Part shown: piece after piece, positions 1 through 64,000 of the stretch | Position numbering within the stretch: position 1 is the stretch's first letter | How the letters are laid out: the number at the start of each line of letters is the position of its first letter | Virus record (IMG/VR): IMGVR_UViG_3300042154_004306 | Strand: one strand, 5' to 3' | Origin: a virus | Lineage: Duplodnaviria; Heunggongvirae; Uroviricota; Caudoviricetes | Length of the DNA: 64,000 bases | Made by a program: the position numbers and the translations under genes | The notes under the pieces: generated by a model | The model's database searches: none | Seen by the model: only the letters and a program-made list of their open reading frames with translations | What the model was told of the DNA's origin: nothing

Positions 1-2
1 AT

Positions 3-2297
3 GCAGATAATACTCTTGCGATCAAGCAAAAAATTGCATCTAAAGAACAAAGTTCATCTCAAATATCTGAACTTGACAAGCAGATTAGTGCAACTCGTGC
101 TAACTTAAATACGAATGCATCTTTGAATGAAGGTCAAAAATTAAAACTTGAACAAGACTTAAAGACCTATGCTGATCGTCGATTAACTCTTTCTAAAACT
201 TTACAAAGTGTTGTAAGCGATATTACAACCTCAATCAAATCAACCCCAAGTTTCATAAAGAATCCAGAATATCGAGTTAGAGGATTTTGGGCTATTCCAG
301 AACCTAGACAAACTCTACATGGCTTACAGAAGGTAGCTCAGTTTAAAATATCTTATCGTACTTTAAGCAAGACCGGCAGTAGCAAAACAGCCGATCAAAT
401 AGAGTTCGTTGATGCGAATGGAAATAAAGTAACTGGAGCCTTCTCGCCATGGAGAGAATACTTATCTAAGGCCAGAACTAAAAAGCTAAATACGTCAACT
501 GGTTATTATGAATGGGCAGATGAAAATTTAGCGGATCCAGATACAGTTAACTCAAATCAATTAGACATTCCAATTAAAAAGGGAGAAGTTGTTGAAATTA
601 GAATCAAGAGTTTATCTGAAGCAGGTTGGCCAGATTCTCCAATTGAATCCGGTTGGTCTGATAGTATTCTAGTTGAATTCCCAGCTGATATTGAAACGGT
701 TGAAGATGCAACAATCGTATCTCAACAAGCATTTGCAGATGAGGCACGTTTAAACTTCCAGGATGAATTAAATTCAAAAGGATTAGATATTCACCTTTCC
801 ACCGCATTCACGACTCGTGATAAGTATTATGCCCACAAAGCTGAGGACGTTGCGAGTGGATTTTTTGCAACCGATGGAAACGTTGTTGATCTTTACACAA
901 AGTTAAAGGCAATTGCTGATGATTTATCGGCAGTTCAAACTTCAATATCTACTGGAGCCGGTGCTTTAAAAGTAAGTATCATTGATCAATTAGGTAATGA
1001 AAAAGAAGTAAAGAATGGAGATTCGATTTCGCTGTTTGCTGGATACTATAAGGATCTAATCAAAGATACTAGTGTAACTCCAGTACAATATACTAATGGA
1101 AAAGTCGTGGCAGTACAATACCTTGTACAATTACAAAATACATCACAAACTGCACTACAATTAATTTCAACTTTAGCTGGAGGAATTGGAGTTCCAGCGG
1201 ACGACTCAGATCCAATTGCATATCCGACTTCTAACTATCATAAGAATTTACGATATGACAGAGTTCCATTAAGCATTAATAACTCAACTGATCAGACCAT
1301 TAGTAATTTTGTACAAAAGGACGGTTACCAATCATCTCATGTTCAAAGTCAATTTATGTATAGTCGTTACAAAGATATTACATTAGCGAATGACCTATAT
1401 GCTGGAGATAATCAAGGAGTGTATCCATACGTCAATGCGACATCTGGTAACTACGCATACGGCGGATTCCAAATAGGTTCAAACTACGTACCTTATGTAT
1501 ACGGTCACTATGTACCGTTTGACCCAACTCTATCAGCTACTCCTTATGCTACTAGTACTAACTCAAATGTATGGAACGGCACGTTATCCGGTTCAACCCC
1601 AAATGGTAGCGGTAAGTTGAGCGAGTTTTGTATTCACAAAAATCATCCAGAGATAACTACTGCCTGGAATCAAGCAACTTGGGATACAGCCAGACCTGCG
1701 TATCTTACGACCGATACCATTCAAAAGTATCTTCCGTTCAGCCAAGCGATTCATTGCGAAACCTCTGAGTCTGAGGGAACCAATGAGTTTGGCGCATCGT
1801 ATCTACAACAAGCCGCATACCAGAGACCTGCAGATGTTACGTTGGGAGCAGCCTCTTCTACTCTAAGAGAAAATCAATACCCTATCAAGAACGGATTTCT
1901 TAAGAACGATGAGTATTTAGTAGGTAAGTATACATGTGGAGCGTATTTGTACATGGCTCCATCCTCGTATTCATCAATATCCGTTGCTGGATTAAGCCCA
2001 TCTGGCGCAACAAAACAACTTGCATACGGCTCAGCTAATGCAATTAAGATTCCGTTAATATTCCAATTTAGAGCTAATGACAAACTTGGAAACATTGGCG
2101 GCTGGCGAGTAGCAAATCCAACTGGTCTAAAAAATGTTAAGTACTCTAAGAAAATTGGATTAGACATCTACACAACAGGTTCAGTATTTTCATTTGATGT
2201 AACCGTCGGTACTCAATACGAAAAGGAAACTGCAGTTGTTACTCCACTTAGTCAATTAGATATTTCAACATTTAGTGCAGTAGGCGCAACCGCTTAA
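3..2297 (+). CDS. Large putative virion structural protein, 5'-truncated by the window edge
   Basis: The frame is open from position 3 through the TTG at 123, so the true start lies upstream. Coiled-coil-like N-terminal part, then beta-rich sequence; no diagnostic motif. Confidence 0.6.
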   Translation, partial: ADNTLAIKQKIASKEQSSSQISELDKQISATRANLNTNASLNEGQKLKLEQDLKTYADRRLTLSKTLQSVVSDITTSIKSTPSFIKNPEYRVRGFWAIPEPRQTLHGLQKVAQFKISYRTLSKTGSSKTADQIEFVDANGNKVTGAFSPWREYLSKARTKKLNTSTGYYEWADENLADPDTVNSNQLDIPIKKGEVVEIRIKSLSEAGWPDSPIESGWSDSILVEFPADIETVEDATIVSQQAFADEARLNFQDELNSKGLDIHLSTAFTTRDKYYAHKAEDVASGFFATDGNVVDLYTKLKAIADDLSAVQTSISTGAGALKVSIIDQLGNEKEVKNGDSISLFAGYYKDLIKDTSVTPVQYTNGKVVAVQYLVQLQNTSQTALQLISTLAGGIGVPADDSDPIAYPTSNYHKNLRYDRVPLSINNSTDQTISNFVQKDGYQSSHVQSQFMYSRYKDITLANDLYAGDNQGVYPYVNATSGNYAYGGFQIGSNYVPYVYGHYVPFDPTLSATPYATSTNSNVWNGTLSGSTPNGSGKLSEFCIHKNHPEITTAWNQATWDTARPAYLTTDTIQKYLPFSQAIHCETSESEGTNEFGASYLQQAAYQRPADVTLGAASSTLRENQYPIKNGFLKNDEYLVGKYTCGAYLYMAPSSYSSISVAGLSPSGATKQLAYGSANAIKIPLIFQFRANDKLGNIGGWRVANPTGLKNVKYSKKIGLDIYTTGSVFSFDVTVGTQYEKETAVVTPLSQLDISTFSAVGATA

Positions 2298-2313
2298 AAT
2301 ATAACATAAACTT

Positions 2314-5300
2314 GTGGTAACATACACTCAACTTGCTGAGAGAAACGTAAGCTTTCAATTACTAAGAACTAACCCAAAATTAACAACTAACATTAAGTTA
2401 ACCGTTGATTCAGGTGGAGATCTGTGGTTAAATTCAATTAACGCAAATGAGCAGCTTGCTGATCAAAAGTATAAGAGATTCGCAATAAATGAAAATTCAA
2501 ACCATGAGATTAATCTCTATAAATTTTACGACAATGGTAAAACACCATCAGCTATTGCATACCAAGTAGGTTCAACCATTGGTAAGACTGCGGTAGCCAA
2601 GGATCTCAAAGATCAATTCGATTTTGATCTGTATACCAGTGGTGCAAAGTATTTGACAAGCAGACAATACTCTGAGAAATTTTCCTACTTTGCTCCTCTC
2701 TATTTAGATCAAGTAGTTCCAACCAAATTTGTCATTTTTAAAATACCTGGAGCCTCAAACTATACTGCCGGCCAGGGAAAGACGTTACAAAACATTTCCG
2801 TTCAAGAATTTGCAACCGACGCTTTTAAGCACTCGACCATTGTAAAAGTTTTTGACCTTGGCAAAACTTCAAAGATTGGGCAGTACTTGGAGAATATAGC
2901 TAAAAACCCAATGTTCACTAAAAAACCTCTATATGTCAATCATAAAACTGACGGATACTCATTATATAGAGGAGCTTCAATTTCAGCAGGTACTTATGTT
3001 GAAATTCCTGAGCAGTTAAGTACAGTATTTAGCAGAGCTCTACCTCTCTTAAAGGTTGAAGAATTTGTAACATTAGGATATGAAAGAAATAAGATCATAT
3101 ATCCTAAAATCTTAAATATGGAATTCCTATTTAATGATATTACTTCAAATGACTATGAATTCAATAGATATTTTGGTTTTTACTGTAATGACATTGACCT
3201 AGAAGAATTTGAAATTGATCTAGACCGAATGTATTCTGAGTCTTCCGAAAATGTAGTTGCTATTGAAACAGTTAGCCAACTGTCATTATCTCCAAGCTCA
3301 ACATTTACGTTATCGGTAACCGGTACTAATCTAGAAGATTTAGGCGTCAATAATATTTCATTTACTGGATCAGGTAATATTTCAGTTACGAATGCCGTAT
3401 TTAGCAGTGGAGTTCTAACAATTTCTGGAACATACACTAGCTTTCCTCAAGGCACGCAACTTACAATAACTGCTAATAACATTAATTCCATTAAGTTTGA
3501 ACTTCAAAGTTCAACGATTAGTGATCCATGGGTTGAACTTGAGACTCTGGTATTTGATCCATTTGTTAATGATCAAGCGTTACCGGTAAAATACAGTCAA
3601 GCTGATGATATTTCGCTTACCTTAACTAATTCAACTGGAGTTAAGCTTAATGGAAAAGAGCTAGGTCAAAACCTTAGTGATATAAATCAAAACCGAACAT
3701 CGACTGAGACTCTATTCTTTCCATATATCAAGTCAAAAACTGGAGACCTTCATCTAATTAATTCAAATGATTGGAATCAAAGCGATACACTAGTCACCTT
3801 TAAAATAGATGAGGTTAGCGTTGATCTAGGTACATTCTTTGGACCTACCGATTTAATTTCTCAGCCAACTGCCTCAATTTCAAAGGTTGACACCAAGTCG
3901 ACCGTTGCTCTACAATTGGTTAATAAGCCAGATCATTTGGATCGTCTTAGAATATACCATCCTAGTGGAAGTTGCCTAGACGTAAATGATAGCGGTGGAA
4001 GATACGATGAAATAGTTTTTGTAAAATCGTACTTTACTGGCGGACCTTCAAGCTTGCCTACTGGAACCACATACGTTGTTGATTATCCAACTATTCCAAT
4101 TATAAATTTCTCAGCGCTCGATCCAAATTCAGTACCTCCATCCAACTCACAATATTCACCAGCAGCTATCGGAACACAATACATTTCAACAATTGATAAC
4201 AGCAAGTGGTACTTCAATGGAACAGAATACATTGAAGGAGTTTACGGTTCTAGAATATACGTTAATGCGGACCTAGATATTAGTCAAATCACGCAAGCAA
4301 TTTATGGTGTTACAATAGAATTAAGAGACTCCTCTATTATTGCAGTACCATTCAACGATACAGTATTCATACAGTCTCGTGAATTTGGAGATACTTACGG
4401 AGAGTTAAAAATTAGGGTAATTGCTACAGCTTCCTCAACTTTCAAAATAAATGGAACTTCCACAAGTTCGTTAGTTTGGGCAGATGGTGGATTTTTAAGT
4501 AAACCTCATGCAATCATTGATATTGGAAATATTGAAAAGTTAACTCCAATACTTGATGATATAGTCGTAAAGACCAACACTAATTGGTCAAAGATTAGTC
4601 GAGTGTGTAGAGCGGTTGATTTAGTTAAAAGCGGACTATCTGATGCTGATCAAGCAGCAGCTCTCTCATACTTCAATAACTATGCAACAATTGAGCTAAT
4701 CGATGATGAAGCTGTCAATGTTAATTATGATAAAATAGAAATCAGAAAATTATTCAAACCTAAAATTGGAGTACTTTCAATTTTTGAAGTAATGGACATT
4801 GATTTTTCAACTTACTCAACTCGATACTCTAGAAATTTATTACTTGATCTATATAAAGACATTTACATTCCAGCAAATGTTACAATGTTAGACTTTACCA
4901 AGTATTCATATCAAATAGTTGGAGATGGCGACATTGAAGTAAATGGTCAACTATACGATATGGCCTCAGTTGGAACTGGGCCAAGACCCCTAGTTTGGCA
5001 AAATACAGATCAATTATCAAAGTACACGGTGGTTAGAGGAGATGCAATTTTAATATACGGAAAAAAGAGACCAAATACTACAACTGACCCAATCAGTACA
5101 CTATATCCAGACCGATTAGACTTAGCCTATTACGATGAATCTAATGATCTAATAGATTATAGCGGCCCGTTTGCACTAAAGGCTGACCACGCATATCAAA
5201 GTCAACAAAATTTGACTTATGAGAATCGAGATCGTTACGTTTTAGGAAATGTGTCAAGTGAATACCATGTTTACCTTGAAAATTTTAATAAAGACTATGC

Positions 5301-8300
5301 CTCGACCGGTAGAGTAATTCCATACATAACTAAATGGGGGCTGGAAGATTCAACAGATGGCCGTGATAATCCATATCGATTAAACTCCGACCTTATGTTT
5401 GGCAAGGATAATTTTGGACCATCTCATCGAGAAACTTCTCCAACTCCTGAAAAGTTGACACATGAGTGGTTCTATATTGAATCAGAGTTTGGATACTTAA
5501 ATGATCCTAAACTTGCACGATATAACTTTTCGTATTTTGATTCTCCAATTGACATTGACCAATTGACCGGGTCGACTCAATATTTTGAAACTTATTTTAC
5601 GTACATTCCAAAGGTTAATGGATTTGAGGTTGATAGGCCTCAATTTAGATACTCAATTTTAAATAAGAATCAATTCACCAAGCAGTATGAAACAACGTTT
5701 AAAGGTGCCAAATTCAAATTCTATGAAATTGATGATTTTGGGAATTCAATAATTGACACAACTCGATTCGAAGACTACAAATTCAGTGTGTTACTTAAAC
5801 CAATTAAAGAGATTCCAACCGTAACTCGGCAACCTATAAAGTACAGAGTGATTGAAAATACGAATGCTAAATCGATCACAGTACTAATAGAGGTAGCAAT
5901 CGGCTATAAAGGATTATTAGACAACTCAATCTTAACTGCAGATTGGTCAACATCAACTGGCGATTTAATCAATCAAACTTCCCTATTCAATAATTCATTT
6001 AGGACAACTCAAACTAGATATTCAATTGATGCAACTATTACTGTTTCAAGTTTAACAACTTACCTAAACTTAATTAATGGAACTACCTTGATCTCAGCCG
6101 ATCTAGGCCAAACTGTTCATATTATTTACGCGCCAGTAATTTCTCCATCCAGCTCACCAATTGCTCTATATTCTTCAATAATTGCTTCGGCTGGATCTAC
6201 CGTTTACTCGGATGTCAGCAATGGACTAATATCTAATGGAGATCGACTAGGAGAGCGAACTTACGCTAGTGTTTCCCAGGCTCTACCTCTAATTTTAAAT
6301 CAAGGAACATATCCTTGCGTTAGAATTCAATCAGAGTTCCAAGATAGCTGGGAGTTGAATACTGCAGCTGCTGGATCAGGTCAACTTGATCCAAGTTCGG
6401 GAGTTTTTAATAATACCCTAAATGGTGGAACCCTAGCGATTAATCAAGTGTCAGCTGTTAGTTCTTCATTTTTTGCAAACGGCACAATTAATCAAAGCTA
6501 TAAATTAAATCAGATTTTACAGAGCGGAAACTCGTTTAAAATAGCGTATGGTATTGCTAACTCAAGTTACGAGGAAGTTGTTTACACAGCATCATCTTCA
6601 GTTACTTATTCTTCTGGAGTTTTCACAATACCAATCACCTATGTTAATGGAGGAGTAACTACAAGCATAACTAACGGAACAGAGGTTCTATTCAAATCGA
6701 ATTGGGTTGTACCGAGTCCAGTTGATTCAAATTCTACTGCACTAGACGAATTTTCAATAGAACATAATGTGTCTTATTACGATTCAGTATTCGGAGATTA
6801 CCGAATTGAATTTAGCAATGTTTCTAATTTAACTCATTCTTTCTTGTATTTTGCAAAAAATAAGAAATACAATAATAAAGCCGCAGCCTATTCAACGATT
6901 AAGTTGTCTAGAGGAGTTGACTTGTCTACGAGTGGAATCAATATAAGCACCGCTACTCTATTGCCTGAGTCTATTGAAACTCGCAAGCTTATTGGATTGC
7001 TGGACTATGATTCAGCAGCTGACTCTGAAATAGAACAGTCAAATATCGGATTTTCTCCATTTTATATAATAAAACCAGGTCAAAAGAGTATTGTTTTACA
7101 AATTCAAACAGTTAGCGGTCCTTCAAGTACACCAGTTTTGCCGACTCCAACCAACTTAGCAAATATTACATTGACTGAGGACGGAATCGCTGGAGCAAAT
7201 CAAAATCTAGCCATTTTGTCCCAAAGCTCAACTAAATCGCTTAAGACCGTTATTCCAGCAACTATTAATTTAGGGGATATCGTTTCATTCTCTTACGCTG
7301 ATTCGGGTATTCCAAATGGTATCACTTCTACTTGGGTAGAGCAAGCTCAACACTTTCAAATATTTGGAGGAGTCAAGTACTTTGATAAATTATTTGGAAA
7401 CCTTTCATTTGCCAAATTTGTTCAACTATTGGACAAATCACAAGAAGTTATTAGCTGGGAAACATATACTGATGGCATTAATCTAAACGTCAAGAAGCTC
7501 TCAATGGAGGTGCTGGCTGCTGATGAAATTTCAAAATCAACAATTGTTAAGATTTCACAAGAGTCTGTTCAATCTGGTCAAATTAATCAAATTGCAGGAG
7601 TTACGCTAAGTGAAGTTAATTCACAAGCCTACTCAGTTAACAGATACTCTGGCGAATATGATATTATAACTAAACCGACCGCTGGATTCAAGTACAATTT
7701 TTCAATAAATGAAAATGACTTAACTAGTGCAAATGTTTGCCTAAATCCTCACGTTGAAAATTTCTTTGTAATACCGGAGTTTGAGTTTGTTAAGTACGCA
7801 AAAACTTCAATTTTAGATTTAGAGAACAGCCAAAACTATTCAGCTGAGTATCCATTAATTGGAGAAACTCCAATTGACCGAACCTCTTTAAATATCTTAT
7901 CTTCTAGCTGGGATTACAATTACCATTTTGAGTATTCACAAAAGAACACATTCTCTAGAATTCCAGGAAGCCGTAGGGTTACAGAAGACTATTCGTTCAT
8001 TTCGAAGCTTATCAATGTTCCGACCGGTTTTACAATTGAGTCATTCACTGCGCTTGAGGTAGATAATCCAACCTTCTTAACCTCAACTGCAACAACCGCT
8101 AACTTAGAATATTCGATTTTTGGAAATGAAGTTCGTTTCAAATTGAACATAACTGACCTAATAACTAAGCACCTATCAGATAACGGTCTTCGCTCTGAAT
8201 TCCAAAAGTTCTTTAAGGATGAGACTGGCAACTTAATTACAACGAGTACAGAATTTCTTGGTGATCTAACCTTTGAACAGTACTTAGCTCAATACTGCTC

Positions 8301-8547
8301 TACTAACTTAATTAAGTTATATTCAATTGAAAGTTTCGAGTTCTATTCACTAAATGATAGTACAATACCTAATAATTTAGTTAACTTCATTCAAGTAGAT
8401 TACGATTTGCTTGGAGATCTAGGTTATAGCTTAATTCGAAATGTCAAAATAAATAATACCAAATCAAACCTAGTAGAAGGCTCGATTTTGATAAAACCTA
8501 ACACCGGTGTAAAACTAGTGCCAAAAATAAAAATTAAATTCATTTAA
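2314..8547 (+). CDS. 2077-aa putative virion structural protein (baseplate/tail-associated)
   Basis: Long GTG-start ORF, S/T/N-rich beta-type composition, in a run of structural genes. Function inferred from context only. Confidence 0.55.
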   Translation: MVTYTQLAERNVSFQLLRTNPKLTTNIKLTVDSGGDLWLNSINANEQLADQKYKRFAINENSNHEINLYKFYDNGKTPSAIAYQVGSTIGKTAVAKDLKDQFDFDLYTSGAKYLTSRQYSEKFSYFAPLYLDQVVPTKFVIFKIPGASNYTAGQGKTLQNISVQEFATDAFKHSTIVKVFDLGKTSKIGQYLENIAKNPMFTKKPLYVNHKTDGYSLYRGASISAGTYVEIPEQLSTVFSRALPLLKVEEFVTLGYERNKIIYPKILNMEFLFNDITSNDYEFNRYFGFYCNDIDLEEFEIDLDRMYSESSENVVAIETVSQLSLSPSSTFTLSVTGTNLEDLGVNNISFTGSGNISVTNAVFSSGVLTISGTYTSFPQGTQLTITANNINSIKFELQSSTISDPWVELETLVFDPFVNDQALPVKYSQADDISLTLTNSTGVKLNGKELGQNLSDINQNRTSTETLFFPYIKSKTGDLHLINSNDWNQSDTLVTFKIDEVSVDLGTFFGPTDLISQPTASISKVDTKSTVALQLVNKPDHLDRLRIYHPSGSCLDVNDSGGRYDEIVFVKSYFTGGPSSLPTGTTYVVDYPTIPIINFSALDPNSVPPSNSQYSPAAIGTQYISTIDNSKWYFNGTEYIEGVYGSRIYVNADLDISQITQAIYGVTIELRDSSIIAVPFNDTVFIQSREFGDTYGELKIRVIATASSTFKINGTSTSSLVWADGGFLSKPHAIIDIGNIEKLTPILDDIVVKTNTNWSKISRVCRAVDLVKSGLSDADQAAALSYFNNYATIELIDDEAVNVNYDKIEIRKLFKPKIGVLSIFEVMDIDFSTYSTRYSRNLLLDLYKDIYIPANVTMLDFTKYSYQIVGDGDIEVNGQLYDMASVGTGPRPLVWQNTDQLSKYTVVRGDAILIYGKKRPNTTTDPISTLYPDRLDLAYYDESNDLIDYSGPFALKADHAYQSQQNLTYENRDRYVLGNVSSEYHVYLENFNKDYASTGRVIPYITKWGLEDSTDGRDNPYRLNSDLMFGKDNFGPSHRETSPTPEKLTHEWFYIESEFGYLNDPKLARYNFSYFDSPIDIDQLTGSTQYFETYFTYIPKVNGFEVDRPQFRYSILNKNQFTKQYETTFKGAKFKFYEIDDFGNSIIDTTRFEDYKFSVLLKPIKEIPTVTRQPIKYRVIENTNAKSITVLIEVAIGYKGLLDNSILTADWSTSTGDLINQTSLFNNSFRTTQTRYSIDATITVSSLTTYLNLINGTTLISADLGQTVHIIYAPVISPSSSPIALYSSIIASAGSTVYSDVSNGLISNGDRLGERTYASVSQALPLILNQGTYPCVRIQSEFQDSWELNTAAAGSGQLDPSSGVFNNTLNGGTLAINQVSAVSSSFFANGTINQSYKLNQILQSGNSFKIAYGIANSSYEEVVYTASSSVTYSSGVFTIPITYVNGGVTTSITNGTEVLFKSNWVVPSPVDSNSTALDEFSIEHNVSYYDSVFGDYRIEFSNVSNLTHSFLYFAKNKKYNNKAAAYSTIKLSRGVDLSTSGINISTATLLPESIETRKLIGLLDYDSAADSEIEQSNIGFSPFYIIKPGQKSIVLQIQTVSGPSSTPVLPTPTNLANITLTEDGIAGANQNLAILSQSSTKSLKTVIPATINLGDIVSFSYADSGIPNGITSTWVEQAQHFQIFGGVKYFDKLFGNLSFAKFVQLLDKSQEVISWETYTDGINLNVKKLSMEVLAADEISKSTIVKISQESVQSGQINQIAGVTLSEVNSQAYSVNRYSGEYDIITKPTAGFKYNFSINENDLTSANVCLNPHVENFFVIPEFEFVKYAKTSILDLENSQNYSAEYPLIGETPIDRTSLNILSSSWDYNYHFEYSQKNTFSRIPGSRRVTEDYSFISKLINVPTGFTIESFTALEVDNPTFLTSTATTANLEYSIFGNEVRFKLNITDLITKHLSDNGLRSEFQKFFKDETGNLITTSTEFLGDLTFEQYLAQYCSTNLIKLYSIESFEFYSLNDSTIPNNLVNFIQVDYDLLGDLGYSLIRNVKINNTKSNLVEGSILIKPNTGVKLVPKIKIKFI

Positions 8548-11324
8548 TGGCAATCATTATAAATTTAAAGGAGATATTCGCAACCGATAGTCAAGTTGAT
8601 GTCTCAAATAAAGTAAACTTCAACTTTAATCAATTAATTGCACTCGGCATAGGTGCAACTGGTCCAACTGGCCTAACTGGCCCAATCGGCCCGGCTGGCC
8701 CAATCGGCCCAATCGGCCCAATTGGTGAAACTGGCTCAGTTATTTACGGAACAACTCCAGCAACCGCCGCCACAAGCGCACCATCTGGTGCACCGTCTGG
8801 TATTAGAACCGGCGATGTTTTAATCACAGCTGACAAAGTTTTTAAAAAGGTATTAACCAGTGGATCTAATCTCTATGGTTGGGAAGTATTGACAGATTTC
8901 AATACGCTAGTTCAAACCGCACTAGGTACAAATATTTCTCCGTACGTTAGATTGGGAGCCTCTTCTAGAGTCGTAAAACCTAGAGTTACAGCAGGCTTAG
9001 ATTTAACAAATAGCGCGACTAGCGGAGACCCTAACTTTGTAATTCCAGGATTAGGAACAAATTATCAAACCGTTCTCTATAATTTCAATGAGTTAAAAAC
9101 ACGCTCATTAGCATTAGTCTCCTCAAACATTGCAGCGATTGCAAATTCATCAACCGAAGTATCATTTAATGCAAGTAGTTCGTCGGTTGTAAGTTTGACT
9201 AATAATCAAATAACTGTGTCGGCTGGACACGGCTTAACTACTGGCCAATTCGTAACCTATTCTAATGAGGGCGGTACATCAATCGGCGGATTAACAAATA
9301 ATGGAGGATATTACGTGTATGCTTCTAGTGGAACAGTATTCTCTCTTTGTGAAACCTATGCCTATGCTTTAGCTGGTACTCCGGTAATTGACCTAACTAG
9401 TTTAGGTAATTCAGGATCTCCTCATAAATTCATAACTTATCCAGCCTCAGTAGACAGCATATTTCCACAAACTTCAAATTTATCGGTTTACTCTTTCTTT
9501 AACAGCACGGCGTCTGCCGCAAAAGAATTTGAAACTGATCCAAACTCAAAGGGTTACAGAGGTCAAATTGAACTAGGTTCAGTAGACACTCTATCAACTG
9601 CATATACTGGAATTACTTCTCAAAGCTTCTTGATTAGTCCAAGCTTTGAAAACTTAAGAATTCGAAAATACCGATTAGGAGGTTTCACAATCAGTGGTGG
9701 AACTACTGCCAATCCTGGAGACTATATGCTCCGAGCTGAATACGATCTTTCCTCAAGCGGAAGTGAGGTCGCTGAGTCATTCTCACCTCGAAGAAACAGC
9801 GAGCACCGATGGTTAATCAACAAGGCCGGTACTTCGCAATCAGTTGGCCGAACAGTTGAAATGAAATTGACGAACGAGCATATAATAGAAAACACCGAGG
9901 CTACCGCATTTGCTGCCGGCGTGTCGGTTGACGGTTTATTCTTTAAGAGAGGTGCAAGCTTTGGAGCAGGTTTAGCCGTTAATTACTTTGGAATAGGATT
10001 TAATCCAGCGAATAATAACTCAATTGATTTCGATGCGCCAAGTGGAGTGACATTCAATTTCAATAGGAATATCGTAATAGGTAGCTCAACCCTAAAAACA
10101 AACGAGATCGATTACACCGGAGGAGTTGGAACAACCTGGAAAATAACAACCGTCAATGGTGATCTTAAACTTGAAACTCAAAATGCAACTGCAACAATTT
10201 CACTAAACAATGCAGTCGTCGTAAAAGAGAATCGCCTCGCACAAGGTCTGCCATTCCCAGTAACTCAAGTTGCATCGGCTGATTCAAATACGCTCGATGA
10301 TTATGAAGAAGGCACATGGACTCCAACACTTTACGGTGGAGCCCTACAAAATCTAGCAAACTCAAACCCATCATTTAAGAGACTTATGACCACTACGTCA
10401 GGTGACTTAGCTAGTTATGCTAATCCAGCTAGAGCATATTACACAACAGGCGGTCTGGTTGAAGAAGTTGGACTATACGGACCTATTGGATCAGGGTCAA
10501 GTTATACATACCGCGATATTCCAATCACAGTTGAATACGCACAATACGTTAAGATTGGAAAAAAGGTGACATGTTGGGTAAATTTCACGATTAGCCCTAC
10601 ATTTAACTGGATAACAACAACTTATACTGGAACATTCGCAGCCACCACACCGACTTCAGTATATACTGCCGGTTCAAATGCAAGTCGTTGTGATTTCTTA
10701 TATGCTACAAATGGGACTTGGCTCGATAGCTGTGCAATAGGGCTTACTCTACCGTTTGGAACACACCTTGAGCCGACTGCAGGTTCAGTGGGTGCGATAC
10801 TACCCACCGGAATGGAAGATCGTCTTAGCGACACTGTGCTCGCCGGTAGTTTTAATCTACAAATAGACAATAATGTGAATCCGTCTTTTGGGTCCAGCCC
10901 AACCTATCCAGTCATACAGTATCCAGCATTATATCAGAATCCCCTAACTTATACTGCTGGTGTGGCAACCGGCGGAGACGTTTCAACCTCTGGCGCTGTA
11001 GGCCTAACGGCCAATGCGTTACCAATCAACCCAACTGGAAAGTCCGAAATTAGACTCGGCAAGGTTCAGACCAGATTACTCAGCGGTTCATCAAGCTATT
11101 CCCCAGCTGCACTATTCTTTGGCGAAAGAGATGTTAAAGGAGTGGATGCGTTTAGTAATTCAGGCTTCGCTAGTCGTAATGCCGGTACAAGTAAATTAAG
11201 TCCAGTTACCGCCTTTGATTGCATATACGAAGCGTGGGTTCCAACATCGGCTCCAGCGGACAGCAATTATCAGGACAAGCTTATCAGGTTTCAGTGCCAC
11301 TTTACGTACGAAACTGCCAATTAA
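8547..11324 (+). CDS. Tail fibre-like protein with a short collagen (GPT/GPI) segment
   Basis: GATGPTGLTGPIGPAGPIGPIGPIG collagen run, an HGLTTGQFVTY virion-protein repeat motif and the NTLDDYEEGTWTP motif common in phage fibres. ATAAATAA at 8449-8456. Confidence 0.65.
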   Translation: MAIIINLKEIFATDSQVDVSNKVNFNFNQLIALGIGATGPTGLTGPIGPAGPIGPIGPIGETGSVIYGTTPATAATSAPSGAPSGIRTGDVLITADKVFKKVLTSGSNLYGWEVLTDFNTLVQTALGTNISPYVRLGASSRVVKPRVTAGLDLTNSATSGDPNFVIPGLGTNYQTVLYNFNELKTRSLALVSSNIAAIANSSTEVSFNASSSSVVSLTNNQITVSAGHGLTTGQFVTYSNEGGTSIGGLTNNGGYYVYASSGTVFSLCETYAYALAGTPVIDLTSLGNSGSPHKFITYPASVDSIFPQTSNLSVYSFFNSTASAAKEFETDPNSKGYRGQIELGSVDTLSTAYTGITSQSFLISPSFENLRIRKYRLGGFTISGGTTANPGDYMLRAEYDLSSSGSEVAESFSPRRNSEHRWLINKAGTSQSVGRTVEMKLTNEHIIENTEATAFAAGVSVDGLFFKRGASFGAGLAVNYFGIGFNPANNNSIDFDAPSGVTFNFNRNIVIGSSTLKTNEIDYTGGVGTTWKITTVNGDLKLETQNATATISLNNAVVVKENRLAQGLPFPVTQVASADSNTLDDYEEGTWTPTLYGGALQNLANSNPSFKRLMTTTSGDLASYANPARAYYTTGGLVEEVGLYGPIGSGSSYTYRDIPITVEYAQYVKIGKKVTCWVNFTISPTFNWITTTYTGTFAATTPTSVYTAGSNASRCDFLYATNGTWLDSCAIGLTLPFGTHLEPTAGSVGAILPTGMEDRLSDTVLAGSFNLQIDNNVNPSFGSSPTYPVIQYPALYQNPLTYTAGVATGGDVSTSGAVGLTANALPINPTGKSEIRLGKVQTRLLSGSSSYSPAALFFGERDVKGVDAFSNSGFASRNAGTSKLSPVTAFDCIYEAWVPTSAPADSNYQDKLIRFQCHFTYETAN

Positions 11325-12112
11325 GCCTTTAATTTAAAGGGAATAGCCTTCTTTTTTTCAAGCATTCGGCTGTAATCCAGTAGAACATTAGCATCAAATC
11401 CATGGACTGGTTTCATGATGCGATTGACCAAAATAATGTCCTTTGCAAGACAAATTCCATCAGATAGCACAACATGATCAGTGCCTGAAACAACTATCAC
11501 GTTCTGGTCAGGATTAAAATCTTTTAAATTAGGCTTTGCCTCAAGCAGCCTGGCCTTAAACTCTGAATTCTTTAGACCCGGTAAATCCAATACTGCTTTT
11601 CGTGTGATTGAGTAACCTAGATTGCATTTGCTTTTTAGATTTAATCGGTAAACTTCATATCTGTCCAATTTAGTGGACTTACTAACAATATAGATCACAT
11701 CTTGCTTGTGTATTTGATTGTTATTTAGATGAAAGTGAATATGTTCTAACACAGGAATCTGTTTCTTTAGATAAGACTCCATTACCTCAGACAGGATTGA
11801 CGAGCATGCCTTAACGATATTCTTCCCATTAGAGTCATCCGACTGGGCCAATTGAGTTACTATTTCCATTAACTTTTCGTGTGACCTAACCACATTCAAA
11901 TGTGAATCGTACACCTTTTTATCAGCTATTACCGTGTTTAAATTTAGGTAATGGAAAACTATTTCGTAAAAGTTGGAAAAGTCACTATCTAAGTTAGTGA
12001 GATACTTCTGCTTCGCGTCCAAGAGAATGTACGTGTAATACTCTAGGTCAACAAAATTCGCTTGACAAAGCCACATTGGGTCTAGCACAAGCTTGGGGTT
12101 TAAAGGTTTCAT
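11321..12112 (-). CDS. Hypothetical protein (likely start MKPLNPK at 12112)
   Basis: The longer 12205 start overlaps the divergent gene. ATAAATAA on the minus strand at 12132-12139 precedes ATG 12112. Stop shares TTAA with the convergent gene. Confidence 0.6.
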   Translation of the reverse strand: MKPLNPKLVLDPMWLCQANFVDLEYYTYILLDAKQKYLTNLDSDFSNFYEIVFHYLNLNTVIADKKVYDSHLNVVRSHEKLMEIVTQLAQSDDSNGKNIVKACSSILSEVMESYLKKQIPVLEHIHFHLNNNQIHKQDVIYIVSKSTKLDRYEVYRLNLKSKCNLGYSITRKAVLDLPGLKNSEFKARLLEAKPNLKDFNPDQNVIVVSGTDHVVLSDGICLAKDIILVNRIMKPVHGFDANVLLDYSRMLEKKKAIPFKLKA

Positions 12113-12191
12113 TGATACCCCGATTTTCTTATTATTTATTTGACGGCTAAAACCTGAATCTGCTGCGATAAATAACAAAAAGGATTTATTA

Positions 12192-14264
12192 ATGCAAGTA
12201 ATCACCTACAAGGTAATTCCGGAGCCTCCGAAAAACACCATCACCTACAGTAAGAATTACAGAATTTTTTCTACTGGAGAACCTGTACCTGGTGCACTCA
12301 ATATCGTTGGCTTTGACGAAGACCTTGACCTAGGTAGTGCAAGTTCATCAAATATCATTCGTAAAATGAGATACTCTTCTGACCGTGGAAATTGGTCACT
12401 ATGGTATCCATTCTCACCAGCTGATCTAAGCGAACTTTCTGTTCTAACTTTCGGAGATGCACCGGTCTTTTTAGAAGTAAAGTACGAGTATGATGATACT
12501 ACTTATAATCAAATTACAACACCCCTAACTGTCAATTCTGTTAAATTTCGCATAAGCAGTACTTACGTTGCTGAATCACTATTCACGCCAACCGTTTATT
12601 GTTCAACCGAAAGATGTCCAGCAATTATTGCTGAAAGAGAGGCAAGTTTCAAGCCGTATGAGGTTGGTACCGCAATCGGTATCGCAAAGGAACTTAGCCT
12701 ACAAACCAATAAGCTATTTGGACATGAAGTCGTCTACTTTAAAACTGAGCCGGATAGAGACGGTGGAGATTTCATATTTAAGGAATGGACTCTTTTCAAA
12801 ACAACTGATCGCAAATGCGTTAAGGTCGTCGTACCCAATAATACTTTTCCAGATAACAAGCCTAACTTTACGGAGTTTGGAGTTGATTTTGAAATTCCAT
12901 TTGAGATTCATATAGATCACATATACTTTCAGTCAATATTTGGACCGGATACTCAGCCTCGCAAAAGAGATTACATGTACTTTCCGTTAACCAATAGAAT
13001 GTATGAGATTCAAGGATCTTATCTATTTAGGGGATTCATGATGGAACCTCTCTACTGGAAAATACAATTAACTAAATTCAGTCCAAACATTGACATGTTA
13101 ATGAAAACTGAGGATCGCAGATTCCTAGACAACATCATCATGACAAGCGATGAACTATTCGGTAAACCGGCAGAGGTCCAAACAAAGGACGCTCTTGACA
13201 AGAAACAATACAAGACGATATCTCATAAATTCGATGAGACTCGCCGATCAATTCATCCGGACTTAAGCAATAAGATTTTAGACTATACTTTCAACTATGC
13301 ACCTTTGATTGAGTATTACTATGATATGAGTGGAGTTAAACCCTCGATTGTTAGCTATACCGCAGTATCGGATGGGACTACTTCTGACCAAGAGCTTACG
13401 CCTAGTCAACCTTACACAATATATGCTTACCAAGATAGCAAAATTTACGAAGCCTGGACAGCGCGAAGGCTAAATACAGGAGACTCTACCGTAAGTAGTT
13501 CGGGCAAACTTTTACCAATTAAAATGAATGGGCCTAAGGCTTCCTATAACTCAGCTACTGGAAAATATGTGGCGGTTGAAGGTTACAAGAATTTAGGACT
13601 TAACCCAAGCGAGCGTAGAGACATTACCGAATTTTCGGCTGGAGTTTTTCAATTCAAGCAGTCAGAGAATGCGGTAGTTTATAAAGCAGTTGCATCGACT
13701 GTTAATACTCCAAACATGACTTTTAGTGCGCTAGTCAAATTTAACAAAGGCACCCAATCAATAAAGTTAATCGATGGATTCGATAATTTTCAAGAAAAGG
13801 GAATGACAATTACCTGTAATCTAGTTGATATTGACGGATTAACTGCAACTGTGACTACTTATGTTAATATCAACGGAACCAATCGCGCATTTCCGGTCGG
13901 AACTCTAAATTATGATAAGTGGTATTCAGTAATAATTCCAGTGTCCGCTCAATACGGCCAACTTGAAGTCAATTTTTATTCATTTGGGCAAGATCCAGCA
14001 AATGTAAAAAACTTTAATAGGCTAATTAGCGTCTATTCAAATTCAGTGAAGACTGGTCAATTTTCTTTTGAGACAACCGAAAATTGGACCCTACCTAGTG
14101 CCAATTACTCAATTGCAAATATACGACTATTCAACACAATGGTTCAGGAAGAGGATCATGAATTCATAGTGAGTCAACTCTTTGTTAGAGACGAATCTCT
14201 GCTTGAAATAATTGACAATGCTAGACCAAGATTAAACTTACCATTCATTGCAATAAACTTATAA
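12192..14264 (+). CDS. Neck/head-completion protein, T4 gp14-like core with extra N- and C-terminal domains
   Basis: Central FGHEVVYFK...FTEFGVDFE...PRKRDYMYFPLTNRMYEI resembles gp14-type neck proteins; the C-terminus looks like a LamG/ConA beta-sandwich. ATAAATAA at 12168-12175. Confidence 0.6.
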   Translation: MQVITYKVIPEPPKNTITYSKNYRIFSTGEPVPGALNIVGFDEDLDLGSASSSNIIRKMRYSSDRGNWSLWYPFSPADLSELSVLTFGDAPVFLEVKYEYDDTTYNQITTPLTVNSVKFRISSTYVAESLFTPTVYCSTERCPAIIAEREASFKPYEVGTAIGIAKELSLQTNKLFGHEVVYFKTEPDRDGGDFIFKEWTLFKTTDRKCVKVVVPNNTFPDNKPNFTEFGVDFEIPFEIHIDHIYFQSIFGPDTQPRKRDYMYFPLTNRMYEIQGSYLFRGFMMEPLYWKIQLTKFSPNIDMLMKTEDRRFLDNIIMTSDELFGKPAEVQTKDALDKKQYKTISHKFDETRRSIHPDLSNKILDYTFNYAPLIEYYYDMSGVKPSIVSYTAVSDGTTSDQELTPSQPYTIYAYQDSKIYEAWTARRLNTGDSTVSSSGKLLPIKMNGPKASYNSATGKYVAVEGYKNLGLNPSERRDITEFSAGVFQFKQSENAVVYKAVASTVNTPNMTFSALVKFNKGTQSIKLIDGFDNFQEKGMTITCNLVDIDGLTATVTTYVNINGTNRAFPVGTLNYDKWYSVIIPVSAQYGQLEVNFYSFGQDPANVKNFNRLISVYSNSVKTGQFSFETTENWTLPSANYSIANIRLFNTMVQEEDHEFIVSQLFVRDESLLEIIDNARPRLNLPFIAINL

Positions 14265-14268
14265 TATT

Positions 14269-15621
14269 ATGTACAAAGACTTAACCAAATCAAAAATCTT
14301 CGACAATGTTAACTTAGGATTCGAGTTCGAATTCTTTTCGCCGATTCCACGAGAGGAGCTTGCAGAGAAATTAAAAACTGCACTCAATAAGGATATCGCA
14401 TGGACTGACGAATATCGATCAGACCTGCCAGTGTCAAGAGACCAATTCAAACTTGAAGCTGACTTTTCAGGTGGATTTAAAATGAATGAACTTGTAACTG
14501 GAGTAATGCCCTATTCTGAAGCAATTCATATCATGTACAAGGTGATGAATTTTATCGATGAGAATGGATTCACAACCGACCGTACAGGACTTCACATTAA
14601 CTTGTCATTTAATGAATTTGATATGGGCCTAACTGAAAGACTTGAGAATCTAAATGTTTTCAAGTGTATCCTTTCTCTTAACGAGGAAAAGATATTTGAA
14701 ATGTGGCCTTCTGCAAAATCTAGAATTCAGAGAATTTATAAAAACTCGGTTAGTAACATCTATCCAAAAGATAAATTCGTTTCCGAGAACGCATTACCTT
14801 ATGCAAAACCTGGAAATCCAATGGACTTTGCCTTTCCTCAATCTAAGTACTTTGGCCTAAACTTTGAAAAGTTAAGAGAGGGTTATCTTGAGATTAGGTA
14901 TGCAGGTGGACCTGAATACCAAACGCGTAGAGCTGATGCAACGAATCTAATAAATTACATGTCTGAGAAGTTATATGAGACCCTAACCTCAAATACCGCC
15001 TATTCAATCGAAGACCAGAAAAAGATCAATGACGTTATTAAGCTACAAAGGCACAATACGTTGGCCCTAAAAACTTATGAAAATTTCATAAAGAATTTTC
15101 CAGATATTGAGCTTTACATTGACCTAAAGGACGATCCTAGAATAGTTGAGTCCAACTACAATAACTTAAGAGAAAGTCTATTTGACCTAATAACCTTTGG
15201 TAAAATGAAAAAGGGCAAATTGAATTACGATACTGACTCAAAAAGAGTGCAGGTCAAGGACTCAATCATTAAGGAGGGATTCTCGCTACATGATTTAGAT
15301 TTTATTAATTGTTCAATTGAGGCTGAGCTGTCTCATTGCATGTTACATAGCTGTAAAGTTAGATCTTCTAGAATCGCAGAGTGTCGAATCCTAACCAATA
15401 ATGATATCCGATATTCTCATCTAGACGATTGTCTATTTGAGAGAGGTGGCGCAAACCGAATTGATTTAAGTTACATTAACTGTTCTCCAGATAGTATCAT
15501 TTATGCTGATCTAAATGAGTGCATTGTGAGATCTGGCGTAATTGCGCTAGACTCAGAAGTTGATAATAAAACAGAGATTATTGCCGGCACCGCAAAGGGC
15601 AGTAAGAGACTCCTAAAATAA
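14269..15621 (+). CDS. Putative amidoligase (COOH-NH2 ligase, Amidoligase_2-like) with a C-terminal beta-helix-like repeat region
   Basis: Motifs GFEFEF, ELVT, GLHINLS, KYFGLN and YLEIRYAGG in the expected order. Confidence 0.7.
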   Translation: MYKDLTKSKIFDNVNLGFEFEFFSPIPREELAEKLKTALNKDIAWTDEYRSDLPVSRDQFKLEADFSGGFKMNELVTGVMPYSEAIHIMYKVMNFIDENGFTTDRTGLHINLSFNEFDMGLTERLENLNVFKCILSLNEEKIFEMWPSAKSRIQRIYKNSVSNIYPKDKFVSENALPYAKPGNPMDFAFPQSKYFGLNFEKLREGYLEIRYAGGPEYQTRRADATNLINYMSEKLYETLTSNTAYSIEDQKKINDVIKLQRHNTLALKTYENFIKNFPDIELYIDLKDDPRIVESNYNNLRESLFDLITFGKMKKGKLNYDTDSKRVQVKDSIIKEGFSLHDLDFINCSIEAELSHCMLHSCKVRSSRIAECRILTNNDIRYSHLDDCLFERGGANRIDLSYINCSPDSIIYADLNECIVRSGVIALDSEVDNKTEIIAGTAKGSKRLLK

Positions 15622-15676
15622 TGATGGGGTACTCAAAGTTGATAAATAACTAAAAGCCCAAACATAGTAAACCTGC

Positions 15677-18157
15677 ATGTCAGTAAAAGTAAAAATTTCA
15701 AGTATAAAATCAATCAACGGGACGAGCTTAAGCTCAGTAGTAGACCTGTCTAATCTTAATTTTAACACATTAAAGACAGCACTTGATGAATTTTTAACTT
15801 CAATAAACTACGACCAGACCACTGGCGTGACCGTTGACATTCATGGAATTACGGCGGACACGATTAAACTTAGACAGGGTTTAACCGTGTACGGCGCTCA
15901 ACAGGCCGGCGGAATTTATCCGGAAGTGATAAAGATGTATCCGACTGGAGCAGTCACTGCCAAGAACGTTGTCGTTGAGGATGTACTAGAGGGAAAAAGA
16001 TTAAGACTAAAGGTTTACGGAGTTCTACCTCCAACTGGAATTCCTGGAGAAATCGTTTACATCACATCTCAAAGCGGTAGAGTTGAAGGATTTTACGGAT
16101 ACTTAGTTTCAACCGGTTGGACTTTACTTTCAGGTGGAGGCGGTGGTGCCTGTAGAGCAGCAATCACACGATCTGCTGTTCCAAACGTTATTACTGGAGA
16201 CGGTGCTCTGGTGTCGGATGGGCTATTACCAATGCCTGCTCCATTATCGACTAGCGAATACCTACTTTTTGTGAATGGCCAACAAATAATAGTTGGAAAT
16301 GGAGATGATTCCGCTCCAGCCTACTTTAGCAAGGACAATGGAGTAACTGCTTCTAATTATGGATTAGTAGATTCAACCGACGAACTTTATTGGAATACCT
16401 CAGTTGCTGGTTATGGACTTGATTCAAATGACCTAGTGACCTTAGTATATTCATCAGCTGATCCGTATTGTGGAGCAGCTGGCATTAGCTGCTTAACTAA
16501 TATAGTGACCACCGGTAATGCGACACTGCCGTTTCCGCAACAAGGAGTAACTATCGTTTTAGATACAGCAGTTAACGCAAGCTCACCAATTACTGTGTGT
16601 CAAGTTCCAGTACCTACGGTAAATCCACCAGGCTCAAGCCTACCTGCAGGTTATTACTTAAGCAATACTTTGTTAGCCTACGATATTACAACGCCATTGG
16701 CAATTGGCGCAATAATAGGATTTACACTACCACAATCAATAAGTCTTTCCACATTCAATGCAGTTAGAATATTTCATGAGGTTGGCGGAATTTACGTTGA
16801 TGAAACTGTTTTAGTTGGACCCTATGCTCAAAACTATTCAACTAGAACGATATACGCACAAGTAACCTCATTTAGTCCTTTCTTTTTGATTCCGTTGGTG
16901 TTAACCACAACCACCTCAACCACAACGTTAACTCCGGTGTTAACCACAACCATTCCACCGACAACGACTACAACAACCTGCTCGCCAGGTTCAATCGTCG
17001 CTAATTCGATAAATTCAAATATTGTAAATTTTGTTGGAACACCAAGCGGTCCATACACGGTAATTTTCTATCCAACGGCTGGAGGAAGTTATGATCTAAC
17101 TGCCCTACACGGAGTAAACATCAGTCTATCATGGATATTCAATCGCCTTAATACTGAATATGCGAACGCTGGAATAAGTTCGGTATATGGAACCTATACA
17201 TTCACAACACTAAGTGGTTGTGAATATTCAGTTAACGTTGTAGCTGGAGCAACAACCACCACAACGACTGCGGCCGCAACGACTACTAGCACCTCTACTA
17301 CTAGCACAACGACCTCCGCTCCAACAACGACGACTACTACGGTAGCCTCCCCTACTACAACTACAACAACGGTTGCGCCAACGACGACCACAACGACTGC
17401 GGCTGCGACTACCACAACTACCACAAATTATTGTAGCCTATTTTCGATAGATATGGTTATTGCAAACTATGATCACGTAAGAGTAGGAATTTTTGGTCCT
17501 ACCGGAGTTCCTTACGAGCTGGCTGTAGATAATAACTTGGTCTTTGCTGGTTCAACTCCTGATGGTTACAATGTAACTGGAATAACTCAAAACGTTCAGT
17601 TTAAAATTGTAATAAATGGTGGAATTTGTGAATACTGTTATAATTTTGACTATGATAATCAAGTGATTACTCAAATTAACTGTGCAAGCTATGGAGTAAC
17701 AACAACTACGACAACGATCGCTCCAACCACGACTACAACAACAACTGCCGCTACAACAACGACCACGACTGCTGCGGTTACCACAAGTACTACAACGTGT
17801 ACTCCATATAATTTCACGTATTTCGCTGATTCAGGTCAAGTAACTTTCACAGTAAATACGGCTCCTATTGCTCCAAATCAAGTTAGCGTAACTACTCCTT
17901 TTGCATACACACCACCTGAGGGAAGCTATCAAATTACTGACCTTGGCTCAACTACCGAAATTGGACCAATATCAGTATCGCCACCTTATGGAACCTGGAC
18001 AATTGGTCTATTTGGCTGCAATTACTCAGTTACGGTTGCCGCACCAACAACAACGACTACAACAGCCGCTCCTACGACGACTACGACCACTGCAGCTCCT
18101 ACGACGACTACGACCACTGCAGCTCCTACGACGACTACGACCACTGCAGCTCCATAA
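15677..18157 (+). CDS. Mucin-like Thr-rich virion/fibre protein
   Basis: Globular segments separated by poly-Thr/AAP tracts; ends in APTTTTTTA repeats. ATAAATAA at 15642-15649. Confidence 0.7.
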   Translation: MSVKVKISSIKSINGTSLSSVVDLSNLNFNTLKTALDEFLTSINYDQTTGVTVDIHGITADTIKLRQGLTVYGAQQAGGIYPEVIKMYPTGAVTAKNVVVEDVLEGKRLRLKVYGVLPPTGIPGEIVYITSQSGRVEGFYGYLVSTGWTLLSGGGGGACRAAITRSAVPNVITGDGALVSDGLLPMPAPLSTSEYLLFVNGQQIIVGNGDDSAPAYFSKDNGVTASNYGLVDSTDELYWNTSVAGYGLDSNDLVTLVYSSADPYCGAAGISCLTNIVTTGNATLPFPQQGVTIVLDTAVNASSPITVCQVPVPTVNPPGSSLPAGYYLSNTLLAYDITTPLAIGAIIGFTLPQSISLSTFNAVRIFHEVGGIYVDETVLVGPYAQNYSTRTIYAQVTSFSPFFLIPLVLTTTTSTTTLTPVLTTTIPPTTTTTTCSPGSIVANSINSNIVNFVGTPSGPYTVIFYPTAGGSYDLTALHGVNISLSWIFNRLNTEYANAGISSVYGTYTFTTLSGCEYSVNVVAGATTTTTTAAATTTSTSTTSTTTSAPTTTTTTVASPTTTTTTVAPTTTTTTAAATTTTTTNYCSLFSIDMVIANYDHVRVGIFGPTGVPYELAVDNNLVFAGSTPDGYNVTGITQNVQFKIVINGGICEYCYNFDYDNQVITQINCASYGVTTTTTTIAPTTTTTTTAATTTTTTAAVTTSTTTCTPYNFTYFADSGQVTFTVNTAPIAPNQVSVTTPFAYTPPEGSYQITDLGSTTEIGPISVSPPYGTWTIGLFGCNYSVTVAAPTTTTTTAAPTTTTTTAAPTTTTTTAAPTTTTTTAAP
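18068..18148 (+). repeat. Perfect 27-nt tandem repeat x3 (gctcctacgacgactacgaccactgca; APTTTTTTA)
   Basis: Read directly; copies start at 18068, 18095 and 18122. Confidence 0.9.
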
Positions 18158-18165
18158 AAACGATT

Positions 18166-18192
18166 AAACTCCGGCATTTTTCTTAGTATAAT
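18166..18192 (+). promoter_or_regulatory. Putative AAAC-N17-TATAAT promoter (non-late class)
   Basis: Same spacing recurs at 30675-30701 (-), 30705-30731 (AATC variant), 48889-48915 and 63709-63735. Confidence 0.6.
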
Positions 18193-18197
18193 TTAGT

Positions 18198-19154
18198 ATG
18201 TTAACTAAGAAGACGATTTTCATGTCCGCTCAACCGGATCATCCGTACTTTCATTGGCAAGTTGAAGTACTAATCAATAATTTTATTAAGCTTGGAATTA
18301 ATCCAAATTGGATTGAAATTCTTTGGGCATACTCAGGCAATCCCTCATACGAGGGCCTTGCTCTTGCGACTAAATATCCAACCGTTAGATTCTTTTTCTA
18401 TGAAAAAACAGTAAAGGATAATTTCGGTTACATTCCAATTCTCAGACCTGATATTTTAGAACAACACTTTAGACGATTCCCAGAACTTCGTGGTGAAACT
18501 GTGTTCTATCATGATTCAGATATTATCTTTAGAAAACTTCCGGATTTTGATTCAATGCATAGCGACTTGTATTGGTACCTAAGTGATACGGTCTCATACA
18601 TTGGTGCTAACTACATAAAGAGCAAGTCTGAGGATCTTTTTCTAGATCTATGTAGTTTATCAAAAATTCCACCAGAGACGGTTGAGAAGAATGAGGAGGG
18701 CTCAGGTGGTGCACAGTATCTAATGAAAGGAGTTACTGCTGATTTTTGGCAAGAGGTTAAGGAAGACTCCTTATTACTATACAAATACATGTCGGATCGA
18801 GAAAATGAAGAACGTAAAACTCTATCCGCCGACGAATTAAAAACCTATAATCCAGTGCAAAAATGGTGTGCGGACATGTGGTCAGTTCTTTGGGGAGCAT
18901 GGAAGATGGGAGCTCAAACAATCGTCACTCCTGACTTGGATTTTAGCTGGGGAACTTCGTCAATCTCAGATTACGAGAGTTGTAATATTATGCACAATGC
19001 TGGAGTAACTGGCGACAGGTCCACTGAGCTATTCTATAAAGCCGACTTTAGGGATTCAAGCCCATTTGCCGCAGATCTAAGTTTTGTTAAACCTGATACT
19101 GCTTCCGCTAAATACGTTGAAGCAATTTTATATACTCAAGAAAAAAGAGGCTAG
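18198..19154 (+). CDS. GT-A glycosyltransferase resembling peptidyl-Ser/Hyp O-glycosyltransferases (SGT1/HPAT, GT96/GT95-like)
   Basis: N-terminal YFHWQ, DxD motif (HDSDIIF), WCADMW (cf. W-x-x-E-M-Y) and a late IMHNAG His motif. Confidence 0.6.
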   Translation: MLTKKTIFMSAQPDHPYFHWQVEVLINNFIKLGINPNWIEILWAYSGNPSYEGLALATKYPTVRFFFYEKTVKDNFGYIPILRPDILEQHFRRFPELRGETVFYHDSDIIFRKLPDFDSMHSDLYWYLSDTVSYIGANYIKSKSEDLFLDLCSLSKIPPETVEKNEEGSGGAQYLMKGVTADFWQEVKEDSLLLYKYMSDRENEERKTLSADELKTYNPVQKWCADMWSVLWGAWKMGAQTIVTPDLDFSWGTSSISDYESCNIMHNAGVTGDRSTELFYKADFRDSSPFAADLSFVKPDTASAKYVEAILYTQEKRG

Positions 19155-19213
19155 CTCATTTATAGGCTTAGGGTTGATAAATAACTTTAGTAGAAAAATG
19201 CAAGTCCAGTTGA

Positions 19214-21118
19214 ATGTCTCATAAAATCAAAATAAAACAAGTCGACCTCAGCGGAGTCACCCAAGATAATGCCAAGACCCGATTTTTAGTAATTGACTCC
19301 AATGGAAATCTTTCATGGAATGATTCTCCACAAACTGGTAGTTCAGGTAGCGGTGGAATATCTGGAAGTTCAGGAACCTCTGGAATAAGTGGATCGGATG
19401 GAACATCAGGCACTTCAGGTTCAAGCGGATCTTCAGGACCTTCAGGTTCTTCAGGGTCAAGTGGAGCTTCAGGAAGCTCTGGAACATCTGGAACATCAGG
19501 TTCATCTGGAACTTCAGGAACATCTGGAACATCAGGAAGCTCTGGAACAAGCGGCTCAAGTGGAACGGCTGGTTCTTCTGGAACGTCCGGCTCAGCTGGA
19601 ACGTCAGGCACGTCAGGAAGCTCTGGTTCTTCAGGCACATCAGGTGGCTCAGGATCTAGTGGATCTTCAGGAGAATCTGGATCTTCAGGAACAAGCGGAT
19701 CTTCAGGAACAAGCGGATCTTCAGGAACAAGCGGATCTTCAGGAGAATCTGGATCTTCAGGAACAAGCGGATCTTCAGGAACAAGCGGATCTTCAGGAGA
19801 ATCTGGATCTTCAGGAACAAGCGGATCATCGGGTACATCAGGATCAGCCGGTACACCCGGCACGTCAGGAAGCTCTGGAACTTCCGGTTCTGGAACTTCA
19901 GGTTCTTCTGGAACTTCCGGTTCTGGAACTTCAGGTTCTTCTGGAACTTCCGGTTCTGGAACTTCAGGTTCTTCTGGAACTTCCGGTTCTGGAACTTCAG
20001 GTTCTTCTGGAACTAGTGGAACCGGTTCAGCCGTTAATGTATACTCTCAAGGAACTTCCGCAGTATCGTCGTCCACTATACTTAACCTACAGAGCGGACT
20101 TATTGCTACCGGATCAAGCGGAACTTCTGGCCAAGCTGACATAAACGCAGTTTACAATACTCAGCTAGATTCAGCTCTAGCTATGCCTAATGCAGTTGGA
20201 GGTATTCCAGCGGCAACTACTGTTTCTGGTTTATCTGGAAAAACAATAGTCTCTCTATTTGACGATTTGTTATTTCCGACAGTTGAGCCAACTTACACGA
20301 TTCCTACGATAACATTAAGTAGTACCGTTACTGGTATTCAGGAGGTCGGCAGTACAATTAGCCCGGCTTTAACTATTTCAGGAACAAAGAATGATGCGGG
20401 TGCTTATTCTAATTTGACAATCAATCGATCGTTAAATGGTGCAACGGCTACCACATTATCAACTACTTCAAGCCCAACTAGTTCATCCGCTACGGCTATT
20501 GCAAGTCAATTTGGATACACTGATCCAAACAATCCAAACTATAGCTATTCGTTAGCATATACGGATAGCGGATTAGCTGTGCCAGCTCCATCATCCGGCA
20601 CGAGTAGCACAATCGCTTATTCTGGACTTGGGGATTATTTAATAGGCTTGGCCAAATTGACGAATAAAGGAACGACTGATCCTAGTTCATTTGCGGTTCG
20701 ATCAACGACTGCGCCACAGTCGGCTAGCACTAACTTTGCGCCGACTTCGGTAACTCTAACTGGTTACTATCCTTATTTCTACGGAAAGACTAGCACCCAG
20801 CAAACTGCTGCACAGATTCAAGCGATTATACAGTCGGGCTCAGGTTATACAGCAGTCGTTAATAATGGCGGAACCTCTCTAAGTATGGCATTTAATGCGA
20901 GTGGCGAATGGCCGTGGTTTGCAATATTTAGCGGATACTCAACAAAAGTGACTTGGAACGAAACTGCGCTAAATAATGGAAATATTGGAGGAACGACTGA
21001 CTTGTTTGCGGCTCCGACTACGTTAAGCGTTATTTCACCAAACGGATACTGGACCGTTAATTACAAAATTTACCCAGCAAATAAAGTGACTACTCTTGGA
21101 ACCGCTACGATTGCATAA
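19214..21118 (+). CDS. Gly-Ser-Ser/Gly-Thr-Ser repeat virion fibre protein with a C-terminal globular domain
   Basis: About 230 aa of SGSSGT-type repeats after a short N-terminal domain. ATAAATAA at 19177-19184. Confidence 0.75.
   Translation: MSHKIKIKQVDLSGVTQDNAKTRFLVIDSNGNLSWNDSPQTGSSGSGGISGSSGTSGISGSDGTSGTSGSSGSSGPSGSSGSSGASGSSGTSGTSGSSGTSGTSGTSGSSGTSGSSGTAGSSGTSGSAGTSGTSGSSGSSGTSGGSGSSGSSGESGSSGTSGSSGTSGSSGTSGSSGESGSSGTSGSSGTSGSSGESGSSGTSGSSGTSGSAGTPGTSGSSGTSGSGTSGSSGTSGSGTSGSSGTSGSGTSGSSGTSGSGTSGSSGTSGTGSAVNVYSQGTSAVSSSTILNLQSGLIATGSSGTSGQADINAVYNTQLDSALAMPNAVGGIPAATTVSGLSGKTIVSLFDDLLFPTVEPTYTIPTITLSSTVTGIQEVGSTISPALTISGTKNDAGAYSNLTINRSLNGATATTLSTTSSPTSSSATAIASQFGYTDPNNPNYSYSLAYTDSGLAVPAPSSGTSSTIAYSGLGDYLIGLAKLTNKGTTDPSSFAVRSTTAPQSASTNFAPTSVTLTGYYPYFYGKTSTQQTAAQIQAIIQSGSGYTAVVNNGGTSLSMAFNASGEWPWFAIFSGYSTKVTWNETALNNGNIGGTTDLFAAPTTLSVISPNGYWTVNYKIYPANKVTTLGTATIA
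19877..20008 (+). repeat. Perfect 33-nt tandem repeat x4 (GTSGSGTSGSS)
   Basis: ggaacttccggttctggaacttcaggttcttct starting at 19877, 19910, 19943 and 19976. Confidence 0.85.
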
Positions 21119-21152
21119 TAACCTAGAAAAATAAAAAGAAACAAGAAATTAA

Positions 21153-24100
21153 ATGGCAATTAATTTAAGTGATAATATACTAGCTAAGACCACCGGGCCA
21201 GCTGACGCCAAATACGGCCCATATTCTGGAGCAAATCTGGCTGCGGCTAAAACGGCCGCGACCACGTACTTATTAGCATCATACAGATACGAAGGCTTAA
21301 CTGTTGGTTTATTGGTCGCTACCGACCCAGTTGTTGAATATTGGTTTTTAGGAGGAATCACTGACGCTAACTTAGTATTAAAGCAAACAAGCGGATCCGG
21401 AGGAACTAATGGTACATCAGGATCCTCCGGAACGTCAGGTTCAAGCGGAACTGGCGGTACATCGGGAACATCAGGTACATCGGGTTCAAGTGGTTCATCA
21501 GGCACAAGTGGAAGTTCAGGTTCAAGCGGAACATCAGGTTCTTCAGGAACATCGGGCTCAAGTGGAACATCTGGATCTTCAGGAACAAGTGGATCATCAG
21601 GTACTTCAGGAGTAATTGGAATTCCAGGAAATGACGGTTCAAATTCTCTTAGGTGGTACTGGGATAACTCAACAATATTAGTACCTACTTATTTTATAAC
21701 AACTGATGGAGCTGGCTCCGTTGAAAATAATCTTAAATTTATAACTGATATTGAGTTAGATCACTACAACTCAAATTCAATAGATAGTATTAATTGGCTT
21801 TCTGAAATAAGTAGTTTAATATCCTCTGGATTAGACGTTATATTACAGATTACTGAACCAAATAATACATCAGTTTCAGGTATTTATTACATATCATCGG
21901 ATTTGAGCACTCCATCAAGTGCTAAATACGCGCTAAATATTATAGTTGCAGATGGTTCACTTACAGATCAAAAAGAATATACAATATCTTGGGTGGCTAG
22001 TTTTTCTGGATCAGCAGGAGCATCGGGAACTAGCGGTTCATCAGGATCAAGTGGTTCGTCTGGAATTTCTGGATCTAGTGGTACATCAGGATCTGCTGGT
22101 ACTTCAGGTAGTTCAGGAAGTAGTGGATCATCAGGCTCAAGCGGTTCATCAGGTTCTTCCGGAACTAGTGGATCAACCGGTTCATCTGGATCAAGTGGTA
22201 CATCTGGATCTGCTGGAACATCAGGAACTTCTGGCTCAACTGGTACGTCCGGAACTTCAGGAAGCTCAGGAACATCCGGTTCGGCAGGTAGCTCAGGTAC
22301 TTCAGGAACAACCGGCACGTCCGGTTCTTCAGGAACAAGCGGCAGCTCAGGTACTTCTGGGACAGCCGGAACATCTGGAACATCTCCTACCGGCTTAGTT
22401 GCTTCTAATTATGTGGTTAGAGGAGTTAAAGGCGGATCTACTCAAACGATTCCAAATGCTACAGATACCATAGTAACATTCGTTGATGATTTTGATCCAA
22501 ATGGATGGTTATCTTCTAATAGAATACAACCAAATATTTCAGGTTATTACATAGTCAATGCTCAAGTTTGGTGGGACCCAGGGGCTGTTACAAATAACCA
22601 AAGTAATATCCAATTTAGCAAAAATGGATCAACTCAAATAGCTATCCATCAAACACAAATTCTTACTGGCTCTGGATATGCTCAAGAGATAGATGCTATA
22701 ATTTTCTTTAATGGAACTACTGACTATGTAGAAGTAACAGCATTCACCGGTAATCCAACATCTCAAGTAATAAATTCAGCTAATGGTGGAACATACATAG
22801 AGGCTTCTTTAATAGTAGGTGGTGGTACTAGCGGTTCTTCAGGAACAAGCGGAACTTCAGGTAGTTCTGGTTCATCTGGCACGAGTGGGTCTGCTGGAAC
22901 TTCAGGTAGCTCAGGAACGAGCGGATCTTCAGGAACATCAGGAATAAATGGATCTTCTGGAACATCAGGAATAAATGGATCTTCTGGCACAAGCGGATCT
23001 GATGGATCTTCAGGAACATCAGGAACGAGCGGATCTTCTGGAACATCAGGAATAAACGGATCTTCAGGAACATCAGGAATAAATGGATCTTCTGGCACAA
23101 GCGGATCTGATGGATCTTCAGGAACATCAGGAACGAGCGGATCTTCTGGAACATCAGGAATAAACGGATCTTCAGGAACATCAGGAATAAACGGATCTTC
23201 TGGAACATCAGGAATAAATGGATCTTCTGGCACATCAGGAGTTAACGGTTCTTCTGGAACTTCGGGATCATCGTGTTTAACTTATTTCGTATTAAATACT
23301 TCAATTAGCTCGTTTGAAACGTATTCTTATATAGATTGTGAATTTAATAGCCAGGGACCTATAGTACTACCTCCTGCTGGTAGTGCAACGTTCTGTGCAT
23401 TGGGAGATTCTGTGACAGGAGGACCTAATATAGACATCGCGTTACTTGGAATTTGTAGTGGCTCTAGCGGTTCATCAGGAACCTCAGGTTCTTCAGGAAC
23501 AAGTGGATCTAGTGGATCTTCAGGAACATCTGGTAGCACAGGATCAAGTGGATCTTCAGGAAGCTCTGGTAGCTCAGGTACATCAGGTTCATCTGGAACA
23601 TCAGGGAGCTCAGGTACATCAGGTTCATCTGGAACATCAGGTAGCTCAGGTACATCAGGTTCATCTGGAACATCAGGTAGCTCAGGTACATCAGGTTCAT
23701 CAGGAACATCAGGTAGCACAGGATCTAGCGGATCTTCAGGAAGCTCGGGATCCTCTGGAACATCAGGTTCATCAGGAACATCAGGTAGCACAGGATCTAG
23801 TGGATCTTCAGGAAGTTCTGGTAGCTCAGGCACATCCGGATCTTCTGGAAGTTCAGGAACATCTGGCTCAAGCGGTTCATCAGGCACTTCAGGATCAAGC
23901 GGTAGCTCAGGATCTGCTGGATCTTCTGGTACATCAGGTACATCGGGTACATCAGGATCATCAGGAACTTCCGGCGCAAACGGGATTTCTTCCGGACAAA
24001 TTTATTATTTTAATGAATCAGTTTCAAGCGGAATTGGTACATATAAAGAATTATCAGCTAATCCAACCGGTGCAGCTGAACAATCTATTCTTAAAACAAC

Positions 24101-27100
24101 AACAGGTAGTACACCAGTCCTAGTACAGCAATTTATAACGCCACAATTAGGATTTTCTGTAATACCGGGTGGAACACAAAGATTCCATTTACATTTTAAA
24201 AAGAATAATACAAATGATAATACTGATACATTTGTTACAATCGAATTAGCTAATTCTAGTGGTACTGGATACGGGACAATTATATCAACAAACCAAGCAG
24301 CAATTGGATTTGTATCGCCGACAATTCCAGTAGAAGTTACAACTGATTTAACTTTACCTACAACTACAATTAACTCAACCGATCGAATGATCGTTAAGAT
24401 ATACGTAGTAGATCAAGGAACTAGCACCCGAGATGTTACCTGGTATACTGAAGGATCTACTAATTATTCGTTTGTGATAACCTCGGTTGGAGCTCAAAGC
24501 GGTACATCAGGTACATCAGGTTCTTCAGGAACATCAGGCTCAAGTGGAACTAGTGGTTCATCAGGTACCTCAGGTTCTTCAGGTTCTAGTGGAAGTTCAG
24601 GTTCATCTGGTTCATCAGGTACTTCGGGGTCAAGTGGTACTTCAGGTACTGACGGCTCAAGTGGTACAAGCGGTACTGATGGAAGTAGCGGAACTTCAGG
24701 AACATCAGGTTCAAGCGGAACAGATGGTTCGTCAGGAACTTCAGGCAGTAGTGGAACTTCAGGTTCAAGTGGTTCTTCGGGTACATCAGGTACAAATGGT
24801 ACAAGTGGTTCATCGGGAACAAATGGTAGTTCAGGTACTTCCGGAACTTCAGGTAGCTCAGGCACATCCGGATCTTCTGGAAGTTCAGGAACATCAGGTT
24901 CAAGTGGTTCATCAGGAACTAGCGGTTCTTCAGGTTCAAGCGGAACTAGCGGTAGCTCAGGTTCTTCAGGAAGTAATGGAACTTCAGGGTCTTCCGGTTC
25001 ATCAGGAACTAGCGGTACGGATGGTAGTTCAGGGACTAGTGGTAGTTCAGGGACTAGTGGTATTAATGGTTCGTCAGGAACTTCAGGAACTAATGGAACA
25101 TCAGGTTCAAGTGGAAGTTCAGGTTCTTCTGGTACATCAGGTAGTTCGGGTTCAAGTGGATCTTCAGGATCTTCTGGGTCTGCTGGTACATCCGGTAGTT
25201 CTGGAACAAGTGGTTCTTCAGGTACATCAGGTTCAAGTGGAAGTTCAGGTACATCAGGATCTGCTGGAACAAGCGGTTCATCAGGATCAAGTGGTTCTAG
25301 TGGTTCATCTGGTACTAGCGGAAGCTCAGGAACATCAGGATCAAGTGGTACTTCAGGATCTTCTGGCTCAAGTGGAACATCCGGTACATCGGGATCAAGT
25401 GGTTCTAGTGGTACATCGGGATCAAGTGGTTCTAGTGGTACATCGGGAACATCAGGATCTTCTGGATCTTCAGGAACTAGTGGATCATCAGGATCAGCAG
25501 GTTCATCTGGATCCTCAGGAACTTCAGGTTCAAGCGGAACTAGCGGAGATTCCTGCATCAGTTACACTATAACCAATACCGGATCAATATTTGGAAATAT
25601 TGATCCCCCTATTAGTGTAGATTATACTGACTGTTCGTATAATCAAGGTACCTCAATAACGTTAAATCCTGGTGAATCTGCAACGGTTTGTGCAATAGGT
25701 GGTTCAATCGGTGTATCAGGCAGTACTAATTACTCGATTATTAATAATGGCTTATGTCACGGTTCTTCTGGAAGTAGCGGTACTTCAGGGTCAAGCGGAA
25801 CATCAGGTTCATCAGGAAGTTCAGGAACATCTGGCTCAAGCGGAACTAGCGGAAGCTCAGGTTCAAGCGGAACATCAGGGTCTAGTGGAACAAGTGGTAG
25901 TAGTGGTACGTCAGGAACATCAGGTTCAAGCGGTACTTCCGGAACATCAGGTACTTCCGGAACTTCAGGTAGCTCAGGCACATCCGGATCTTCTGGAAGT
26001 TCAGGAACATCTGGCTCAAGCGGTACATCAGGCACATCAGGTAGCTCAGGATCTGCTGGATCTTCTGGTACATCAGGTAGTTCAGGTTCAAGTGGAACAA
26101 GCGGAAGTTCTGGCTCTTCAGGAACTAGTGGTTCTAGTGGAAGTTCAGGTTCTAGTGGAACAAGTGGTTCATCAGGTACGGATGGTAGTTCAGGTACAAG
26201 TGGAACTAATGGTAGTTCAGGTACAAGTGGTACTGATGGTTCTTCAGGAACTTCGGGGTCAAGTGGAACTTCAGGTACGGACGGAAGTTCAGGTACTAGT
26301 GGTAGTTCAGGTTCATCAGGGTCTTCCGGTTCATCAGGATCATCCGGAACATCAGGATCTGCTGGAACAAGTGGTTCATCCGGATCGAGTGGATCTTCAG
26401 GATCTGCTGGTACTTCAGGTAGTTCAGGAAGTAGTGGATCATCAGGCTCTTCTGGAACAAGTGGTTCATCTGGATCTGCTGGAACAAGCGGTAGTTCAGG
26501 ATCAAGTGGATCATCAGGATCTGCTGGTACATCCGGTTCAAGTGGCTCATCCGGCTCTGCTGGAACAAGTGGTTCATCCGGCTCTTCGGGTAGTAGTGGC
26601 TCTGCTGGTACTTCTGGATCATCAGGATCTGCTGGTACTTCGGGTAGTTCAGGTTCATCAGGAACTAGTGGTACATCTGGTAGTTCAGGCTCTGCTGGTA
26701 CATCAGGATCAAGTGGTAGCTCAGGTTCAGCTGGTACATCTGGTACAAGTGGATCAAGCGGTACTTCAGGTTCATCAGGAACTAGCGGCTCAAGTGGAAC
26801 TAGCGGTTCATCTGGCTCAAGTGGAACTAGCGGTTCATCAGGAACATCTGGTTCAAGCGGTACTTCGGGTTCTAACGGTTCGTCAGGAACAAGCGGATCT
26901 TCAGGAACTTCTGGTTCTTCTGGCTCAAGTGGTTCTTCTGGAACATCAGGCTCTAGTGGTTCTTCTGGAACATCGGGTAGCTCAGGCACTTCAGGTTCTT
27001 CAGGCACTTCAGGCTCAAGTGGTTCAAATGGAACTTCAGGCTCAAGTGGTTCAAGCGGTACATCAGGTTCTTCTGGTAGCTCAGGAACTTCAGGTTCAAG

Positions 27101-30011
27101 CGGAAGTTCTGGCTCTTCAGGAACTAGTGGTTCTAGTGGAAGTTCAGGTTCTAGTGGAACTTCTGGATCTTCTGGAACATCGGGTAGCTCAGGCTCTTCA
27201 GGTACTTCAGGTTCTTCTGGAACTTCAGGTAGCTCGGGAACATCTGGTTCTTCTGGTTCGTCAGGAACAAGCGGATCTTCTGGTTCAAACGGAACATCTG
27301 GCTCTTCTGGATCAAGCGGAACAAGTGGCACCTCCGGTAGCTCAGGTACATCAGGTTCTTCTGGAACTTCAGGTTCTTCAGGAACATCTGGATCTTCAGG
27401 GTCAAGCGGATCTTCTGGATCAAGTGGCACCTCTGGTAGCTCAGGTACGGCCGGCTCTTCGGGAACTTCTGGTTCGTCAGGAACTAGCGGAAGCTCGGGT
27501 TCGTCAGGTTCTTCTGGAACATCAGGTTCTTCAGGAACTTCAGGTTCAAGTGGTTCTTCAGGAACTAGTGGATCTTCTGGCTCAAGTGGAACTTCCGGTT
27601 CTTCCGGAACATCAGGTTCAAGCGGGTCTTCGGGTTCTTCTGGAACATCAGGTTCAAGCGGATCAAATGGTACATCAGGTTCTTCTGGAACTAGTGGAAG
27701 CTCAGGTTCTTCTGGAACATCAGGTTCAAGCGGATCAAATGGTACATCAGGTTCATCAGGAACTAGCGGCTCAAGTGGAACTAGCGGTTCATCTGGCTCA
27801 AGTGGAACTAACGGTTCATCGGGAACTAGCGGTAGTTCAGGAACTTCAGGTTCAAGTGGTTCATCAGGTTCAAGTGGTTCTTCAGGGACTAGTGGTTCAT
27901 CTGGCTCTTCAGGAACCAGCGGTTCATCGGGCTCAAGCGGAACTTCAGGTTCTAATGGTTCATCGGGAACAAGTGGTTCAAGTGGTTCTTCAGGAACTAG
28001 TGGAACAAGTGGTTCATCTGGTTCATCGGGAACTAGCGGTTCATCAGGTTCAAGTGGTACTTCGGGTAGTTCAGGAAGTAGTGGAACATCAGGTTCTTCT
28101 GGTACTTCGGGTTCAAGCGGAACATCAGGAACATCGGGTTCATCAGGTTCAAGTGGAACGAGTGGTTCATCGGGAACTAGTGGAAGTTCTGGTACTTCAG
28201 GTAGCTCAGGTTCAAGTGGTTCTTCCGGAACAAGCGGTTCATCAGGCACTTCAGGATCAAGCGGTAGCTCAGGATCAAGTGGATCATCAGGATCTGCTGG
28301 TACAAGTGGATCATCAGGATCAAGTGGTAGCTCAGGTACTTCTGGTTCTTCAGGAAGTTCAGGAACGTCAGGTTCAACTGGTACCTCAGGATCAAGCGGG
28401 ATAAGTGGAGTCAACGGAACAGACGGATCGTCTGGAACAAGCGGCAGCTCAGGTACTTCCGGAACTTCAGGTAGCTCAGGCACATCCGGATCTTCTGGAA
28501 GTTCAGGAACTTCAGGTAGCTCAGGCACATCCGGATCTTCTGGAAGTTCAGGAACTTCAGGTTCAAGTGGTTCATCAGGAACATCAGGTTCAAGTGGTTC
28601 TTCAGGAACATCAGGTTCAAGTGGTTCATCAGGAACTTCAGGTTCAAGTGGAACAAATGGTTCTTCAGGAACATCTGGTTCAAGCGGTACTTCAGGTAGC
28701 TCAGGTTCAAGCGGAACTAGTGGTTCTTCAGGAACATCAGGTTCAAGTGGCACTTCGGGTAGTTCGGGTACACGCGGTTCTTCAGGTTCAAGTGGAACTA
28801 GCGGAAGCTCAGGTTCAAGTGGAACTAGCGGAAGCTCAGGTTCAAGTGGAACTAGTGGAAGCTCAGGTTCAAGTGGAACTTCAGGTTCTTCAGGAACATC
28901 AGGTTCAAGCGGTTCATCAGGTTCAAGCGGTTCTTCTGGTTCATCGGGAACTAGTGGTAGTTCAGGTTCTTCAGGAACTTCAGGTTCTTCAGGAACATCA
29001 GGTTCAAGCGGAACAAGCGGAAGTTCTGGCTCTTCAGGAACTAGTGGTTCTAGTGGAAGTTCAGGAACATCGGGAAGTAGTGGTTCTAGCGGTACATCAG
29101 GTTCAAGCGGAACATCCGGTGCAACTGGTCCAACTGGGTCTTCCGGTACTTCAGGAACATCCGGTGCAACTGGTCCAACTGGGTCTTCCGGTACTTCAGG
29201 AACATCCGGTGCAACTGGTCCAACTGGGTCTTCCGGTACTTCAGGAACATCCGGTGCAACTGGTCCAACTGGGTCTTCCGGTACTTCAGGAACATCCGGT
29301 GCAACTGGTCCAACTGGTCCAACTGGCCCTTCTGGAGGCTCAAGTGGAACTAGTGGTAGTTCAGGTTCTTCAGGAACTTCTGGAGTTAGTGGAGCATCTG
29401 GAACTAGTGGTACTTCAGGAATTAGTGGTACTTCAGGAACATCCGGTGCAACTGGTCCAACTGGTCCAACTGGCCCAACTGGCCCTTCTGGAGGCTCAAG
29501 TGGTTCTTCAGGAACATCAGGTTTAAACGGTCTCGATTATGGCCGATACTCACTGGAAAGTAATCAAACGATGACCGCCACCGGCGTATACACAGTTCAA
29601 TTCGACCATTCTTGGTTGGATCCAAATACCAGATGGAATGGCACAACCAAGACATGGAACCTAATTAGTGGAGTTTATGAGATCGGCACAAACATCACGG
29701 TCTCAGGAACTTCAGGTACAAGCGGTTCTCCTGGGCCGTACGCGGTTCGAATTGTCAATGATACAACTGGTGCAGTCTTTGCTATTGCAAACACCGTTGC
29801 CAACCTGGCTAGCAATTACGAACACACTACTCACCTCAGTACGATAATTAAGACCACTAGTGATTTGTCAATCCGGGTTGATGTTGACCTGTCACAGGCT
29901 ACGCTTGCATGTACAATTCATGGCGCGTATACCGGCTATAATCCTTACGATGCTGAAACTGGCGCTAACGTGTTGACTGACTTTTGGTATCATAGGGTTG
30001 CCGATGCATAA
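21153..30011 (+). CDS. Giant 2952-aa collagen-like (Gly-X-X; X mostly Ser/Thr) fibre protein with interspersed globular and C1q-like domains
   Basis: Gly at every third residue over most of the length, GATGPT triplets near the C-terminus, and internal and C-terminal C1q-like beta-sandwich segments. Confidence 0.8.
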   Translation: MAINLSDNILAKTTGPADAKYGPYSGANLAAAKTAATTYLLASYRYEGLTVGLLVATDPVVEYWFLGGITDANLVLKQTSGSGGTNGTSGSSGTSGSSGTGGTSGTSGTSGSSGSSGTSGSSGSSGTSGSSGTSGSSGTSGSSGTSGSSGTSGVIGIPGNDGSNSLRWYWDNSTILVPTYFITTDGAGSVENNLKFITDIELDHYNSNSIDSINWLSEISSLISSGLDVILQITEPNNTSVSGIYYISSDLSTPSSAKYALNIIVADGSLTDQKEYTISWVASFSGSAGASGTSGSSGSSGSSGISGSSGTSGSAGTSGSSGSSGSSGSSGSSGSSGTSGSTGSSGSSGTSGSAGTSGTSGSTGTSGTSGSSGTSGSAGSSGTSGTTGTSGSSGTSGSSGTSGTAGTSGTSPTGLVASNYVVRGVKGGSTQTIPNATDTIVTFVDDFDPNGWLSSNRIQPNISGYYIVNAQVWWDPGAVTNNQSNIQFSKNGSTQIAIHQTQILTGSGYAQEIDAIIFFNGTTDYVEVTAFTGNPTSQVINSANGGTYIEASLIVGGGTSGSSGTSGTSGSSGSSGTSGSAGTSGSSGTSGSSGTSGINGSSGTSGINGSSGTSGSDGSSGTSGTSGSSGTSGINGSSGTSGINGSSGTSGSDGSSGTSGTSGSSGTSGINGSSGTSGINGSSGTSGINGSSGTSGVNGSSGTSGSSCLTYFVLNTSISSFETYSYIDCEFNSQGPIVLPPAGSATFCALGDSVTGGPNIDIALLGICSGSSGSSGTSGSSGTSGSSGSSGTSGSTGSSGSSGSSGSSGTSGSSGTSGSSGTSGSSGTSGSSGTSGSSGTSGSSGTSGSSGTSGSTGSSGSSGSSGSSGTSGSSGTSGSTGSSGSSGSSGSSGTSGSSGSSGTSGSSGSSGTSGSSGSSGSAGSSGTSGTSGTSGSSGTSGANGISSGQIYYFNESVSSGIGTYKELSANPTGAAEQSILKTTTGSTPVLVQQFITPQLGFSVIPGGTQRFHLHFKKNNTNDNTDTFVTIELANSSGTGYGTIISTNQAAIGFVSPTIPVEVTTDLTLPTTTINSTDRMIVKIYVVDQGTSTRDVTWYTEGSTNYSFVITSVGAQSGTSGTSGSSGTSGSSGTSGSSGTSGSSGSSGSSGSSGSSGTSGSSGTSGTDGSSGTSGTDGSSGTSGTSGSSGTDGSSGTSGSSGTSGSSGSSGTSGTNGTSGSSGTNGSSGTSGTSGSSGTSGSSGSSGTSGSSGSSGTSGSSGSSGTSGSSGSSGSNGTSGSSGSSGTSGTDGSSGTSGSSGTSGINGSSGTSGTNGTSGSSGSSGSSGTSGSSGSSGSSGSSGSAGTSGSSGTSGSSGTSGSSGSSGTSGSAGTSGSSGSSGSSGSSGTSGSSGTSGSSGTSGSSGSSGTSGTSGSSGSSGTSGSSGSSGTSGTSGSSGSSGTSGSSGSAGSSGSSGTSGSSGTSGDSCISYTITNTGSIFGNIDPPISVDYTDCSYNQGTSITLNPGESATVCAIGGSIGVSGSTNYSIINNGLCHGSSGSSGTSGSSGTSGSSGSSGTSGSSGTSGSSGSSGTSGSSGTSGSSGTSGTSGSSGTSGTSGTSGTSGSSGTSGSSGSSGTSGSSGTSGTSGSSGSAGSSGTSGSSGSSGTSGSSGSSGTSGSSGSSGSSGTSGSSGTDGSSGTSGTNGSSGTSGTDGSSGTSGSSGTSGTDGSSGTSGSSGSSGSSGSSGSSGTSGSAGTSGSSGSSGSSGSAGTSGSSGSSGSSGSSGTSGSSGSAGTSGSSGSSGSSGSAGTSGSSGSSGSAGTSGSSGSSGSSGSAGTSGSSGSAGTSGSSGSSGTSGTSGSSGSAGTSGSSGSSGSAGTSGTSGSSGTSGSSGTSGSSGTSGSSGSSGTSGSSGTSGSSGTSGSNGSSGTSGSSGTSGSSGSSGSSGTSGSSGSSGTSGSSGTSGSSGTSGSSGSNGTSGSSGSSGTSGSSGSSGTSGSSGSSGSSGTSGSSGSSGSSGTSGSSGTSGSSGSSGTSGSSGTSGSSGTSGSSGSSGTSGSSGSNGTSGSSGSSGTSGTSGSSGTSGSSGTSGSSGTSGSSGSSGSSGSSGTSGSSGTAGSSGTSGSSGTSGSSGSSGSSGTSGSSGTSGSSGSSGTSGSSGSSGTSGSSGTSGSSGSSGSSGTSGSSGSNGTSGSSGTSGSSGSSGTSGSSGSNGTSGSSGTSGSSGTSGSSGSSGTNGSSGTSGSSGTSGSSGSSGSSGSSGTSGSSGSSGTSGSSGSSGTSGSNGSSGTSGSSGSSGTSGTSGSSGSSGTSGSSGSSGTSGSSGSSGTSGSSGTSGSSGTSGTSGSSGSSGTSGSSGTSGSSGTSGSSGSSGSSGTSGSSGTSGSSGSSGSSGSSGSAGTSGSSGSSGSSGTSGSSGSSGTSGSTGTSGSSGISGVNGTDGSSGTSGSSGTSGTSGSSGTSGSSGSSGTSGSSGTSGSSGSSGTSGSSGSSGTSGSSGSSGTSGSSGSSGTSGSSGTNGSSGTSGSSGTSGSSGSSGTSGSSGTSGSSGTSGSSGTRGSSGSSGTSGSSGSSGTSGSSGSSGTSGSSGSSGTSGSSGTSGSSGSSGSSGSSGSSGTSGSSGSSGTSGSSGTSGSSGTSGSSGSSGTSGSSGSSGTSGSSGSSGTSGSSGTSGATGPTGSSGTSGTSGATGPTGSSGTSGTSGATGPTGSSGTSGTSGATGPTGSSGTSGTSGATGPTGPTGPSGGSSGTSGSSGSSGTSGVSGASGTSGTSGISGTSGTSGATGPTGPTGPTGPSGGSSGSSGTSGLNGLDYGRYSLESNQTMTATGVYTVQFDHSWLDPNTRWNGTTKTWNLISGVYEIGTNITVSGTSGTSGSPGPYAVRIVNDTTGAVFAIANTVANLASNYEHTTHLSTIIKTTSDLSIRVDVDLSQATLACTIHGAYTGYNPYDAETGANVLTDFWYHRVADA
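29118..29297 (+). repeat. Perfect 45-nt tandem repeat x4 (GATGPTGSSGTSGTS)
   Basis: Copies start at 29118, 29163, 29208 and 29253, with a partial fifth at 29298. Confidence 0.9.
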
Positions 30012-30064
30012 GGAAGAACTGGTCTAGCCGAATTACTCTTTGCAATTTAACGATTTGCTGATTT

Positions 30065-30655
30065 TTACCGAAACGGTGATCCTCCAACCCAAAGTACTAG
30101 GCTTCTTCGAATTCCGCGAGTCACTGGCGTAACTCGGTGTAGCATGTAACTTGGAAAAATTAGAACCGCTCCATGAGTGTTAGGCAGTCTTTCAGGATTC
30201 ATGCCCCTAAGTATCTCAAAGTCTCCACCGTCATATTCGCTAGGATCGCTTAACTGTACTGATATGCTTACTTTTCTGTGAGATGCTGTGCCTGGACCAA
30301 GGTCAACATGATAGCCGTAGTGGCCACCACCTTCATGATACTCGGTGTACTGTATGCTTTCTGGACTTGAAATTAGGTCAAAATTCCATAAATTTGAATT
30401 AGCCGTCCTTGCGAAATCTAGCATTTTACTGTAGAGCCAATGAGCCTCCGGCTTTGAATTATCAATCCATTTAATGCGGCTCTTTCTAATCTCGGCGGTT
30501 GGAGAGTCTGTTCCAAATGTGACAGCCTCTTCGTATTTGAACTCGGTTGCAAGTTCATGAGCTCGATTAATTTCATCAATTGAAAAACCTCTTTCAAACC
30601 AATACCAGTTTAATAGGTCAATCTCTTTTTGGGGAAATACTAGTTTCCAGGTCAT
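30065..30655 (-). CDS. 2OG-Fe(II) dioxygenase (prolyl-4-hydroxylase/PKHD-type)
   Basis: HVD...H facial triad (HYGYHVD; MLHRVTPV), YDGGDF and R-x-S-L-V-x-W. Confidence 0.85.
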   Translation of the reverse strand: MTWKLVFPQKEIDLLNWYWFERGFSIDEINRAHELATEFKYEEAVTFGTDSPTAEIRKSRIKWIDNSKPEAHWLYSKMLDFARTANSNLWNFDLISSPESIQYTEYHEGGGHYGYHVDLGPGTASHRKVSISVQLSDPSEYDGGDFEILRGMNPERLPNTHGAVLIFPSYMLHRVTPVTRGIRRSLVLWVGGSPFR

Positions 30656-30674
30656 TACCGTTGTATTTTTAGTT

Positions 30675-30731
30675 TTTATACTTACAAAAATTAGGTAGTT
30701 TACTAATCCAATTTAAAAAATCGAGTATAAA
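30675..30731. promoter_or_regulatory. Back-to-back divergent promoters: AAAC-N17-TATAAA (-) and AATC-N17-TATAAA (+)
   Basis: Minus-strand element 30675-30701 faces the oxygenase; plus-strand element 30705-30731 faces the glycosyltransferase operon. Confidence 0.55.
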
Positions 30732-30753
30732 ATAAAAACGCACAACTCAAGTA

Positions 30754-33558
30754 ATGTCATTAATAAAAGCGCACACTTCGATAATTGGAGATACTGGCTA
30801 TAACTGCCATTCACGAAATTTCTTCAAAGCTTTAAATAAACACATCCCAGTCCAGGTTAGAAATTGGACGGTCGGTGAATCTTGGAAAGGATACCAAACC
30901 GATAGCCCACATGACGGTGAGTACTATATGGATGATGAACTGCGAACAATGCTCGATTCACAAAGCCTAATAGAGCCTAGTGGCCAATCCAAGGGCTATC
31001 CTCTCTATCGGAACTACCGGCAAGAGACTTCCGGTCAACCGGTTAACATCATTCTAAATGATAATCGACATGAGTACTTTTTTCAAAATTATTCAGGCCC
31101 AAAGATTGCATATAACGTTTGGGAAACAACTCAGCAGCCTAAAGAATTTTTTGAGAGATTAAAGACGATGGATCAGGTTTGGGTTCCAAGTAAATGGCAA
31201 CGAGATTGCACAGTTGAGCAGGGAATTCCGGCCGCTCTGGTCAAAATCGTGCCAGAGGGAGTTGATGCTTCCATGTTTTTTCCAAGAACTAGAGAAGTGA
31301 TTGACCCAAGCGGTCGAACCTTTAAATTCGTATTGATAGGCCGTTGGGAATATCGTAAAGCGACTAGAGAGATCATTCAAGCATTCACTCAAACCTTTAG
31401 CGAAGACGAACCAGTAGAATTAATTATCAATGTGGATAACGGATTCGCAACAGACGGCCTATCCTCAACTGAGGAACGCCTTGAAAAATTCGGCATCAAG
31501 CATGCAGGCATCAAAGTGATTCATCACATAACCAAACAGGAATACGTCGACCTACTTAATTCAGCTGACGTGTTTGTGTCTTGTGCCAGAAGCGAAGGTT
31601 GGAACCTACCTCTAATTGAGGCAATGGCCAGCGGAGTTCCATCGATATACAGTAATTGGGGAGCTCAATTGGAGTTTGCAGAAGGCAAGGGAATCCCAGT
31701 CAAAATAGTTGGAGAAGTTCCAGCAGCGGCACAGAATGAAGAATCTTGGGATTCAAGCTCTCCTGGTAATTTTGCAGAGCCGGACTTTGCGGATTTACGC
31801 CTAAAACTTAGAGACTCCTATGAAAATTTCACAGCACATAAGGCAAAAGCTCTACTAGACTCCGATGAAATTCGTAGAGTTTTTAGCTGGGAAAATGCTG
31901 CAATAATCGCATTAGATCACATTAGAGAGGTGCTAGCCTCCAGTACAATTGAATACTCATCTGACTTTGCATGGGTGACCTGTGGGAACGAGAAGTACAT
32001 GCCGTTAATTCAGAAGTTAGCTACTTCGCTAGACCTATTTTCCAAGCGAAAATTAATCGTATATGGAATAGATTGTGAAGTCCCCAATATGGGACCAAAC
32101 GTAATCGGTCGAACCTTGTCAATTCAATATCACTCAGAACATGATAAGTGGTACTGGAAGCAATCTGCATGCCTTGAATCACTAAACGAAGAATTTGAGA
32201 ATTTTATTTGGGTCGACGGCGATATTGTTGCGAATTACACGATCGATAATATTGCCGAGTACTTTAATTTAGTTGATAATTATCCAGTACCAGACGTCCA
32301 CATACAAGAAGATTTCGTGGGTTGGCATACAAAACCGGACGGAACTCTAGGTGAGCAATTATTCAATCAAAATATTTGCGAAAAAGAGAAAATTCCTAGA
32401 CTTGCAACAAAGTCTCACATTTGCCTCTACCTCTATAATAAGAAGTGTGATTGGTGGTTTGCTGAGATTTTAGAAACCTATAAGAACACAAAACCTGAAG
32501 AGTATGGCTTCTACTTCCAATGGAATGATGAGGGTATTGATAACTACTTACGCTGCAAGTATAACTTTCAAAAATTTCTACCAATCTCTAACTTCGATGT
32601 TTCTGAATGGGATGGAGAGATTCAAGGATCTAATGGCAAAGCAATGGAACATTTCCTGTCTTTTTGGAGAGAAAACGGGCCAAAGAACTTCGGTAAAATA
32701 TACGGATGGCAAAGAATTCCAGCAGATAAATCAAAAATTCTCTATTTTCATGGAAACAAAAATCTAGACTTTGCACAAACCATGATAGACTATGTCAAAT
32801 TCCAAAGAGACGGCTCATTTTTTGACTCGGAATACTTTTTTGTTGCTGACAATCAAATAAAGAATTTGGGAGAGATTCGTAATGCTCACGGATCAACCAT
32901 GGATATTGCCCATCAATACGGCTGGGATTATGCAATCTATCATGAAATTTATAATTTAGGAGATTATGAACATCCTAGAGAGTCTGCTGAAAAATTAGTT
33001 AAGGTGAGACCTGGAGATGTAGTGGTCGATCTTGGAGGAAATATCGGAATATTTACCAGATACGCGTATCACATGGGAGCAAGTAAGATCATTACCTTTG
33101 AACCGGACCGTAGATACTTTAAGATACTAAAACAAAATGCCCCAGCCAATACAATTCTGTTTAATGCAGCAATCGGCAATGAGGTTGGCAAATTAAGATT
33201 AACTGAAAGCACTCATTTGGGAGGATCTAACCTATGGCATCATGCCGATCCGACTACGACACAATACGATGTTAATACCTACACCCTAAATTACCTACTA
33301 GATAACGGATTGATTGATAAAATCGATTTCTTAAAGGTTGATATTGAGGGCTCTGAGATTATTGCATTGGATGGAATAAGCGATGCTCATCTTTCGAATA
33401 TCAGAAATATCGCAGTTGAGTATCATCATGAACACCTAAAATTCGATGATGAACTTAGAAACAATTTCATTACTCGATTGAATCGACTTGGTTTTAATTC
33501 ATACATGCTAATGTGCGGCTATGATAATGCACTACAATTAATTTACTTCTGGAAATAA
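30754..33558 (+). CDS. Trifunctional protein: GT4 glycosyltransferase + GT-A glycosyltransferase + FkbM-type methyltransferase
   Basis: EGWNLPLIEAMASG (GT4 E-x7-E); WVDGD and YFHG (GT-A); VVVDLGGNIG and FLKVDIEGSE (FkbM). Confidence 0.85.
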   Translation: MSLIKAHTSIIGDTGYNCHSRNFFKALNKHIPVQVRNWTVGESWKGYQTDSPHDGEYYMDDELRTMLDSQSLIEPSGQSKGYPLYRNYRQETSGQPVNIILNDNRHEYFFQNYSGPKIAYNVWETTQQPKEFFERLKTMDQVWVPSKWQRDCTVEQGIPAALVKIVPEGVDASMFFPRTREVIDPSGRTFKFVLIGRWEYRKATREIIQAFTQTFSEDEPVELIINVDNGFATDGLSSTEERLEKFGIKHAGIKVIHHITKQEYVDLLNSADVFVSCARSEGWNLPLIEAMASGVPSIYSNWGAQLEFAEGKGIPVKIVGEVPAAAQNEESWDSSSPGNFAEPDFADLRLKLRDSYENFTAHKAKALLDSDEIRRVFSWENAAIIALDHIREVLASSTIEYSSDFAWVTCGNEKYMPLIQKLATSLDLFSKRKLIVYGIDCEVPNMGPNVIGRTLSIQYHSEHDKWYWKQSACLESLNEEFENFIWVDGDIVANYTIDNIAEYFNLVDNYPVPDVHIQEDFVGWHTKPDGTLGEQLFNQNICEKEKIPRLATKSHICLYLYNKKCDWWFAEILETYKNTKPEEYGFYFQWNDEGIDNYLRCKYNFQKFLPISNFDVSEWDGEIQGSNGKAMEHFLSFWRENGPKNFGKIYGWQRIPADKSKILYFHGNKNLDFAQTMIDYVKFQRDGSFFDSEYFFVADNQIKNLGEIRNAHGSTMDIAHQYGWDYAIYHEIYNLGDYEHPRESAEKLVKVRPGDVVVDLGGNIGIFTRYAYHMGASKIITFEPDRRYFKILKQNAPANTILFNAAIGNEVGKLRLTESTHLGGSNLWHHADPTTTQYDVNTYTLNYLLDNGLIDKIDFLKVDIEGSEIIALDGISDAHLSNIRNIAVEYHHEHLKFDDELRNNFITRLNRLGFNSYMLMCGYDNALQLIYFWK

Positions 33559-33569
33559 ACCCATTTAAA

Positions 33570-34238
33570 ATGAGATCATTAGATAAAATAGCAAAAGCAA
33601 AGGGCACAGATAAATCTTCAGAGCTTCATAACTACTGTGAAAAGTACGAAAAATATTTGCCATTCAATAGATTAGAACCTATTACTCTATTGGAAATTGG
33701 AGTGCTTAACGCAGAATCTCTTGCGACTTGGAGAGAATACTATCCCAATGCAACAATCATCGGCATTGATATTAATCCGGATTGCAAGCAGTATGAAGAT
33801 CAACCGAATAATGTATTCGTTGAAATAGGTTCACAGTATGATGAGGCTTTCCTAAAGTCAATAGTTGATAAATGGGGACCTTTTGATATTGTACTAGATG
33901 ACGGTTCTCACATGAATCACCATGTAATCTTTTCATTTGAACAGCTATTTAGTTCAATCAAACCTTCTGGAGTATACGTTGTCGAGGATGCATGCACTTC
34001 ATATTGGCCAGACTACGGAGGCGGCACTAAAAAACCTGGCACAATGATAGAATACTTCAAAGACCGAGTAGATGAAGTTAATTTCGGCGGAGAATGGCAA
34101 GAGTCCATCACACACAGTCACGCACGTCGTGAAGACTTGTTAATTGAACAATTCAAACGAAAGGGCTATAATTTCATAGGAACTCAAGTCGAGTCCTTAA
34201 ATTTCCTAAACAGCATAATCATAATAACAAAAAGATAA
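33570..34238 (+). CDS. Class I SAM-dependent O-methyltransferase (MycE/TylE sugar-O-methyltransferase-like)
   Basis: TDKS..HNY, LLEIGV, FDIVLDDGSH and GVYVVED motifs. Confidence 0.8.
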   Translation: MRSLDKIAKAKGTDKSSELHNYCEKYEKYLPFNRLEPITLLEIGVLNAESLATWREYYPNATIIGIDINPDCKQYEDQPNNVFVEIGSQYDEAFLKSIVDKWGPFDIVLDDGSHMNHHVIFSFEQLFSSIKPSGVYVVEDACTSYWPDYGGGTKKPGTMIEYFKDRVDEVNFGGEWQESITHSHARREDLLIEQFKRKGYNFIGTQVESLNFLNSIIIITKR

Positions 34239-34246
34239 CAATTATA

Positions 34247-37024
34247 ATGGCACACAAAGAACAGCAGGACTTTTGTAAAAAAATGAAAGCTAATTTTCCA
34301 AAATACTTTCAAAATAAAAAAGTATTAGATATTGGCTCCCTAGACGTTAATGGCAATAATCGATTCTTATTCGATGATTGCAACTATATTGGCCTTGACG
34401 TCGGAGATGGTAAAAACGTTGATGTAGTTTTTCCAGGCCATAAGTACGATGCTCCAGACGAGCAATTTGATGTAATTATCTCAACTGAAGTATTTGAACA
34501 TGATATGTATTATGAATCAACCATTCAAAATATTATCAGAATGCTAAAACCTGGAGGAATGTTTATTTTTACATGTGCTTCAGGTCAACGCCCTGAGCAT
34601 GGAACACTTCGCCGTGGAGAGCATGACGCTCCATTATTAATTCAGCAATCTCCAGAATGGGCAAATTACTATAAAAATTTAGAGAAGGAAGACTTTTTAG
34701 CAATTAATGAGTTTAAGAATGCATTCCCTGATGGAATATTCGAAGTAGGTTCACATGGCATGTATAACCACGAATGGGATGATCAGCTAATGCACAATAT
34801 TCATTCTGACATTTATTTCTTTGGAGTTAAAGGCGGCATTGCAAACGACCTTAAATTTTCACCAGACCACAGGCCGTCTCAAACTCAACCTGGAGAATAT
34901 TCAGACGATATTTTTGTTGTTGACACCTGGCCCAACACTCCAGAAAAGGAGGCTGATCTTATTGAGTGCATTAGGAAACTTAGAGAATTTAGCGGCATTC
35001 CGATCTTGTTAGTGTCTCACTATGCAATAAAACCTGAAATTCAAAAATTAGTAGATTACTATATTTTCGACAAAGATAATCCTCTTTTGCTAAACAAAGA
35101 TTTTGATTCAGTTAGCTCTTTTGCTAGCGGTAGATGGACTGCTACTAATGAATACCGAGTGGATAACTACATGGCCTACCATCATGATTATGCTATTTGG
35201 CAATCAATGACTCATGCCTTTAATTTTTGTAAGTATTTAGGTAAAAAGATGATACACTTTATGGAATACGATTGTCTGCTTGACACATTTCAGTATCGCC
35301 AAACCTTTTTAGAACAGGCTCGCAATCATGACGCCGTGATCTATGAATATCGTAAAGGTTCTGCAGCAGATCAACACCTATCTGCGTACATGGCAACCTA
35401 CATATTTTCAATAAAAACTGATATTGCCGTTGAGATGATGAAGCAGGTAAATTCAATTCAAGAATACTATTCGAATCGACCTGAAAGTTGGCAGCTTGAA
35501 AGACTTTTCTTAAGGTGCTTAACTGAACAAACTTCCAACATTCTAGTAAGTAAATACATTGCAAACTCAAACGAATTAAATACTCAAGCAGTTTGGAATA
35601 GAGATGGAATTCTCAGAAATGATGCAAAATTCCAGGTTTATCCATGTGCTGATGTAAATGGCAACTTTTACGTTCATCTTATTTCAGGATTTCACGAAGC
35701 GTCAGCTGATTCGGATTATCTACTTGAAATCAAATACGCAGGTCTCACTAAATTCGTAACTCTAACCATAGGTCAAATGACTCTAATTCACTTGGGAAAA
35801 TACAGTAAAGGTCAGACGATTAAAGTAAATTATTTAGGAGTTGAGGCATTCTCTGAATTTTTACAAGACGAGCTAGCCGAGTTCTTAAAAATGAATATTG
35901 TAACTTTGCCAAATGGTGCAGAACCTACGGTTGAAGTTTTTTATAATTTCGTGGACGGTGCATACGTTGAGATAAAATCAGATTCACCAAGTCCTTATAA
36001 AGTGTCATTTATCGATGATGATTCTGGTGTTACCCATTTTTCGACAACCCTTACTTCCGGTCATTGGGCTAAAACCGGGATCCAGTACTTCAAGAATTGG
36101 AGAATCGAGATTACGGACTCATTTAATAAGGTAATCGAGTCCGCTAAATATGACGCTGCCGGCCAACGAGTTTACATCGCCCTTGAGTCAAAAGCGCTAG
36201 GTGATACTTTTGCATGGCTGCCGTATGTTGAGGAGTTTAGAAAAAAGCATGATTGCGCAGTAATCTGCTCAACATTTCATAATCAATTATTTAAAGCGAC
36301 TTATCCAAATATCGGGTTCATTGAGCCAGGTAGTCCAATCGGTGGCGTGTACGCGCTTTACAGATTGGGTTGGTTTAACCATGGAGACCGCTTCGATGCG
36401 GACCGAAATCCTAGAGATTTTAAATTAGGTCCTTTGCAACGAACTGCTTCTGATATATTAGGTTTAGAGTATCGAGAGGTTAGACCGGTAATTTACCGCC
36501 CTGCTCGAAAATTGACAAAGAAGGTAGGCCTTGGAATTCACAGCACAGCTCAAGCAAAATATTGGAATAACTCAACTGGCTGGCAAGAGGTTACTGATTG
36601 GCTAATCGAAAATGGATATGAGCCCGTAATCTTGTCTAGGGAAGAAGACGGCTACATGGGAAATCCAAATCCAGTTGGAGCTGTTCAGCTTGTGCCAGGC
36701 CCGTTAAAGAGCGTCATTCACGAACTCTCTGAGTGTCAAGCATTCATAGGTATCAGTAGTGGATTGACCTGGTTAGCATGGGCTACCGATACGCCAACTG
36801 TTCAAATTTCCGGATTCACGGAACCTTTCAATGAGCCTAATGAGGGTATTATTAAGATATCTGCCCCAGCTGGCGCATGCTCAGGTTGTGCTAATCGATC
36901 AAAATTTGATCCAGGAGATTGGAACTGGTGCCCGGACCAAAAGGGCACGGACCGCCAATTTGAGTGCTCAAAATTAATCAGTGCAGACCGGGTAATCGCT
37001 AAACTAAGGGAGATTCTCGTATAG
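34247..37024 (+). CDS. Methyltransferase + unknown middle domain + Aah/TibC-like protein O-glycosyltransferase
   Basis: N-terminal VLDIGSLDVNG methyltransferase. C-terminal YNFVDGAYVEI...YFKNWRIEI barrel, ALGDTFAWLPYVEEFRKKHDC, FIGISSGLTWLAWA and CSGC...WCP...RQFEC four-Cys motif. Confidence 0.8.
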   Translation: MAHKEQQDFCKKMKANFPKYFQNKKVLDIGSLDVNGNNRFLFDDCNYIGLDVGDGKNVDVVFPGHKYDAPDEQFDVIISTEVFEHDMYYESTIQNIIRMLKPGGMFIFTCASGQRPEHGTLRRGEHDAPLLIQQSPEWANYYKNLEKEDFLAINEFKNAFPDGIFEVGSHGMYNHEWDDQLMHNIHSDIYFFGVKGGIANDLKFSPDHRPSQTQPGEYSDDIFVVDTWPNTPEKEADLIECIRKLREFSGIPILLVSHYAIKPEIQKLVDYYIFDKDNPLLLNKDFDSVSSFASGRWTATNEYRVDNYMAYHHDYAIWQSMTHAFNFCKYLGKKMIHFMEYDCLLDTFQYRQTFLEQARNHDAVIYEYRKGSAADQHLSAYMATYIFSIKTDIAVEMMKQVNSIQEYYSNRPESWQLERLFLRCLTEQTSNILVSKYIANSNELNTQAVWNRDGILRNDAKFQVYPCADVNGNFYVHLISGFHEASADSDYLLEIKYAGLTKFVTLTIGQMTLIHLGKYSKGQTIKVNYLGVEAFSEFLQDELAEFLKMNIVTLPNGAEPTVEVFYNFVDGAYVEIKSDSPSPYKVSFIDDDSGVTHFSTTLTSGHWAKTGIQYFKNWRIEITDSFNKVIESAKYDAAGQRVYIALESKALGDTFAWLPYVEEFRKKHDCAVICSTFHNQLFKATYPNIGFIEPGSPIGGVYALYRLGWFNHGDRFDADRNPRDFKLGPLQRTASDILGLEYREVRPVIYRPARKLTKKVGLGIHSTAQAKYWNNSTGWQEVTDWLIENGYEPVILSREEDGYMGNPNPVGAVQLVPGPLKSVIHELSECQAFIGISSGLTWLAWATDTPTVQISGFTEPFNEPNEGIIKISAPAGACSGCANRSKFDPGDWNWCPDQKGTDRQFECSKLISADRVIAKLREILV

Positions 37025-37034
37025 ATAATTCTAT

Positions 37035-37649
37035 ATGATATTAAACGCCAGACAGAACAGTTTTTTCATAAACTTCCCACCGGATTTCTTTAATCAGACG
37101 GTGCAAGATAAGTACAGTAAGTACTACCGAAGTTTATTATTGCCGTATAAATCGCTACCTGATTTCATGGCATCAACCGTGCAGACAATAAATTTTCCAG
37201 GATTCACATCGAGCCTACAGACCCAAACCAGAACATTGGGCAAGCTACAAGAGGTGCAAAGCTCAAAACCAATAGCAGACCAATTCACACGAGAGCTGAA
37301 AATAACTTTCAAGTTAACTGATGCCTATTTAAACTATTTCATCTTTTTAGATAATGCACTAAACTATCTTGAACCGGCAAACGTCTCACCTGAAAACTCT
37401 CAAAACTCGTTAGGCCAAGCTCTATCGGTACCTGCGACAGCTAACGGTAATCATCCGTTCTTTCATCCGATCAGGTTGACTCTATTAAATAATGAGGGTT
37501 ACGCGGTCTCTTCGATTATTTTCAACAGACCCATGCTAAAATCACTTAGTGAAATGAACTTATCGTATTCTTCGGTAACTCCTCAATTCACGACGTTCAC
37601 CACGACTTTCCAATATTATAATTTTGATTTAGAGCTAGACTTTGATTAA
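37035..37649 (+). CDS. Tail completion protein, T4 gp3-like (tail-tube fold)
   Basis: VQTINFPG...LKITFKL...NY...LTLLNN...SLSEMNLSY...TFQY pattern. Confidence 0.6.
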   Translation: MILNARQNSFFINFPPDFFNQTVQDKYSKYYRSLLLPYKSLPDFMASTVQTINFPGFTSSLQTQTRTLGKLQEVQSSKPIADQFTRELKITFKLTDAYLNYFIFLDNALNYLEPANVSPENSQNSLGQALSVPATANGNHPFFHPIRLTLLNNEGYAVSSIIFNRPMLKSLSEMNLSYSSVTPQFTTFTTTFQYYNFDLELDFD

Positions 37650-38386
37650 GGCTGCTCGTTCCAACCGGTTGAGATTGGATCTCCGCCTTCAGTGCGACGA
37701 CTAACATTAATTCTTTCCATAACATTAGAGCTTTTACGTTTAGATGTGGTTTCAAAACTAGGCAAGTAGGTTTCAACATCCATCGATAAGTTAATATTAA
37801 TTTTGTTATTGTCGGTCAGTGTAAATTTATATTGTTTCTCAACCGTTTCTGTTGCTGGAAACTGGAACTGCGCTGGAATTCGGACTCCATTGTACTGAAA
37901 GTAAACCACCCGATTTGCGTAGTTAAGGTGCAGCATGTTCTCAGCGATTTTGAAAGCCTTGTTCAAATTATCACAAATAATCTTTATTTCAAATTTAACC
38001 GACATCGGAAAGGAGAATAGTTGAGCAGAATATCCAGTTAAGACATTTTGGTCATTATCGCCCCTTTCAGTTTCAGTAAAACTACCTCTAACAAACTTAT
38101 TAGTAATGTCTGATGTTTTTACCTGAAAGCTAGATAGTGTAACAATACCTCTAGGAATAATATCATAGGTTCCTTCAGCTACTGGAATTCTGCAGTTATC
38201 AGGCAGTCCAATATAAAAATCTTTTAGGAAACCTTCGTCGGTTCCGTAATTATAAACGAAAGGCACTCTAAATTCTTCTCGATGATCTTCCCTAGCAATG
38301 GTCAATACCATTTCGCCGTTTAGTAGATCAAGTAGAGCAATCGTTAAGTTCCTTAGGAAAATGTCATCTGTGTTAAGAGTCTTCAT
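37646..38386 (-). CDS. Tail sheath terminator/stabilizer, T4 gp15-like
   Basis: LRNLTIALLDLL, VPFVY, IPRG and PMSVKFEIKI pattern; adjacent to the gp3-like gene. Confidence 0.65.
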   Translation of the reverse strand: MKTLNTDDIFLRNLTIALLDLLNGEMVLTIAREDHREEFRVPFVYNYGTDEGFLKDFYIGLPDNCRIPVAEGTYDIIPRGIVTLSSFQVKTSDITNKFVRGSFTETERGDNDQNVLTGYSAQLFSFPMSVKFEIKIICDNLNKAFKIAENMLHLNYANRVVYFQYNGVRIPAQFQFPATETVEKQYKFTLTDNNKININLSMDVETYLPSFETTSKRKSSNVMERINVSRRTEGGDPISTGWNEQP

Positions 38387-38390
38387 GAAG

Positions 38391-39044
38391 TTATTTATTT
38401 GAGCTCACTCGACCCAATAGATAACCCTCTTTGGCATAATGATCAAGCTCGGCCAATTTAACCTTGACAGGTTTTTCACCAGGCCGGTGCATCCACCTTG
38501 TGCCGAATTGACTATTTTTTTCGCCACTCTGTTGTATTGAGTTCGCGGTTGCAATCTTTTTCCGGGTCTCATCCGAGTGAGATCTACCTGACCAGTCTGG
38601 AGTTTTTGCAATCTTACCGTTTAGATAGGCCCTTTTATTTGCAATCGACATTTTTAGAGAGTGAGCCTCCGCGTAGTCAAGGTCTTCCTTGATTAGGGCT
38701 GCTGTACGCTGTCCACCAGCTGACGCGCATTTAATCTGATGTGAGTCATTGATGAATCCTCCGTCTCCACCTAGTCTAAGATTCATGCACATTGGATCAG
38801 ACAGCATATCTTCATTGACTAATTCTCTTTCCCTAGTTTTTAATTCAAGTCGGTCTGATAAAAATTCAAGAATCTCAAGTGTGTGATTAGTTCTTCCGTG
38901 TTTATTAATGGAAAGCCATAATCTACGGCCACTCCCAATATAGCAATCCTTCAAATTAGATGTTGAATGCATGCCTATGTAATATTTACTAGTTACAGAG
39001 CAAGTCGTCTTATAAATGTAATGATATTTGTGTTGTTTTGACAT
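38391..39044 (-). mobile_element. Free-standing GIY-YIG homing endonuclease (Seg-like) with a NUMOD3 motif
   Basis: YIYKTT...YYIGMH...YIGSG, later conserved E and MNL; HSDETRKKIA NUMOD3-like motif. Confidence 0.85.
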
Positions 39045-39046
39045 AA

Positions 39047-39094
39047 TTTGACACTCAGTCTTTTGTTTTTATTTATATAAGACCGAGTGCCAAA
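39047..39094 (-). promoter_or_regulatory. 14-bp RNA hairpin with a TATAAATA late promoter in its loop, ending 2 nt before the endonuclease ATG
   Basis: Arms 39081-39094 and 39047-39060 pair fully on the minus strand, with two G-U pairs. TATAAATA at 39070-39077. Confidence 0.8.
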
Positions 39095-39104
39095 ATAGTC
39101 ACAG

Positions 39105-39471
39105 TGGAGATGACGGGAATCGAACCCGTGTCCGTTTAACCTTCAACTACACCCTCGTTCACACGCTTGGTCCGATTTTCTAACTGGACAAAATATCTCA
39201 TTCCTTAACGACTTAGAGAGAAAAGTCGGTAGCGGTTCGACTTGGCCGCTACGCCATGCTGGTTTTGCAACTTTGGGTTAGTCAAGCAGTTGCCGCTTGG
39301 TCACTTATGCAGCTAAAAGCTCTTCAGCGACAGGAGTGTTAACGCCTTGGTTAACTAGGCTCCAGAAGTTAGTGTTGCCACTTAAAAATTGCGATACGTT
39401 TTAGCGAGTCTTAGCATCATCCTCGGCGTGCGAGCGTACCTGAACTGTCAACGTCAAAGCCAGGCATCCCC
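39105..39471 (-). ncRNA. ssrA: tmRNA
   Basis: 5' GGGGAUG pairs with 3' CAUCUCC-A (G3-U alanine identity); T-arm GGGUUCGAUUCCC; internal tag ORF 39379-39305 encodes GNTNFWSLVNQGVNTPVAEELLAA*. CCA is not fully encoded. Confidence 0.93.
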
Positions 39472-39481
39472 ATATAAGGTT

Positions 39482-39501
39482 ATTATACTACATTATTTAT
39501 A
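39482..39501 (-). promoter_or_regulatory. Tandem promoter elements for the tmRNA (TATAAATA and TAGTATAAT)
   Basis: Minus strand reads TATAAATAatgTAGTATAATaaccttatatGGGG. Confidence 0.6.
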
Positions 39502-39566
39502 AATGGTCAGTTGTCTCACAAGTTTAAACCCGCCTGATAAATAACCTAAAATAAGTCACCCTTTAA

Positions 39567-41261
39567 ATGGCAGACATTAGTAACTCAAATACCAGCTTAC
39601 GGCTGTTCACCAATCTGAAAATAAGAGTCAGAGATATACTTGGCGAAAGCATTCAGTTCCTACAGGAAAAATTCAAACAGAGCCGATCCGTGTTTACGGC
39701 AGCTTCTCCATTCGGTCAGCTCTTGATCGTGGTAGAAAACTTAAGCCAATTGATCTTTTACTACATTGAGGATGCTGTCACCGAATTAAATATCAATGAG
39801 GCAAGTAGAGTCTCTTCGATCTACTCATTAGCGAGCCTTGCCGGCCATAATCCAAGCCGTGCGATCGGAGCGACCGGCCAAATCCGGCTGATTCGCAAGC
39901 CCAATATCAATCAGTCGGCCTCTAAAGTAATCTTGAACAACCTATTTAGAGTTAGATGTGAAAATAATGGACTGCTCTATGCAATCGAACTTGTCCAAGA
40001 AGATGTTCGGCTTGCCTTAACTGGTGCAGAGACTCCAGCAATCTTCAATATTAGACAAGGTCAAATTGAGTCACAGTCATTCACGGCCAAGGGTCAAGCC
40101 TTTGAGAGCTATCAGCTTGGAGCCCCAAACAATTTTTATATCGATAATTTCATGGTCAATGTTTACATCAATGGAGAACAATGGACCAAGTACGAGTCTC
40201 TGCTAGACATTCCTAGAAATGCAAAAGGCTTTATTGCAAAAACCGGCATAACCAACGGGCTGGACCTCTATTTCGGTAATGGTTCATTCGGTAAGATCCC
40301 GACGGTCGGTGCAACGATTGTCGTTGAGTACTTAACCACCGACGGTTCTGCAGGTAATGTTAAAACGGATGATCCAAAACAGGTACTATTTAGTTTTCTG
40401 GATACAGGCTTCTCTCCAATCGGCGAAGAGATTACAATGGCGGACTACTTTACGATCATAACCGTAAGTCCTCCAAATTTTGGTGTTGATCCGGAAGACC
40501 CGGTCCTAACCAGACTAATCGCACCAAGAGCCTCAAAGAGTTTTGCGCTCGTTAACCTAGACAATTACGAGATTCTTTTGCAAAAGTTACAAATGTTCTC
40601 AACCATTAAAGTTTTCTTGGATCAAGATGCCAGCGGTAATATCCTAGACTCAAGAATGATTAACCTGTTCCTGGTACCGGACGTATCACAGATTTTCAAT
40701 AATGGAACCGACTACTTTAACCTAGCCACCTCCAACTTCAAGTTAACCGCTTTCCAAAAGAACGAGCTATTGAAGTACATTGAGAAGTCCGGAACCAAAA
40801 TGATTTCGTCGGACCTAAAGATCGTTGATCCAAAAATCGCTAGATACGTCTTAAACGTCAGTATCATTGCATTCGATGATATTACCGCAGATATCATAAA
40901 ATCAGATATTGCTGATGCGGTCGGCAACTACTTCATTAAGTTAAAGAGACAGGATCGAGTTCCCAAGAGTGATTTGATTAGAGTAATTGAAGAGCTAAAG
41001 GGCGTTGATTCAGTAAACGTTAACATAATTGGAGAGGCGAATGAAAATGCACTAATCACGAATCCATCTTCAACCACGCTAGTTGGACTAGATGAATTTA
41101 ATGATATCGTAATTGGCCTTGATGAATTTCCGGTAATCCGAGGAGGTTGGAAAGACTCACAAGGTAATCAATACTCTGAAGGCATATCTGATACTTCACT
41201 AGGTGCCCTAAATATCCAAATCAAAGCTCAAATACCTCGTAAAAATATTGGTATCCTATGA
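39567..41261 (+). CDS. Baseplate wedge protein, T4 gp6/baseplate J-like
   Basis: ASRVSSIYSLASLAGHNPSR, LYFGNGSFGKIP..G..IVVEYLTTDGSAGN and ALVNLDNYE. ATAAATAA at 39537-39544. Confidence 0.8.
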   Translation: MADISNSNTSLRLFTNLKIRVRDILGESIQFLQEKFKQSRSVFTAASPFGQLLIVVENLSQLIFYYIEDAVTELNINEASRVSSIYSLASLAGHNPSRAIGATGQIRLIRKPNINQSASKVILNNLFRVRCENNGLLYAIELVQEDVRLALTGAETPAIFNIRQGQIESQSFTAKGQAFESYQLGAPNNFYIDNFMVNVYINGEQWTKYESLLDIPRNAKGFIAKTGITNGLDLYFGNGSFGKIPTVGATIVVEYLTTDGSAGNVKTDDPKQVLFSFLDTGFSPIGEEITMADYFTIITVSPPNFGVDPEDPVLTRLIAPRASKSFALVNLDNYEILLQKLQMFSTIKVFLDQDASGNILDSRMINLFLVPDVSQIFNNGTDYFNLATSNFKLTAFQKNELLKYIEKSGTKMISSDLKIVDPKIARYVLNVSIIAFDDITADIIKSDIADAVGNYFIKLKRQDRVPKSDLIRVIEELKGVDSVNVNIIGEANENALITNPSSTTLVGLDEFNDIVIGLDEFPVIRGGWKDSQGNQYSEGISDTSLGALNIQIKAQIPRKNIGIL

Positions 41262-41503
41262 TAAGAAACTCTTTATACCAAGTTGTGTACAATAGAAAAG
41301 ACAAGCGCCTTCACCTAGGGTACAGGTACAAGAATGCCCTAATGAAAAGGATCCTGTCTAACCAGATGTTTGGAGCAAATCCGATTTTGGACGCTTTCAT
41401 TGCCTATCTAGAAGCCTATCTGTATGAGCATATCGAAGCAGTTAAGCAAATAAAGATTTTTGCAAATCCTGCACTGGACAAAAACGAAAACAGACTCAAC
41501 TAA
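41258..41503 (+). CDS. Small hypothetical protein, possibly baseplate-associated
   Basis: ATGA overlap with the wedge gene. Confidence 0.55.
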   Translation: MIRNSLYQVVYNRKDKRLHLGYRYKNALMKRILSNQMFGANPILDAFIAYLEAYLYEHIEAVKQIKIFANPALDKNENRLN

Positions 41504-41507
41504 TTCC

Positions 41508-42248
41508 ATGAGTGGAGTATTCACAAAAGAAAAAAAGGCACAAATCAAAAGTGAGCTTGAGGATCTGCTGAAAAATTATTCAGGAGGACCTACTCCAGAA
41601 GAGGACAATATTGATGAACAGCTTGCTGAGATCGCTGCTGCTCCCCCGTTAGACTTCATTGAAATGAATTCCGAATTTGAGAAAAAGGCCAGGGACATAA
41701 CCGGCTCAATGCTCAAATTCTATGTTGATCTTGGCGTCATCGAAAAGCACGACTATATCAAACAAAAACAGATGCTTGATAACTCAAGCATTCAAAATAT
41801 TTTCTTTCAGCTAAAAACAATCCGAATGGCAATTGAAAAAATTGCAGAGGAGATAAACCAAGGCAATACTCATCCCAGACTATTTGAGGTATTTGGGCAA
41901 CTACAAGATAAATTAACAACGGTCGTTAAGACTCAAGCGAATTACATGCTATTCCTAGAGGATACCTATCGTAAGATGAATCAGGAAATCACTCAACGCG
42001 ACACAAATCCAGAATCATCTCAACGAGCCCTACCGACGAGCACAACCGATTATTACATAACAGCCGGCACAAAAAATCTAATGAAAGAGATTGACGCAAT
42101 CGAGGTTGAGGAGGACTTGTCTGACACCAGACACTTAACTCACCCATCCAAAAAAGTAGAAGTTATGGTTGCACGCGGAATTTCAAACGCTGTGATACAA
42201 GATGATGATACAACCGACTTCTTAGATGACGTTAACTCATTAATATGA
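41508..42248 (+). CDS. Probable terminase small subunit (T4 gp16-like)
   Basis: HPRLFEVFGQL motif; directly upstream of and overlapping terL. ATG 41508 preferred over TTG 41460. Confidence 0.65.
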   Translation: MSGVFTKEKKAQIKSELEDLLKNYSGGPTPEEDNIDEQLAEIAAAPPLDFIEMNSEFEKKARDITGSMLKFYVDLGVIEKHDYIKQKQMLDNSSIQNIFFQLKTIRMAIEKIAEEINQGNTHPRLFEVFGQLQDKLTTVVKTQANYMLFLEDTYRKMNQEITQRDTNPESSQRALPTSTTDYYITAGTKNLMKEIDAIEVEEDLSDTRHLTHPSKKVEVMVARGISNAVIQDDDTTDFLDDVNSLI

Positions 42249-44197
42249 GAGACTTTATAGCAAACAGCGGAGGTCGAACCCAAATGAAACTCTCCAATCT
42301 AGATCAGGAGAACAGTGCAATTTGGACGACAGAGAAGGTTCAAAAACTTCTCGATGACTTTGAGAATGGTATGATTGATATTAAGACCATTAAAAACTCG
42401 CCATTCAAAGATAATGACCCAGTGTGGAAGAAGGCAAATATCGTTTTCGAGTACACACCGGAAGAGCTTGAAGAGATTAAGCGTTGCAAGCACGATCCCG
42501 TTTACTTCGCGTCAAACTACGCTCAAGTAATGACAGAGGATGGAATCCAACAAATCACACTAAGAGATTACCAAGAAGAGATTATCAGGTCTTTCAAGAA
42601 TAGCCGATTCAATTGCCTAATGGCATCACGACAGATTGGTAAGACCGTAATGTCAGGAGTGTTCATTGCATGGTACCTGATATTCCATACTGATAAAAAC
42701 GTATTAGCGGTTGCTAACGTTGCCTCAACCACTAAAGAGGTATTGGACAAGATCAAATCGGTGTTGGAGAACCTACCGTTCTTTCTTAAACCGGGTTGCA
42801 TTTCAAATAACGTAATGTCGCTTAAGTTCGATAACGGCTGTCGTTTAATTGGTCGTACCACCACCAAAAATACCGGTATCGGTTTTACGATTCACGTACT
42901 GTACATTGATGAGTTCGCTCACATTAACCCATCTTACCTAGACTTCTTTTATCGAGCGATCTATCCTACTATTTCAGCCTCGACCAATTCAAAGGTAATC
43001 ATAACCTCAACCCCGAATGGAATGAACCGATTCTATGATATCTACATGGATGCAATCAACAGCCTAAATACATACGTGCCGTTGAGAGTTGACTGGTGGC
43101 AGGTTCCAGGCAGAGATGAGGAATGGAAGAAGATGACGATTGCCAACTTAGGTTCTGAGGAAGACTTTAATCAGGAATATGGACTTCAGTTCTTTTCATC
43201 AGATAAGTTACTGCTGCCTTCAAAAGACTTAAAAAAGGTCTTTTCATTCCGCACTACATACGAGGTCCCAGAATGGGCTCAAACTCCAGAGAATTTAGAC
43301 CTATTAGCCGGCCTAGTAGTTCATCCAAACTTCAACAAATTCACACCTGATGATATTAAAAACGATGGCAACACTTACGTATTCTCAATAGATACCGCAT
43401 CAGGCGTTGGCCGTGACTATTCGGTCATTAATATTTTTAAATTCACAGCTTTACCCCTTAAGATGCTAGAACAAGTGAAAGACTTCATCAAGAATGAGGG
43501 AGACTTTTTTGGACTTGTTCAGGTCGCTTCTTTTAGAAGCAATACAAAGGATATCAACGAGTTCAGCAATGTTCTTGAGTACTTGACGTATAAAGTGTTC
43601 AATCCAGAAAAAGTTAGGCTCTTAATTGAGCTTGACCATAAGGGCGATTATGTAATGGACAAAATTCAACAGAATGAGCTCTTTTGGCCCGGTCAATTAA
43701 TACATTCAAAACACATGACCTCTTCTACTAATTGGAAGCCTGGATTAAAGATGACTGAGTCTAATAAGACTAAGTATTGCGAGCGCTTCAAGTACTTGAC
43801 GGCAGTTAATAAAATTCTGCCTAATGAGTTTAAAACTGTGCATGAGCTTGGATCTTTCGGTAAAGCAGGTAACGGTACATATCGAAGTCAAAACGGCAAT
43901 GATGATTTGGCAATGACATGCGTATCAACCGCGGCCTTTTTTGAATCACCTAATTTTTGGGAGATAGTAAATGACGAATTGGATAGACTTGAATCAGAGT
44001 ACCTTCAAAAAGTCTATGCTCAGTTCCTGGGAGAGGCATACGTTGGCCATGATTTAGGATACAACCATGAAACGCTAAGAGACCTAAATCGTACGCCGGA
44101 AATAAAAAGGCCTGGAGCAACAAAACGATTCGACGAAAATGCGGTTGATGAGTACAAGAGACTACTTGGCCATTTTTACGGAAACAATACTCAATAA
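42245..44197 (+). CDS. terL: Terminase large subunit (T4 gp17-like)
   Basis: LRDYQ adenine motif, ASRQIGKT Walker A, LYIDEFAH Walker B, ITSTPNG, nuclease SIDTASG..DYS and NDDLAM. Confidence 0.95.
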   Translation: MRDFIANSGGRTQMKLSNLDQENSAIWTTEKVQKLLDDFENGMIDIKTIKNSPFKDNDPVWKKANIVFEYTPEELEEIKRCKHDPVYFASNYAQVMTEDGIQQITLRDYQEEIIRSFKNSRFNCLMASRQIGKTVMSGVFIAWYLIFHTDKNVLAVANVASTTKEVLDKIKSVLENLPFFLKPGCISNNVMSLKFDNGCRLIGRTTTKNTGIGFTIHVLYIDEFAHINPSYLDFFYRAIYPTISASTNSKVIITSTPNGMNRFYDIYMDAINSLNTYVPLRVDWWQVPGRDEEWKKMTIANLGSEEDFNQEYGLQFFSSDKLLLPSKDLKKVFSFRTTYEVPEWAQTPENLDLLAGLVVHPNFNKFTPDDIKNDGNTYVFSIDTASGVGRDYSVINIFKFTALPLKMLEQVKDFIKNEGDFFGLVQVASFRSNTKDINEFSNVLEYLTYKVFNPEKVRLLIELDHKGDYVMDKIQQNELFWPGQLIHSKHMTSSTNWKPGLKMTESNKTKYCERFKYLTAVNKILPNEFKTVHELGSFGKAGNGTYRSQNGNDDLAMTCVSTAAFFESPNFWEIVNDELDRLESEYLQKVYAQFLGEAYVGHDLGYNHETLRDLNRTPEIKRPGATKRFDENAVDEYKRLLGHFYGNNTQ

Positions 44198-44203
44198 AAT
44201 TCT

Positions 44204-44515
44204 ATGAAAACTGACGAATTACTAGATTTCGATTACGAAAAAAATAAAAAGGAGATCTTCGATAAGATTGTAAAATCAATCACTTCAGCCATGAAAAAGA
44301 AGTCTCATCAAATTTACATCAAAAAGTTGATGATAGTCGACGAAGAAATTGATGTAGTTGCGAGCCAAGCGGATTGGCCTATTTGCCTCGACAAAGCAAT
44401 TAATTTCTATAAGCAGATTGAAGACTATGAGTCTTGTGCGAACTGCCGAAATTTACTATCCAAAATCAATGAACCCTCTAAAAAAACAAAATCAAATGCC
44501 AGAAAAACAAGTTAA
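44204..44515 (+). CDS. Small hypothetical protein with a UVR-like (EDYExCA) helical motif
   Basis: ORF track; IEDYESCA. Confidence 0.6.
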   Translation: MKTDELLDFDYEKNKKEIFDKIVKSITSAMKKKSHQIYIKKLMIVDEEIDVVASQADWPICLDKAINFYKQIEDYESCANCRNLLSKINEPSKKTKSNARKTS

Positions 44516-45212
44516 GAGAAAAGCCCAAACTCCAAAATTGGAGGTCACAGAAAAGGATTTACGCAACGTTAATCTTAAACCTTCACAGGAGAGTTACTGT
44601 CAAAAGATCATGACCAATGACATAACCTTTTGCTACGGCCCAGCCGGTACAAGTAAAACATTCACCGCGTGTCTAGCTGCTCTAAAGTTATACATGTCAG
44701 GAAAAATCAAAAAGATCATTTTATCAAAGCCCATTCAAGAGTCTGGCGAAAAACTTGGATTCTTACCTGGTGAAATTAAGGATAAAATCGATCCTTTTAT
44801 GGAAAGTTATCGTTCAAATTTGGTAAAATTATTACATGATCCAAATAGTGTTGGTTGGCTTGAAGCAATGGGAGTTATTGAGTTTAGACCTCTTGCCTAC
44901 ATGAGAGGAGCAACTTTTGATAATTGCTTGATGATTCTAGATGAAGCTCAAAATGCTGATTTTAAACAGCTAATGTTGTTCATAACTCGTATGGGGAAGG
45001 ACTCTAAGGTGTTAATTTGCGGAGATGTTAGCCAGTATGACATCGCAAAGAGTAAAGTAGCTTTACCGGAATTCATTAAATTGTTGGAAGGAATCAATAA
45101 CTTAGGCATTCATACCTTTAAGGATGAGGACATTGTAAGAAATAAAATCCTTATCCAAATTACTGAGCGCTACGAAAAATGGAAATCTGAAAACCCTAAA
45201 CACTTTAACTAA
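44496..45212 (+). CDS. phoH: PhoH-family ATPase
   Basis: GPAGTSKT, LGFLPG, LAYMRGATF, ILDEAQN and GDVSQYD. ATG 44496 preferred as start. Confidence 0.92.
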   Translation: MPEKQVKRKAQTPKLEVTEKDLRNVNLKPSQESYCQKIMTNDITFCYGPAGTSKTFTACLAALKLYMSGKIKKIILSKPIQESGEKLGFLPGEIKDKIDPFMESYRSNLVKLLHDPNSVGWLEAMGVIEFRPLAYMRGATFDNCLMILDEAQNADFKQLMLFITRMGKDSKVLICGDVSQYDIAKSKVALPEFIKLLEGINNLGIHTFKDEDIVRNKILIQITERYEKWKSENPKHFN

Positions 45213-45222
45213 CAATATATTA

Positions 45223-45849
45223 ATGAGCGCTTACGACCTAATTAACAAACACTTAAACGACGAAATGCAAAGCCTTGCCGAACTAATAAAGAGCGGCAAC
45301 TACACAGAACGGGATAGAAATAGGATAGCCTCAATCATGTATCCGAAATTAAAGTTCTTCATTTGGAAATTCTTTAATGACCCTGATGAAACTGAAGAAG
45401 TTCTTCATAATACTCTGTTTAAGATATTTAAGGGACTTACTTCATATAGCAATTCCTATCGATTCACAACTTGGATTTACACGATTGCTAAGAACGAAGC
45501 TCTATTACACCAACATAAGCTAAAGGTTCAATTCGCTCAGAGTCTTGATAACTTAACAAAACCTTTGAATATACCGGATGACTCTCTTTACACATTTCAC
45601 AGAGAAATTTACATGGATGATTTGTACGGTATGACTCAAACCGAACTTACTGGCCTACCGGACTGTATTGAAAAGTCGATTTTAATAGACAAAGAGATGC
45701 ATCACATGAGAGGCAATGAAATTGCTAAAAAGTACGATATGAATCTAAATACGGTTAAAACCAAGATTAGAAAGGCTCGTAAAATGCTAAGAGAAGCAGT
45801 GTTGGAAAAGAATCCAGAAATGATTGACCGATTAAAAGAATACTTTTAA
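45223..45849 (+). CDS. Sigma-70/ECF-type RNA polymerase sigma factor
   Basis: Region 2 FTTWIYTIAKN and region 4 EIAKKYDMNLNTVKTKIRKARKML. Confidence 0.88.
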   Translation: MSAYDLINKHLNDEMQSLAELIKSGNYTERDRNRIASIMYPKLKFFIWKFFNDPDETEEVLHNTLFKIFKGLTSYSNSYRFTTWIYTIAKNEALLHQHKLKVQFAQSLDNLTKPLNIPDDSLYTFHREIYMDDLYGMTQTELTGLPDCIEKSILIDKEMHHMRGNEIAKKYDMNLNTVKTKIRKARKMLREAVLEKNPEMIDRLKEYF

Positions 45850-45851
45850 AT

Positions 45852-46358
45852 ATGGGACTACTAAATTTAATTAATCCAATTGAAGAGATCAATTCAATAA
45901 GAACAATAGTAAAGGACATTACGAATTACCTATTCTATCGCAAACAAATCAAAGCCATCGACTCGGCCGGTATTTTCAAGACTAAACGAATGCGAACCGA
46001 TTGGTTCAGTAGAGTTTATTACGTTGTTAATTTAGAGCCTGAGCTCCAGTTAGCAACTGGCGATCTAATTGACCTTGAGAAGAGCAGAGTGTTTGAATCA
46101 GTTTCTAAAGTCCAAGGAATTTTTGCGGACCGTAATCTAATAGAGATAATTGATGTTTCGTCCAAGCGAATAAAGGACGATAATTACTACGCGTATTTAG
46201 TCACTATTAAATATCGAGCGGAAACCGTCTTTTCTGATATTGTTCGAGCCGTGATATTAGGACTTCTATTATACAGCTTAGTTCACCTGGGATTTTGGGT
46301 AGGTGAAAATTGGGAATTTGTGAAAGCCTCGGCTATTAATAAACTCAACAGTAAGTAA
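45852..46358 (+). CDS. Hypothetical membrane protein (C-terminal TM helix)
   Basis: Hydrophobic AVILGLLLYSLVHLGFWV segment. Confidence 0.6.
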   Translation: MGLLNLINPIEEINSIRTIVKDITNYLFYRKQIKAIDSAGIFKTKRMRTDWFSRVYYVVNLEPELQLATGDLIDLEKSRVFESVSKVQGIFADRNLIEIIDVSSKRIKDDNYYAYLVTIKYRAETVFSDIVRAVILGLLLYSLVHLGFWVGENWEFVKASAINKLNSK

Positions 46359-46386
46359 ATAAATAACTAAAAATATTTCACAATTT

Positions 46387-46686
46387 ATGAAATTCATTAA
46401 ACTTCATTTTGAAAAAATTGTTTTGGGTTTACTATTGGTAATCTTTATTCAACAGTGCAGCACATCAAACCGAGTTAACAAGATTGAAAAGCAGGCAAAA
46501 GTAATGAATCAAAGAATCGATTCAGTATACACATCAGATCTACGAAAGATGATTGAGATCGAAGGATTACGTGCATCAAAGCGTACGCTATACGATTGGA
46601 ATGCAGTCGTTAGATCAGCAGTTCGTCCTGACGATCGTATGCATGAGTATGATTCTCAAATTGAAAAAATACAGAAGTCTAAATAA
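46387..46686 (+). CDS. Membrane-anchored/lipoprotein-like coiled-coil protein (possible lysis accessory)
   Basis: N-terminal hydrophobic helix ending in QQC. ATAAATAA at 46359-46366. Confidence 0.55.
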   Translation: MKFIKLHFEKIVLGLLLVIFIQQCSTSNRVNKIEKQAKVMNQRIDSVYTSDLRKMIEIEGLRASKRTLYDWNAVVRSAVRPDDRMHEYDSQIEKIQKSK

Positions 46687-47387
46687 TGACAAAGAAGGCA
46701 ACTCACGTATTCATAATAAGTACGTTTGTTACTCTATACCTACTGGTTTCGATCATTTCAACGATTCACGTTATTGATTTCTTTTTAATGTCGAATCCGA
46801 AATGGTTAGCAGTTAGTCTAGCTATTGCATTTGAAGTTGGAGCAGCGGCTTCGCTAGCCTCAATCATTACCCTCGATAAAATGAATAAGGGTATTGTTTG
46901 GGGACTCTTTATTTTACTGACCGTGATGCAGGCAATGGGTAACACCTATTACACATACGTTCACTTAATCAATTTTCAGGGTTGGATTGAACTATTTGGA
47001 CTAGTAGATGAGGAACTAATTTATCAAAAACGAGTTCTATCAATCGTTAGTGGAGCGATTCTACCGATTGTTGCATTAGGCTTCATTAAATCATTGGTCG
47101 ACTATATTAAGCCAGCAGATGAACCCGTAAATGATATTGCAATTGAAACGCCTGAACCTGAAAAAGAAGTTCCATACGTTAGCGATGATTTTCAAATAGG
47201 ACCGGACGGCGCGTATGAGCATGTTGATGAACCAGTTGAAGATTTTTCCGAAACTCAGCCTGAGGTTGAGCATTCTGTTGAAATTACAACTGAACCTGAG
47301 GTAGATAATAATAACATACGCCAATCTCGATTGTCAGATGATGCTCTAGCTCGAGGAGCAAGAATATCATTTAGTGATAGGATTTAA
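46686..47387 (+). CDS. Multi-pass membrane protein with an acidic C-terminal tail
   Basis: About four hydrophobic helices followed by an E/D/P-rich tail. Confidence 0.6.
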   Translation: MTKKATHVFIISTFVTLYLLVSIISTIHVIDFFLMSNPKWLAVSLAIAFEVGAAASLASIITLDKMNKGIVWGLFILLTVMQAMGNTYYTYVHLINFQGWIELFGLVDEELIYQKRVLSIVSGAILPIVALGFIKSLVDYIKPADEPVNDIAIETPEPEKEVPYVSDDFQIGPDGAYEHVDEPVEDFSETQPEVEHSVEITTEPEVDNNNIRQSRLSDDALARGARISFSDRI

Positions 47388-47403
47388 AAATAGTCTACTT
47401 TAA

Positions 47404-48111
47404 ATGCCATACATTAATTTCCAAGATGATCCGATTCCACAAAGAGTAAACAACTCATTTGCGAATCTATGTTCGTCTGATCCAAGTAAAAAAGTTCTAA
47501 AGATATTAGACAAGTGTTTCATTATCATAAATAATGGAAAAACTGAGGCTAAATTTTGCGATCTTGAAAAACTTTTATATCCAGTAGACGGACACCTACT
47601 TATCGATTTTGAAGTTTGTGCAGAAGAGAGGCTATCGGTATACGATAACTCATTAGAGGATATTTTATCAAGCAGCCCATCCGGTGCATCCGTATACTAT
47701 CCATTAGGCTTAGGCACTGAGTACATGATCCCAGCCGGATACACAGGACCTTCATCATCTCCTTCATCTAGCCCATCGTCAACCCCATACTATTTCATTC
47801 TACCAGTGGACCGCAATTACGTTAGAGGTTGTATTGTATACATCGACTATCCTGTACTAGATAAGAACGGTTCGGACGTTTTACCTGCAGACCAATCATG
47901 TGAAATTAAGCTGGTTGACCAAGACCTAAACGAGTCAACTCACCCAGTAGGCAATTTCTTTTCTCACTTAGGTAATCCAATGACGCGTAATGCCAATAAG
48001 CTAATAAATAAGATAGAGATATACAACCCAAATCCTAATTTTAGCGTTAAGGTGAGAGGTATGGTAATCTATGTAAAGGGCAATCCGGATCCAAATAACT
48101 GTGCTTGCTAA
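47404..48111 (+). CDS. Hypothetical protein
   Basis: ORF track; internal PSSS linker. Confidence 0.55.
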   Translation: MPYINFQDDPIPQRVNNSFANLCSSDPSKKVLKILDKCFIIINNGKTEAKFCDLEKLLYPVDGHLLIDFEVCAEERLSVYDNSLEDILSSSPSGASVYYPLGLGTEYMIPAGYTGPSSSPSSSPSSTPYYFILPVDRNYVRGCIVYIDYPVLDKNGSDVLPADQSCEIKLVDQDLNESTHPVGNFFSHLGNPMTRNANKLINKIEIYNPNPNFSVKVRGMVIYVKGNPDPNNCAC

Positions 48112-48126
48112 AAAATTTAAAAAGAA

Positions 48127-48462
48127 ATGAATCATTCATCAGTTGCAAAACTTTTAAAAACTCACACTGACTCAAACAATTCAATGAATTACACACCAAC
48201 TTTCGTGAATGGGTCTTCTCGTGAAATTAATGCCAATGATACCGGTATAGGTTACTACACCGACACTTGGTACGGCATCCATAATCCAAGCGGGTCAGCT
48301 ATTTCAGTAACAGTCAAGACTGCCGACCAGGGTACTGCTGGCACAGGTGCAGTCGTTAGAATTAATGCGGGTGAGACTTTCTATGCAGTTATTTCAACTA
48401 TTACTGTTGGCTCTGGAGTAACAGTCGTTCTATTAGGTATTCCAACAACATTTAGTAGATAA
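48127..48462 (+). CDS. Small beta-rich hypothetical protein, probably virion
   Basis: ORF track; ATAAATAA at 48004-48011. Confidence 0.55.
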   Translation: MNHSSVAKLLKTHTDSNNSMNYTPTFVNGSSREINANDTGIGYYTDTWYGIHNPSGSAISVTVKTADQGTAGTGAVVRINAGETFYAVISTITVGSGVTVVLLGIPTTFSR

Positions 48463-48914
48463 TGGGACCAGTACTTACATTTGGACAAAGACAACAGGCG
48501 CTAAAGGGATTGCCTTTCTACGGAAAGAGCGATTTTAACTTTGTTGCGTCCAGAAGTAATTTCTCAGGAGGTATCGCAATTAAGGTACTTCCACTATCTG
48601 ATCTTTCTAGAGCTCAAACCGTTAATATTGATGATTTTGATAGAGAAATTAAGCACTTAAACCAAGCCTTCAAAACTGGTTCCAGAATAAGCGGAATCAC
48701 GGTTAATTCTCCATTCACAGGTAAAAAGGGAGAAGGTGAATCGGTCATAGGTAAATTTGAAAGTTTTAAAATCGATAAGCCTAACCAGACAATCCGAGCG
48801 TTCATTAGAGATCCAAAATCAATGAAGCTAGTTGAAGTTTACCCTGAAACACTGACTCGTCTTACGGAGTCTACTTCCCATGTAGCGAAAACCTTCCTGG
48901 ATTTCGTGATATAA
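48462..48914 (+). CDS. Hypothetical protein
   Basis: ORF track; ends in LTE...KTFLDF. Confidence 0.55.
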   Translation: MGPVLTFGQRQQALKGLPFYGKSDFNFVASRSNFSGGIAIKVLPLSDLSRAQTVNIDDFDREIKHLNQAFKTGSRISGITVNSPFTGKKGEGESVIGKFESFKIDKPNQTIRAFIRDPKSMKLVEVYPETLTRLTESTSHVAKTFLDFVI

Positions 48915-48915
48915 T
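48889..48915 (+). promoter_or_regulatory. Putative AAAC-N17-TATAAT promoter
   Basis: Exact spacing match; 19 nt upstream of ATG 48935. Confidence 0.6.
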
Positions 48916-48934
48916 CTTAAAAGAACAAATACTT

Positions 48935-49972
48935 ATGGCAATAGAACAAGAGAAGGATCTTGGCGGAGAAGAAGAAATATCTTCATTTCTCGAGCAAGAG
49001 GACTCAAAGTACGGCAAAAATTCAAACGATACAGCTAAGTCGGTTGAAGCTGAGAAACTGCTACCTAAAACTAATTTAGGAACTGCCCGATCAGTTCAAA
49101 TCGCAGAAGAGTCTTCGATTTCTGGTGCAAACGATGGATACTGGAAGAACGTGCCTCTTGAGAATTTACCATCAGGCGGATTATTTTACGCAGAAGGTTC
49201 AGAATTAACGATTAGAGCAGCAACCGTTTCCGAAATAAGACACTGGTCAACCATTGACGAGGATGATGTTCTTGACATAGACGATAAGTTGAATTTCATA
49301 ATTGAAAAGTGTACTCGATTTAAAGTCAAAGGCGGTCAGTCCTGGTTAACTTGGAGAGATATTTTAGAGATCGATAGGTTATACGTAATCTTTTTGATTC
49401 ATGAAATAAGCTTTCCAGACGGTCAGAACGAACTTTTCGTTAAGTTACAGTGTACTGAAACTTGTTCAGAAGAAGGTAAGTTCAACGACGAGGTCAAGGT
49501 TAAGAGCGGAATGCTTCAATTTTTCGAATTTCCATCTGAACTTGAGCCATGGTATTCGGCTGAGTATCGCTGCTTTGAAGTAGTTTCGCAAAAGTTAAAT
49601 GAAACGTTCTATTTGTACATGCCGACAATCGGCGTAATCGAAAGACTACGTAAACGCATAGCTGAGGCAAAGACTCTAAATCGATCAATCGATAAGTCTT
49701 TTATAAAGATTGCACCGTACATCATTCAAGATTGGACCAAGTTTGGTCAGCAAGAATATGCAGCACTACAATCCGAAACTTTAGGTTGGCATATTAATAA
49801 GTTCACATTCATTACCAAATTCGTTGATCAGGTACAAGCCTCACGAGATAATTCAGTGACGGCTCAATGCCCTAAGTGTGGAGCAAAATTGACGTCATCA
49901 ATTTTTTCGTCAAACAGCTTCACTGTCAAAGATCTTTTCCTTATTTCAGGTAGACTTGACCAACTTATTTGA
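48935..49972 (+). CDS. Baseplate hub assembly protein, T4 gp26-like
   Basis: LPSGGLFY, IRAATV, DRLYVIFLI and C-terminal CPKCG. Confidence 0.7.
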   Translation: MAIEQEKDLGGEEEISSFLEQEDSKYGKNSNDTAKSVEAEKLLPKTNLGTARSVQIAEESSISGANDGYWKNVPLENLPSGGLFYAEGSELTIRAATVSEIRHWSTIDEDDVLDIDDKLNFIIEKCTRFKVKGGQSWLTWRDILEIDRLYVIFLIHEISFPDGQNELFVKLQCTETCSEEGKFNDEVKVKSGMLQFFEFPSELEPWYSAEYRCFEVVSQKLNETFYLYMPTIGVIERLRKRIAEAKTLNRSIDKSFIKIAPYIIQDWTKFGQQEYAALQSETLGWHINKFTFITKFVDQVQASRDNSVTAQCPKCGAKLTSSIFSSNSFTVKDLFLISGRLDQLI

Positions 49973-50129
49973 GACCAATCGTCTCCTGGCAGTGAAGCTG
50001 CACCAATCGATAACCGAACTTTACGGATTACCTTTCTACGAGTACCTAAGCTATGTCAAATTCTTAATAGATGAGTCTGGCACAAACACTCAAGAAGTAT
50101 TCGAAATTCAAACTGGACTTGATGCATAA
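49956..50129 (+). CDS. Unlisted 57-aa gp51-like hub assembly protein (TTG start or frameshift extension)
   Basis: Translates as LTNLFETNRLLAVKLHQSITELYGLPFYEYLSYVKFLIDE...; the frame is open from 49893 with no ATG. Confidence 0.6.
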   Translation: MTNLFETNRLLAVKLHQSITELYGLPFYEYLSYVKFLIDESGTNTQEVFEIQTGLDA

Positions 50130-50179
50130 TTTGCTCAGGTCCTTTGTTTTTTAATAAATAACCAAAAGAACTTAACCAA

Positions 50180-51607
50180 GTGAAATATAATCAGAACTAC
50201 TTAACGTCAGCGACTCTGTTTACCGAGGCTGGAATAACTAGGCTAGATATTAGAGTTACTGATATCGCTAACGGAGAAATAGTCGCATCTGCTGGCGCGA
50301 ATGAAGGTAGTTTAAAAACAATACACCAAACTGCAATCGATGAAATAAGGGATAAGCTTGATGAATTAAAGATAGTCGGTGTAATTCTACCAAGCGTTAA
50401 ACAGTTGAAGGAAGGCGAAATCAGGTTATTTCCTTCAAAGCCTCAGGCCGGCAGTATCATATCATCCGATCTTAGTTTATTAACCCCGGCGTCTATTTTA
50501 GAAAATGAGATTAACAAACTATCAACCCCCAAGAATATTCCAACCGAAGAAACTGTTTTATCTAGCGAAACGGCTAAATCAACAGTTAGCGAATCTTCAA
50601 CTAGCTTAAAATCTTTACCGATTGAAAATTCAGTCGAGGTCCCTAAAACGACTGAGGCCAAATCTGCTGAGTCTGAAGTTAGATCTACACCAATTCCGAC
50701 AGTTAAGCCTGAGCCGGTCGAATCTGTTAAGATTGTGACTGTACCGGTTGAAGTTGAAAGGGCTGCTCCATTGGCAGCAACCGTTGCAACTTCCGGTAAC
50801 GTTACACAAGCAGCAGTTTCGCCAATCACGACAACTAACATTACCTCGAATACAGTTAATAAAACCGGCGAATCGATTGCTACTGCTACCGAAAAGGAGA
50901 TCACTAAGGCCTTATTGGAAAGTACTAACTCTGTTAGTAAGACAACTGACGTCTCACAAAAGTCAACCAATTCAATCATAAAGGATGGATCAACTCTTTT
51001 AAAAGAACTTAGCTCAACCAAAGAAACTTCTCAAAAGTCAACCATTGAAAAAGTGACTTCTCCAGAAGATTTAATTCTTTCAAGTTTTGGATCAGTTGAC
51101 TTTATGCAAGGTCTTATTAAAGAGGGCGTAAAATTTTCTGGTTCTGATAATATATTAAAGGCAGCAAACGAAAAAAAGGAGTCTCTGGCTAGTGGAGTTG
51201 AATCAGGTAATAGCAAAATCTCTTCCGAGGTAGCTAGTTTAAAAACATCAAAACTAGCTGATTCCAATTCGGTAAAACAATTGCTAACTCCTGATAAAAC
51301 TTTAGAAAGGAGCGTTCGTAAATTAACTAAGGATCTTCCTGAATCAATAAACAATCTAAATTCGTCATTTAGCAACTTCTCTCCGCAAAGTTCAAGTACG
51401 GCAACCGTTACAAATGAAGGAGCTAAAATTGATCAGAGTAGCACAGTTAATTCAATGCAACCAAATAACCGGCAAGTCAGTCAACCGGAGACAGCTTCAC
51501 CGCAAGCTAATTCTCAAACCGGCATGAATCAGAGTGATTTTTACATGCAGGCAATATACGCAGCATTGATGTCGGGTAAAATCAGAGTTAAACTAGAACA
51601 ATTATAA
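50180..51607 (+). CDS. S/T/E/K-rich low-complexity protein (possible hub/tape-measure-related)
   Basis: GTG start after ATAAATAA at 50154-50161; follows the gp26/gp51-like genes. Confidence 0.5.
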   Translation: MKYNQNYLTSATLFTEAGITRLDIRVTDIANGEIVASAGANEGSLKTIHQTAIDEIRDKLDELKIVGVILPSVKQLKEGEIRLFPSKPQAGSIISSDLSLLTPASILENEINKLSTPKNIPTEETVLSSETAKSTVSESSTSLKSLPIENSVEVPKTTEAKSAESEVRSTPIPTVKPEPVESVKIVTVPVEVERAAPLAATVATSGNVTQAAVSPITTTNITSNTVNKTGESIATATEKEITKALLESTNSVSKTTDVSQKSTNSIIKDGSTLLKELSSTKETSQKSTIEKVTSPEDLILSSFGSVDFMQGLIKEGVKFSGSDNILKAANEKKESLASGVESGNSKISSEVASLKTSKLADSNSVKQLLTPDKTLERSVRKLTKDLPESINNLNSSFSNFSPQSSSTATVTNEGAKIDQSSTVNSMQPNNRQVSQPETASPQANSQTGMNQSDFYMQAIYAALMSGKIRVKLEQL

Positions 51608-51608
51608 T

Positions 51609-51836
51609 ATGGAACACATAAATCAAATTCGAGAAATCGTAAACGAGTACAGCAAGATAACTGCTGGAATTAATGAGCTTGAAAGAATGACTCAATTGCT
51701 AAACTTTAGAAAAAATGAGTTAGAGACAGCATTGAACAACAACAAGAACCGTGAGAAAGCCCTAATAGATAAAATAGTAGAGGAGACTGGTCAGGCTCCA
51801 GACTTTTATAAAATTATGTCAGACTTAAATGTTTAA
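51609..51836 (+). CDS. Small coiled-coil protein
   Basis: ORF track. Confidence 0.55.
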   Translation: MEHINQIREIVNEYSKITAGINELERMTQLLNFRKNELETALNNNKNREKALIDKIVEETGQAPDFYKIMSDLNV

Positions 51837-52458
51837 ACCATTATTGAAATTAGATCTAAAATCGATACTACTTGTCGTATTAGTGCTAATAATTGTATTA
51901 ATGAGATCGTGCGAAGGTGGAGACTCTAAACCTGTAACTACCGTTAAGATCGATGGAAAAAAATACGAAGTCGTAAAGCACGATATCGATACATTTATCC
52001 AAAAGAAAGAAACTGTTGTTTACAAAAAAGGTACCGATATTTACCATGACACGACAATCTACGTACCAACTCCAATTAGCTTTGATACAGTACAGGTGGT
52101 AAACGACTATTATGCTAAACGAGTTTACACAGATACTTTAAAATTAGCAGATTCGCTAGGTTACATTGTAGTTAATGACACAATTTCACAAAATAGCTTA
52201 CTAGGTAGATTATGGAATGCCCAAGTAAATAAGACAACTATAAAAGAAACGCTAATCGTTAAAGAGCTTCCAAAGAATCAAGTTTATATTGGTTTAGTCG
52301 GATGTTTCGATAAGGCAACCGTTGTTAACTTTGCAGGTCCATCGATAATGTTAAAAACGAAAACTGACAAAGTGTACAGTATCGGAGTCGGATACTCTGC
52401 CTCTAAAGTAGTGTCAATTCAAGGTGGATTGTACTGGAAAATTAAATTAAAGAAATAA
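51829..52458 (+). CDS. Membrane-anchored protein with C-terminal amphipathic beta-strands (possible spanin-like)
   Basis: N-terminal TM + RSC; DT-rich middle; ends GGLYWKIKLKK. Confidence 0.5.
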   Translation: MFKPLLKLDLKSILLVVLVLIIVLMRSCEGGDSKPVTTVKIDGKKYEVVKHDIDTFIQKKETVVYKKGTDIYHDTTIYVPTPISFDTVQVVNDYYAKRVYTDTLKLADSLGYIVVNDTISQNSLLGRLWNAQVNKTTIKETLIVKELPKNQVYIGLVGCFDKATVVNFAGPSIMLKTKTDKVYSIGVGYSASKVVSIQGGLYWKIKLKK

Positions 52459-54518
52459 TGATTTCTAGATTTGTAACACTAACTGATTACTGCGTATTGG
52501 AGTACATGATGACTCCATTAGGAGACCCTGCGCCAAACATTATCAATTCACAATACTACCTTGTTGATAACAAGCACGTTGACGGTTATCAGGTGTATAA
52601 CACTGATTCGTATGATAGCATTACTAAAAATACTAGAGGACTAAGCGTTGTTGCGCTAGGCGGTTCACGATTAGTTAAAGTTGATCTTACTGATATACCG
52701 ATCTACACACAGTACGATCCAAATATTACTGAGACTCAGATTGCTGCAAGCCTAAGCAGTTTCACAATAATGGATACGATGAGGTTTCACTTTGCCTCAG
52801 GTTTTAATTTCACAGAAGTTGAAAATATTATTTTAGGAGCTCGTCAAAAGCTGAATGATCTAAAGCAATTACAGTTAGCGAATGTATTAGTGGATGCACA
52901 AACAGCTCAAACTCTTTTAACTTTCAATCCAAAACCGCTGTACTTAGCGAATACAATCTATGATAAGTATATTGATATTAAGGTCCCTACTTTATCGTAC
53001 TTAGCAGAAGATTTTAATCAATTTGAGTCAGCGTCATTTGAATATGCATTAACTGATGGAATCGGGTTCATTAAGGATGCTCCAATAACAGTTTCATTAA
53101 TTGAAGCGACCTATGAAGATTATTATCCAGAAAATGGAGAGAAATATGAACTGTATCGAGTTGCCAACTATTTTGAAGGATCAGTTCCTCAAATCAATGA
53201 GTTCGATAGTTTAGGCGCGATAATCCAAGAGGCAACTGACGGAGACTACATTGAGTTCTTTGCTACCTGGAATGGAACATTCGCCGAGGACCTAATTTCA
53301 ACGCTAAATGCAAAAGGTCCAGATAACGATTGGATTTTCATTCACCAACTCCAAGTTTACGAACAGGTTGGAACAGCGATCGTACCTTCCGGCAATTTCA
53401 CAGTTTATCAAGAAGATAATTTTGACACTGCTCTAAGTTACAGACCAATCCTAAAGGAGGCTGGTTTTGCGGTGTCAATGTCAATCGACTACACTCTTCG
53501 ACTTGTGAATAAAAAGACAGGAGATCAGATCATTAGAGCTGGGTCAATGTCCCTATTCAACCCAAATAAGTACGGCAAGTATTTAACTAAACTTGAGCTT
53601 GCGGACAAACCTCAATCGATGAAAGTTTACAATAAAATCATTCAAAAGAATCTTGAGATTTCTAACCTGTTTACTGGAGGTAAAACGCCAAAATCTTCAA
53701 CTTCTCAAATGGTAGCTCCGCCTACTGTGATCGAAAAAGAGGTCAAGGTCGGAGTCCCAGTATTTTATAAGCAGGCTAACATTCAAATAAGTCAAAAGAA
53801 TGCTCTACTTAAATACGGAGACGGGTCAATGGAGGTTATTTTTGGACAGGGCGAATTAATTATTCCAATCGATCCTACTGATAACTTTTTTAAGATCAAC
53901 GTATACGAAAAGAATCCAGCTAATCCAAAGGTCCATACTCCTGCTAACTTAAATAACAATTCAACATTTGCATTAACGTTCGGATCTGATTCAAAATTTG
54001 TTTATAATGGACTTACTGATCCAGCTTACGTGGATCCAAGTAAAGGCCAATTGGCTTTTAGAATACCTAAGGATCAGGCAAAGAAAATTCTTGAGTCAAC
54101 CAATACTACTCTATTCATTTCTCTAATTGGCGAGGACGGCACCGAAACTTTACTGTATACTGGTCGATGGTTACCGTCTTCACAGTATGCTACGGTATTA
54201 AGAGCAAATGAGGCTGCTCAAAATACACTGCTAAATGATCCTCAAGCGGTTATTTCTGAGCTAAGAGAGAAGATTACTTCACTTGAGGCATCTAATGCTG
54301 CGCTAATTAGGCGCCTAGGAACCACTAGACCTATATCAGGTAACTTATCGACTAAAACTGAAAATATTAAAAACATAAACCCAATAGCTGGACAGTTAAA
54401 TCCTTATACTGATTTAGTACAGGCGAATCCTAATACAGAGACGACAAATACAACAACAATCATCCAAGATGAACCGGTTCCTACGACTACTCGCAGATCG
54501 CAAAGGTCAAAGAGGTGA
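52458..54518 (+). CDS. Hypothetical protein, probably structural
   Basis: 686-aa ORF with no recognised motif. Confidence 0.55.
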   Translation: MISRFVTLTDYCVLEYMMTPLGDPAPNIINSQYYLVDNKHVDGYQVYNTDSYDSITKNTRGLSVVALGGSRLVKVDLTDIPIYTQYDPNITETQIAASLSSFTIMDTMRFHFASGFNFTEVENIILGARQKLNDLKQLQLANVLVDAQTAQTLLTFNPKPLYLANTIYDKYIDIKVPTLSYLAEDFNQFESASFEYALTDGIGFIKDAPITVSLIEATYEDYYPENGEKYELYRVANYFEGSVPQINEFDSLGAIIQEATDGDYIEFFATWNGTFAEDLISTLNAKGPDNDWIFIHQLQVYEQVGTAIVPSGNFTVYQEDNFDTALSYRPILKEAGFAVSMSIDYTLRLVNKKTGDQIIRAGSMSLFNPNKYGKYLTKLELADKPQSMKVYNKIIQKNLEISNLFTGGKTPKSSTSQMVAPPTVIEKEVKVGVPVFYKQANIQISQKNALLKYGDGSMEVIFGQGELIIPIDPTDNFFKINVYEKNPANPKVHTPANLNNNSTFALTFGSDSKFVYNGLTDPAYVDPSKGQLAFRIPKDQAKKILESTNTTLFISLIGEDGTETLLYTGRWLPSSQYATVLRANEAAQNTLLNDPQAVISELREKITSLEASNAALIRRLGTTRPISGNLSTKTENIKNINPIAGQLNPYTDLVQANPNTETTNTTTIIQDEPVPTTTRRSQRSKR

Positions 54519-54578
54519 ATACCATGGAGGTAACCGACCGCGTAGATAACAATAATTCATTTAGACCAGTTTGAATGA

Positions 54579-54635
54579 ATAAATAACTCTAGCATATACA
54601 GATAAATAAAATCAGCGATATAAGCTGATAAATAA
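54579..54635 (+). promoter_or_regulatory. Three tandem ATAAATAA late-promoter-like motifs
   Basis: At 54579-54586, 54602-54609 and 54628-54635. Confidence 0.65.
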
Positions 54636-54655
54636 TAAAAAAGACAAGCGTTTCA

Positions 54656-56194
54656 ATGAACGGTCTCATACAAGAACTAACAACTGAGCTCAAATCTAAT
54701 TCGAGCATAAATTCTAGCATCGCCGCGAAGGTTGTGCTTGAATCAATCAACAATTCACTTATGTTGGGTGTTGCGCCTAACCAAATCTTAGAAAATTCTC
54801 TAGAAACTTTGGAGCAATTTGCTACAGAAATGGTAAACGAAAACCTTAAGGAAGTCGTTGCTAAATTTAAGAAACTGGCTGAAAAGCCTACAGCAAGTCT
54901 GCAGAACATGGCTAAGGAAGCTGGTCTAAAGATCAAACTTCAAGCTATCAAAGAATCTGAAACTTATGGAGATCCAGTTTTCAAGCATACTGTTGCTAGA
55001 TTGGAAGAGGCTGTTAATTCTATGCCAGAATACAGAGCTTTAGGTTTTGTGTACGAAGGTCTTTCTAAATTCGCTTATGATAAAACGGTTGCTGGAATTT
55101 TAGAAGAAATTTCAACATACGTTAACAACAATCGCGTAAAGTTAGAAGTATTAAACTCTGTTTTTGAAATGAGATTGGCTGGTCCAGTTCTTTACAAAGA
55201 TGCATGCGCTCTTCTTGAGCAAGCAGTATTAGAAGGAATTGAAACTTCGGACGGTATTAAAATGAAATTGCGTTCTTTTTCTAATTTGCCAGTGGTTAGT
55301 AGACTTATTAACACAGTAAGCATGTTAGAGGCAAAAACTGATGGAACCTTTAATTTAGGAATCGGTAACGGAGACGCTCAAGTAAAGCCAATCGTAGCTC
55401 CTTTTTATAAAGTTACAGAGAGCGATGCATTAATTTTCATCGATAATAAATTCATCAAAGTTTCAGAAAATGATGATCCTACTCAAGTAACCGCAGAAGA
55501 TGCTCAAGAATTTCCTGATTTCTTTGAAATCTGTGAAGCTTTTAGATTCTTGAACTTCAAAGAATCTGGTTCAGATACAGTTGCCAAAGGTAGAAACCTA
55601 TCAGTAGCATTCGGAATCAACGAGAACGGTACCTTAAACCTTAAGTTAAATGGTGCAGTTGTTGAAAATCTAGATTCAGTTAGACTAACTGAACTTTTCG
55701 TAATGGAATCGCTTGAAACACGTAGTGCTCTTACTAAGATCTTTGATAACTTAGATCTTATTGTCAATATTGAATTTGGTAAAACTATCGTTAACGAAAG
55801 ACTTGGAAGAAATTCAATTGTTTTAAATCTTGGAGAAAACATTTTCGTTTTTGAAAAATTAGGAGACACTCGTATTCTTAAGAAGATGAAGGACCTAACT
55901 TTCCACAATTACGTAATGGAAAACTTCAAGTACGACGTTAGTGAACTTTATTCGATTCAATTAGAAGAAAGAGACATTAAAATCAAGGAACTTAATTCAG
56001 AGAAATCGGTAATTGAAGCTAACTTAGAGAAATTAGAAAAAACTATTTCTCAAATTAACGAAGCTTTAGCAGATTCATCAATCTCTGCTGATAATAAAGA
56101 AAAATTAAACGAACTTAGAATGTCAATTGAAAAGAACGTTAATTCTCTAAAGAATCAATACATCTTAGTCGATCAGTCCAAAAAAAAAGCTTAA
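54656..56194 (+). CDS. Putative abundant head-associated protein with a C-terminal coiled coil
   Basis: Triple late motif upstream; many L/V/I-x-E sites; ends at an A9 run. Confidence 0.55.
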   Translation: MNGLIQELTTELKSNSSINSSIAAKVVLESINNSLMLGVAPNQILENSLETLEQFATEMVNENLKEVVAKFKKLAEKPTASLQNMAKEAGLKIKLQAIKESETYGDPVFKHTVARLEEAVNSMPEYRALGFVYEGLSKFAYDKTVAGILEEISTYVNNNRVKLEVLNSVFEMRLAGPVLYKDACALLEQAVLEGIETSDGIKMKLRSFSNLPVVSRLINTVSMLEAKTDGTFNLGIGNGDAQVKPIVAPFYKVTESDALIFIDNKFIKVSENDDPTQVTAEDAQEFPDFFEICEAFRFLNFKESGSDTVAKGRNLSVAFGINENGTLNLKLNGAVVENLDSVRLTELFVMESLETRSALTKIFDNLDLIVNIEFGKTIVNERLGRNSIVLNLGENIFVFEKLGDTRILKKMKDLTFHNYVMENFKYDVSELYSIQLEERDIKIKELNSEKSVIEANLEKLEKTISQINEALADSSISADNKEKLNELRMSIEKNVNSLKNQYILVDQSKKKA

Positions 56195-56217
56195 GTGAGT
56201 CTGAGGACATTACTCTA

Positions 56218-56484
56218 GTGTCCCCAACCTCTGCGAAGTACGCAACTGGCCAACGTGTCATGTTGAAGTCAGGTCAATCTGCAACAATCGTTGGAATTGA
56301 CCCAGTTGGTAAAACTTACAAGGTAATGGGATCTGATAATAAGTACCAATCCGTTAAGCCTGAAGAGATTGAAAAGATTGACTCGTCTAAATATAAAGAC
56401 TATCAGCAATCTGGTCCAAATCCTGAAAATCCAGACGAACTTTCAATTAAAGAAAAAGACGTTACTCTAGACCAAAGCTCATAA
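56218..56484 (+). CDS. SH3/KOW-like domain ORF, possibly a -1 frameshift extension of the upstream gene
   Basis: GQRVMLKSGQSATIVGID..KTYKV pattern; the frame stays open upstream across the A9 run. Confidence 0.55.
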   Translation: MSPTSAKYATGQRVMLKSGQSATIVGIDPVGKTYKVMGSDNKYQSVKPEEIEKIDSSKYKDYQQSGPNPENPDELSIKEKDVTLDQSS

Positions 56485-56518
56485 TCTTTAGTATAATATT
56501 CTCTAAAGATAATGTAAA

Positions 56519-57334
56519 ATGGCTGACGTACTATGCTCAATCGAAGAGGCTCGAATTAATGGAACTCTTCAAGTCTTCGAAAAGAAGACCAAATACCACG
56601 ACTATCAATTTCTAGTTAGATCTGAGGAAGAGATAAAATTCAATGTGTCTCAAAATATCTCTACTAAACCGACAGGCGGAGAATATTTTAAACCACTATT
56701 CATACCACATTATGCTCAAAACCCAGGAGGTCCATTGACTCTTGAGGATTTAGACGAAGAAGATGTTTGGTTGGATGCAGGCGGTCATATTGGAATATTT
56801 GCAACTCGTTTGCTAACCCAATTTCCAAGAATTCAAAAAGTTTATTCTTACGAACCTTTTCATAATAACGTTGAGTTTGCTCAGCAAAATATTGAAATGA
56901 ATCACGTACAAGACCGTTGCGAGATAATCGAGAAAGCGATAGTAGCCGACGATTCTAAGTCCGTTGAATTCTTCTTATCTCAGGATTCAGGTAAGCACAG
57001 CGTTCATCCAATCCGAGGACGCCAGGTCACAACTGTTCCTGCTGAGAATATTAATACAATCATTAAGGAAAAGGGAATTACCTGTATTAAGATGGACATT
57101 GAGGGTCTTGAATACGATATGATTAAAGCAATCAATAAGGAAAGCTTTGATCAGTTGAAGCTATTCATCGTTGAATACCATTTCCATTATAGTTGGTTAC
57201 TTGAAAACCGTGCAGCTAAGTTCAATGAGATTATGGAAATTTTTGGAAATAATTTTGACAGAATTTTCGTTAATCCAAGAACCGCAAACGGTAAGCACTT
57301 CATTACTCACTTTGCTGGATTTAAAAAGGCATAA
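56519..57334 (+). CDS. FkbM-family SAM methyltransferase
   Basis: WLDAGGHIGIF, YEP and IKMDIEGLE; TAGTATAAT at 56489-56497. Confidence 0.85.
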   Translation: MADVLCSIEEARINGTLQVFEKKTKYHDYQFLVRSEEEIKFNVSQNISTKPTGGEYFKPLFIPHYAQNPGGPLTLEDLDEEDVWLDAGGHIGIFATRLLTQFPRIQKVYSYEPFHNNVEFAQQNIEMNHVQDRCEIIEKAIVADDSKSVEFFLSQDSGKHSVHPIRGRQVTTVPAENINTIIKEKGITCIKMDIEGLEYDMIKAINKESFDQLKLFIVEYHFHYSWLLENRAAKFNEIMEIFGNNFDRIFVNPRTANGKHFITHFAGFKKA

Positions 57335-57759
57335 TGAGTCCATACAAGTTATTGCAGGAGATTTACCATAACGACCCTTGGAAGTCGCAAGTGTGTTGTA
57401 TTCTGCTTAACTGTACTCGAAGAGTTCAGGTCGATAGAGTTCGTGATGAACTCTATCGTCGTTATCCGGATGCGGTTGAAATGTCAATTGCTGAGCCTGG
57501 AGAACTTTCACAACTTCTTAAACCCTTAGGCCTTTATAACAGAAGAGCCAAAACTTTAATTAGATTCAGCATTGACTGGATTGATAAGGATTGGAAACAT
57601 CCCAAGGAACTGTACGGTATCGGTCAATATGCTGCAGATTCTTGGGATATTTTCTATGAAAATCGGTTAGATATTGAACCAAATGATGGAGTTCTAGTAA
57701 AATACTTACAATGGAAAAGAAATCAAGTAAATCACTCTATGCCTATTTTGGCGAATTAG
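57334..57759 (+). CDS. MBD4-like HhH-GPD DNA glycosylase (T:G/U:G mismatch type)
   Basis: LLQE..HNDPWK...ILLN.T, LLKPLGLY..RAKTL.RFS, WKHPKELYGIGQYAADSW.IF and PND (catalytic Asp position) closely track the MBD4 glycosylase domain. Confidence 0.85.
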   Translation: MSPYKLLQEIYHNDPWKSQVCCILLNCTRRVQVDRVRDELYRRYPDAVEMSIAEPGELSQLLKPLGLYNRRAKTLIRFSIDWIDKDWKHPKELYGIGQYAADSWDIFYENRLDIEPNDGVLVKYLQWKRNQVNHSMPILAN

Positions 57760-58778
57760 GACTATTCGATACGAATATACCAGGTCATACCTTCTATCAA
57801 ATTGGATTAATGGACGCCCTGTCTGAAAAATTCAAAGTTGATCAATTTGATTTCTTAAACTACGTTAGCGATAAGTACACAAGCGGCTCAATCGATCCAG
57901 TTTTTCCAAAGGATAATCTTGGAGAGCTCATGACCGAATACACAAGAAAATTAGTTAATAACTATCAGATTGCCTGGCCTGAAGTTATGGAAAAGATAAC
58001 AAATCGTGAATACGACAAAATATTCTTAAAAGCCAGATTCAGGAATTTGTCAACTTTGGAAAAAAAATTGAAAGATGCTAAGATTTTTGAAGACACTATC
58101 ACAACTGCGTTAGAAGTAGGATACGATCCGGCCGATATCGTCATCATCGATACGGATCTTTCCCTAAGTGAATCGTTCTTATCTACGATCGAGTCTCTTG
58201 GCCTTAGTCGAGAAATTCCATCAATTACCATGCCTGGAATGAGTAAAGCATTTATTCAGGACTGCTTAAGAATTCATGAAAATTCAACAGAGTCACCGTA
58301 TATAAATTTGATGTATTATGGAAACCTGTCATTTGATAATTACAAAGAAGGCCATTCCAAGAATCCAATCATAAATGATATTATCCAGTCAGTAGACCAG
58401 ACCCAAATGTTTGATGGTACGACGTTCACAATGACAGTTGCCGCAAAGAAGGACTTAAGCCTTGATCACTGGATTGGTGCAATGAATAGAGTTTCCCTGA
58501 CGGCCAGAGAGGATAGAGCACGTATTTGGCAGAATTTCTCACATTCAATAGTGTCGGTAAACGTAAGCAAGGATCTCTATATCAAAGAGAAATTTATCCC
58601 GGCTAGAGTTTACGAATCCATCATATTCGGTGTGATTCCAGTTTCATATAAATGGGGCCAGCATCCAGCAATGACGTTTGAAACAGTTGAAGATTTTTGG
58701 GAAATCTGCAAGTTTCTAGCCGAGTGTTCCAGACAGGACTATCTAAAGATTCTTAGACTTTGCGCTGACCGACTTTAA
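57711..58778 (+). CDS. GT-B glycosyltransferase, T4 beta-glucosyltransferase/CgeB-like
   Basis: LMYYGN and SVNVSKDLY..KFIPARVYESII resemble the BGT segments VIYGG and NFITLRVWE. Confidence 0.5.
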   Translation: MEKKSSKSLYAYFGELGLFDTNIPGHTFYQIGLMDALSEKFKVDQFDFLNYVSDKYTSGSIDPVFPKDNLGELMTEYTRKLVNNYQIAWPEVMEKITNREYDKIFLKARFRNLSTLEKKLKDAKIFEDTITTALEVGYDPADIVIIDTDLSLSESFLSTIESLGLSREIPSITMPGMSKAFIQDCLRIHENSTESPYINLMYYGNLSFDNYKEGHSKNPIINDIIQSVDQTQMFDGTTFTMTVAAKKDLSLDHWIGAMNRVSLTAREDRARIWQNFSHSIVSVNVSKDLYIKEKFIPARVYESIIFGVIPVSYKWGQHPAMTFETVEDFWEICKFLAECSRQDYLKILRLCADRL

Positions 58779-58821
58779 CCCAGGTTAGAGAATAAATAAT
58801 AAGAAATTACGCAATCAATAA

Positions 58822-61209
58822 ATGCAATATGTAGTTTCAGCAGAAGAGTACTTTGACTCACTAAATGAAAGCCGCCAGAATCTAGACAAGCTCATCAAGT
58901 ATTTTGAAAATATACCAGAGGCCTTCTTTGAGGCAATCGACCGAACTAACTGGTCAAAAATGGACGATTTCTTTAATCTTCCAGTGAATGAGGCCTCTTC
59001 GCAAGCAAAACTTAATCATCAACTTTTTTTACTAGATCACATTGAAGATATTAACAACATCATTCAAAAAGAGGACTTTTTAGTTAGAGCAGGTTACGAT
59101 ACCGTTGCTCTACGCGAAAGCGGCGAGTATTTAGCTACAGTTCAGTCTCTCGATGAGGGTTTACTTGGAACGGTTTGGAGTTTCATTAAAGGCATGGTCG
59201 CCGATCCGGACCCAGTTGAGATGACCTTAAATATCATTCGTCTTGTCCTAGACGTTATTGGTATTGTTCCATTCACTTGGGCAGGTTTTCCAATCGATAT
59301 TGTTGCAAACTTAATGTCTGCAGTAATTTCCATCTACAAGAACGATTTTTTCTCAGCGATTCTTAGCATTCTGTCAGCAATTGATGTAAGTAAAGTGAAT
59401 GCTGTTGCTACTAAGTTTCTTAAGCCTGCAGCGCCAATCATAAATAAAATAGCAAAAATAGCATTCAGATCAGGATCAGAAGCCGTTGCCCTTGAAAAAG
59501 TCGTAATTAACGCAAGAGAAGAATTAATAAAAATAGGCGGAAAAAGCCTATTGGACAATATTATAGGCTTATTTAAGAATATTGCAAGCTTCATAGTCGG
59601 AGCAGGATTAAGCATTGTCAAATTAATCGCAGGATTCGTTGAGTTTGCAATCAACCTTGTAACCGGTGGAGCCGCTAAAAAATACACAGCAAAGATTCCA
59701 CTATTCGTTGATAAACTTGCAGCCAACATGAGCTTATGGGGTAAAAATTTCGATAGCGCTTCTAAGATTTTAGTTGGAGCTGAGGGAGATTCTATTGCTC
59801 GAGCAAGTAAGGACCTTCAAAAAAATGCACTTGTAGCCACAAAGGGAGAAAGAAGCGCACTTATAGCTCAAACTAAAGCCGATGCAATTGCCGCCGGTAA
59901 AACTGGAAAAGCCGGTGATTTAGAGGTTGCCGCAAAGGTCAATGATTTTGATAAAGCAATAGTTGACCGATACTTGGATGCAACCGGCTATCTTGGAAAT
60001 CTTAGAGGAACTGTTAAAGAGACAAAAGTCTTCACGGACAAAATTTCAAAACTTACGAAAGCTGAACAAGATATTTGGATTGCTGCAAAAATGGAGAATG
60101 AAATAATTGGACAAGCTAAATTAAGTGCTGATGCAATACTAAAAGATAAAGATCTAGCAAAGAGACTGGCTGATTTGGGTTGGAGACCCGGTAGTGCTGA
60201 TCTAATGGCAATGGCAAAAAAAGGAGATACTGCCGGCGTTAAGAAGTTCTTTGAGGCTTTCTTAACCGATCCGCAATTATCTAAAAATTTAAGTAAGGCT
60301 GAAATCAGAGCATTCACACCATTTGTAGCCAGGCCGAAAGCATTCGTTGAAGGAGTCAAACACATGGATGATGTACTTAAAGTCGCAAAAACCATGGAAG
60401 GACTTAGCCGTACCGTGGCAAAACGAGCGATTCCATTAGAAAGAGTCTTAAGTTTCTTATCCAGACTCGTATGGCAGCAATTTGGAAATCTTGAGTGTTT
60501 AGTAGAAGTTGGAGCAAATAAGATGAGCGCAGCAATTGCGTCTCAAACGACTAAACTTGCATCAAAAGGCCTAGAGCTAGCTCTAAAACCTGCAGTAAAT
60601 GAGGCAGACGAACCTGCTCAAGATTCAGCTCAATTAGATGAGCTAGTCGCACAAGAGGTCGAAAAGAACAAAAAATTAAAAGAGCAGCTAAAGGCTAAAA
60701 AGGGTAAAGCTGATTGTGGAATGCTTGCGGCCGCGAACTCAGCGATAGTTGCTGCTCACGTTGCTGATTATCCTGGGTCAACTGCTAATTTAGGAGGAAC
60801 TTCTAACATGGGAGACGACAAAAAAGCCAGAGAGAATTTTGAAAAAACGAGCACCGAATACACTCAACAAATTCTTAAATCAATGAAGCTTGACACAAGC
60901 ATTGATGCACAACACGCAATCGATGGACTTGATCCAGTTACTCAACTTTCACTATCTGATGTTTGGGATTCTGAACATGGAGTAGTTAGCGTAAATACAT
61001 CAGAGGTTTCTAACATGAAGGAGATTGCGGATGGATTCGTTAAGCGAGGCCAATGGACTCAAGAAGAAGCTGATCGAGCTATTAAAAAGGCAACAGAGAT
61101 GCTAGATTCCGGAGATATGCCAGAAATTCCACTGCCCAAGTCAATTGAAAAAACGGATGAGGGCCTTTTTAAAACAAAAGGATTCGGATTCTCCTCTATA
61201 AATAACTAA
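58822..61209 (+). CDS. Putative internal head/ejection protein with a membrane-inserting, pre-toxin-TG-like segment
   Basis: ATAAATAA at 58792-58799; LNE/VNE/LDE sites; hydrophobic LDVIGIVP...NDFFSAILSILSAI segment. Confidence 0.5.
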   Translation: MQYVVSAEEYFDSLNESRQNLDKLIKYFENIPEAFFEAIDRTNWSKMDDFFNLPVNEASSQAKLNHQLFLLDHIEDINNIIQKEDFLVRAGYDTVALRESGEYLATVQSLDEGLLGTVWSFIKGMVADPDPVEMTLNIIRLVLDVIGIVPFTWAGFPIDIVANLMSAVISIYKNDFFSAILSILSAIDVSKVNAVATKFLKPAAPIINKIAKIAFRSGSEAVALEKVVINAREELIKIGGKSLLDNIIGLFKNIASFIVGAGLSIVKLIAGFVEFAINLVTGGAAKKYTAKIPLFVDKLAANMSLWGKNFDSASKILVGAEGDSIARASKDLQKNALVATKGERSALIAQTKADAIAAGKTGKAGDLEVAAKVNDFDKAIVDRYLDATGYLGNLRGTVKETKVFTDKISKLTKAEQDIWIAAKMENEIIGQAKLSADAILKDKDLAKRLADLGWRPGSADLMAMAKKGDTAGVKKFFEAFLTDPQLSKNLSKAEIRAFTPFVARPKAFVEGVKHMDDVLKVAKTMEGLSRTVAKRAIPLERVLSFLSRLVWQQFGNLECLVEVGANKMSAAIASQTTKLASKGLELALKPAVNEADEPAQDSAQLDELVAQEVEKNKKLKEQLKAKKGKADCGMLAAANSAIVAAHVADYPGSTANLGGTSNMGDDKKARENFEKTSTEYTQQILKSMKLDTSIDAQHAIDGLDPVTQLSLSDVWDSEHGVVSVNTSEVSNMKEIADGFVKRGQWTQEEADRAIKKATEMLDSGDMPEIPLPKSIEKTDEGLFKTKGFGFSSINN

Positions 61210-61224
61210 AATTACGATAACCGA

Positions 61225-62319
61225 ATGACATTCGTTAAAACATTTGAAGATTTTAAAAATCAGGTCTCACAAGTTTCAGAAAAAGCCATTTCAGGTGGCT
61301 CTGTAACTAAGGAAGCTGAAAACAAAGCTGCTGGCGAACTTGCTAAATTCACAGTAGTTCTTAAAGCGACTAGCGATAATGATACGATAAGTGATGCAAA
61401 TCCAGCACAGAGCGCCCTAGACCATCTTGTAAACAGTCAAGACTTCCAGAACTGGTATTCCGGTGAAACTACCAGCAATGATGCGGCTGCCCAAACTTTT
61501 ACAAGTTCAAATTCAACTTCCATTGCATTCATTGACACTGGCAAGCACAGACAAGCTGGTTTCTTGAAAAGAGAAAAAGCAACTGAAACCTTTATTTTCA
61601 AGAGAATCGGTTCGCCTAACACAACTGATCGAAATAAGTCTGAACTTAATTATGACGTTAAGAAATTTCCAGCACAGGCAAAATCGAAAGTTGCTTCAGG
61701 CGGCACCGTTTATGCATGGAACCTTGAGCAGGAAAAGACAATGACTCTTAATCCAGCTCAACCAATGACAGTTCCATTGGACAGCTTAACCGTTGACCTT
61801 GCAATGAAAACTAATATTACTGCTACACCGGCTAGCCAATCAAGCCCACAAACTCCACCGGCTACACAAATTCCGGCTGGATCTGGAGGAGCGCCCACTA
61901 CTACTCAAGCCTCTACTAATACTAATCAGGCCTCTTCTTATGTTGGACTTAAGCGTACTCAAACCTTTGATAAAAGAATTCAGGATCTACAAAAGACAAT
62001 TATTGCTAAGGGTGGTCCTGCTGCTGATGCGATCGTTGCAAAAGGCGGAGCTATTGGAAAATACGGATCAGGTACAGCTTCGGCAATTGGTATTATAATT
62101 GGAACAAATAAGGCTGAAGATGAAATCACAGCAGACATTGATGCTAAATTAAAAACTGCTCTTGCTGGAGTAACCCCTGATCAAATTGCAAAGGTTCAAG
62201 CGCCTGCTGCAAAAACTGGAGTAACTTCACCGGCTGCTGCTAAGCCTGCAGCTACTTCTGCTAAACCGGCCGCTGCTGCTAAGCCTAAGGCTGTCGCTAA
62301 AGCTGACCCAGGATTCTAA
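61225..62319 (+). CDS. Putative internal head protein with a peptidoglycan-binding-like segment and AAKP tail
   Basis: VKTFEDF leader; IQDLQK...GKYGSGTASAI; ATAAATAA at 61198-61205. Confidence 0.5.
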   Translation: MTFVKTFEDFKNQVSQVSEKAISGGSVTKEAENKAAGELAKFTVVLKATSDNDTISDANPAQSALDHLVNSQDFQNWYSGETTSNDAAAQTFTSSNSTSIAFIDTGKHRQAGFLKREKATETFIFKRIGSPNTTDRNKSELNYDVKKFPAQAKSKVASGGTVYAWNLEQEKTMTLNPAQPMTVPLDSLTVDLAMKTNITATPASQSSPQTPPATQIPAGSGGAPTTTQASTNTNQASSYVGLKRTQTFDKRIQDLQKTIIAKGGPAADAIVAKGGAIGKYGSGTASAIGIIIGTNKAEDEITADIDAKLKTALAGVTPDQIAKVQAPAAKTGVTSPAAAKPAATSAKPAAAAKPKAVAKADPGF

Positions 62320-62340
62320 TAAAAATTAATAAAGTATACA

Positions 62341-63054
62341 ATGATTAACTTAAACAATTACGCAATATTAGCTGAACAGAAAAAATACGGATACTCTACC
62401 CCAATCACTGAGAGCATTGATGTAGTAAATGAAGCTGCACCGGACATGCAAACCGAAGACGGTGTCAAAAAGGTATTGGGTGGAAAAACTGACCCAAATT
62501 ATGCAGCACAATGGAATCAACTAGTCGATGATGTGGCTACTCATAAAGCTGCCGGTACGTACACTGTGACAATCAATCACGATGACAATAGGCCAATGGT
62601 AACTTTGCAATATCAGATTGGTACTGATCTTAAGCCAGTAAAAGGTAGTGTTAAACTTGCAGCTACGACTGCTCAAGCGGCTCAAGGAGCCCCAGCTCAA
62701 ATGTCTGAAGCAGACGGTTTCGCAAAGGTAAAAGCTGCATCTGACGTAATTCAAAATTTATTTGTTGATAATTCACCGTTTTTTGCACCATTTAAAGGTA
62801 CGTGGAATGATGAAGATTCAAAAGCAGCAGCAGAATTTGACAAATGGTATAATTCTAAATGGAAGGTTGTAATTGATTCGTTAAAGGGTCATACTAATGA
62901 GGATATTAAAACAAGCGCAACTAACGTTTCAAAAGCAGTAACTTCAATACTTTCAAAAATGAGAGGTGGAGCCGATGCGGATGATACGGTTGTTTGGAAT
63001 ATAGTTGCCGCAAATGGCGCTTACTCAACGTATAAAGTGGATACAGATTTTTAA
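62341..63054 (+). CDS. Putative internal head protein
   Basis: LAE/ITE/VNE sites in the leader; co-oriented with the preceding genes. Confidence 0.45.
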   Translation: MINLNNYAILAEQKKYGYSTPITESIDVVNEAAPDMQTEDGVKKVLGGKTDPNYAAQWNQLVDDVATHKAAGTYTVTINHDDNRPMVTLQYQIGTDLKPVKGSVKLAATTAQAAQGAPAQMSEADGFAKVKAASDVIQNLFVDNSPFFAPFKGTWNDEDSKAAAEFDKWYNSKWKVVIDSLKGHTNEDIKTSATNVSKAVTSILSKMRGGADADDTVVWNIVAANGAYSTYKVDTDF

Positions 63055-63060
63055 TAGTAT

Positions 63061-63249
63061 ATGTTAATCGTAAATACAAAGGACAATGGATCATTAGACA
63101 GAGCCCTAAAGGTACTAAAAAGAAAATTTGAACAGACTGGAACAGTTATAGAACTTCGCTCACGTAAGGAGTTCACAAAACCTAGCGTCAAACGCAGAGA
63201 AGAGATGATTGATGCAAAGTATCGCCAAACCTTTATCAAGAATGATTAA
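63061..63249 (+). CDS. rpsU: Ribosomal protein bS21 (Bacteroidia-type)
   Basis: LDRALKVLKRKFEQTG...LRSRKEFTKPSVKRR; MLI start; Tyr at position 54. Confidence 0.92.
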   Translation: MLIVNTKDNGSLDRALKVLKRKFEQTGTVIELRSRKEFTKPSVKRREEMIDAKYRQTFIKND

Positions 63250-63709
63250 AACATTTTCAGATTTTTTGAACGAGAAAAAAAAGAATTGGAGTGGAGCTGG
63301 CGTTGCTATTGTTTACGATGCCAAAATTCTATTGGTCCATCCAGCAAATGGCAGTTGGGTCAAACCGGTTATGGGAATTCCCAAGGGTGGAGTTGAGGAG
63401 GGCGAAGACCTTCTTGATGCAGCGCTTAGAGAACTTCGTGAGGAGACCGGCATTAAACTTTCACCCGATAAATTAGAGCAACAAGTCGAGTCAATCGACA
63501 TTTTTAATAAAGACGGCAAGTACCAACATTCTCTACACTATTTCGTTTGTAGAATATCTGATCTTTCCGAAATTGGGCTAGACTCGCTAGCCGTTCCAAA
63601 ATCCCAACTTCAAAAAGAAGAGGTTGATTGGGCAGGTTTTGTTAATATCAAGGAAGCTTATGGAAAAGTTTCAAGAGCTCAATTAATAATATTAGACCGC
63701 CTTTCCTAA
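63242..63709 (+). CDS. NUDIX hydrolase with a capsid-targeting-like leader
   Basis: Nudix box GGVEEGEDLLDAALRELREETGI; ATG 63242 gives MIKTFSDFLNE. Confidence 0.88.
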   Translation: MIKTFSDFLNEKKKNWSGAGVAIVYDAKILLVHPANGSWVKPVMGIPKGGVEEGEDLLDAALRELREETGIKLSPDKLEQQVESIDIFNKDGKYQHSLHYFVCRISDLSEIGLDSLAVPKSQLQKEEVDWAGFVNIKEAYGKVSRAQLIILDRLS

Positions 63710-63735
63710 AACTTATTTGTCCAAGCGAGTAGAAT
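63709..63735 (+). promoter_or_regulatory. Putative AAAC-N17-TAGAAT promoter
   Basis: Same spacing as the other copies; upstream of ATG 63764. Confidence 0.55.
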
Positions 63736-63763
63736 TATCTATTAAAATCAAAATTTTATTCAA

Positions 63764-64000
63764 ATGGAAAACACTCAAGAATTATTAACCGACACATTGG
63801 TTGCCGAAGAAACAACAGTTGATGTTGTAGCAAATGAGGTTGAAGAAACTCAACCTGAAACTGAATTTATCTTGGACGAAGAGCTAATGAAAGCCGCTGG
63901 ATCTCCTAACCAAGAAGGCGAGCAGTCTGCCTTAGACATGTTAATCGCGCGCAGAACTGGATTCTATCCAATCAAGTTGGATGTTGCTGACCTAAAATGG
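63764..64000 (+). CDS. Acidic hypothetical protein, 3'-truncated by the window edge
   Basis: MENTQELLTDTLVAEE... open to the end of the window. Confidence 0.65.
   Translation, partial: MENTQELLTDTLVAEETTVDVVANEVEETQPETEFILDEELMKAAGSPNQEGEQSALDMLIARRTGFYPIKLDVADLKW

Follow-up and report, generated by a model that had tools for sequence, protein, structure and literature searches.

Candidate phage-encoded O-glycosylation of poly-threonine and serine-collagen fibres in a tail-module gene cluster

To our knowledge, glycosylation of phage-particle proteins has been demonstrated only in mycobacteriophages, and among viruses also in giant viruses; in mycobacteriophages, glycosylation of the virion weakens the neutralising antibody response to the particles. 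It has been described for phages Che8, Corndog and Myrna and for cluster O (Freeman et al. 2023, as cited in PMC11600133 and PMC12582341). Cluster O phages carry an O-methyltransferase gene and three glycosyltransferase genes, whose enzymes modify the capsid and the tail tube (PMC11600133, citing Freeman et al. 2023). The fibrils of Mimivirus and other Megavirinae are also glycosylated (PMC9614988, PMC10117803).

Two bacterial systems provide further points of comparison. The Aah/TibC (BAHT) family is, as far as we know, described only from a few autotransporter adhesins of E. coli. Its donor is ADP-heptose (ADP-L-glycero-beta-D-manno-heptose), and the repeats that it modifies are autotransporter beta-helices rather than collagen triplets. 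The exosporium fibre BclA of Bacillus consists of collagen-like Gly-x-Thr repeats bearing O-linked methylated sugars, followed by a C1q-like C-terminal domain.

Here we analyse a window of 64,000 nucleotides, the whole stretch of DNA under study, from a T4-like large uncultured phage. Positions 15677-37024 encode three fibre-type proteins with five enzyme genes among them, and every ORF named in the original prediction of a glycosylation cluster was found in its place. Because each enzyme type tracks its own kind of repeat across many phages, such phages probably sugar-coat their fibres. We put at roughly 65% the probability that this phage O-glycosylates its own fibres through two tag-specific priming enzymes and that the glycans are then extended and methylated.

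As in the mycobacteriophages, where virion proteins are modified, glycosyltransferase and methyltransferase genes here lie by structural genes, and Ser/Thr-rich segments are found on the presumed virion proteins. The mycobacteriophages differ in having capsid and tail-tube subunits as targets, Actinobacteria as hosts and demonstrated glycans, whereas the present system is predicted from its genes; here giant fibre proteins of collagen-like and poly-Thr type are the presumed targets, and a TibC-type enzyme and an unannotated GT-A enzyme are the candidate primers. With Mimivirus and the Megavirinae it would share virus-encoded glycosylation of a particle fibre layer, independent of host secretory glycosylation. 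Those are eukaryotic giant viruses with other enzymes and their own sugar-nucleotide synthesis, for which we found no genes in the phage cluster. Given the cluster O phages (PMC11600133) and the giant-virus fibrils (PMC9614988), the combination is less unprecedented than had been claimed when it was called uncharacterised.

Fibre-type proteins and their setting

The cluster lies in a tail/neck module, as judged by the neighbouring gene for a T4 gp15-like tail sheath stabiliser (37646..38386, minus strand; PF16724 at 2.5e-7). Between the two, directly after the TibC-like gene, is a conserved 204-aa protein, P0009 (37035..37649, plus strand; phrog_45 at 7.9e-6, with a weak tail-tube likeness), which is 81-96% identical in relatives and always stands behind the enzyme block there. 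The box GATAAATAAC occurs in four exact copies in the window (12167, 15641, 19176 and 39536), all on the plus strand and all 25-31 nt ahead of a start codon. One copy precedes a gp6-like baseplate wedge gene (39567-41261), and the repeat proteins P0001 and P0003 share the exact box with this gene, at 15641..15650 (27 nt before the P0001 start codon) and at 19176..19185 (29 nt before that of P0003), both on the plus strand. The box resembles the T4 late promoter TATAAATA and may function as a late promoter. No transmembrane segments were found in the cluster proteins, P0001 included. This context suggests that the repeat proteins are virion parts. Searching isolated phages by nucleotide sequence with 30060-38000 returned no close cultured relative of the cluster and one weak match, to Mel-JY01 (68% over 6% of the query).

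P0001 (15677..18157, plus strand) is an 826-aa modular protein in which 16 runs of at least six Ser/Thr, mostly (A/P)T6, separate Cys-bracketed modules of about 90 aa. Its C-terminal tail is (AAPT6)x4, and its N-terminal part has no detectable solved relatives. We propose P0001 as the acceptor of the enzyme encoded next to it, P0002.

The other two repeat proteins are of a different kind. P0003 (19214..21118, plus strand), a 634-aa collagen-like fibre protein (Pfam Collagen 8.8e-23), has Gly-(S/T)-S triplets at residues ~40-290 and a C-terminal domain of 345 aa. It matches PHROG tail-fibre families through its repeats, and its C-terminal domain shares 64% identity with the one at the end of a collagen ORF in the distant phage G008. 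P0004 (21153..30011, plus strand) is a giant 'serine collagen' of 2952 aa, in which about 2109 residues keep the Gly-X-Y register and seven segments are free of repeats; it would be the main acceptor of the TibC-like domain described below. Ser or Thr fills position X in 94% of its triplets, and Ser fills position Y in 88%; relatives have such ORFs of up to 4772 aa. The GSS/GTS repeats noticed earlier at 19214 and 21153 are thus real and, from the Pfam match of P0003 and the register of P0004, of the collagen triplet type. Both proteins have the long uninterrupted Gly-X-Y register of a collagen but lack its wealth of Pro/Hyp in X and Y, as Pro takes up less than 1% of these positions in P0004 and 0-4% in relatives. 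Neither C-terminal domain has detectable solved relatives. BclA is alike in its collagen-like triple helix, which the phage fibres may also form, and in carrying O-glycans, methylated sugars among them, on hydroxy-amino-acid positions, as proposed for the phage fibres; it differs in being bacterial, in having Thr rather than Ser as acceptor, in its transferases and in its C1q-like C-terminal domain.

Enzymes of the cluster

P0002 (18198..19154, plus strand) is a 318-aa GT-A glycosyltransferase from an unannotated phage family (phrog_4417 at 4.5e-63). Sequence searches found nothing significant in the PDB (best E 0.26) and only chance-level rows, with no credible match, in Pfam at E <= 10; it has 3852 relatives, and among the 120 listed none is named or has a Pfam family. 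The AlphaFold model (pLDDT 92) has a GT-A fold. Foldseek gave at least 251 matches to it at E <= 1e-3, the 50 listed being all GT-A enzymes, and the best among solved structures were WbbM, the GT24 domain of UGGT and GT8 enzymes (E down to 6e-7). Along with this Rossmann-like fold, P0002 has the DxD metal/nucleotide-sugar motif, D106-x-D108, invariant across 20 homologues. We propose that P0002 may be a poly-Thr O-glycosyltransferase.

The original prediction had placed P0002 in GT95/96. This assignment found no support at the level of sequence, as neither P0002 nor any of 20 aligned members matches PF23452 (HPAT) at E <= 10, and the likeness to HPAT-family models is at the level of the fold only (TM 0.74 over 285 residues to a Chlorophyta HPAT Atlas cluster). 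The plant and algal HPAT enzymes (GT95, PF23452) are comparable in being of GT-A type and in acting on low-complexity, hydroxyl-rich protein segments, which are the proposed acceptor in the phage. They differ in modifying Hyp, where P0002 has poly-Thr tags beside it, and no PF23452 sequence match joins P0002 or 19 of its homologues to them.

The second candidate priming enzyme is part of P0007 (34247..37024, plus strand), which joins a methyltransferase (residues 1-170; Methyltransf_23/11 match), a GT-A-like domain with a beta-sandwich (201-549) and an Aah/TibC-family O-heptosyltransferase (557-923). Residues 557-917 match the TibC structure 4rap_A at E 5e-51, and residues 561-923 score 259 bits, against a cut-off of 200, with TIGR04414, a protein-specific equivalog family of NCBIfam; the match to LPS heptosyltransferases is weak (29 bits against a cut-off of 185). 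The catalytic Asp of the LGD motif, identified as the position that differs between PDB entries 4rap (LGD) and 4rb4 (LGA), is D653 in P0007. The four-Cys metal finger (CxxC ... WCP ... FEC) is formed by C878, C881, C895 and C907, which align to the cysteines of TibC. Both the Asp and the finger are invariant in 33 phage representatives. The Aah/TibC call is therefore upheld, with the curated model passed and the catalytic motifs kept.

P0007 thus resembles the BAHT enzymes (4rap, 4rb4, TIGR04414) over the full length of the domain, LGD Asp and four-Cys finger included, and it would resemble them also in its predicted activity, since these are cytoplasmic, Ser-directed protein glycosyltransferases that act on long repeats. 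The phage enzyme differs in its fusion to a methyltransferase and a GT-A-like domain. The repeats differ as well: BAHT enzymes act on 19-residue beta-helix repeats, whereas the Ser-rich repeats adjoining the phage gene are collagen triplets, and the cluster proteins that we scanned, a part of the window's ORFs, showed no autotransporter domain. We searched the genomes of relatives for genes of the donor-sugar pathway. The closest complete relative, G014, has no SIS_2/GmhA-like or CTP_transf_like (cytidylyltransferase-like) protein, so that either the host would have to supply the donor or another sugar would have to be used; a GmhA-like gene is present in G004 and G006.

P0005 (30754..33558, plus strand) is likewise a fusion, of a GT4 domain (~100-390; Pfam Glycos_transf_1 1.2e-11, 44.8 bits against a cut-off of 26.4), a DxD domain (401-735) and an FkbM methyltransferase (756-914; Methyltransf_21 7.4e-15, 55.9 bits against 22.7; NCBIfam fkbM_fam 1.5e-25, 90.4 bits against 37.7). 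It is followed by P0006 (33570..34238, plus strand), a 222-aa SAM methyltransferase (phrog_21658 at 9.7e-30; Methyltransf_24 at 1.7e-3, below cut-off) whose gene is syntenic in relatives. All three methyltransferase domains that had been predicted are confirmed, at the C-terminus of P0005, in P0006 and at the N-terminus of P0007. The count of at least four glycosyltransferase domains held in part, three being firm (GT4 in P0005, TibC-like in P0007 and GT-A in P0002). A fourth, the middle domain of P0007, has the nucleotide-diphospho-sugar-transferase fold and may be a GT-A transferase or a sugar nucleotidyltransferase, because it scores Z 13-15 to both. A fifth candidate, the middle domain of P0005, has an invariant DxD (D88-x-D90, alignment numbering) but no Pfam match, chance-level rows only in a PDB profile search and no Pfam family on this domain in its large-database relatives; the sole lead is a language-model score of 0.88 to GT8/PF03407. 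Profile-profile comparison gave no match between either middle domain and the P0002 family.

The 2OG-Fe(II) oxygenase of the original prediction is present as P0008 (30065..30655, minus strand), a P4H-like domain with PF13640 at 3.8e-13 and NCBIfam matches below their cut-offs, but its membership in the system is doubtful. In our comparison of loci, only close relatives (L005/L006 and L021-L029) had it in full length and in synteny, while L064 and L074 gave weak partial matches. We rejected a role as collagen prolyl or lysyl hydroxylase as unsupported, since Pro and Lys are nearly absent from the collagens and the cluster does not regularly include this gene. Possibly, P0008 hydroxylates Ala-Pro or Pro-Pro residues just ahead of the Thr runs in P0001.

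Enzyme and repeat types across phages

We sampled the P0002 family as 32 lineages, dereplicated at 90% identity, and defined a poly-Ser/Thr run as at least 10 Ser/Thr in 12 residues. The ORF directly upstream of the P0002-family gene carries such a run in 23 of the 32 lineages, and a 9/12 run in five more, against 20 of 310 other ORFs of the same loci (6%). These upstream ORFs are 200 to 1800 aa long and mostly dissimilar to the N-terminus of P0001, with homologues of P0001 among them. The pairing recurs in a Bacteroidota phage, Chryseobacterium phage MA9V-3, and in the Firmicutes siphophages VPE25, phiCTP1 and PLE3, whose capsid, decoration and tail-tube proteins end in poly-Thr.

For the TibC-like genes, 23 of 32 lineages showed a collagen-like ORF no more than 10 kb away, directly adjacent in 10. 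In all 23 it is a Gly-(S/T)-Ser collagen with Ser as the commonest Y residue (48-99%) and almost no Pro; a single locus has a second, Pro-rich collagen besides. Among whole records, seven of eight with a TibC-like gene hold collagen-like ORFs, which are Gly-x-Ser where composition was read (all except G001). Gly-x-Ser collagen occurs in none of six records without a TibC-like gene, and one of these, the complete 434-kb G005, has Gly-x-Thr collagens instead, as a single control for complete TibC-lacking phages with collagens. TibC loci are essentially free of poly-Thr ORFs and distant P0002 loci of collagen ORFs. On the evidence of gene content, then, the enzyme/repeat pairings show a double dissociation, and the predicted pattern of two unrelated priming transferases, each with its own hydroxyl-rich repeat, is seen in cross-phage synteny. 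Co-occurrence, which had been put forward as a check, is present in 23 of 32 lineages for either pair and fails in P0002 lineages L114/L142 and L115/L117, which have no poly-Ser/Thr ORF within 10 kb, and in the complete phage G004, which has two TibC-like genes and no strong collagen. The lineages compared are related, so these counts are not independent, and genes may also stay together because they are expressed late in common, not because one product acts on the other.

The content of the cluster varies around a constant collagen. In G006, a 2049-aa collagen is directly followed by a sulfotransferase, an APS kinase, a GT9 enzyme and a GT4-TibC-FkbM fusion, and in G008 three collagens, LamG, GT4 and TibC precede a T4 neck-protein gene that ends the cluster. 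The pairing of TibC with serine collagen appears to be new; in the full-text literature we found no relevant report on phage TibC or heptosyltransferase with collagen-like proteins, on phage poly-threonine glycosylation or on Mel-JY01.

Proposed mechanism and alternatives

Building on the observed enzyme folds and families, repeat types, tail/neck position and cross-lineage pairings, we propose a cytoplasmic, phage-encoded protein O-glycosylation system made of two independent tag-and-enzyme pairs. In the first, P0002 would put the first sugar on Thr of the poly-Thr linkers and tail of P0001; in other phages its family would serve the poly-Thr tags of capsid, decoration and tail-tube proteins. 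In the second, the Aah/TibC-type domain of P0007 would glycosylate Ser at position Y in P0003 and P0004, the fibres of Gly-(S/T)-Ser type. The glycans may then be extended by the GT4 domain together with one or two further GT-A-like domains. Methylation of the sugars may fall to the three methyltransferase domains, of which two are fused to transferases, although these could act on protein or on something else entirely. The products would lie on the virion surface as a 'glycocalyx', where their role would likely be shielding or adhesion.

If the pairings are real, many jumbo phages of natural waters, and many phages of Firmicutes and Bacteroidota, would have virions with a sugar coat. Simple tags (poly-Thr, Gly-x-Ser) would specify this coat, and phage surfaces could be engineered by transplanting them. 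Aah/TibC biology would reach beyond its few E. coli adhesins and take in hundreds of phage lineages. The near-absence of Pro in the giant collagen-like fibres might also be explained, because glycans may take over its stabilising role, perhaps by helping a triple helix. Cultured carriers exist (Microcystis phage Mel-JY01, Chryseobacterium phage MA9V-3, Enterococcus phage VPE25 and PLE3), so the question can be tested directly. More tentatively, and at somewhat less than even odds, phages may use two orthogonal glyco-tags widely, poly-Thr with an unannotated GT-A family of thousands of members that is fold-related to plant HPAT, and proline-free Gly-x-Ser collagen with Aah/TibC-type enzymes; giant phage fibres would then be the main niche of the BAHT family, and large phages in the environment would commonly have a sugar coat whose methyl or sulfate caps vary.

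The alternative that survives best, though we consider it unlikely, is that during infection the enzymes remodel the surface polysaccharide of the host (LPS, O-antigen or capsule), perhaps as a block to superinfection, and that the repeat proteins are unmodified fibres. Clusters of glycosyltransferases and O-methyltransferases in jumbo cyanophages have been read as remodelling host surface polysaccharide (PMC7824862), and GT4, GT9-fold, GT8-like and FkbM enzymes are typical of polysaccharide pathways. However, the TibC-like domain passes a protein-specific equivalog and matches LPS heptosyltransferases weakly, the genes sit inside the tail/neck module, and we found no flippase, polymerase, initiating transferase or sugar-nucleotide synthesis gene in the cluster. 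Host remodelling also leaves unexplained why enzyme and repeat type are paired across lineages.

Slightly less probable is that the enzymes glycosylate other proteins, either of the virion (capsid, sheath) or of the host, and that adjacency reflects a shared late operon. The Firmicutes enzymes of the P0002 family would serve tags on several virion proteins, some encoded kilobases away from the enzyme. TibC-like genes occur without collagen in G004, and several lineages have more than 10 kb between the TibC-like gene and the collagen genes. Against this, direct adjacency is strongly enriched, and the only poly-Thr and Gly-x-Ser sequences found in the window are in the genes adjacent to the enzymes.

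We give still less weight to the Ser/Thr repeats being plain flexible linkers and unglycosylated collagen, with co-occurrence as the inherited synteny of one large phage group. Many of the loci compared do come from related jumbo phages, in whose genomes collagen-like genes are common anyway. The poly-Thr/GT-A pairing is, however, also found with different carrier proteins in unrelated Firmicutes siphophages and a Bacteroidota phage, the type of collagen varies with whether a TibC-like gene is present, and domain fusions and gene orders vary between lineages.

That phage DNA is the target, with its bases glycosylated or methylated by the cluster, is very improbable, for although phages do glycosylate DNA (bioRxiv 10.1101/2023.12.21.572611), the enzymes here are of BAHT, GT4 and GT8/24-like types in a tail module, and no hydroxymethylase or DNA-binding domain was found in them. 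Elsewhere in the window, a separate cassette at 56519-58778 combines FkbM, HhH-GPD and an unassigned 355-aa ORF, and could modify DNA.

Repeat proteins and enzymes of the cluster

The interval 15677-37024 contains eight closely spaced plus-strand genes and one gene on the minus strand. The poly-Thr protein P0001 (826 aa) has an N-terminal region of ~400 aa, for which no known (solved) relatives were detected, followed by three ~90-aa Cys-bracketed modules, set apart by 16 runs that are mostly (A/P)T6, and a C-terminal (AAPT6)x4. Two other products are collagen-like: P0003 (634 aa; Pfam Collagen, 8.8e-23) and P0004 (2952 aa), which keeps ~2109 residues in Gly-X-Y register. Ser or Thr occupies position X in 94% of the P0004 triplets and Ser occupies position Y in 88%, with Pro at less than 1%; the GSS/GTS repeats of the original prediction are thus present, but their nature is that of a proline-free 'serine collagen'. 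Triple helices rise ~0.29 nm per residue, and as one continuous helix the P0004 register would span ~600 nm; seven non-repeat segments break the repeat. Long alternative-frame ORFs within the P0004 gene are by-products of the repeat. No transmembrane segments were found in the fibre proteins or enzymes of the cluster. Upstream, at 8547-11324, a 925-aa protein has a 35-residue N-terminus and then a short Pro-containing collagen stretch (GATGPTGLTGPIGPAGPIGPIGPIGETG), a type that differs from that of P0003 and P0004 of the same phage.

Residues 557-923 of P0007 match the TibC structure (PDB 4rap) over the whole domain (E 5e-51), pass the NCBIfam equivalog model TIGR04414 (259 bits, cut-off 200), and retain both the LGD aspartate and the four cysteines of the finger, none of which varies across 33 phage representatives. 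The predicted Aah/TibC transferase is therefore a genuine member of that family. P0007 begins with a class I methyltransferase, and its residues 201-549 form, in a model of pLDDT 81, a nucleotide-diphospho-sugar-transferase domain with a beta-sandwich behind it; this region is equally like GT-A transferases and sugar nucleotidyltransferases. P0005 combines a GT4 domain, a DxD-bearing middle domain with no Pfam or PDB match, and FkbM; P0006 is a methyltransferase; and P0008, on the minus strand, is a generic P4H-like 2OG oxygenase.

P0002 has no match in Pfam or NCBIfam. It is modelled as a GT-A fold (pLDDT 92) with an invariant DxD motif, and its nearest solved structures among the matches listed are WbbM, the UGGT GT24 domain and GT8 enzymes. 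Its relatives fall into at least 3852 clusters, and the 120 listed have neither a name nor a Pfam family. The earlier assignment of P0002 to GT95/96 is not borne out by sequence comparison; there is a likeness in fold, with predicted HPAT-family structures resembling the model at TM 0.74. The closest predicted-structure cluster (TM 0.94) is a 581-aa Bacteroidota protein family, often with a Glyco_transf_7C domain, which hints that P0002 may have fused bacterial relatives and a Bacteroidota host range.

Repeat types beside each enzyme family

We collected 80 viral contigs with TibC-like genes and 62 with P0002-like genes and, after dereplication at 90% identity, scored the ORFs around those genes. 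For the P0002 family, the immediate upstream ORF has at least 10 Ser/Thr in 12 residues in 23/32 lineages and 9 of 12 in a further 5/32; the background for a run of at least 10 in 12 is 20/310 other ORFs. The upstream ORFs are 200-1800 aa long, most showing no similarity to P0001, and Chryseobacterium phage MA9V-3 has the same pairing. So do the siphophages VPE25, phiCTP1 and PLE3, in which the P0002 homologue lies within the head/tail module and capsid, decoration and tail-tube proteins terminate in poly-Thr.

A collagen-like ORF lies within 10 kb of the TibC-like gene in 23/32 lineages and directly adjoins it in 10. All 23 have Gly-(S/T)-Ser collagen, one locus also carrying a second, Pro-rich collagen. 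TibC lineages with no collagen nearby encode giant ones of the same type, as long as 4772 aa, at other places in the genome. Among whole records, seven of the eight TibC-positive ones have collagen-like ORFs, of Gly-x-Ser type wherever composition was read, as against Gly-x-Ser collagen in 0/6 TibC-negative records. The sole complete TibC-negative phage with collagens (G005, 434 kb) has the Gly-x-Thr type. G004, which carries two TibC-like genes, lacks a strong collagen and is a real exception.

Probable glycosylation of the fibres and competing explanations

We favor the reading, at a probability of roughly 0.65 from these sequence patterns, that phage enzymes O-glycosylate the phage's own fibres through two tag-specific primers, extension and methylation. 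Late in infection, P0002 would prime poly-Thr segments in the cytoplasm and the TibC-like domain would prime Y-position serines on the collagen-like chains; GT4 and GT-A-like domains would then lengthen the glycans, the three methyltransferases would cap the sugars, and the modified fibres would be placed near the neck or baseplate. P0002 and poly-Thr form a likely enzyme-acceptor pair, TibC and serine collagen a somewhat less secure but still favored one; that methylation falls on sugars is an even bet, and any role for the P0008 oxygenase is improbable. The nearest complete relative has no GmhA-like and no cytidylyltransferase-like genes, and the donor would accordingly be supplied by the host or be a sugar other than heptose.

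The strongest alternative is that the enzymes remodel host-surface polysaccharide, the published view of glycosyltransferase clusters in jumbo cyanophages (PMC7824862). Decoration of virions has precedent: glycosylation with methyltransferases is described for mycobacteriophages (PMC11600133, PMC12582341), and giant-virus fibrils are glycosylated (PMC9614988). A second alternative is that other proteins are the targets, and a third is that the co-occurrence is mere synteny. The two enzyme families show a double dissociation: TibC loci have essentially no poly-Thr ORFs, and distant P0002 loci have no collagen ORFs. The counts for these pairings are not phylogenetically independent. Modification of DNA is the weakest alternative, and a separate cassette at 56519-58778, distinct from the fibre cluster, may itself be a DNA-modification or repair module (FkbM methyltransferase, 5e-11; HhH-GPD glycosylase-like, 1.2e-5; a 355-aa ORF). 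Our literature search turned up no account of collagen-like phage fibres paired with TibC-type enzymes, nor of phage poly-Thr tags; the TibC/serine-collagen half, and both halves within one cluster, appear to be new.

Genomic context and variant clusters

The window is part of a large T4-like phage, with a gp6-like baseplate wedge, a gp15-like sheath stabiliser, TerL, PhoH and a sigma factor. TerL is closest to metagenomic huge phages, Sphingomonas phage PAU and Lak phages, and the phage's nearest complete relatives are contigs of 270 kb that carry terminal repeats. Exact plus-strand copies of GATAAATAAC at 12167, 15641, 19176 and 39536 lie 25-31 nt 5' of the start codons of the gene at 12192, P0001, P0003 and the baseplate wedge gene, respectively, and copies with one mismatch precede genes at 50180, 54656 and 61225. 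We take this candidate late promoter to resemble the T4 late promoter TATAAATA, a likeness that fits late, structural expression. A different box, TAGTATAAT, occurs at 18184-18192 (+), 56489-56497 (+) and 39490 (-), immediately 5' of P0002 and of the FkbM cassette at 56519, so P0002 may belong to a promoter class other than that of the surrounding fibre genes. Directly 5' of the poly-Thr gene, a 450-aa gene (14269-15621) with an Amidoligase_2 domain (6e-5) and then a Cys-rich repeat region could encode another protein-modifying enzyme. A homing-endonuclease-like gene (38391-39044, minus strand; phrog_314, 1e-34) interrupts the interval between the gp15-like and baseplate wedge genes.

Relatives carry variant clusters. 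G006, a 344-kb relative, encodes a 2049-aa Gly-Thr-Ser collagen. Directly 3' of it, at 6157-7876 of locus L152, come genes for a sulfotransferase, an APS kinase and a small nucleotidyltransferase, and after these a GT9 enzyme and a GT4-TibC-FkbM fusion; the first three genes suggest that decoration in this lineage is sulfated rather than methylated. In another relative, G008, three collagens precede LamG, GT4, TibC and a T4 neck protein. A constant fibre type with shuffled decorating enzymes is expected for a glycan-decoration system under diversifying selection.

In Microcystis phage Mel-JY01 (PP395634.1), GT4 and TibC-like domains are fused in one 1226-aa protein adjoining a Gly-Thr-Ser collagen frame. 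That open plus-strand frame (2-3049, 1016 aa, 486 residues in Gly-Thr/Ser-Ser collagen triplets) extends into the annotated gene 2519-3052 and lies directly 5' of a Ser-rich 'structural protein' and the fusion. On the minus strand, at 1-651 and 739-2298, the record has two 'hypothetical proteins' rich in Pro, Val and Glu; these annotated ORFs probably mirror, on the opposite strand, a collagen-like gene truncated by the record start.

What the first reader, a model, noticed from the sequence alone, without database searches (positions are those of the whole stretch)
35920..37024. Aah/TibC-type autotransporter heptosyltransferase domain in a phage with no autotransporter nearby
The C-terminal ~370 aa show the N-terminal barrel (YNFVDGAYVEI...YFKNWRIEI), the LGDT-x-AW-x-PY catalytic region, FIGISSGLTWLAWA and a CxxC...WCP...FEC four-Cys iron-finger-like motif, in TibC order. 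The obvious Ser-rich acceptors nearby are the SGSSGT fibres. Many Bacteroidota are thought to lack LPS heptose, so the donor sugar may not be ADP-heptose (inference). Fusion to a methyltransferase suggests coupled transfer and methylation.
Basis: partly seen in the sequence, partly recalled or inferred. Interest (0 to 1): 0.8.

Follow-up and report, generated by a model that had tools for sequence, protein, structure and literature searches.

The report
Phage TibC-like enzyme for serine-collagen fibres
A giant uncultured lake phage encodes a true relative of the E. coli adhesin-glycosylating enzyme TibC, fused to two other sugar-building enzymes. It belongs to a large sister branch of that family that travels with proline-free Gly-Ser/Thr "collagen" fibres instead of autotransporters, so the phage probably sugar-coats its own fibres, with a donor sugar that is still unknown.

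Summary
Observation confirmed. Residues 561-923 of the 925-aa ORF 34247..37024 match TIGR04414 (Aah/TibC) above its curated cut-off (259 vs 200 bits) and TibC itself (4RAP, E 9.5e-52). A pLDDT-94 model superposes on TibC at TM 0.87, against 0.45-0.50 for generic GT9. The catalytic Asp, Thr/Lys phosphate binders, Trp and all four iron-finger Cys are present. The adenine-contacting Arg-286 is Val.

The protein is a triple fusion: SAM-methyltransferase, a previously unnoticed GT-A-like domain, and the TibC-like domain. It sits in the virion module.

In a tree of 86 sequences, autotransporter-linked enzymes form one clade (support 1.0, all Arg, AIDA-repeat neighbours). The window's enzyme, all phage copies and some bacterial ones form the other (support 0.91), where 39/59 have a Ser/Thr-rich Gly-X-Y protein within 10 kb, against 1/26. 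Reciprocally, 19/78 fibre-selected phage loci hold the enzyme nearby, and 9/10 further large records hold it elsewhere.

No GmhA or HldE was found in five related phage genomes (two complete), and no sugar-1-P nucleotidyltransferase in five complete ones. The donor is unresolved and the host is unknown (Bacteroidota unverified). No experiment exists.

This scan had already reached the same reading on other phage genomes and on this one. I rate it a new variant of a known kind.

The parts
34247..37024 (+). 925-aa three-module enzyme gene (SAM-MTase + GT-A-like + TibC-like)
   Evidence: ORF. About 30 clusters at 90% identity share the same 900-927 aa architecture at 57-87% identity. It lies 8 nt after the upstream MTase gene and 10 nt before a tail-tube-like gene.
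34247..34696 (+). N-terminal class I SAM-dependent methyltransferase domain (res 1-~150)
   Evidence: Pfam Methyltransf_23 E 8.2e-10 and Methyltransf_11 E 1.3e-7, both over cut-off.
34889..35620 (+). GT-A / nucleotide-diphospho-sugar transferase fold domain (res ~215-458), with invariant D226-x-W228, H312-H313-D314 and E340-Y341-D342
   Evidence: Model pLDDT 85.3. VIA Z 12-15 to both GT-A glycosyltransferases and nucleotidyltransferases; Foldseek. Invariant columns in A1; numbering checked.
35630..35860 (+). beta-sandwich linker domain (res ~462-538)
   Evidence: Seven strands at model residues 277-353. No fold assignment was attempted.
35927..37015 (+). TibC/Aah-type (BAHT-fold) glycosyltransferase domain: beta-barrel, GT-B core, thumb, iron finger (res 561-923)
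   Evidence: TIGR04414 259 bits; 4RAP E 9.5e-52; TM 0.87 to TibC.
36203..36205 (+). Asp-653, equivalent of the TibC catalytic base Asp-110
   Evidence: Alignment; invariant in 252/252 homologues; numbering; role from PMC4358343.
36713..36715 (+). Val-823 at the position of TibC Arg-286 (adenine N1 contact)
   Evidence: Arg in all 26 autotransporter-clade representatives and in 0 of 46 tips of the clade holding all phage copies.
36878..36967 (+). Four-Cys iron-finger-like motif (Cys-878, 881, 895, 907)
   Evidence: Aligned to TibC Cys-339/342/358/370. Each is conserved in 244-245 of 252 homologues.
21153..30011 (+). 2952-aa proline-poor Gly-(Ser/Thr)-(Ser/Thr) collagen-like fibre protein, the proposed main acceptor
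   Evidence: 168 SGSSGT; 2133 aa in Gly-X-Y runs with 93% Ser/Thr in X/Y. Pfam Collagen 878.9 bits. 397 pattern matches in the window against 0 in shuffles.
19214..21118 (+). 634-aa second Gly-Ser/Thr collagen-like protein, proposed acceptor
   Evidence: 18 SGSSGT; Pfam Collagen E 8.8e-23.
30754..33558 (+). 934-aa GT4 + unannotated centre + FkbM methyltransferase, a likely glycan-extending partner
   Evidence: Pfam/NCBIfam.
33570..34238 (+). 222-aa weak methyltransferase-like protein
   Evidence: Pfam Methyltransf_24 E 0.0017, below cut-off.
37035..37649 (+). Tail-tube-like gene immediately downstream (context: virion module)
   Evidence: phrog_45 E 7.9e-6. The neighbours are T4 gp15-like and a baseplate wedge subunit.

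Best explanation
The C-terminal 363 residues are a catalytically intact TibC-fold protein O-glycosyltransferase. It belongs to a deep sister clade of the autotransporter heptosyltransferases. It is fused to a GT-A-like transferase and a SAM-methyltransferase and is encoded in the virion module of an uncultured jumbo lake phage. Most likely, in the infected cell's cytoplasm, the TibC-like domain puts the first sugar on Ser/Thr hydroxyls of the phage's own proline-free Gly-(Ser/Thr)-(Ser/Thr) collagen-like fibre proteins (19214..21118 and 21153..30011). The fused GT-A-like domain and the neighbouring GT4 enzyme would then extend the glycan, and the methyltransferases would cap it. Shown: domain identity, intact catalytic and iron-finger residues, clade structure, and enzyme-fibre co-occurrence. 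Inferred: the acceptor, the order of steps, and the cytoplasmic site. Unresolved: the donor sugar. ADP-heptose is possible if the host supplies it (my estimate about 0.3), but the adenine-contact Arg is lost and no heptose genes travel with the enzyme, so another NDP-sugar is at least as likely.
For: Identity. Active-site columns are Asp 252/252, Lys 251/252, Trp 252/252, Thr/Ser 251/252 and Cys 244-245/252.

Clade split: the autotransporter clade has 26 representatives (support 1.0), all with Arg, and 1/26 has a Gly-X-Y neighbour. The other clade has 59 representatives (support 0.91) and 39/59 have one (32/42 for loci >=15 kb). Fisher p 4e-8 and 1.4e-6, not corrected for phylogeny.

Positive control: autotransporter-clade genes sit beside AIDA-repeat or autotransporter proteins.

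Genome level: 5/5 related phage genomes carry Gly-(S/T)-(S/T) arrays with 0 control matches, including two where the fibre lies 40-50 kb away.

Reciprocal: 19/78 loci chosen only by fibre similarity hold a TibC-like domain within the flank, against <=3/78 for any other enzyme domain of the cluster. 9/10 further large fibre-bearing records hold a TIGR04414 match over cut-off, 4/4 of the complete ones.

Cellular genomes of the same clade (a 5.2 Mb Arenicellales chromosome, a 2.7 Mb Methylococcales contig) have small (G-S/T-S/T)n proteins 0.1-1.5 kb away.

Context: tight + strand packing with tail genes.

Donor: Val at the Arg-286 position. No SIS_2/GmhA or HldE domain II in 5 relatives. No NTP_transferase in 5 complete genomes. 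Phage SDRs are GalE-, Gmd-, Fcl- or RmlB-like and none reaches the HldD cut-off.

[quoted passage not shown] Galactosylated Thr contributes to the thermal stability of Riftia collagen (PMC10141479).
Against: No biochemical or virion glycoproteomic data exist for any member of this clade. Co-occurrence is partly inflated by shared ancestry of the phages, and the Fisher tests are not phylogenetically corrected. 10 of 31 non-redundant phage loci have no fibre within 10 kb. The window also encodes a Thr-rich (21% Thr) protein at 15677..18157 that could be an alternative or additional acceptor. Many of the small Gly-X-Y ORFs in bacterial loci lie on the opposite strand, and their reading strand is not proven. 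TibC's known acceptor is a beta-helix loop, which is structurally unlike a Gly-X-Y chain. The background frequency of such fibres in all viral contigs could not be measured.
Confidence: 0.65

Rival explanations
1. It glycosylates a different phage protein, not the collagen-like fibres. Candidates are the Thr-rich 826-aa protein (15677..18157) or capsid/tail subunits, as in mycobacteriophage virion glycosylation.
For: A 21%-Thr protein is encoded 16 kb upstream in the same + strand block. 10/31 non-redundant phage loci lack a Gly-X-Y ORF within 10 kb. Capsid and tail-tube glycosylation by phage-encoded glycosyltransferases is the documented phage precedent (Freeman et al. 2023, PMC10527164, cited; details from my own knowledge).
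Against: The association with Gly-(S/T)-(S/T) proteins holds in both directions and at whole-genome level. It also holds in cellular genomes that have no virion proteins. I did not test co-occurrence with poly-Thr proteins.
Confidence: 0.12
2. It acts on a non-protein acceptor, like other GT9 enzymes: host LPS core or another envelope glycan, to alter the cell surface during infection.
For: Pfam Glyco_transf_9 (E 9.1e-7, 28.9 bits against a cut-off of 22) and a weak TIGR02193 heptosyltransferase I match. WaaC/WaaF are the next structural matches.
Against: The whole TibC-specific architecture (barrel, thumb, four-Cys finger) is kept: TM 0.87 to TibC against ~0.5 to WaaC. The gene sits in the structural module beside fibre and tail genes. 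The enzyme tracks a protein repeat class across genomes.
Confidence: 0.07
3. It is a canonical BAHT: an ADP-heptose-dependent heptosyltransferase acting on an AIDA/TibA-type autotransporter of the host.
For: It passes the TIGR04414 equivalog cut-off. JGI and NCBI name relatives 'autotransporter strand-loop-strand O-heptosyltransferase' and 'Aah/TibC'.
Against: There is no autotransporter or AIDA repeat in the window. It lies outside the autotransporter-linked clade. The Arg-286 adenine contact is lost. TibC scores 179 bits, against 290-520 bits for 150 environmental representatives.
Confidence: 0.03
4. The TibC-like module is mainly structural: a ring-shaped assembly factor or chaperone for the long fibre, with little or no transferase activity.
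For: TibC is a dodecameric ring that holds its substrate inside (PMC4358343). The thumb-tip hydrophobics (Tyr-Met) and Phe-368 are conserved in the family. One homologue has Asn at the catalytic Asp column (L087).
Against: The catalytic Asp and the donor-binding Lys, Thr and Trp are essentially invariant across 252 homologues, which argues for retained catalysis.
Confidence: 0.04

Closest known systems
TibC (ETEC) and Aah (DAEC), bacterial autotransporter heptosyltransferases (BAHT; TIGR04414; PDB 4RAP/4RB4; PMC4358343)
   Same: Same fold over the whole enzyme: N-terminal flattened beta-barrel, atypical GT-B core, thumb, four-Cys finger (TM 0.87, ~33% identity). Same catalytic Asp, Thr/Lys phosphate binders and Trp. 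Soluble, with no membrane segment. The gene is placed near a highly repetitive Ser/Thr-bearing protein.
   Different: A separate deep clade. The neighbour is a Gly-(S/T)-(S/T) collagen-like protein, not an AIDA-repeat beta-helix autotransporter. The adenine-contact Arg-286 is replaced by Val. The thumb is 3 residues shorter. It is fused to GT-A-like and methyltransferase modules. It is phage-encoded. The donor is unknown and oligomeric state and iron binding are untested.
BclA glycosylation in the Bacillus anthracis exosporium
   Same: A collagen-like Gly-X-Y protein forming surface filaments, whose collagen-like region carries O-linked oligosaccharides that include a methylated sugar (abstracts; Daubenspeck 2004, cited; Thr linkage from my own knowledge).
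   Different: BclA repeats are mostly Gly-Pro-Thr (own knowledge). Its glycosyltransferases are not BAHT-type as far as I know. It is a bacterial spore, not a virion.
Mycobacteriophage virion glycosylation (Freeman et al. 2023, PMC10527164)
   Same: Phage-encoded glycosyltransferases modify the phage's own structural proteins in the host cytoplasm.
   Different: There the acceptors are capsid and tail-tube C-termini and the enzymes belong to other GT families (own knowledge; paper not read here). No collagen-like acceptors and no TibC fold.
Riftia pachyptila cuticle collagen with galactosylated threonine
   Same: Gly-X-Thr collagen whose glycosylation contributes to thermal stability (PMC10141479). 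It is a model for why a proline-free Ser/Thr collagen might need sugars.
   Different: An animal extracellular matrix protein with unrelated enzymes. The analogy is functional only.

Membership tests
BAHT / TIGR04414 hepto_Aah_TibC | Profile score above the curated equivalog cut-off over the full length | tested here: met
   259 bits against 200; residues 561-923 on profile 9-374/374.
BAHT / TIGR04414 hepto_Aah_TibC | TibC protomer architecture: N-terminal beta-barrel + atypical GT-B core + inserted thumb and finger | tested here: met
   The model superposes on 4RAP at TM 0.87, rmsd 2.8 A over ~379 columns. Generic GT9 reaches TM 0.45-0.50. Eight strands precede the first helix.
BAHT / TIGR04414 hepto_Aah_TibC | Catalytic base Asp-110 and beta-phosphate/sugar contacts Thr-226, Lys-230, Trp-305 | tested here: met
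   Asp-653, Thr-767, Lys-771 and Trp-842, invariant or nearly so in 252 homologues.
BAHT / TIGR04414 hepto_Aah_TibC | Arg-286 contacting adenine N1 (the structural basis given for ADP-sugar specificity; R286A is inactive) | tested here: not met
   Val-823. Arg in 26/26 autotransporter-clade representatives and in 0/46 tips of the clade holding all phage copies. Role from PMC4358343.
BAHT / TIGR04414 hepto_Aah_TibC | Four-Cys 1Fe-0S iron finger | tested here: met
   Cys-878/881/895/907 align to Cys-339/342/358/370. This is sequence only; iron binding cannot be tested here.
BAHT / TIGR04414 hepto_Aah_TibC | Dodecameric ring through thumb and finger contacts | not testable with these tools
   Thumb-tip Phe-Val is Tyr-Met here, the thumb is 3 residues shorter, and Phe-368 is kept. 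Conservation alone does not show oligomeric state; it needs SEC-MALS or cryo-EM.
BAHT / TIGR04414 hepto_Aah_TibC | Genetic pairing with an AIDA/TibA-type autotransporter acceptor | tested here: not met
   No PF03797, PF16168 or PF03212 in any window ORF scanned. Autotransporter-clade controls do show them next door.
BAHT / TIGR04414 hepto_Aah_TibC | Placement inside the clade of characterised autotransporter heptosyltransferases | tested here: not met
   It falls in the sister clade (support 0.91), separate from the Aah-containing clade (support 1.0) (midpoint root, FastTree).
BAHT / TIGR04414 hepto_Aah_TibC | Uses ADP-heptose as donor | not testable with these tools
   Indirect only: Arg-286 is lost. 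No GmhA, HldE or HldD-grade gene in related phage genomes, and no NTP_transferase. The host is unknown.
GT-A glycosyltransferases (middle domain) | Nucleotide-diphospho-sugar transferase fold with a DxD-type acidic motif after the central strand | tested here: inconclusive
   The fold is met (Z 12-15), but GT-A enzymes are tied with IspD/GlmU-type nucleotidyltransferases. An invariant E340-Y341-D342 follows a strand, and no GxGxR loop follows the first strand. No Pfam or NCBIfam match.
Class I SAM-dependent methyltransferases (N-terminal domain) | Profile match over cut-off | tested here: met
   Methyltransf_23 39.1 bits against 27; Methyltransf_11 32.6 against 21.2. The substrate is unknown.

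The most novel reading that the evidence does not exclude
The fibre-linked sister clade of the BAHT family has switched both acceptor and donor. It uses a non-ADP nucleotide sugar to densely O-glycosylate proline-free Gly-Ser/Thr-Ser/Thr chains. These sugars, rather than hydroxyproline, are what let such chains form stable collagen triple helices. That would make a sugar-dependent 'glyco-collagen' that builds sub-micrometre fibres on many large aquatic phages and on some bacteria.
Probability: 0.3. Interest if true: 0.85.

Novelty: new variant of a known kind. Interest (0 to 1): 0.62.

Why it matters
The BAHT family is described as autotransporter-specific virulence machinery of Proteobacteria. 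Here the autotransporter enzymes turn out to be one branch of a much larger family: 1,417 clusters at 50% identity, 2,922 fused forms, at least 319 viral contigs and at least 594 bacterial genomes. The other major branch is tied to a different acceptor class.

If the inference holds, it gives:
- an enzyme family for protein O-glycosylation of collagen-like repeats;
- a concrete route to test whether sugars can replace hydroxyproline in stabilising a triple helix;
- evidence that many jumbo phages of lakes carry glycosylated fibres, which bears on adsorption, host range and particle stickiness;
- a natural Arg-to-Val change at the nucleotide-recognition site, to explore donor specificity in GT9-like enzymes.

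Microcystis phage Mel-JY01, which is cultured, carries the pairing and offers an experimental entry point.

Tried and rejected
- **Background frequency:** That background is therefore unmeasured.
- **Megablast** of 13 kb of the window against GenBank phages found nothing.
- **`complex prediction`** with two copies of the TibC-like domain gave no answer. It says nothing either way on oligomerisation.
- **Promoter/terminator scan** of 29.8-39.7 kb found no excess over shuffles, so it says nothing on operon structure.
- **Literature searches** for phage TibC-like enzymes found no relevant paper: 'phage + collagen-like + glycosyltransferase + heptosyltransferase' gave 0 papers, and 'TibC + bacteriophage' and 'BAHT + virus' gave only acronym noise. 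The library holds open-access papers only.
- **Middle domain as a sugar-phosphate nucleotidyltransferase** that makes the donor. The fold ties with IspD/GlmU. I set this aside, without excluding it, because there is no Gly-rich NTP loop after the first strand and an invariant E-Y-D sits at the DxD position.
- **DNA glycosylation.** I rejected this because the TibC-specific protein-binding modules are kept. An earlier scan note also reports a separate putative DNA-modification cassette at 56519..58778; here I saw only its FkbM and HhH-GPD matches.
- **Loss of Arg-286 as the marker of fibre-linked enzymes.** I rejected this because one fibre-linked gammaproteobacterial subclade keeps Arg (7 of 8 with Gly-X-Y neighbours). 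Acceptor class follows the deep split, and Arg loss came later.
Full report
**The observation**

Its C-terminal part matches NCBIfam TIGR04414, the Aah/TibC 'autotransporter strand-loop-strand O-heptosyltransferase' equivalog. The score is 259 bits against a curated cut-off of 200, and residues 561-923 cover profile positions 9-374 of 374. The only solved relative by sequence is TibC (4RAP/4RB4, E 9.5e-52, chain residues 20-380 of 406).

An AlphaFold model built on 26 diverse homologues has pLDDT 94.1. Its best structural match is TibC: E 1e-35, TM 0.87, rmsd 2.8 A over about 379 columns. The LPS heptosyltransferases WaaC and WaaF and another GT9 structure reach only TM 0.45-0.50.

**Residue-level test**

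The TibC paper (PMC4358343) defines these residues:
- Asp-110 as the catalytic base;
- Thr-226 and Lys-230 on the beta-phosphate;
- Trp-305 on heptose O4;
- Arg-286 on adenine N1, given as the basis for ADP specificity (R286A is inactive);
- Cys-339/342/358/370 holding the iron;
- Pro-300 (Ser in Aah) as the stereoselectivity determinant;
- Phe-265, Val-266 and Phe-368 in the thumb contact.

In the phage protein these positions are Asp-653, Thr-767, Lys-771, Trp-842, Val-823, Cys-878/881/895/907, Ser-837, Tyr-803, Met-804 and Phe-905. In 252 environmental homologues the Asp, Lys and Trp are invariant or nearly so, and each Cys is kept in 244-245. The Arg-286 column is Val 118, Arg 38, Thr 27, Leu 26, Ala 21 and Ile 18, while three autotransporter-linked references all have Arg. 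The enzyme therefore looks catalytically competent, with one defining donor contact changed.

**The rest of the protein**

Residues 1 to about 150 are a class I SAM-methyltransferase. The roughly 350 residues between this and the TibC-like domain have no Pfam or NCBIfam match, but they are strongly conserved in about 30 same-architecture clusters, with invariant D226-x-W228, H312-H313-D314 and E340-Y341-D342.

A pLDDT-85 model shows a nucleotide-diphospho-sugar transferase fold followed by a seven-strand beta-sandwich. Structure search ties GT-A glycosyltransferases (mannosylglycerate synthase, ArnC, TarP, POMGnT1) with nucleotidyltransferases (IspD, GlmU) at Z 12-15. The E-Y-D at the DxD position and the lack of a Gly-rich NTP loop make me lean towards GT-A, but this is not settled.

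**Context**

The gene sits in a + strand block:
- two Gly-X-Y proteins (19214..21118 and 21153..30011);
- a minus-strand 2OG-Fe(II) oxygenase;
- a GT4-unknown-FkbM protein;
- a small methyltransferase-like protein;
- this gene;
- then, 10 nt later, a tail-tube-like gene, followed by a T4 gp15-like gene, a homing endonuclease, a gp6-like baseplate wedge subunit and the large terminase.

The 2952-aa protein has 2133 residues in Gly-X-Y runs with 93% Ser/Thr and 1% Pro in X/Y. It scores 878.9 bits on Pfam Collagen. No autotransporter, AIDA repeat or nucleotide-sugar enzyme was found in any ORF scanned.

TerL is nearest (32-38%) to 630-640 kb metagenomic phages, Sphingomonas phage PAU and the Lak phages.

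**Family size**

The domain occurs in 2,922 fused proteins of 508-1619 aa. N-terminal partners include SAM-MTase, GT4 (the commonest), FkbM, GT8-like and GT25 domains. One carries the NCBI name 'Glycosyltransferase Aah/TibC [uncultured Caudovirales phage]'. There are 1,417 clusters at 50% identity. The best 150 score 290-520 bits, against 179 for TibC. At least 319 IMG/VR contigs (up to 271 kb) and at least 594 bacterial species genomes encode relatives. Plasmid copies are all proteobacterial, at 32-38% identity.

**Which acceptor?**

I tested the fibre hypothesis five ways.

1. Among 82 loci (81 fetched loci plus the window), 51 have a Ser/Thr-rich Gly-X-Y ORF within 10 kb. It lies upstream, downstream, directly adjacent or on the other strand. 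After collapsing to 90% identity this is 21 of 31 phage representatives.
2. All five related phage genomes tested carry such arrays, with 0 control matches. In two of them the fibre is 40-50 kb from the enzyme gene.
3. Reciprocally, I chose 78 viral loci only by similarity to the window's fibre repeat. Of these, 19 hold a TibC-like domain in the flank, against at most 3 for any other enzyme domain of the cluster. Of ten further large fibre-bearing records, nine hold a TIGR04414 match over cut-off elsewhere, including 4 of 4 complete genomes. The one miss is a 49%-complete fragment.
4. A tree of 86 representatives splits into two groups:

| Clade | Support | Representatives | Arg at position 286 | Gly-X-Y neighbour |
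|---|---|---|---|---|
| Autotransporter-type | 1.0 | 26 | 26/26 | 1/26 |
| Sister clade | 0.91 | 59 | 8/59 | 39/59 (32/42 for loci >=15 kb) |

   Fisher p is 4e-8 overall and 1.4e-6 for the long loci, not phylogenetically corrected. As a positive control, autotransporter-clade genes sit next to AIDA-repeat or autotransporter proteins.
5. Cellular genomes in the sister clade, including a 5.2-Mb Arenicellales chromosome and a 2.7-Mb Methylococcales contig, have small (G-S/T-S/T)n proteins 0.1-1.5 kb from the enzyme gene. The link is therefore not just shared phage ancestry. The strand of some of these short ORFs is uncertain.

One fibre-linked subclade keeps Arg. Acceptor class follows the deep split, and loss of Arg is a later event within the clade that contains all phage copies (0 Arg in 46 tips).

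**Which donor?**

This remains open. The evidence against a dedicated heptose supply is:
- no SIS_2/GmhA and no HldE adenylyltransferase domain in five related phage genomes, two of them complete;
- no sugar-1-phosphate nucleotidyltransferase in five complete genomes;
- PfkB kinases in only two of those five.

All five complete genomes encode SDR-type NDP-sugar enzymes. In G007 one abuts the TibC-like gene. On classification they are GalE-like (one a bona fide GalE at 404 bits), Gmd-like, Fcl-like and RmlB-like, plus an RfbH. None reaches the HldD cut-off. Together with Val at the adenine contact, this makes a non-ADP donor plausible. However, most Gram-negative hosts make ADP-heptose, so I put ADP-heptose at about 0.3.

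**Proposed mechanism**

TibC acts in the cytoplasm on its substrate before export. By analogy, the phage enzyme would act on newly made fibre chains in the infected cell. The TibC-like domain would add the first sugar to Ser/Thr in the X and Y positions. The fused GT-A-like module and the neighbouring GT4 enzyme would extend the glycan. The three methyltransferase domains would add methyl caps. All of these steps are inferred.

Two precedents make this credible. [quoted passage not shown] Galactosylated threonine contributes to the thermal stability of Riftia collagen (PMC10141479). For a collagen with about 1% proline, sugars may be needed for triple-helix stability. That is the most novel reading I cannot exclude.

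**Comparison and novelty**

It works like TibC in fold and catalytic apparatus. As a member of the characterised BAHT family it passes on profile score, architecture, catalytic residues and Cys finger. It fails on the Arg-286 contact, on autotransporter pairing and on clade placement. Donor, iron binding and oligomeric state are untested.

I file it as a new variant of a known kind: a fibre-linked sister clade of the BAHTs. Database annotations already carry the Aah/TibC name for phage proteins. I found no paper describing them (open-access library only).

**Earlier scan notes**

Earlier notes of this scan reached the same enzyme-fibre reading on other phage genomes and on this genome. I formed my reading before seeing them and re-derived the association independently. 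They add that the genome is a roughly 270-kb lake phage.

What this report adds:
- the residue-level membership test, with the clade-wide loss of Arg-286;
- the two-clade tree with an AIDA positive control;
- the reciprocal fibre-first test;
- the GT-A-like middle module;
- the survey of nucleotide-sugar genes.

**Limits**

- There is no experiment.
- The statistics are not phylogenetically corrected.
- The window's own genome was not available.

Noticed in passing
window 30754..33558 (+): 934-aa protein with an N-terminal GT4 domain and a C-terminal FkbM methyltransferase. About 340 unannotated residues lie between them (roughly 400-740) and may be a further transferase domain.
   Followed up: no
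window 30065..30655 (-): A 2OG-Fe(II) oxygenase (phrog_61, E 7.8e-32) sits alone on the minus strand between the giant collagen-like gene and the glycosyltransferase genes. A hydroxylase next to a collagen is suggestive, although the fibre has almost no Pro or Lys in its repeats.
   Followed up: no
window 38391..39044 (-): A homing endonuclease gene (phrog_314, E 1.1e-34) is inserted in the tail/baseplate module, between the gp15-like gene and the gp6-like gene.
   Followed up: no
window 14269..15621 (+) and 44358..45849 (+): An Amidoligase_2-domain protein lies upstream of the fibre block. PhoH and a sigma-70 region-2 protein lie just after the terminase.
   Followed up: no
L243:5045-5914 (-) and L243:5902-8145 (-), from a 256-kb complete phage (G007): A GalE-like SDR gene overlaps the end of a 747-aa TibC-like fusion gene by 13 nt. 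This is the tightest link seen between the enzyme and a nucleotide-sugar-modifying gene. It scores GalE 147 bits and HldD 107 bits, both below cut-off.
   Followed up: partly
L247:1-8401, from a 183-kb complete phage (G004): A deoxyhexose gene set (Gmd-like at 397 bits, Fcl-like, RfbH over cut-off, dTDP-glucose dehydratase-like) in a phage that also carries the TibC-like enzyme and a long Gly-Ser/Thr fibre. None of the five complete phages tested, this one included, has a sugar-1-P nucleotidyltransferase.
   Followed up: partly
L111, L113, L114, L110, L115, L159 (gammaproteobacterial MAGs and a 5.2-Mb Arenicellales chromosome): In these bacteria the TibC-like gene keeps Arg-286 and is flanked on both sides by small (130-230 aa) proteins with (GSS/GTS)n runs, in the same layout in several genomes. 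This may be a cellular version of the system with short acceptors.
   Followed up: partly
L087:10001-11074 (Bradyrhizobium MAG contig): This homologue has Asn at the catalytic Asp-110 column while keeping the four Cys. It may be an inactive or differently acting copy.
   Followed up: no
proteins P0121, P0136, P0140, P0243: Several family representatives match the domain in 2-4 separate stretches, which suggests tandem or interrupted TibC-like domains within one protein.
   Followed up: no
L001:11243-13162 (Microcystis phage Mel-JY01): A 640-aa 'cytidylyltransferase like protein' is annotated 3 kb downstream of the Mel-JY01 TibC-like fusion. It gave no match to HldE domain II at E <= 0.01, and its substrate is unknown.
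   Followed up: partly

What the first reader, a model, noticed from the sequence alone, without database searches (positions are those of the whole stretch)
56519..58778. FkbM methyltransferase / MBD4-like glycosylase / BGT-like glycosyltransferase cassette: possible DNA hypermodification plus repair module
Three overlapping, co-oriented genes follow one TAGTATAAT box. The glycosylase closely tracks eukaryotic MBD4, which removes T, U or hmU opposite G after deamination of (modified) cytosine. The third gene has T4 beta-glucosyltransferase-like motifs. Inference: the phage glycosylates a hydroxymethyl-pyrimidine, O-methylates the sugar and repairs deamination products, which would imply an unusual modified base. 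Alternatively the GT and methyltransferase serve the fibre glycan.
Basis: partly seen in the sequence, partly recalled or inferred. Interest (0 to 1): 0.7.

Follow-up and report, generated by a model that had tools for sequence, protein, structure and literature searches.

The report
Probable phage DNA sugar-tagging cassette
A giant uncultured lake phage carries a three-gene unit (methyltransferase, MBD4-like DNA repair glycosylase, unannotated sugar transferase) that most likely adds a sugar to hydroxymethylcytosine in the phage's own DNA and removes its deamination products, a known anti-restriction strategy run here by an enzyme family nobody has named.

Summary
Three co-oriented, overlapping genes (56519-58778) follow a TAGTATAAT box that is conserved across the clade. 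They encode an FkbM-family methyltransferase, a 141-aa glycosylase matching the MBD4 catalytic domain (E 2e-28), and a 355-aa GT-B glycosyltransferase with no Pfam or PHROG match.

The DNA-modification reading is supported by context, not by likeness to T4 BGT. Profile comparison with BGT and AGT is null, and fold scores tie with many GT-B enzymes.

- All five near-complete relatives (217-271 kb) carry a second thymidylate-synthase homologue with the T4 gp42 dCMP-hydroxymethylase signature (C146, L143D, N177D, D169 kept). One also has a gp56-like dCTPase.
- In eight of nine small, unrelated phage contigs, distant members of the same GT family (25-31% identity) lie among DNA and nucleotide genes: usually a P-loop kinase-like gene and a UDG-like glycosylase just upstream, with a gp42-type TS homologue, dUTPase_2 or a DNA polymerase beside them.

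GT is the core gene. The methyltransferase is in 54 of 58 loci and the glycosylase in 27 of 58, lost repeatedly. Sugar O-methylation is untested, and the window's own hydroxymethylase is inferred only. Earlier notes of this scan reported the gp42-type enzyme in related phages.

Verdict: probable new family of 5hmC-DNA glycosyltransferases with tailoring and repair accessories.

The parts
56468..56497 (+). Sigma-70-like promoter: TAGACC, 18 nt spacer, TATAAT, containing the TAGTATAAT box at 56489-56497. It differs from the TATAAATA-type late elements before neighbouring virion genes.
   Evidence: Best promoter-like site in the region, 10 of 12 matches. The (T/G)TAGTATAAT box is conserved 20-30 nt upstream of MT in diverged relatives. 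The same box precedes the GT gene at 18198.
56519..57334 (+). FkbM-family SAM-dependent methyltransferase, 271 aa. It is an accessory tailoring enzyme whose substrate is not shown; the proposed substrate is the sugar on DNA or its NDP-sugar donor.
   Evidence: PF05050 5e-11 and TIGR01444 1.2e-19, both above cut-off; phrog_8156. AF2 model pLDDT 90.8 with a class I MTase fold; FkbM 2py6 Z 12.8, tied with TYW2 and Trm5. Present next to GT in 54 of 58 distinct loci.
57334..57759 (+). MBD4-type HhH DNA glycosylase domain, 141 aa, without a methyl-CpG-binding domain. Proposed to excise hmU, T or U opposite G.
   Evidence: PDB phmmer 2e-28 to MBD4 glycosylase domains. Q8 (mouse Q423) is invariant and D102 (mouse D534) nearly invariant. 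Y514 is replaced by W82 and R442 by C27 (residue roles from PMC3458566 and PMC3479182). Present in 27 of 58 loci, always between MT and GT.
57711..58778 (+). Orphan GT-B glycosyltransferase, 355 aa, the core gene of the cassette. Proposed 5-hydroxymethylcytosine DNA glycosyltransferase.
   Evidence: No Pfam, PHROG, NCBIfam or PDB sequence match. AF2 pLDDT 90.5 with a GT-B fold. The family has only 59 clusters at 50% identity among 1.8 billion proteins. Distant members lie in dCMP-hydroxymethylase / UDG / kinase / polymerase clusters. Family-wide invariant residues are H26, K107, R109, N112, S114, D122, D147, D149, G204, N205, K217, R266, K287, R299 and E302.

Best explanation
The cassette is a DNA-modification operon of a roughly 270-kb T4-like lake phage, transcribed from a host-type (early or middle) promoter. 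As in T4, the phage probably replaces dCTP with 5-hydroxymethyl-dCTP, using a gp56-like dCTPase, a gp42-type dCMP hydroxymethylase and a kinase encoded elsewhere in the genome. After replication the GT-B enzyme transfers a sugar from an NDP-sugar to the 5-hydroxymethyl group of cytosine in DNA. The invariant H26 with D147/D149 would act as base, and K217, R266, K287, R299 and E302 would hold the NDP. The FkbM methyltransferase most likely O-methylates that sugar or its donor. It is a dispensable tailoring step, absent in 4 of 58 loci. The MBD4-like glycosylase excises hmU (or T or U) opposite G, which arises when hmC (or C) is deaminated, and so starts base excision repair. It is a dispensable accessory, lost at least seven times.

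Shown here: the gene identities, the fold, the conservation, the genomic associations and the active-site signatures. Inferred: the acceptor (DNA 5hmC), the donor sugar, the methylation target, the glycosylase's substrates, and the presence of the hydroxymethylase in this very genome.
For: 1. All five near-complete relatives have a second TS-family gene besides thyA. It has C146, L143D, N177D, C168N and D169 kept, which is identical to T4 gp42 (criteria from PMC13326640). Its best PDB matches are CMP and dCMP hydroxymethylases.
2. G001 encodes a T4 gp56-like dCTPase, 39% identical over 94 aa, next to its polymerase gene.
3. Distant GT-family members (A1 profile E from 2.7e-32 to 3.1e-18; 31% identity over 348 aa) sit in eight of nine contexts next to DNA or nucleotide-metabolism genes. 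The layout is a P-loop kinase-like gene, a UDG family-4/5-like gene, GT, then a gp42-signature TS homologue, dUTPase_2, PolA or PolB.
4. No PF09198 BGT and no significant AGT match were found in the relatives searched; BGT was checked in G001 and G002 with T4 as positive control. No classical DNA GT therefore competes for the role.
5. The cassette has a conserved TATAAT-type promoter inside a late virion-gene block.
6. A bona fide DNA glycosylase is translationally coupled inside the operon.
7. Language-model feature neighbours include clusters that are 97-100% PF09198 T4-Gluco-transf, scores 0.94-0.95. This is a lead only.
Against: There is no detectable sequence homology to BGT or AGT (hhalign 0.5% and 2%). 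Fold scores do not single out DNA GTs: the top Z of 17.1 is a pterin glucosyltransferase, against BGT 15.3 and AGT 14.5. GT is acidic (pI 5.2) where BGT is 9.05, although AGT is 6.1. The cassette lies among virion genes. FkbM enzymes typically tailor glycans. The same phage has a large fibre-glycosylation cluster that includes a GT4-FkbM fusion. The hydroxymethylase was not seen in the window's own genome, which is not held. No chemistry was measured.
Confidence: 0.6

Rival explanations
1. MT and GT build or tailor a glycan on virion or internal proteins, as the fibre-glycosylation cluster at 15.7-37 kb probably does. The glycosylase is an unrelated small gene that happened to insert between them.
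For: The cassette lies between virion-type late genes, and up686 and dn364 have Thr/Ser/Pro-rich stretches. The FkbM domain of the 934-aa GT4-FkbM fusion hits the same PHROG as MT (phrog_8156). The GT at 18198 has the same TAGTATAAT box. Fold neighbours are mostly GT4-type enzymes. GT is acidic.
Against: The GT family's distant members are embedded in nucleotide and replication modules next to gp42-type enzymes in 8 of 9 contexts, never next to structural genes there, although L112 is uninformative. The cassette MT and the fused FkbM domain are only weakly alike, 26% identity at E 1e-3. A DNA glycosylase occupies the same slot in lineages down to 38% GT identity.
Confidence: 0.2
2. GT does modify DNA, but the glycosylase-like proteins are not repair enzymes. 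The MBD4-like protein here and the UDG-like protein in small phages would act as base-flipping or target-recognition partners of the GT, or as weapons against unmodified host or competitor DNA.
For: Two non-homologous glycosylase folds sit immediately upstream of the same GT family, often with overlapping ORFs. Y514, which is essential in MBD4, is Trp here, and the Arg finger is not conserved. Two family members have Ala at the catalytic Asp (P0299 and P0330).
Against: The catalytic Asp and the pocket Gln are kept in nearly all members. UDG motifs GxAPG, FTN and HPS are kept. GT occurs without any glycosylase in about half of the clade, and G004 has no HhH-GPD or UDG gene at all. A glycosylase is therefore not required for GT function.
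Confidence: 0.12
3. The TS homologue makes a different base, 5-methyl-dCMP or 5-hydroxy-dCMP. GT then attaches to 5hoC, or is unrelated, while the glycosylase repairs T:G from 5mC deamination.
For: TS homologues are known to yield 5mC, 5hmC, 5hoC or 5hmU (PMC13326640). The classical substrate of MBD4 is T:G.
Against: The published discriminators point to hydroxymethylation. L143D is typical of hydroxymethyl products, whereas Leu goes with methyl. D169 is retained, whereas 5hodCMP synthases carry D169N.
Confidence: 0.08

Closest known systems
Phage T4 hmC pathway: gp56 dCTPase, gp42 dCMP hydroxymethylase, alpha- and beta-glucosyltransferases (PDB 1qkj, 1nzd, 1y6f)
   Same: Relatives carry a gp42-signature TS homologue and a gp56-like dCTPase. 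GT has the GT-B fold and is about the size of BGT. The predicted logic is pre-replicative hmC followed by post-replicative glycosylation. The phage has a T4-like backbone: gp23-like capsid protein, gp15, baseplate wedge, UvsX, gp46/47-like proteins.
   Different: No sequence similarity to BGT (PF09198) or AGT (PF11440). GT is acidic. The gene sits in the late-gene block with its own promoter. It is coupled to an FkbM methyltransferase and a DNA glycosylase, neither of which T4 has.
Metavirome GT-B DNA glycosyltransferases associated with thymidylate-synthase homologues (bioRxiv 10.1101/2023.12.21.572611)
   Same: GT-B fold enzymes that resemble T4 BGT only structurally and are assigned to DNA by gene neighbourhood with ThyS homologues.
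   Different: Whether this family is among their roughly 25,000 HMM hits is unknown. That paper does not mention FkbM, O-methyl sugars or glycosylase partners.
Glycosylase domain of mammalian MBD4 (PDB 4ew4, 4evv, 4dk9)
   Same: About 44% identity over the whole catalytic domain. The catalytic Asp and the base-reading Gln are conserved. MBD4 excises T, U and 5hmU opposite G, which are exactly the deamination products of 5mC, C and 5hmC.
   Different: No methyl-CpG-binding domain. Tyr514 is replaced by Trp and the Arg442 finger by Cys, with an invariant Arg three residues later. It is phage-encoded and frequently lost.
RB69 / DLP3 5-hydroxycytosine arabinosylation clusters (PMC13326640)
   Same: A TS homologue, a dNMP kinase and DNA glycosyltransferases make a glycosylated cytosine.
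   Different: Those synthases carry D169N, whereas Asp is kept here. The GTs are different and no methyltransferase or glycosylase is involved.
Virion glycosylation systems: the mycobacteriophage systems named in this scan's earlier notes (Che8, Corndog, Myrna), and the chlorovirus PBCV-1 A064R GT plus FkbM-like methyltransferase domains, cited from my own knowledge
   Same: A glycosyltransferase paired with a sugar O-methyltransferase, encoded among structural genes.
   Different: In those systems the acceptors are capsid or tail proteins. Here the GT family's wider gene neighbourhood is nucleotide and DNA metabolism.

Membership tests
FkbM methyltransferase family (PF05050 / TIGR01444) | Profile match above the curated cut-off | tested here: met
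   PF05050 43.5 bits against a cut-off of 22.7. TIGR01444 71.1 bits against 37.7.
FkbM methyltransferase family (PF05050 / TIGR01444) | Class I SAM-MTase fold with a glycine-rich SAM loop | tested here: met
   AF2 pLDDT 90.8. FkbM 2py6 gives Z 12.8, rmsd 3.0 over 171 residues. D86, G88 and G92 of the LDAGGHIG loop are invariant.
FkbM methyltransferase family (PF05050 / TIGR01444) | O-methylation of a sugar or other hydroxyl substrate | not testable with these tools
   Fold neighbours (TYW2, Trm5, FkbM) tie at Z 12.5-13 and do not indicate a substrate.
MBD4-type HhH-GPD mismatch glycosylase | Sequence homology to the MBD4 catalytic domain over its full length | tested here: met
   phmmer E 2e-28 over residues 2-128. 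Pfam HhH-GPD scores 26.1 bits, just under its 26.2 cut-off.
MBD4-type HhH-GPD mismatch glycosylase | Catalytic Asp (mouse D534 / human D560) and pocket Gln (Q423 / Q449) | tested here: met
   D102 is present and at least 90% conserved. Q8 is invariant in 26 family members. Residue roles come from PMC3458566 and PMC3479182.
MBD4-type HhH-GPD mismatch glycosylase | Tyr514 (the Y514F mutant is nearly inactive) and the Arg442 intercalating finger | tested here: not met
   Tyr514 aligns to W82, which is nearly invariant as Trp in the phage family. Arg442 aligns to C27, which varies among C, R, L and Q, while R30 is invariant.
MBD4-type HhH-GPD mismatch glycosylase | [quoted passage not shown] | tested here: not met
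   The protein is 141 aa and consists of the glycosylase domain only.
T4 beta-glucosyltransferase family (GT63, PF09198) | Sequence or profile homology | tested here: not met
   No Pfam hit at E <= 0.1. hhalign of A1 against T4 BGT gives probability 0.5%. No PDB sequence hit at E <= 10.
T4 beta-glucosyltransferase family (GT63, PF09198) | GT-B two-Rossmann fold superposable on BGT | tested here: met
   1nzd gives Z 15.3, rmsd 4.2 over 276 residues. This ties with many other GT-B enzymes; the top Z is 17.1.
T4 beta-glucosyltransferase family (GT63, PF09198) | Catalytic Asp100 equivalent at the end of an N-domain strand | tested here: inconclusive
   Invariant D147 and D149 follow strand 143-146. 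No residue-level superposition on BGT was available.
T4 beta-glucosyltransferase family (GT63, PF09198) | 5hmC in duplex DNA as acceptor | not testable with these tools
   Only genomic association with gp42-type enzymes was obtained.
GT4 / CgeB-type (PF00534, PF13524) glycan or protein glycosyltransferases | Profile match; EX7E motif | tested here: not met
   No Pfam hit at E <= 0.1. The second Glu is present (E302), but the position of the first Glu is F295. Structural Z values to GT4 enzymes are the highest, 16-17, but not separated from the rest.
T4-type pre-replicative 5hmC pathway (in the phage clade) | TS homologue with C146, L143D/E, N177D and D169 retained | tested here: met
   Met in G001, G002 and G004 and in five further clade proteins. 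Also met in three small-phage clusters. The window's own genome is not held, so for this phage the feature is inferred by bracketing on the GT tree.
T4-type pre-replicative 5hmC pathway (in the phage clade) | dCTPase of the gp56 type | tested here: met
   L107:1126-1602 against T4 gp56 is 39% identical over 94 aa, E 7e-25. Sub-threshold PF08761 hits occur in four of five relatives.

The most novel reading that the evidence does not exclude
The virion DNA of this widespread lake-phage clade carries an O-methylated glycosyl-5-hydroxymethylcytosine, a DNA hypermodification chemistry not yet described. It would be made by an unannotated GT-B family plus an FkbM methyltransferase. Phages with glycosylated hmC would also recurrently recruit a dedicated mismatch glycosylase (MBD4-type here, UDG-type elsewhere) to police deamination of the modified base.
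Probability: 0.3. Interest if true: 0.8.

Novelty: new variant of a known kind. Interest (0 to 1): 0.62.

Why it matters
Glycosylated hmC is the textbook phage defence against restriction and CRISPR. Only a few DNA glycosyltransferase families are known, and most were found next to their base-modifying enzyme. Here an unannotated GT-B family of about 190 sequence clusters, which no Pfam, PHROG or NCBIfam model detects, is tied to gp42-type hydroxymethylases in two unrelated phage groups. That gives a concrete, testable candidate for a new DNA GT.

The near-universal FkbM partner predicts a methylated sugar on DNA, which would be new chemistry. Such a base would be relevant to enzymes used for 5hmC mapping and to sequencing artefacts in metagenomes.

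The embedded MBD4-like glycosylase is the closest non-eukaryotic relative of the MBD4 catalytic domain that I saw. It suggests that phages with modified cytosine carry their own base excision repair for hmU:G.

Tried and rejected
- **Cultured relatives.** blastn of the cassette and tblastn of GT against 50,697 phage records found no match, so there is no cultured relative to lean on.
- **Kinship to BGT or AGT.** hhalign of the GT family against T4 BGT and AGT gave 0.5% and 2%, so kinship is not shown.
- **Fold searches with the GT model.** Foldseek and VIA-align searches against the PDB and Foldseek against BFVD identify GT-B but cannot separate DNA GTs from GT4-type enzymes.
- **MT fold search** is likewise uninformative on substrate.
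- **Net charge and pI of GT** is not decisive, because AGT is also acidic.
- **Tet/JBP search in relatives** found nothing, but the control was silent, so it shows nothing.
- **PF09198 search.** The first run had a silent control. I repeated it with T4 as positive control.
- **The window's whole genome** is not held, and the 90-kb NCBI contig L092 could not be searched. The homologue list for the hydroxymethylase did not reveal a cluster on the 270,359-nt contig among the 120 rows shown.
- **Complex prediction of GT with the glycosylase** returned no verdict. I take nothing from it either way.
- **Rejected idea: the UDG-like gene in small phages merely travels with the polymerase.** The order kinase-like, UDG-like, GT is kept with PolA, with PolB and with dUTPase_2 as the downstream neighbour.
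Full report
**Observation**

The MT stop and the GLY start share a base (TAATG), and GLY overlaps GT by 49 nt. TAGTATAAT lies at 56489-56497. With TAGACC 18 nt upstream it is the best sigma-70-like site of the region, 10 of 12 matches. The number of such sites in the region is not above shuffles. However, the (T/G)TAGTATAAT box is kept 20-30 nt before the MT start in relatives whose surrounding sequence has diverged. The same box precedes another enzyme gene at 18198, whereas a T4-late-like TATAAATA precedes the virion-type gene at 61225.

**Gene identities**

- **MT** is an FkbM-family methyltransferase: PF05050 5e-11, TIGR01444 1.2e-19, phrog_8156. Its model (pLDDT 90.8) is a class I SAM-MTase. 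FkbM (2py6, Z 12.8) ties with TYW2 and Trm5, so the fold does not give the substrate.
- **GLY** matches the glycosylase domain of mouse and human MBD4 at E 2e-28 over its whole length. Endonuclease III comes next at 0.015.
- **GT** has no match in Pfam, PHROGs, NCBIfam or PDB sequences. Its model (pLDDT 90.5, pTM 0.90) is a GT-B fold.
- **GT fold comparison.** By VIA-align the top match is a pterin glucosyltransferase (Z 17.1). T4 BGT scores 15.3, T4 AGT 14.5 and a phage HY126 GT 13.6. These are effectively tied, so the fold cannot decide the acceptor.
- **GT and BGT.** Profile comparison of the family with T4 BGT and AGT is null, at 0.5% and 2%. Language-model feature neighbours do include clusters that are 97-100% PF09198 (scores 0.94-0.95). 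I treat that as a lead only.

**The phage and the conservation of the cassette**

The window belongs to an uncultured T4-like jumbo phage. It has a gp17-type terminase, a baseplate wedge protein and gp15, and relatives have a gp23-like capsid protein. The identical GT lies on a 270,359-nt contig.

The GT family has 189 hits in the 5.8-billion-protein set, all unnamed. It has only 59 clusters at 50% identity among 1.8 billion proteins.

In 80 IMG/VR loci the order up686, up512, sm88, MT, [GLY], GT, dn795 is conserved. Among 57 distinct GT sequences with enough flank:

| Arrangement | Loci |
|---|---|
| MT + GT | 29 |
| MT + GLY + GT | 24 |
| GLY + GT | 2 |
| GT alone | 2 |

With the window's own locus added that makes 58 loci: MT is in 54 and GLY in 27. 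On a GT tree of these 58, GLY presence needs 7 to 11 changes and MT presence 3. GT is therefore the core gene, MT a near-constant accessory and GLY a frequently lost one. GLY always sits in the same slot. G004 (84% complete) has MT + GT but no HhH-GPD or UDG gene anywhere.

**A hydroxymethyl-pyrimidine pathway exists in the clade**

All five near-complete relatives (217-271 kb) carry a 292-296-aa second TS-family gene besides thyA. In G001 it lies beside dCMP deaminase and among UvsX-, DnaB- and gp46/47-like genes.

I aligned it with E. coli ThyA and T4 gp42. It has C146, L143D, C168N, D169 and N177D, which is the gp42 pattern. By the published discriminators, N177D means a dCMP substrate, L143D/E means a hydroxymethyl rather than a methyl product, and D169N marks 5-hydroxy-dCMP synthases (PMC13326640). 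This pattern therefore predicts 5hm-dCMP. The best solved relatives are MilA CMP hydroxymethylase (9e-18) and T4 gp42 (1e-13), both ahead of thymidylate synthases.

G001 also has a gp56-like dCTPase, 39% identical over 94 aa, next to its polymerase gene. I found no PF09198 BGT (checked in G001 and G002 with T4 as positive control) and no significant AGT match.

The window's own genome is not held. G001/G005, G002/G003 and G004 bracket the window's lineage on the GT tree, so I infer the same pathway for it. Other agents of this scan made the same gp42-type call on related 254-kb lake phages (e1-5256808, e1-5369918).

**The decisive association**

The most distant members of the GT family come from small, unrelated phages. 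Their profile E-values run from 2.7e-32 to 3.1e-18, with up to 31% identity over 348 aa to the window's GT. They share the YxYFG...PGHxxYQ N-terminus and the family's invariant residues. In eight of nine contexts they lie in the nucleotide and replication module.

| Context | Gene order |
|---|---|
| L096, L098, L100/L101 | dUTPase_2 nearby; P-loop kinase-like, UDG-like, GT, TS homologue, PolA (in L096 dUTPase_2 lies between GT and TS) |
| L102/L103, L099 | (kinase-like), UDG-like, GT, PolB |
| L097, contig of P0160 | kinase-like, UDG-like, GT, dUTPase_2 |
| L111 | GT, TS homologue |
| L112 | uninformative |

The three TS homologues I aligned from these clusters (L096, L098, L100) again carry the gp42 signature. 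The UDG-like proteins are family-4/5-like, with GxAPG, FTN and HPS motifs kept. The GT family is thus linked to a dCMP hydroxymethylase in two unrelated phage groups. In both it has a DNA glycosylase of a different fold immediately upstream.

**The glycosylase in detail**

Residue roles are taken from the MBD4-DNA structures (PMC3458566 and PMC3479182).

- The catalytic Asp (mouse D534) is D102 here. It is conserved in at least 90% of 26 family members, with Ala in P0299 and P0330.
- The base-reading Gln423 is Q8 and is invariant.
- Tyr514, whose Y514F mutant is nearly inactive, is Trp82. Trp is nearly invariant at this position in the phage family.
- The Arg442 finger is Cys27, a position that varies among C, R, L and Q. 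R30 nearby is invariant.
- There is no MBD domain.

This is an MBD4-type catalytic domain with an altered pocket and wedge. Activity on hmU:G, T:G or U:G is plausible but unproven. The family is large, with 615 hits, and also occurs in marine phages away from this GT.

**Mechanism proposed**

- Pre-replicative 5hmC is made by a dCTPase, a hydroxymethylase and a kinase. These were seen in relatives and are inferred here.
- GT carries out post-replicative glycosylation. This rests on association only.
- MT carries out an optional O-methylation of the sugar or its donor. This rests only on family habit and conserved adjacency.
- GLY carries out optional excision of deaminated bases opposite G. 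This rests on homology.

A host-type promoter fits an enzyme needed while DNA replicates. It would equally fit an enzyme that must precede late substrates.

**Rivals**

The main rival is virion or fibre glycosylation. The same phage has a large cluster with a GT4-FkbM fusion, further MT and GT9 genes and a 2OG oxygenase beside collagen-like fibres (earlier notes e1-5611371 and e1-5611361). The cassette also sits among late genes with Thr/Ser-rich neighbours. I give this rival 0.2, because the GT family's wider neighbourhood is DNA metabolism, not structure.

A more unusual reading is that the glycosylase-like proteins are base-flipping partners of GT. This is not excluded. It is disfavoured because about half of the clade lacks a glycosylase.

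**Novelty and limits**

hmC glycosylation is a known strategy. Three things are new: the enzyme family, its constant FkbM partner, and the recurrent pairing with a glycosylase. I found no paper linking FkbM with bacteriophage and hydroxymethylcytosine. The metavirome GT survey does not mention O-methyl sugars or glycosylases.

Everything about substrates is inference, and no chemistry, expression or binding was measured.

Noticed in passing
L096, L098, L100-L103, L097 (e.g. L098:2966-8376): Small PolA and PolB phages share a compact module: dUTPase_2, a P-loop kinase-like gene (Walker A GxNGTGKD, no Pfam match), a UDG family-4/5-like gene, this GT family, a gp42-signature TS homologue and a DNA polymerase. 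It looks like a complete, portable hmC-glycosylation cassette.
   Followed up: partly
family of window:57334-57756 (A3; P0299, P0330; L104, L105): MBD4-type glycosylase domains are abundant in uncultured phages, with 615 hits including marine Tara samples. They are far closer to mammalian MBD4 (E 2e-28) than to Mig or EndoIII. Two members have Ala at the catalytic Asp. In a marine phage the gene sits beside peptide deformylase, away from any GT of this family.
   Followed up: partly
L089:5933-6424 (G001): A SET-domain protein gene (PF00856, 5.8e-6) lies between the Mre11-like (gp47-like) and Rad50-like (gp46-like) genes of a 270-kb relative.
   Followed up: no
L089:13044-17684 (G001, minus strand): A DnaJ-domain protein (J domain plus DnaJ_C) is encoded next to a 673-aa prohead-protease-like protein and the gp23-like major capsid protein.
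   Followed up: no
window 63061-63709 (by identity with L092:15351-15999): A ribosomal protein S21 gene and a NUDIX hydrolase gene follow the internal-protein-like genes. Beyond the window end, L092 shows a DNA ligase, a 159-aa guanylate-kinase-like protein (a possible dNMP kinase for hm-dCMP), RNase T and UvdE.
   Followed up: no
window 30065-37024: A 2OG-Fe(II) oxygenase (PF13640), a 934-aa GT4 + FkbM fusion, a 222-aa methyltransferase and a 925-aa methyltransferase + GT9 fusion lie beside collagen-like fibre genes. This cluster was already reported by earlier notes of this scan.
   Followed up: partly
G001:C1:262442-263587 (L084, L087): The canonical thyA of relatives matches PF00303 in two or three separate pieces within one region.
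   Followed up: no
P0165 (4876 aa): A 4,876-residue protein matched the GT-family profile in 11 separate stretches, all to profile positions about 15-59, the PGHxFYQ region. This is unexplained. It may be a repeat that mimics this motif.
   Followed up: no
L096:18531-19541: A tubulin-family gene (PF00091) lies on a 19.7-kb contig of a small PolA phage that also carries the hmC-GT module.
   Followed up: no
window 58779-58821: The 43-nt gap after GT contains GAATAAATAATAAG, a late-promoter-like ATAAATA element, before the 795-aa gene at 58822. The cassette is thus bracketed by a TATAAT-type promoter upstream and a late-type element downstream.
   Followed up: no
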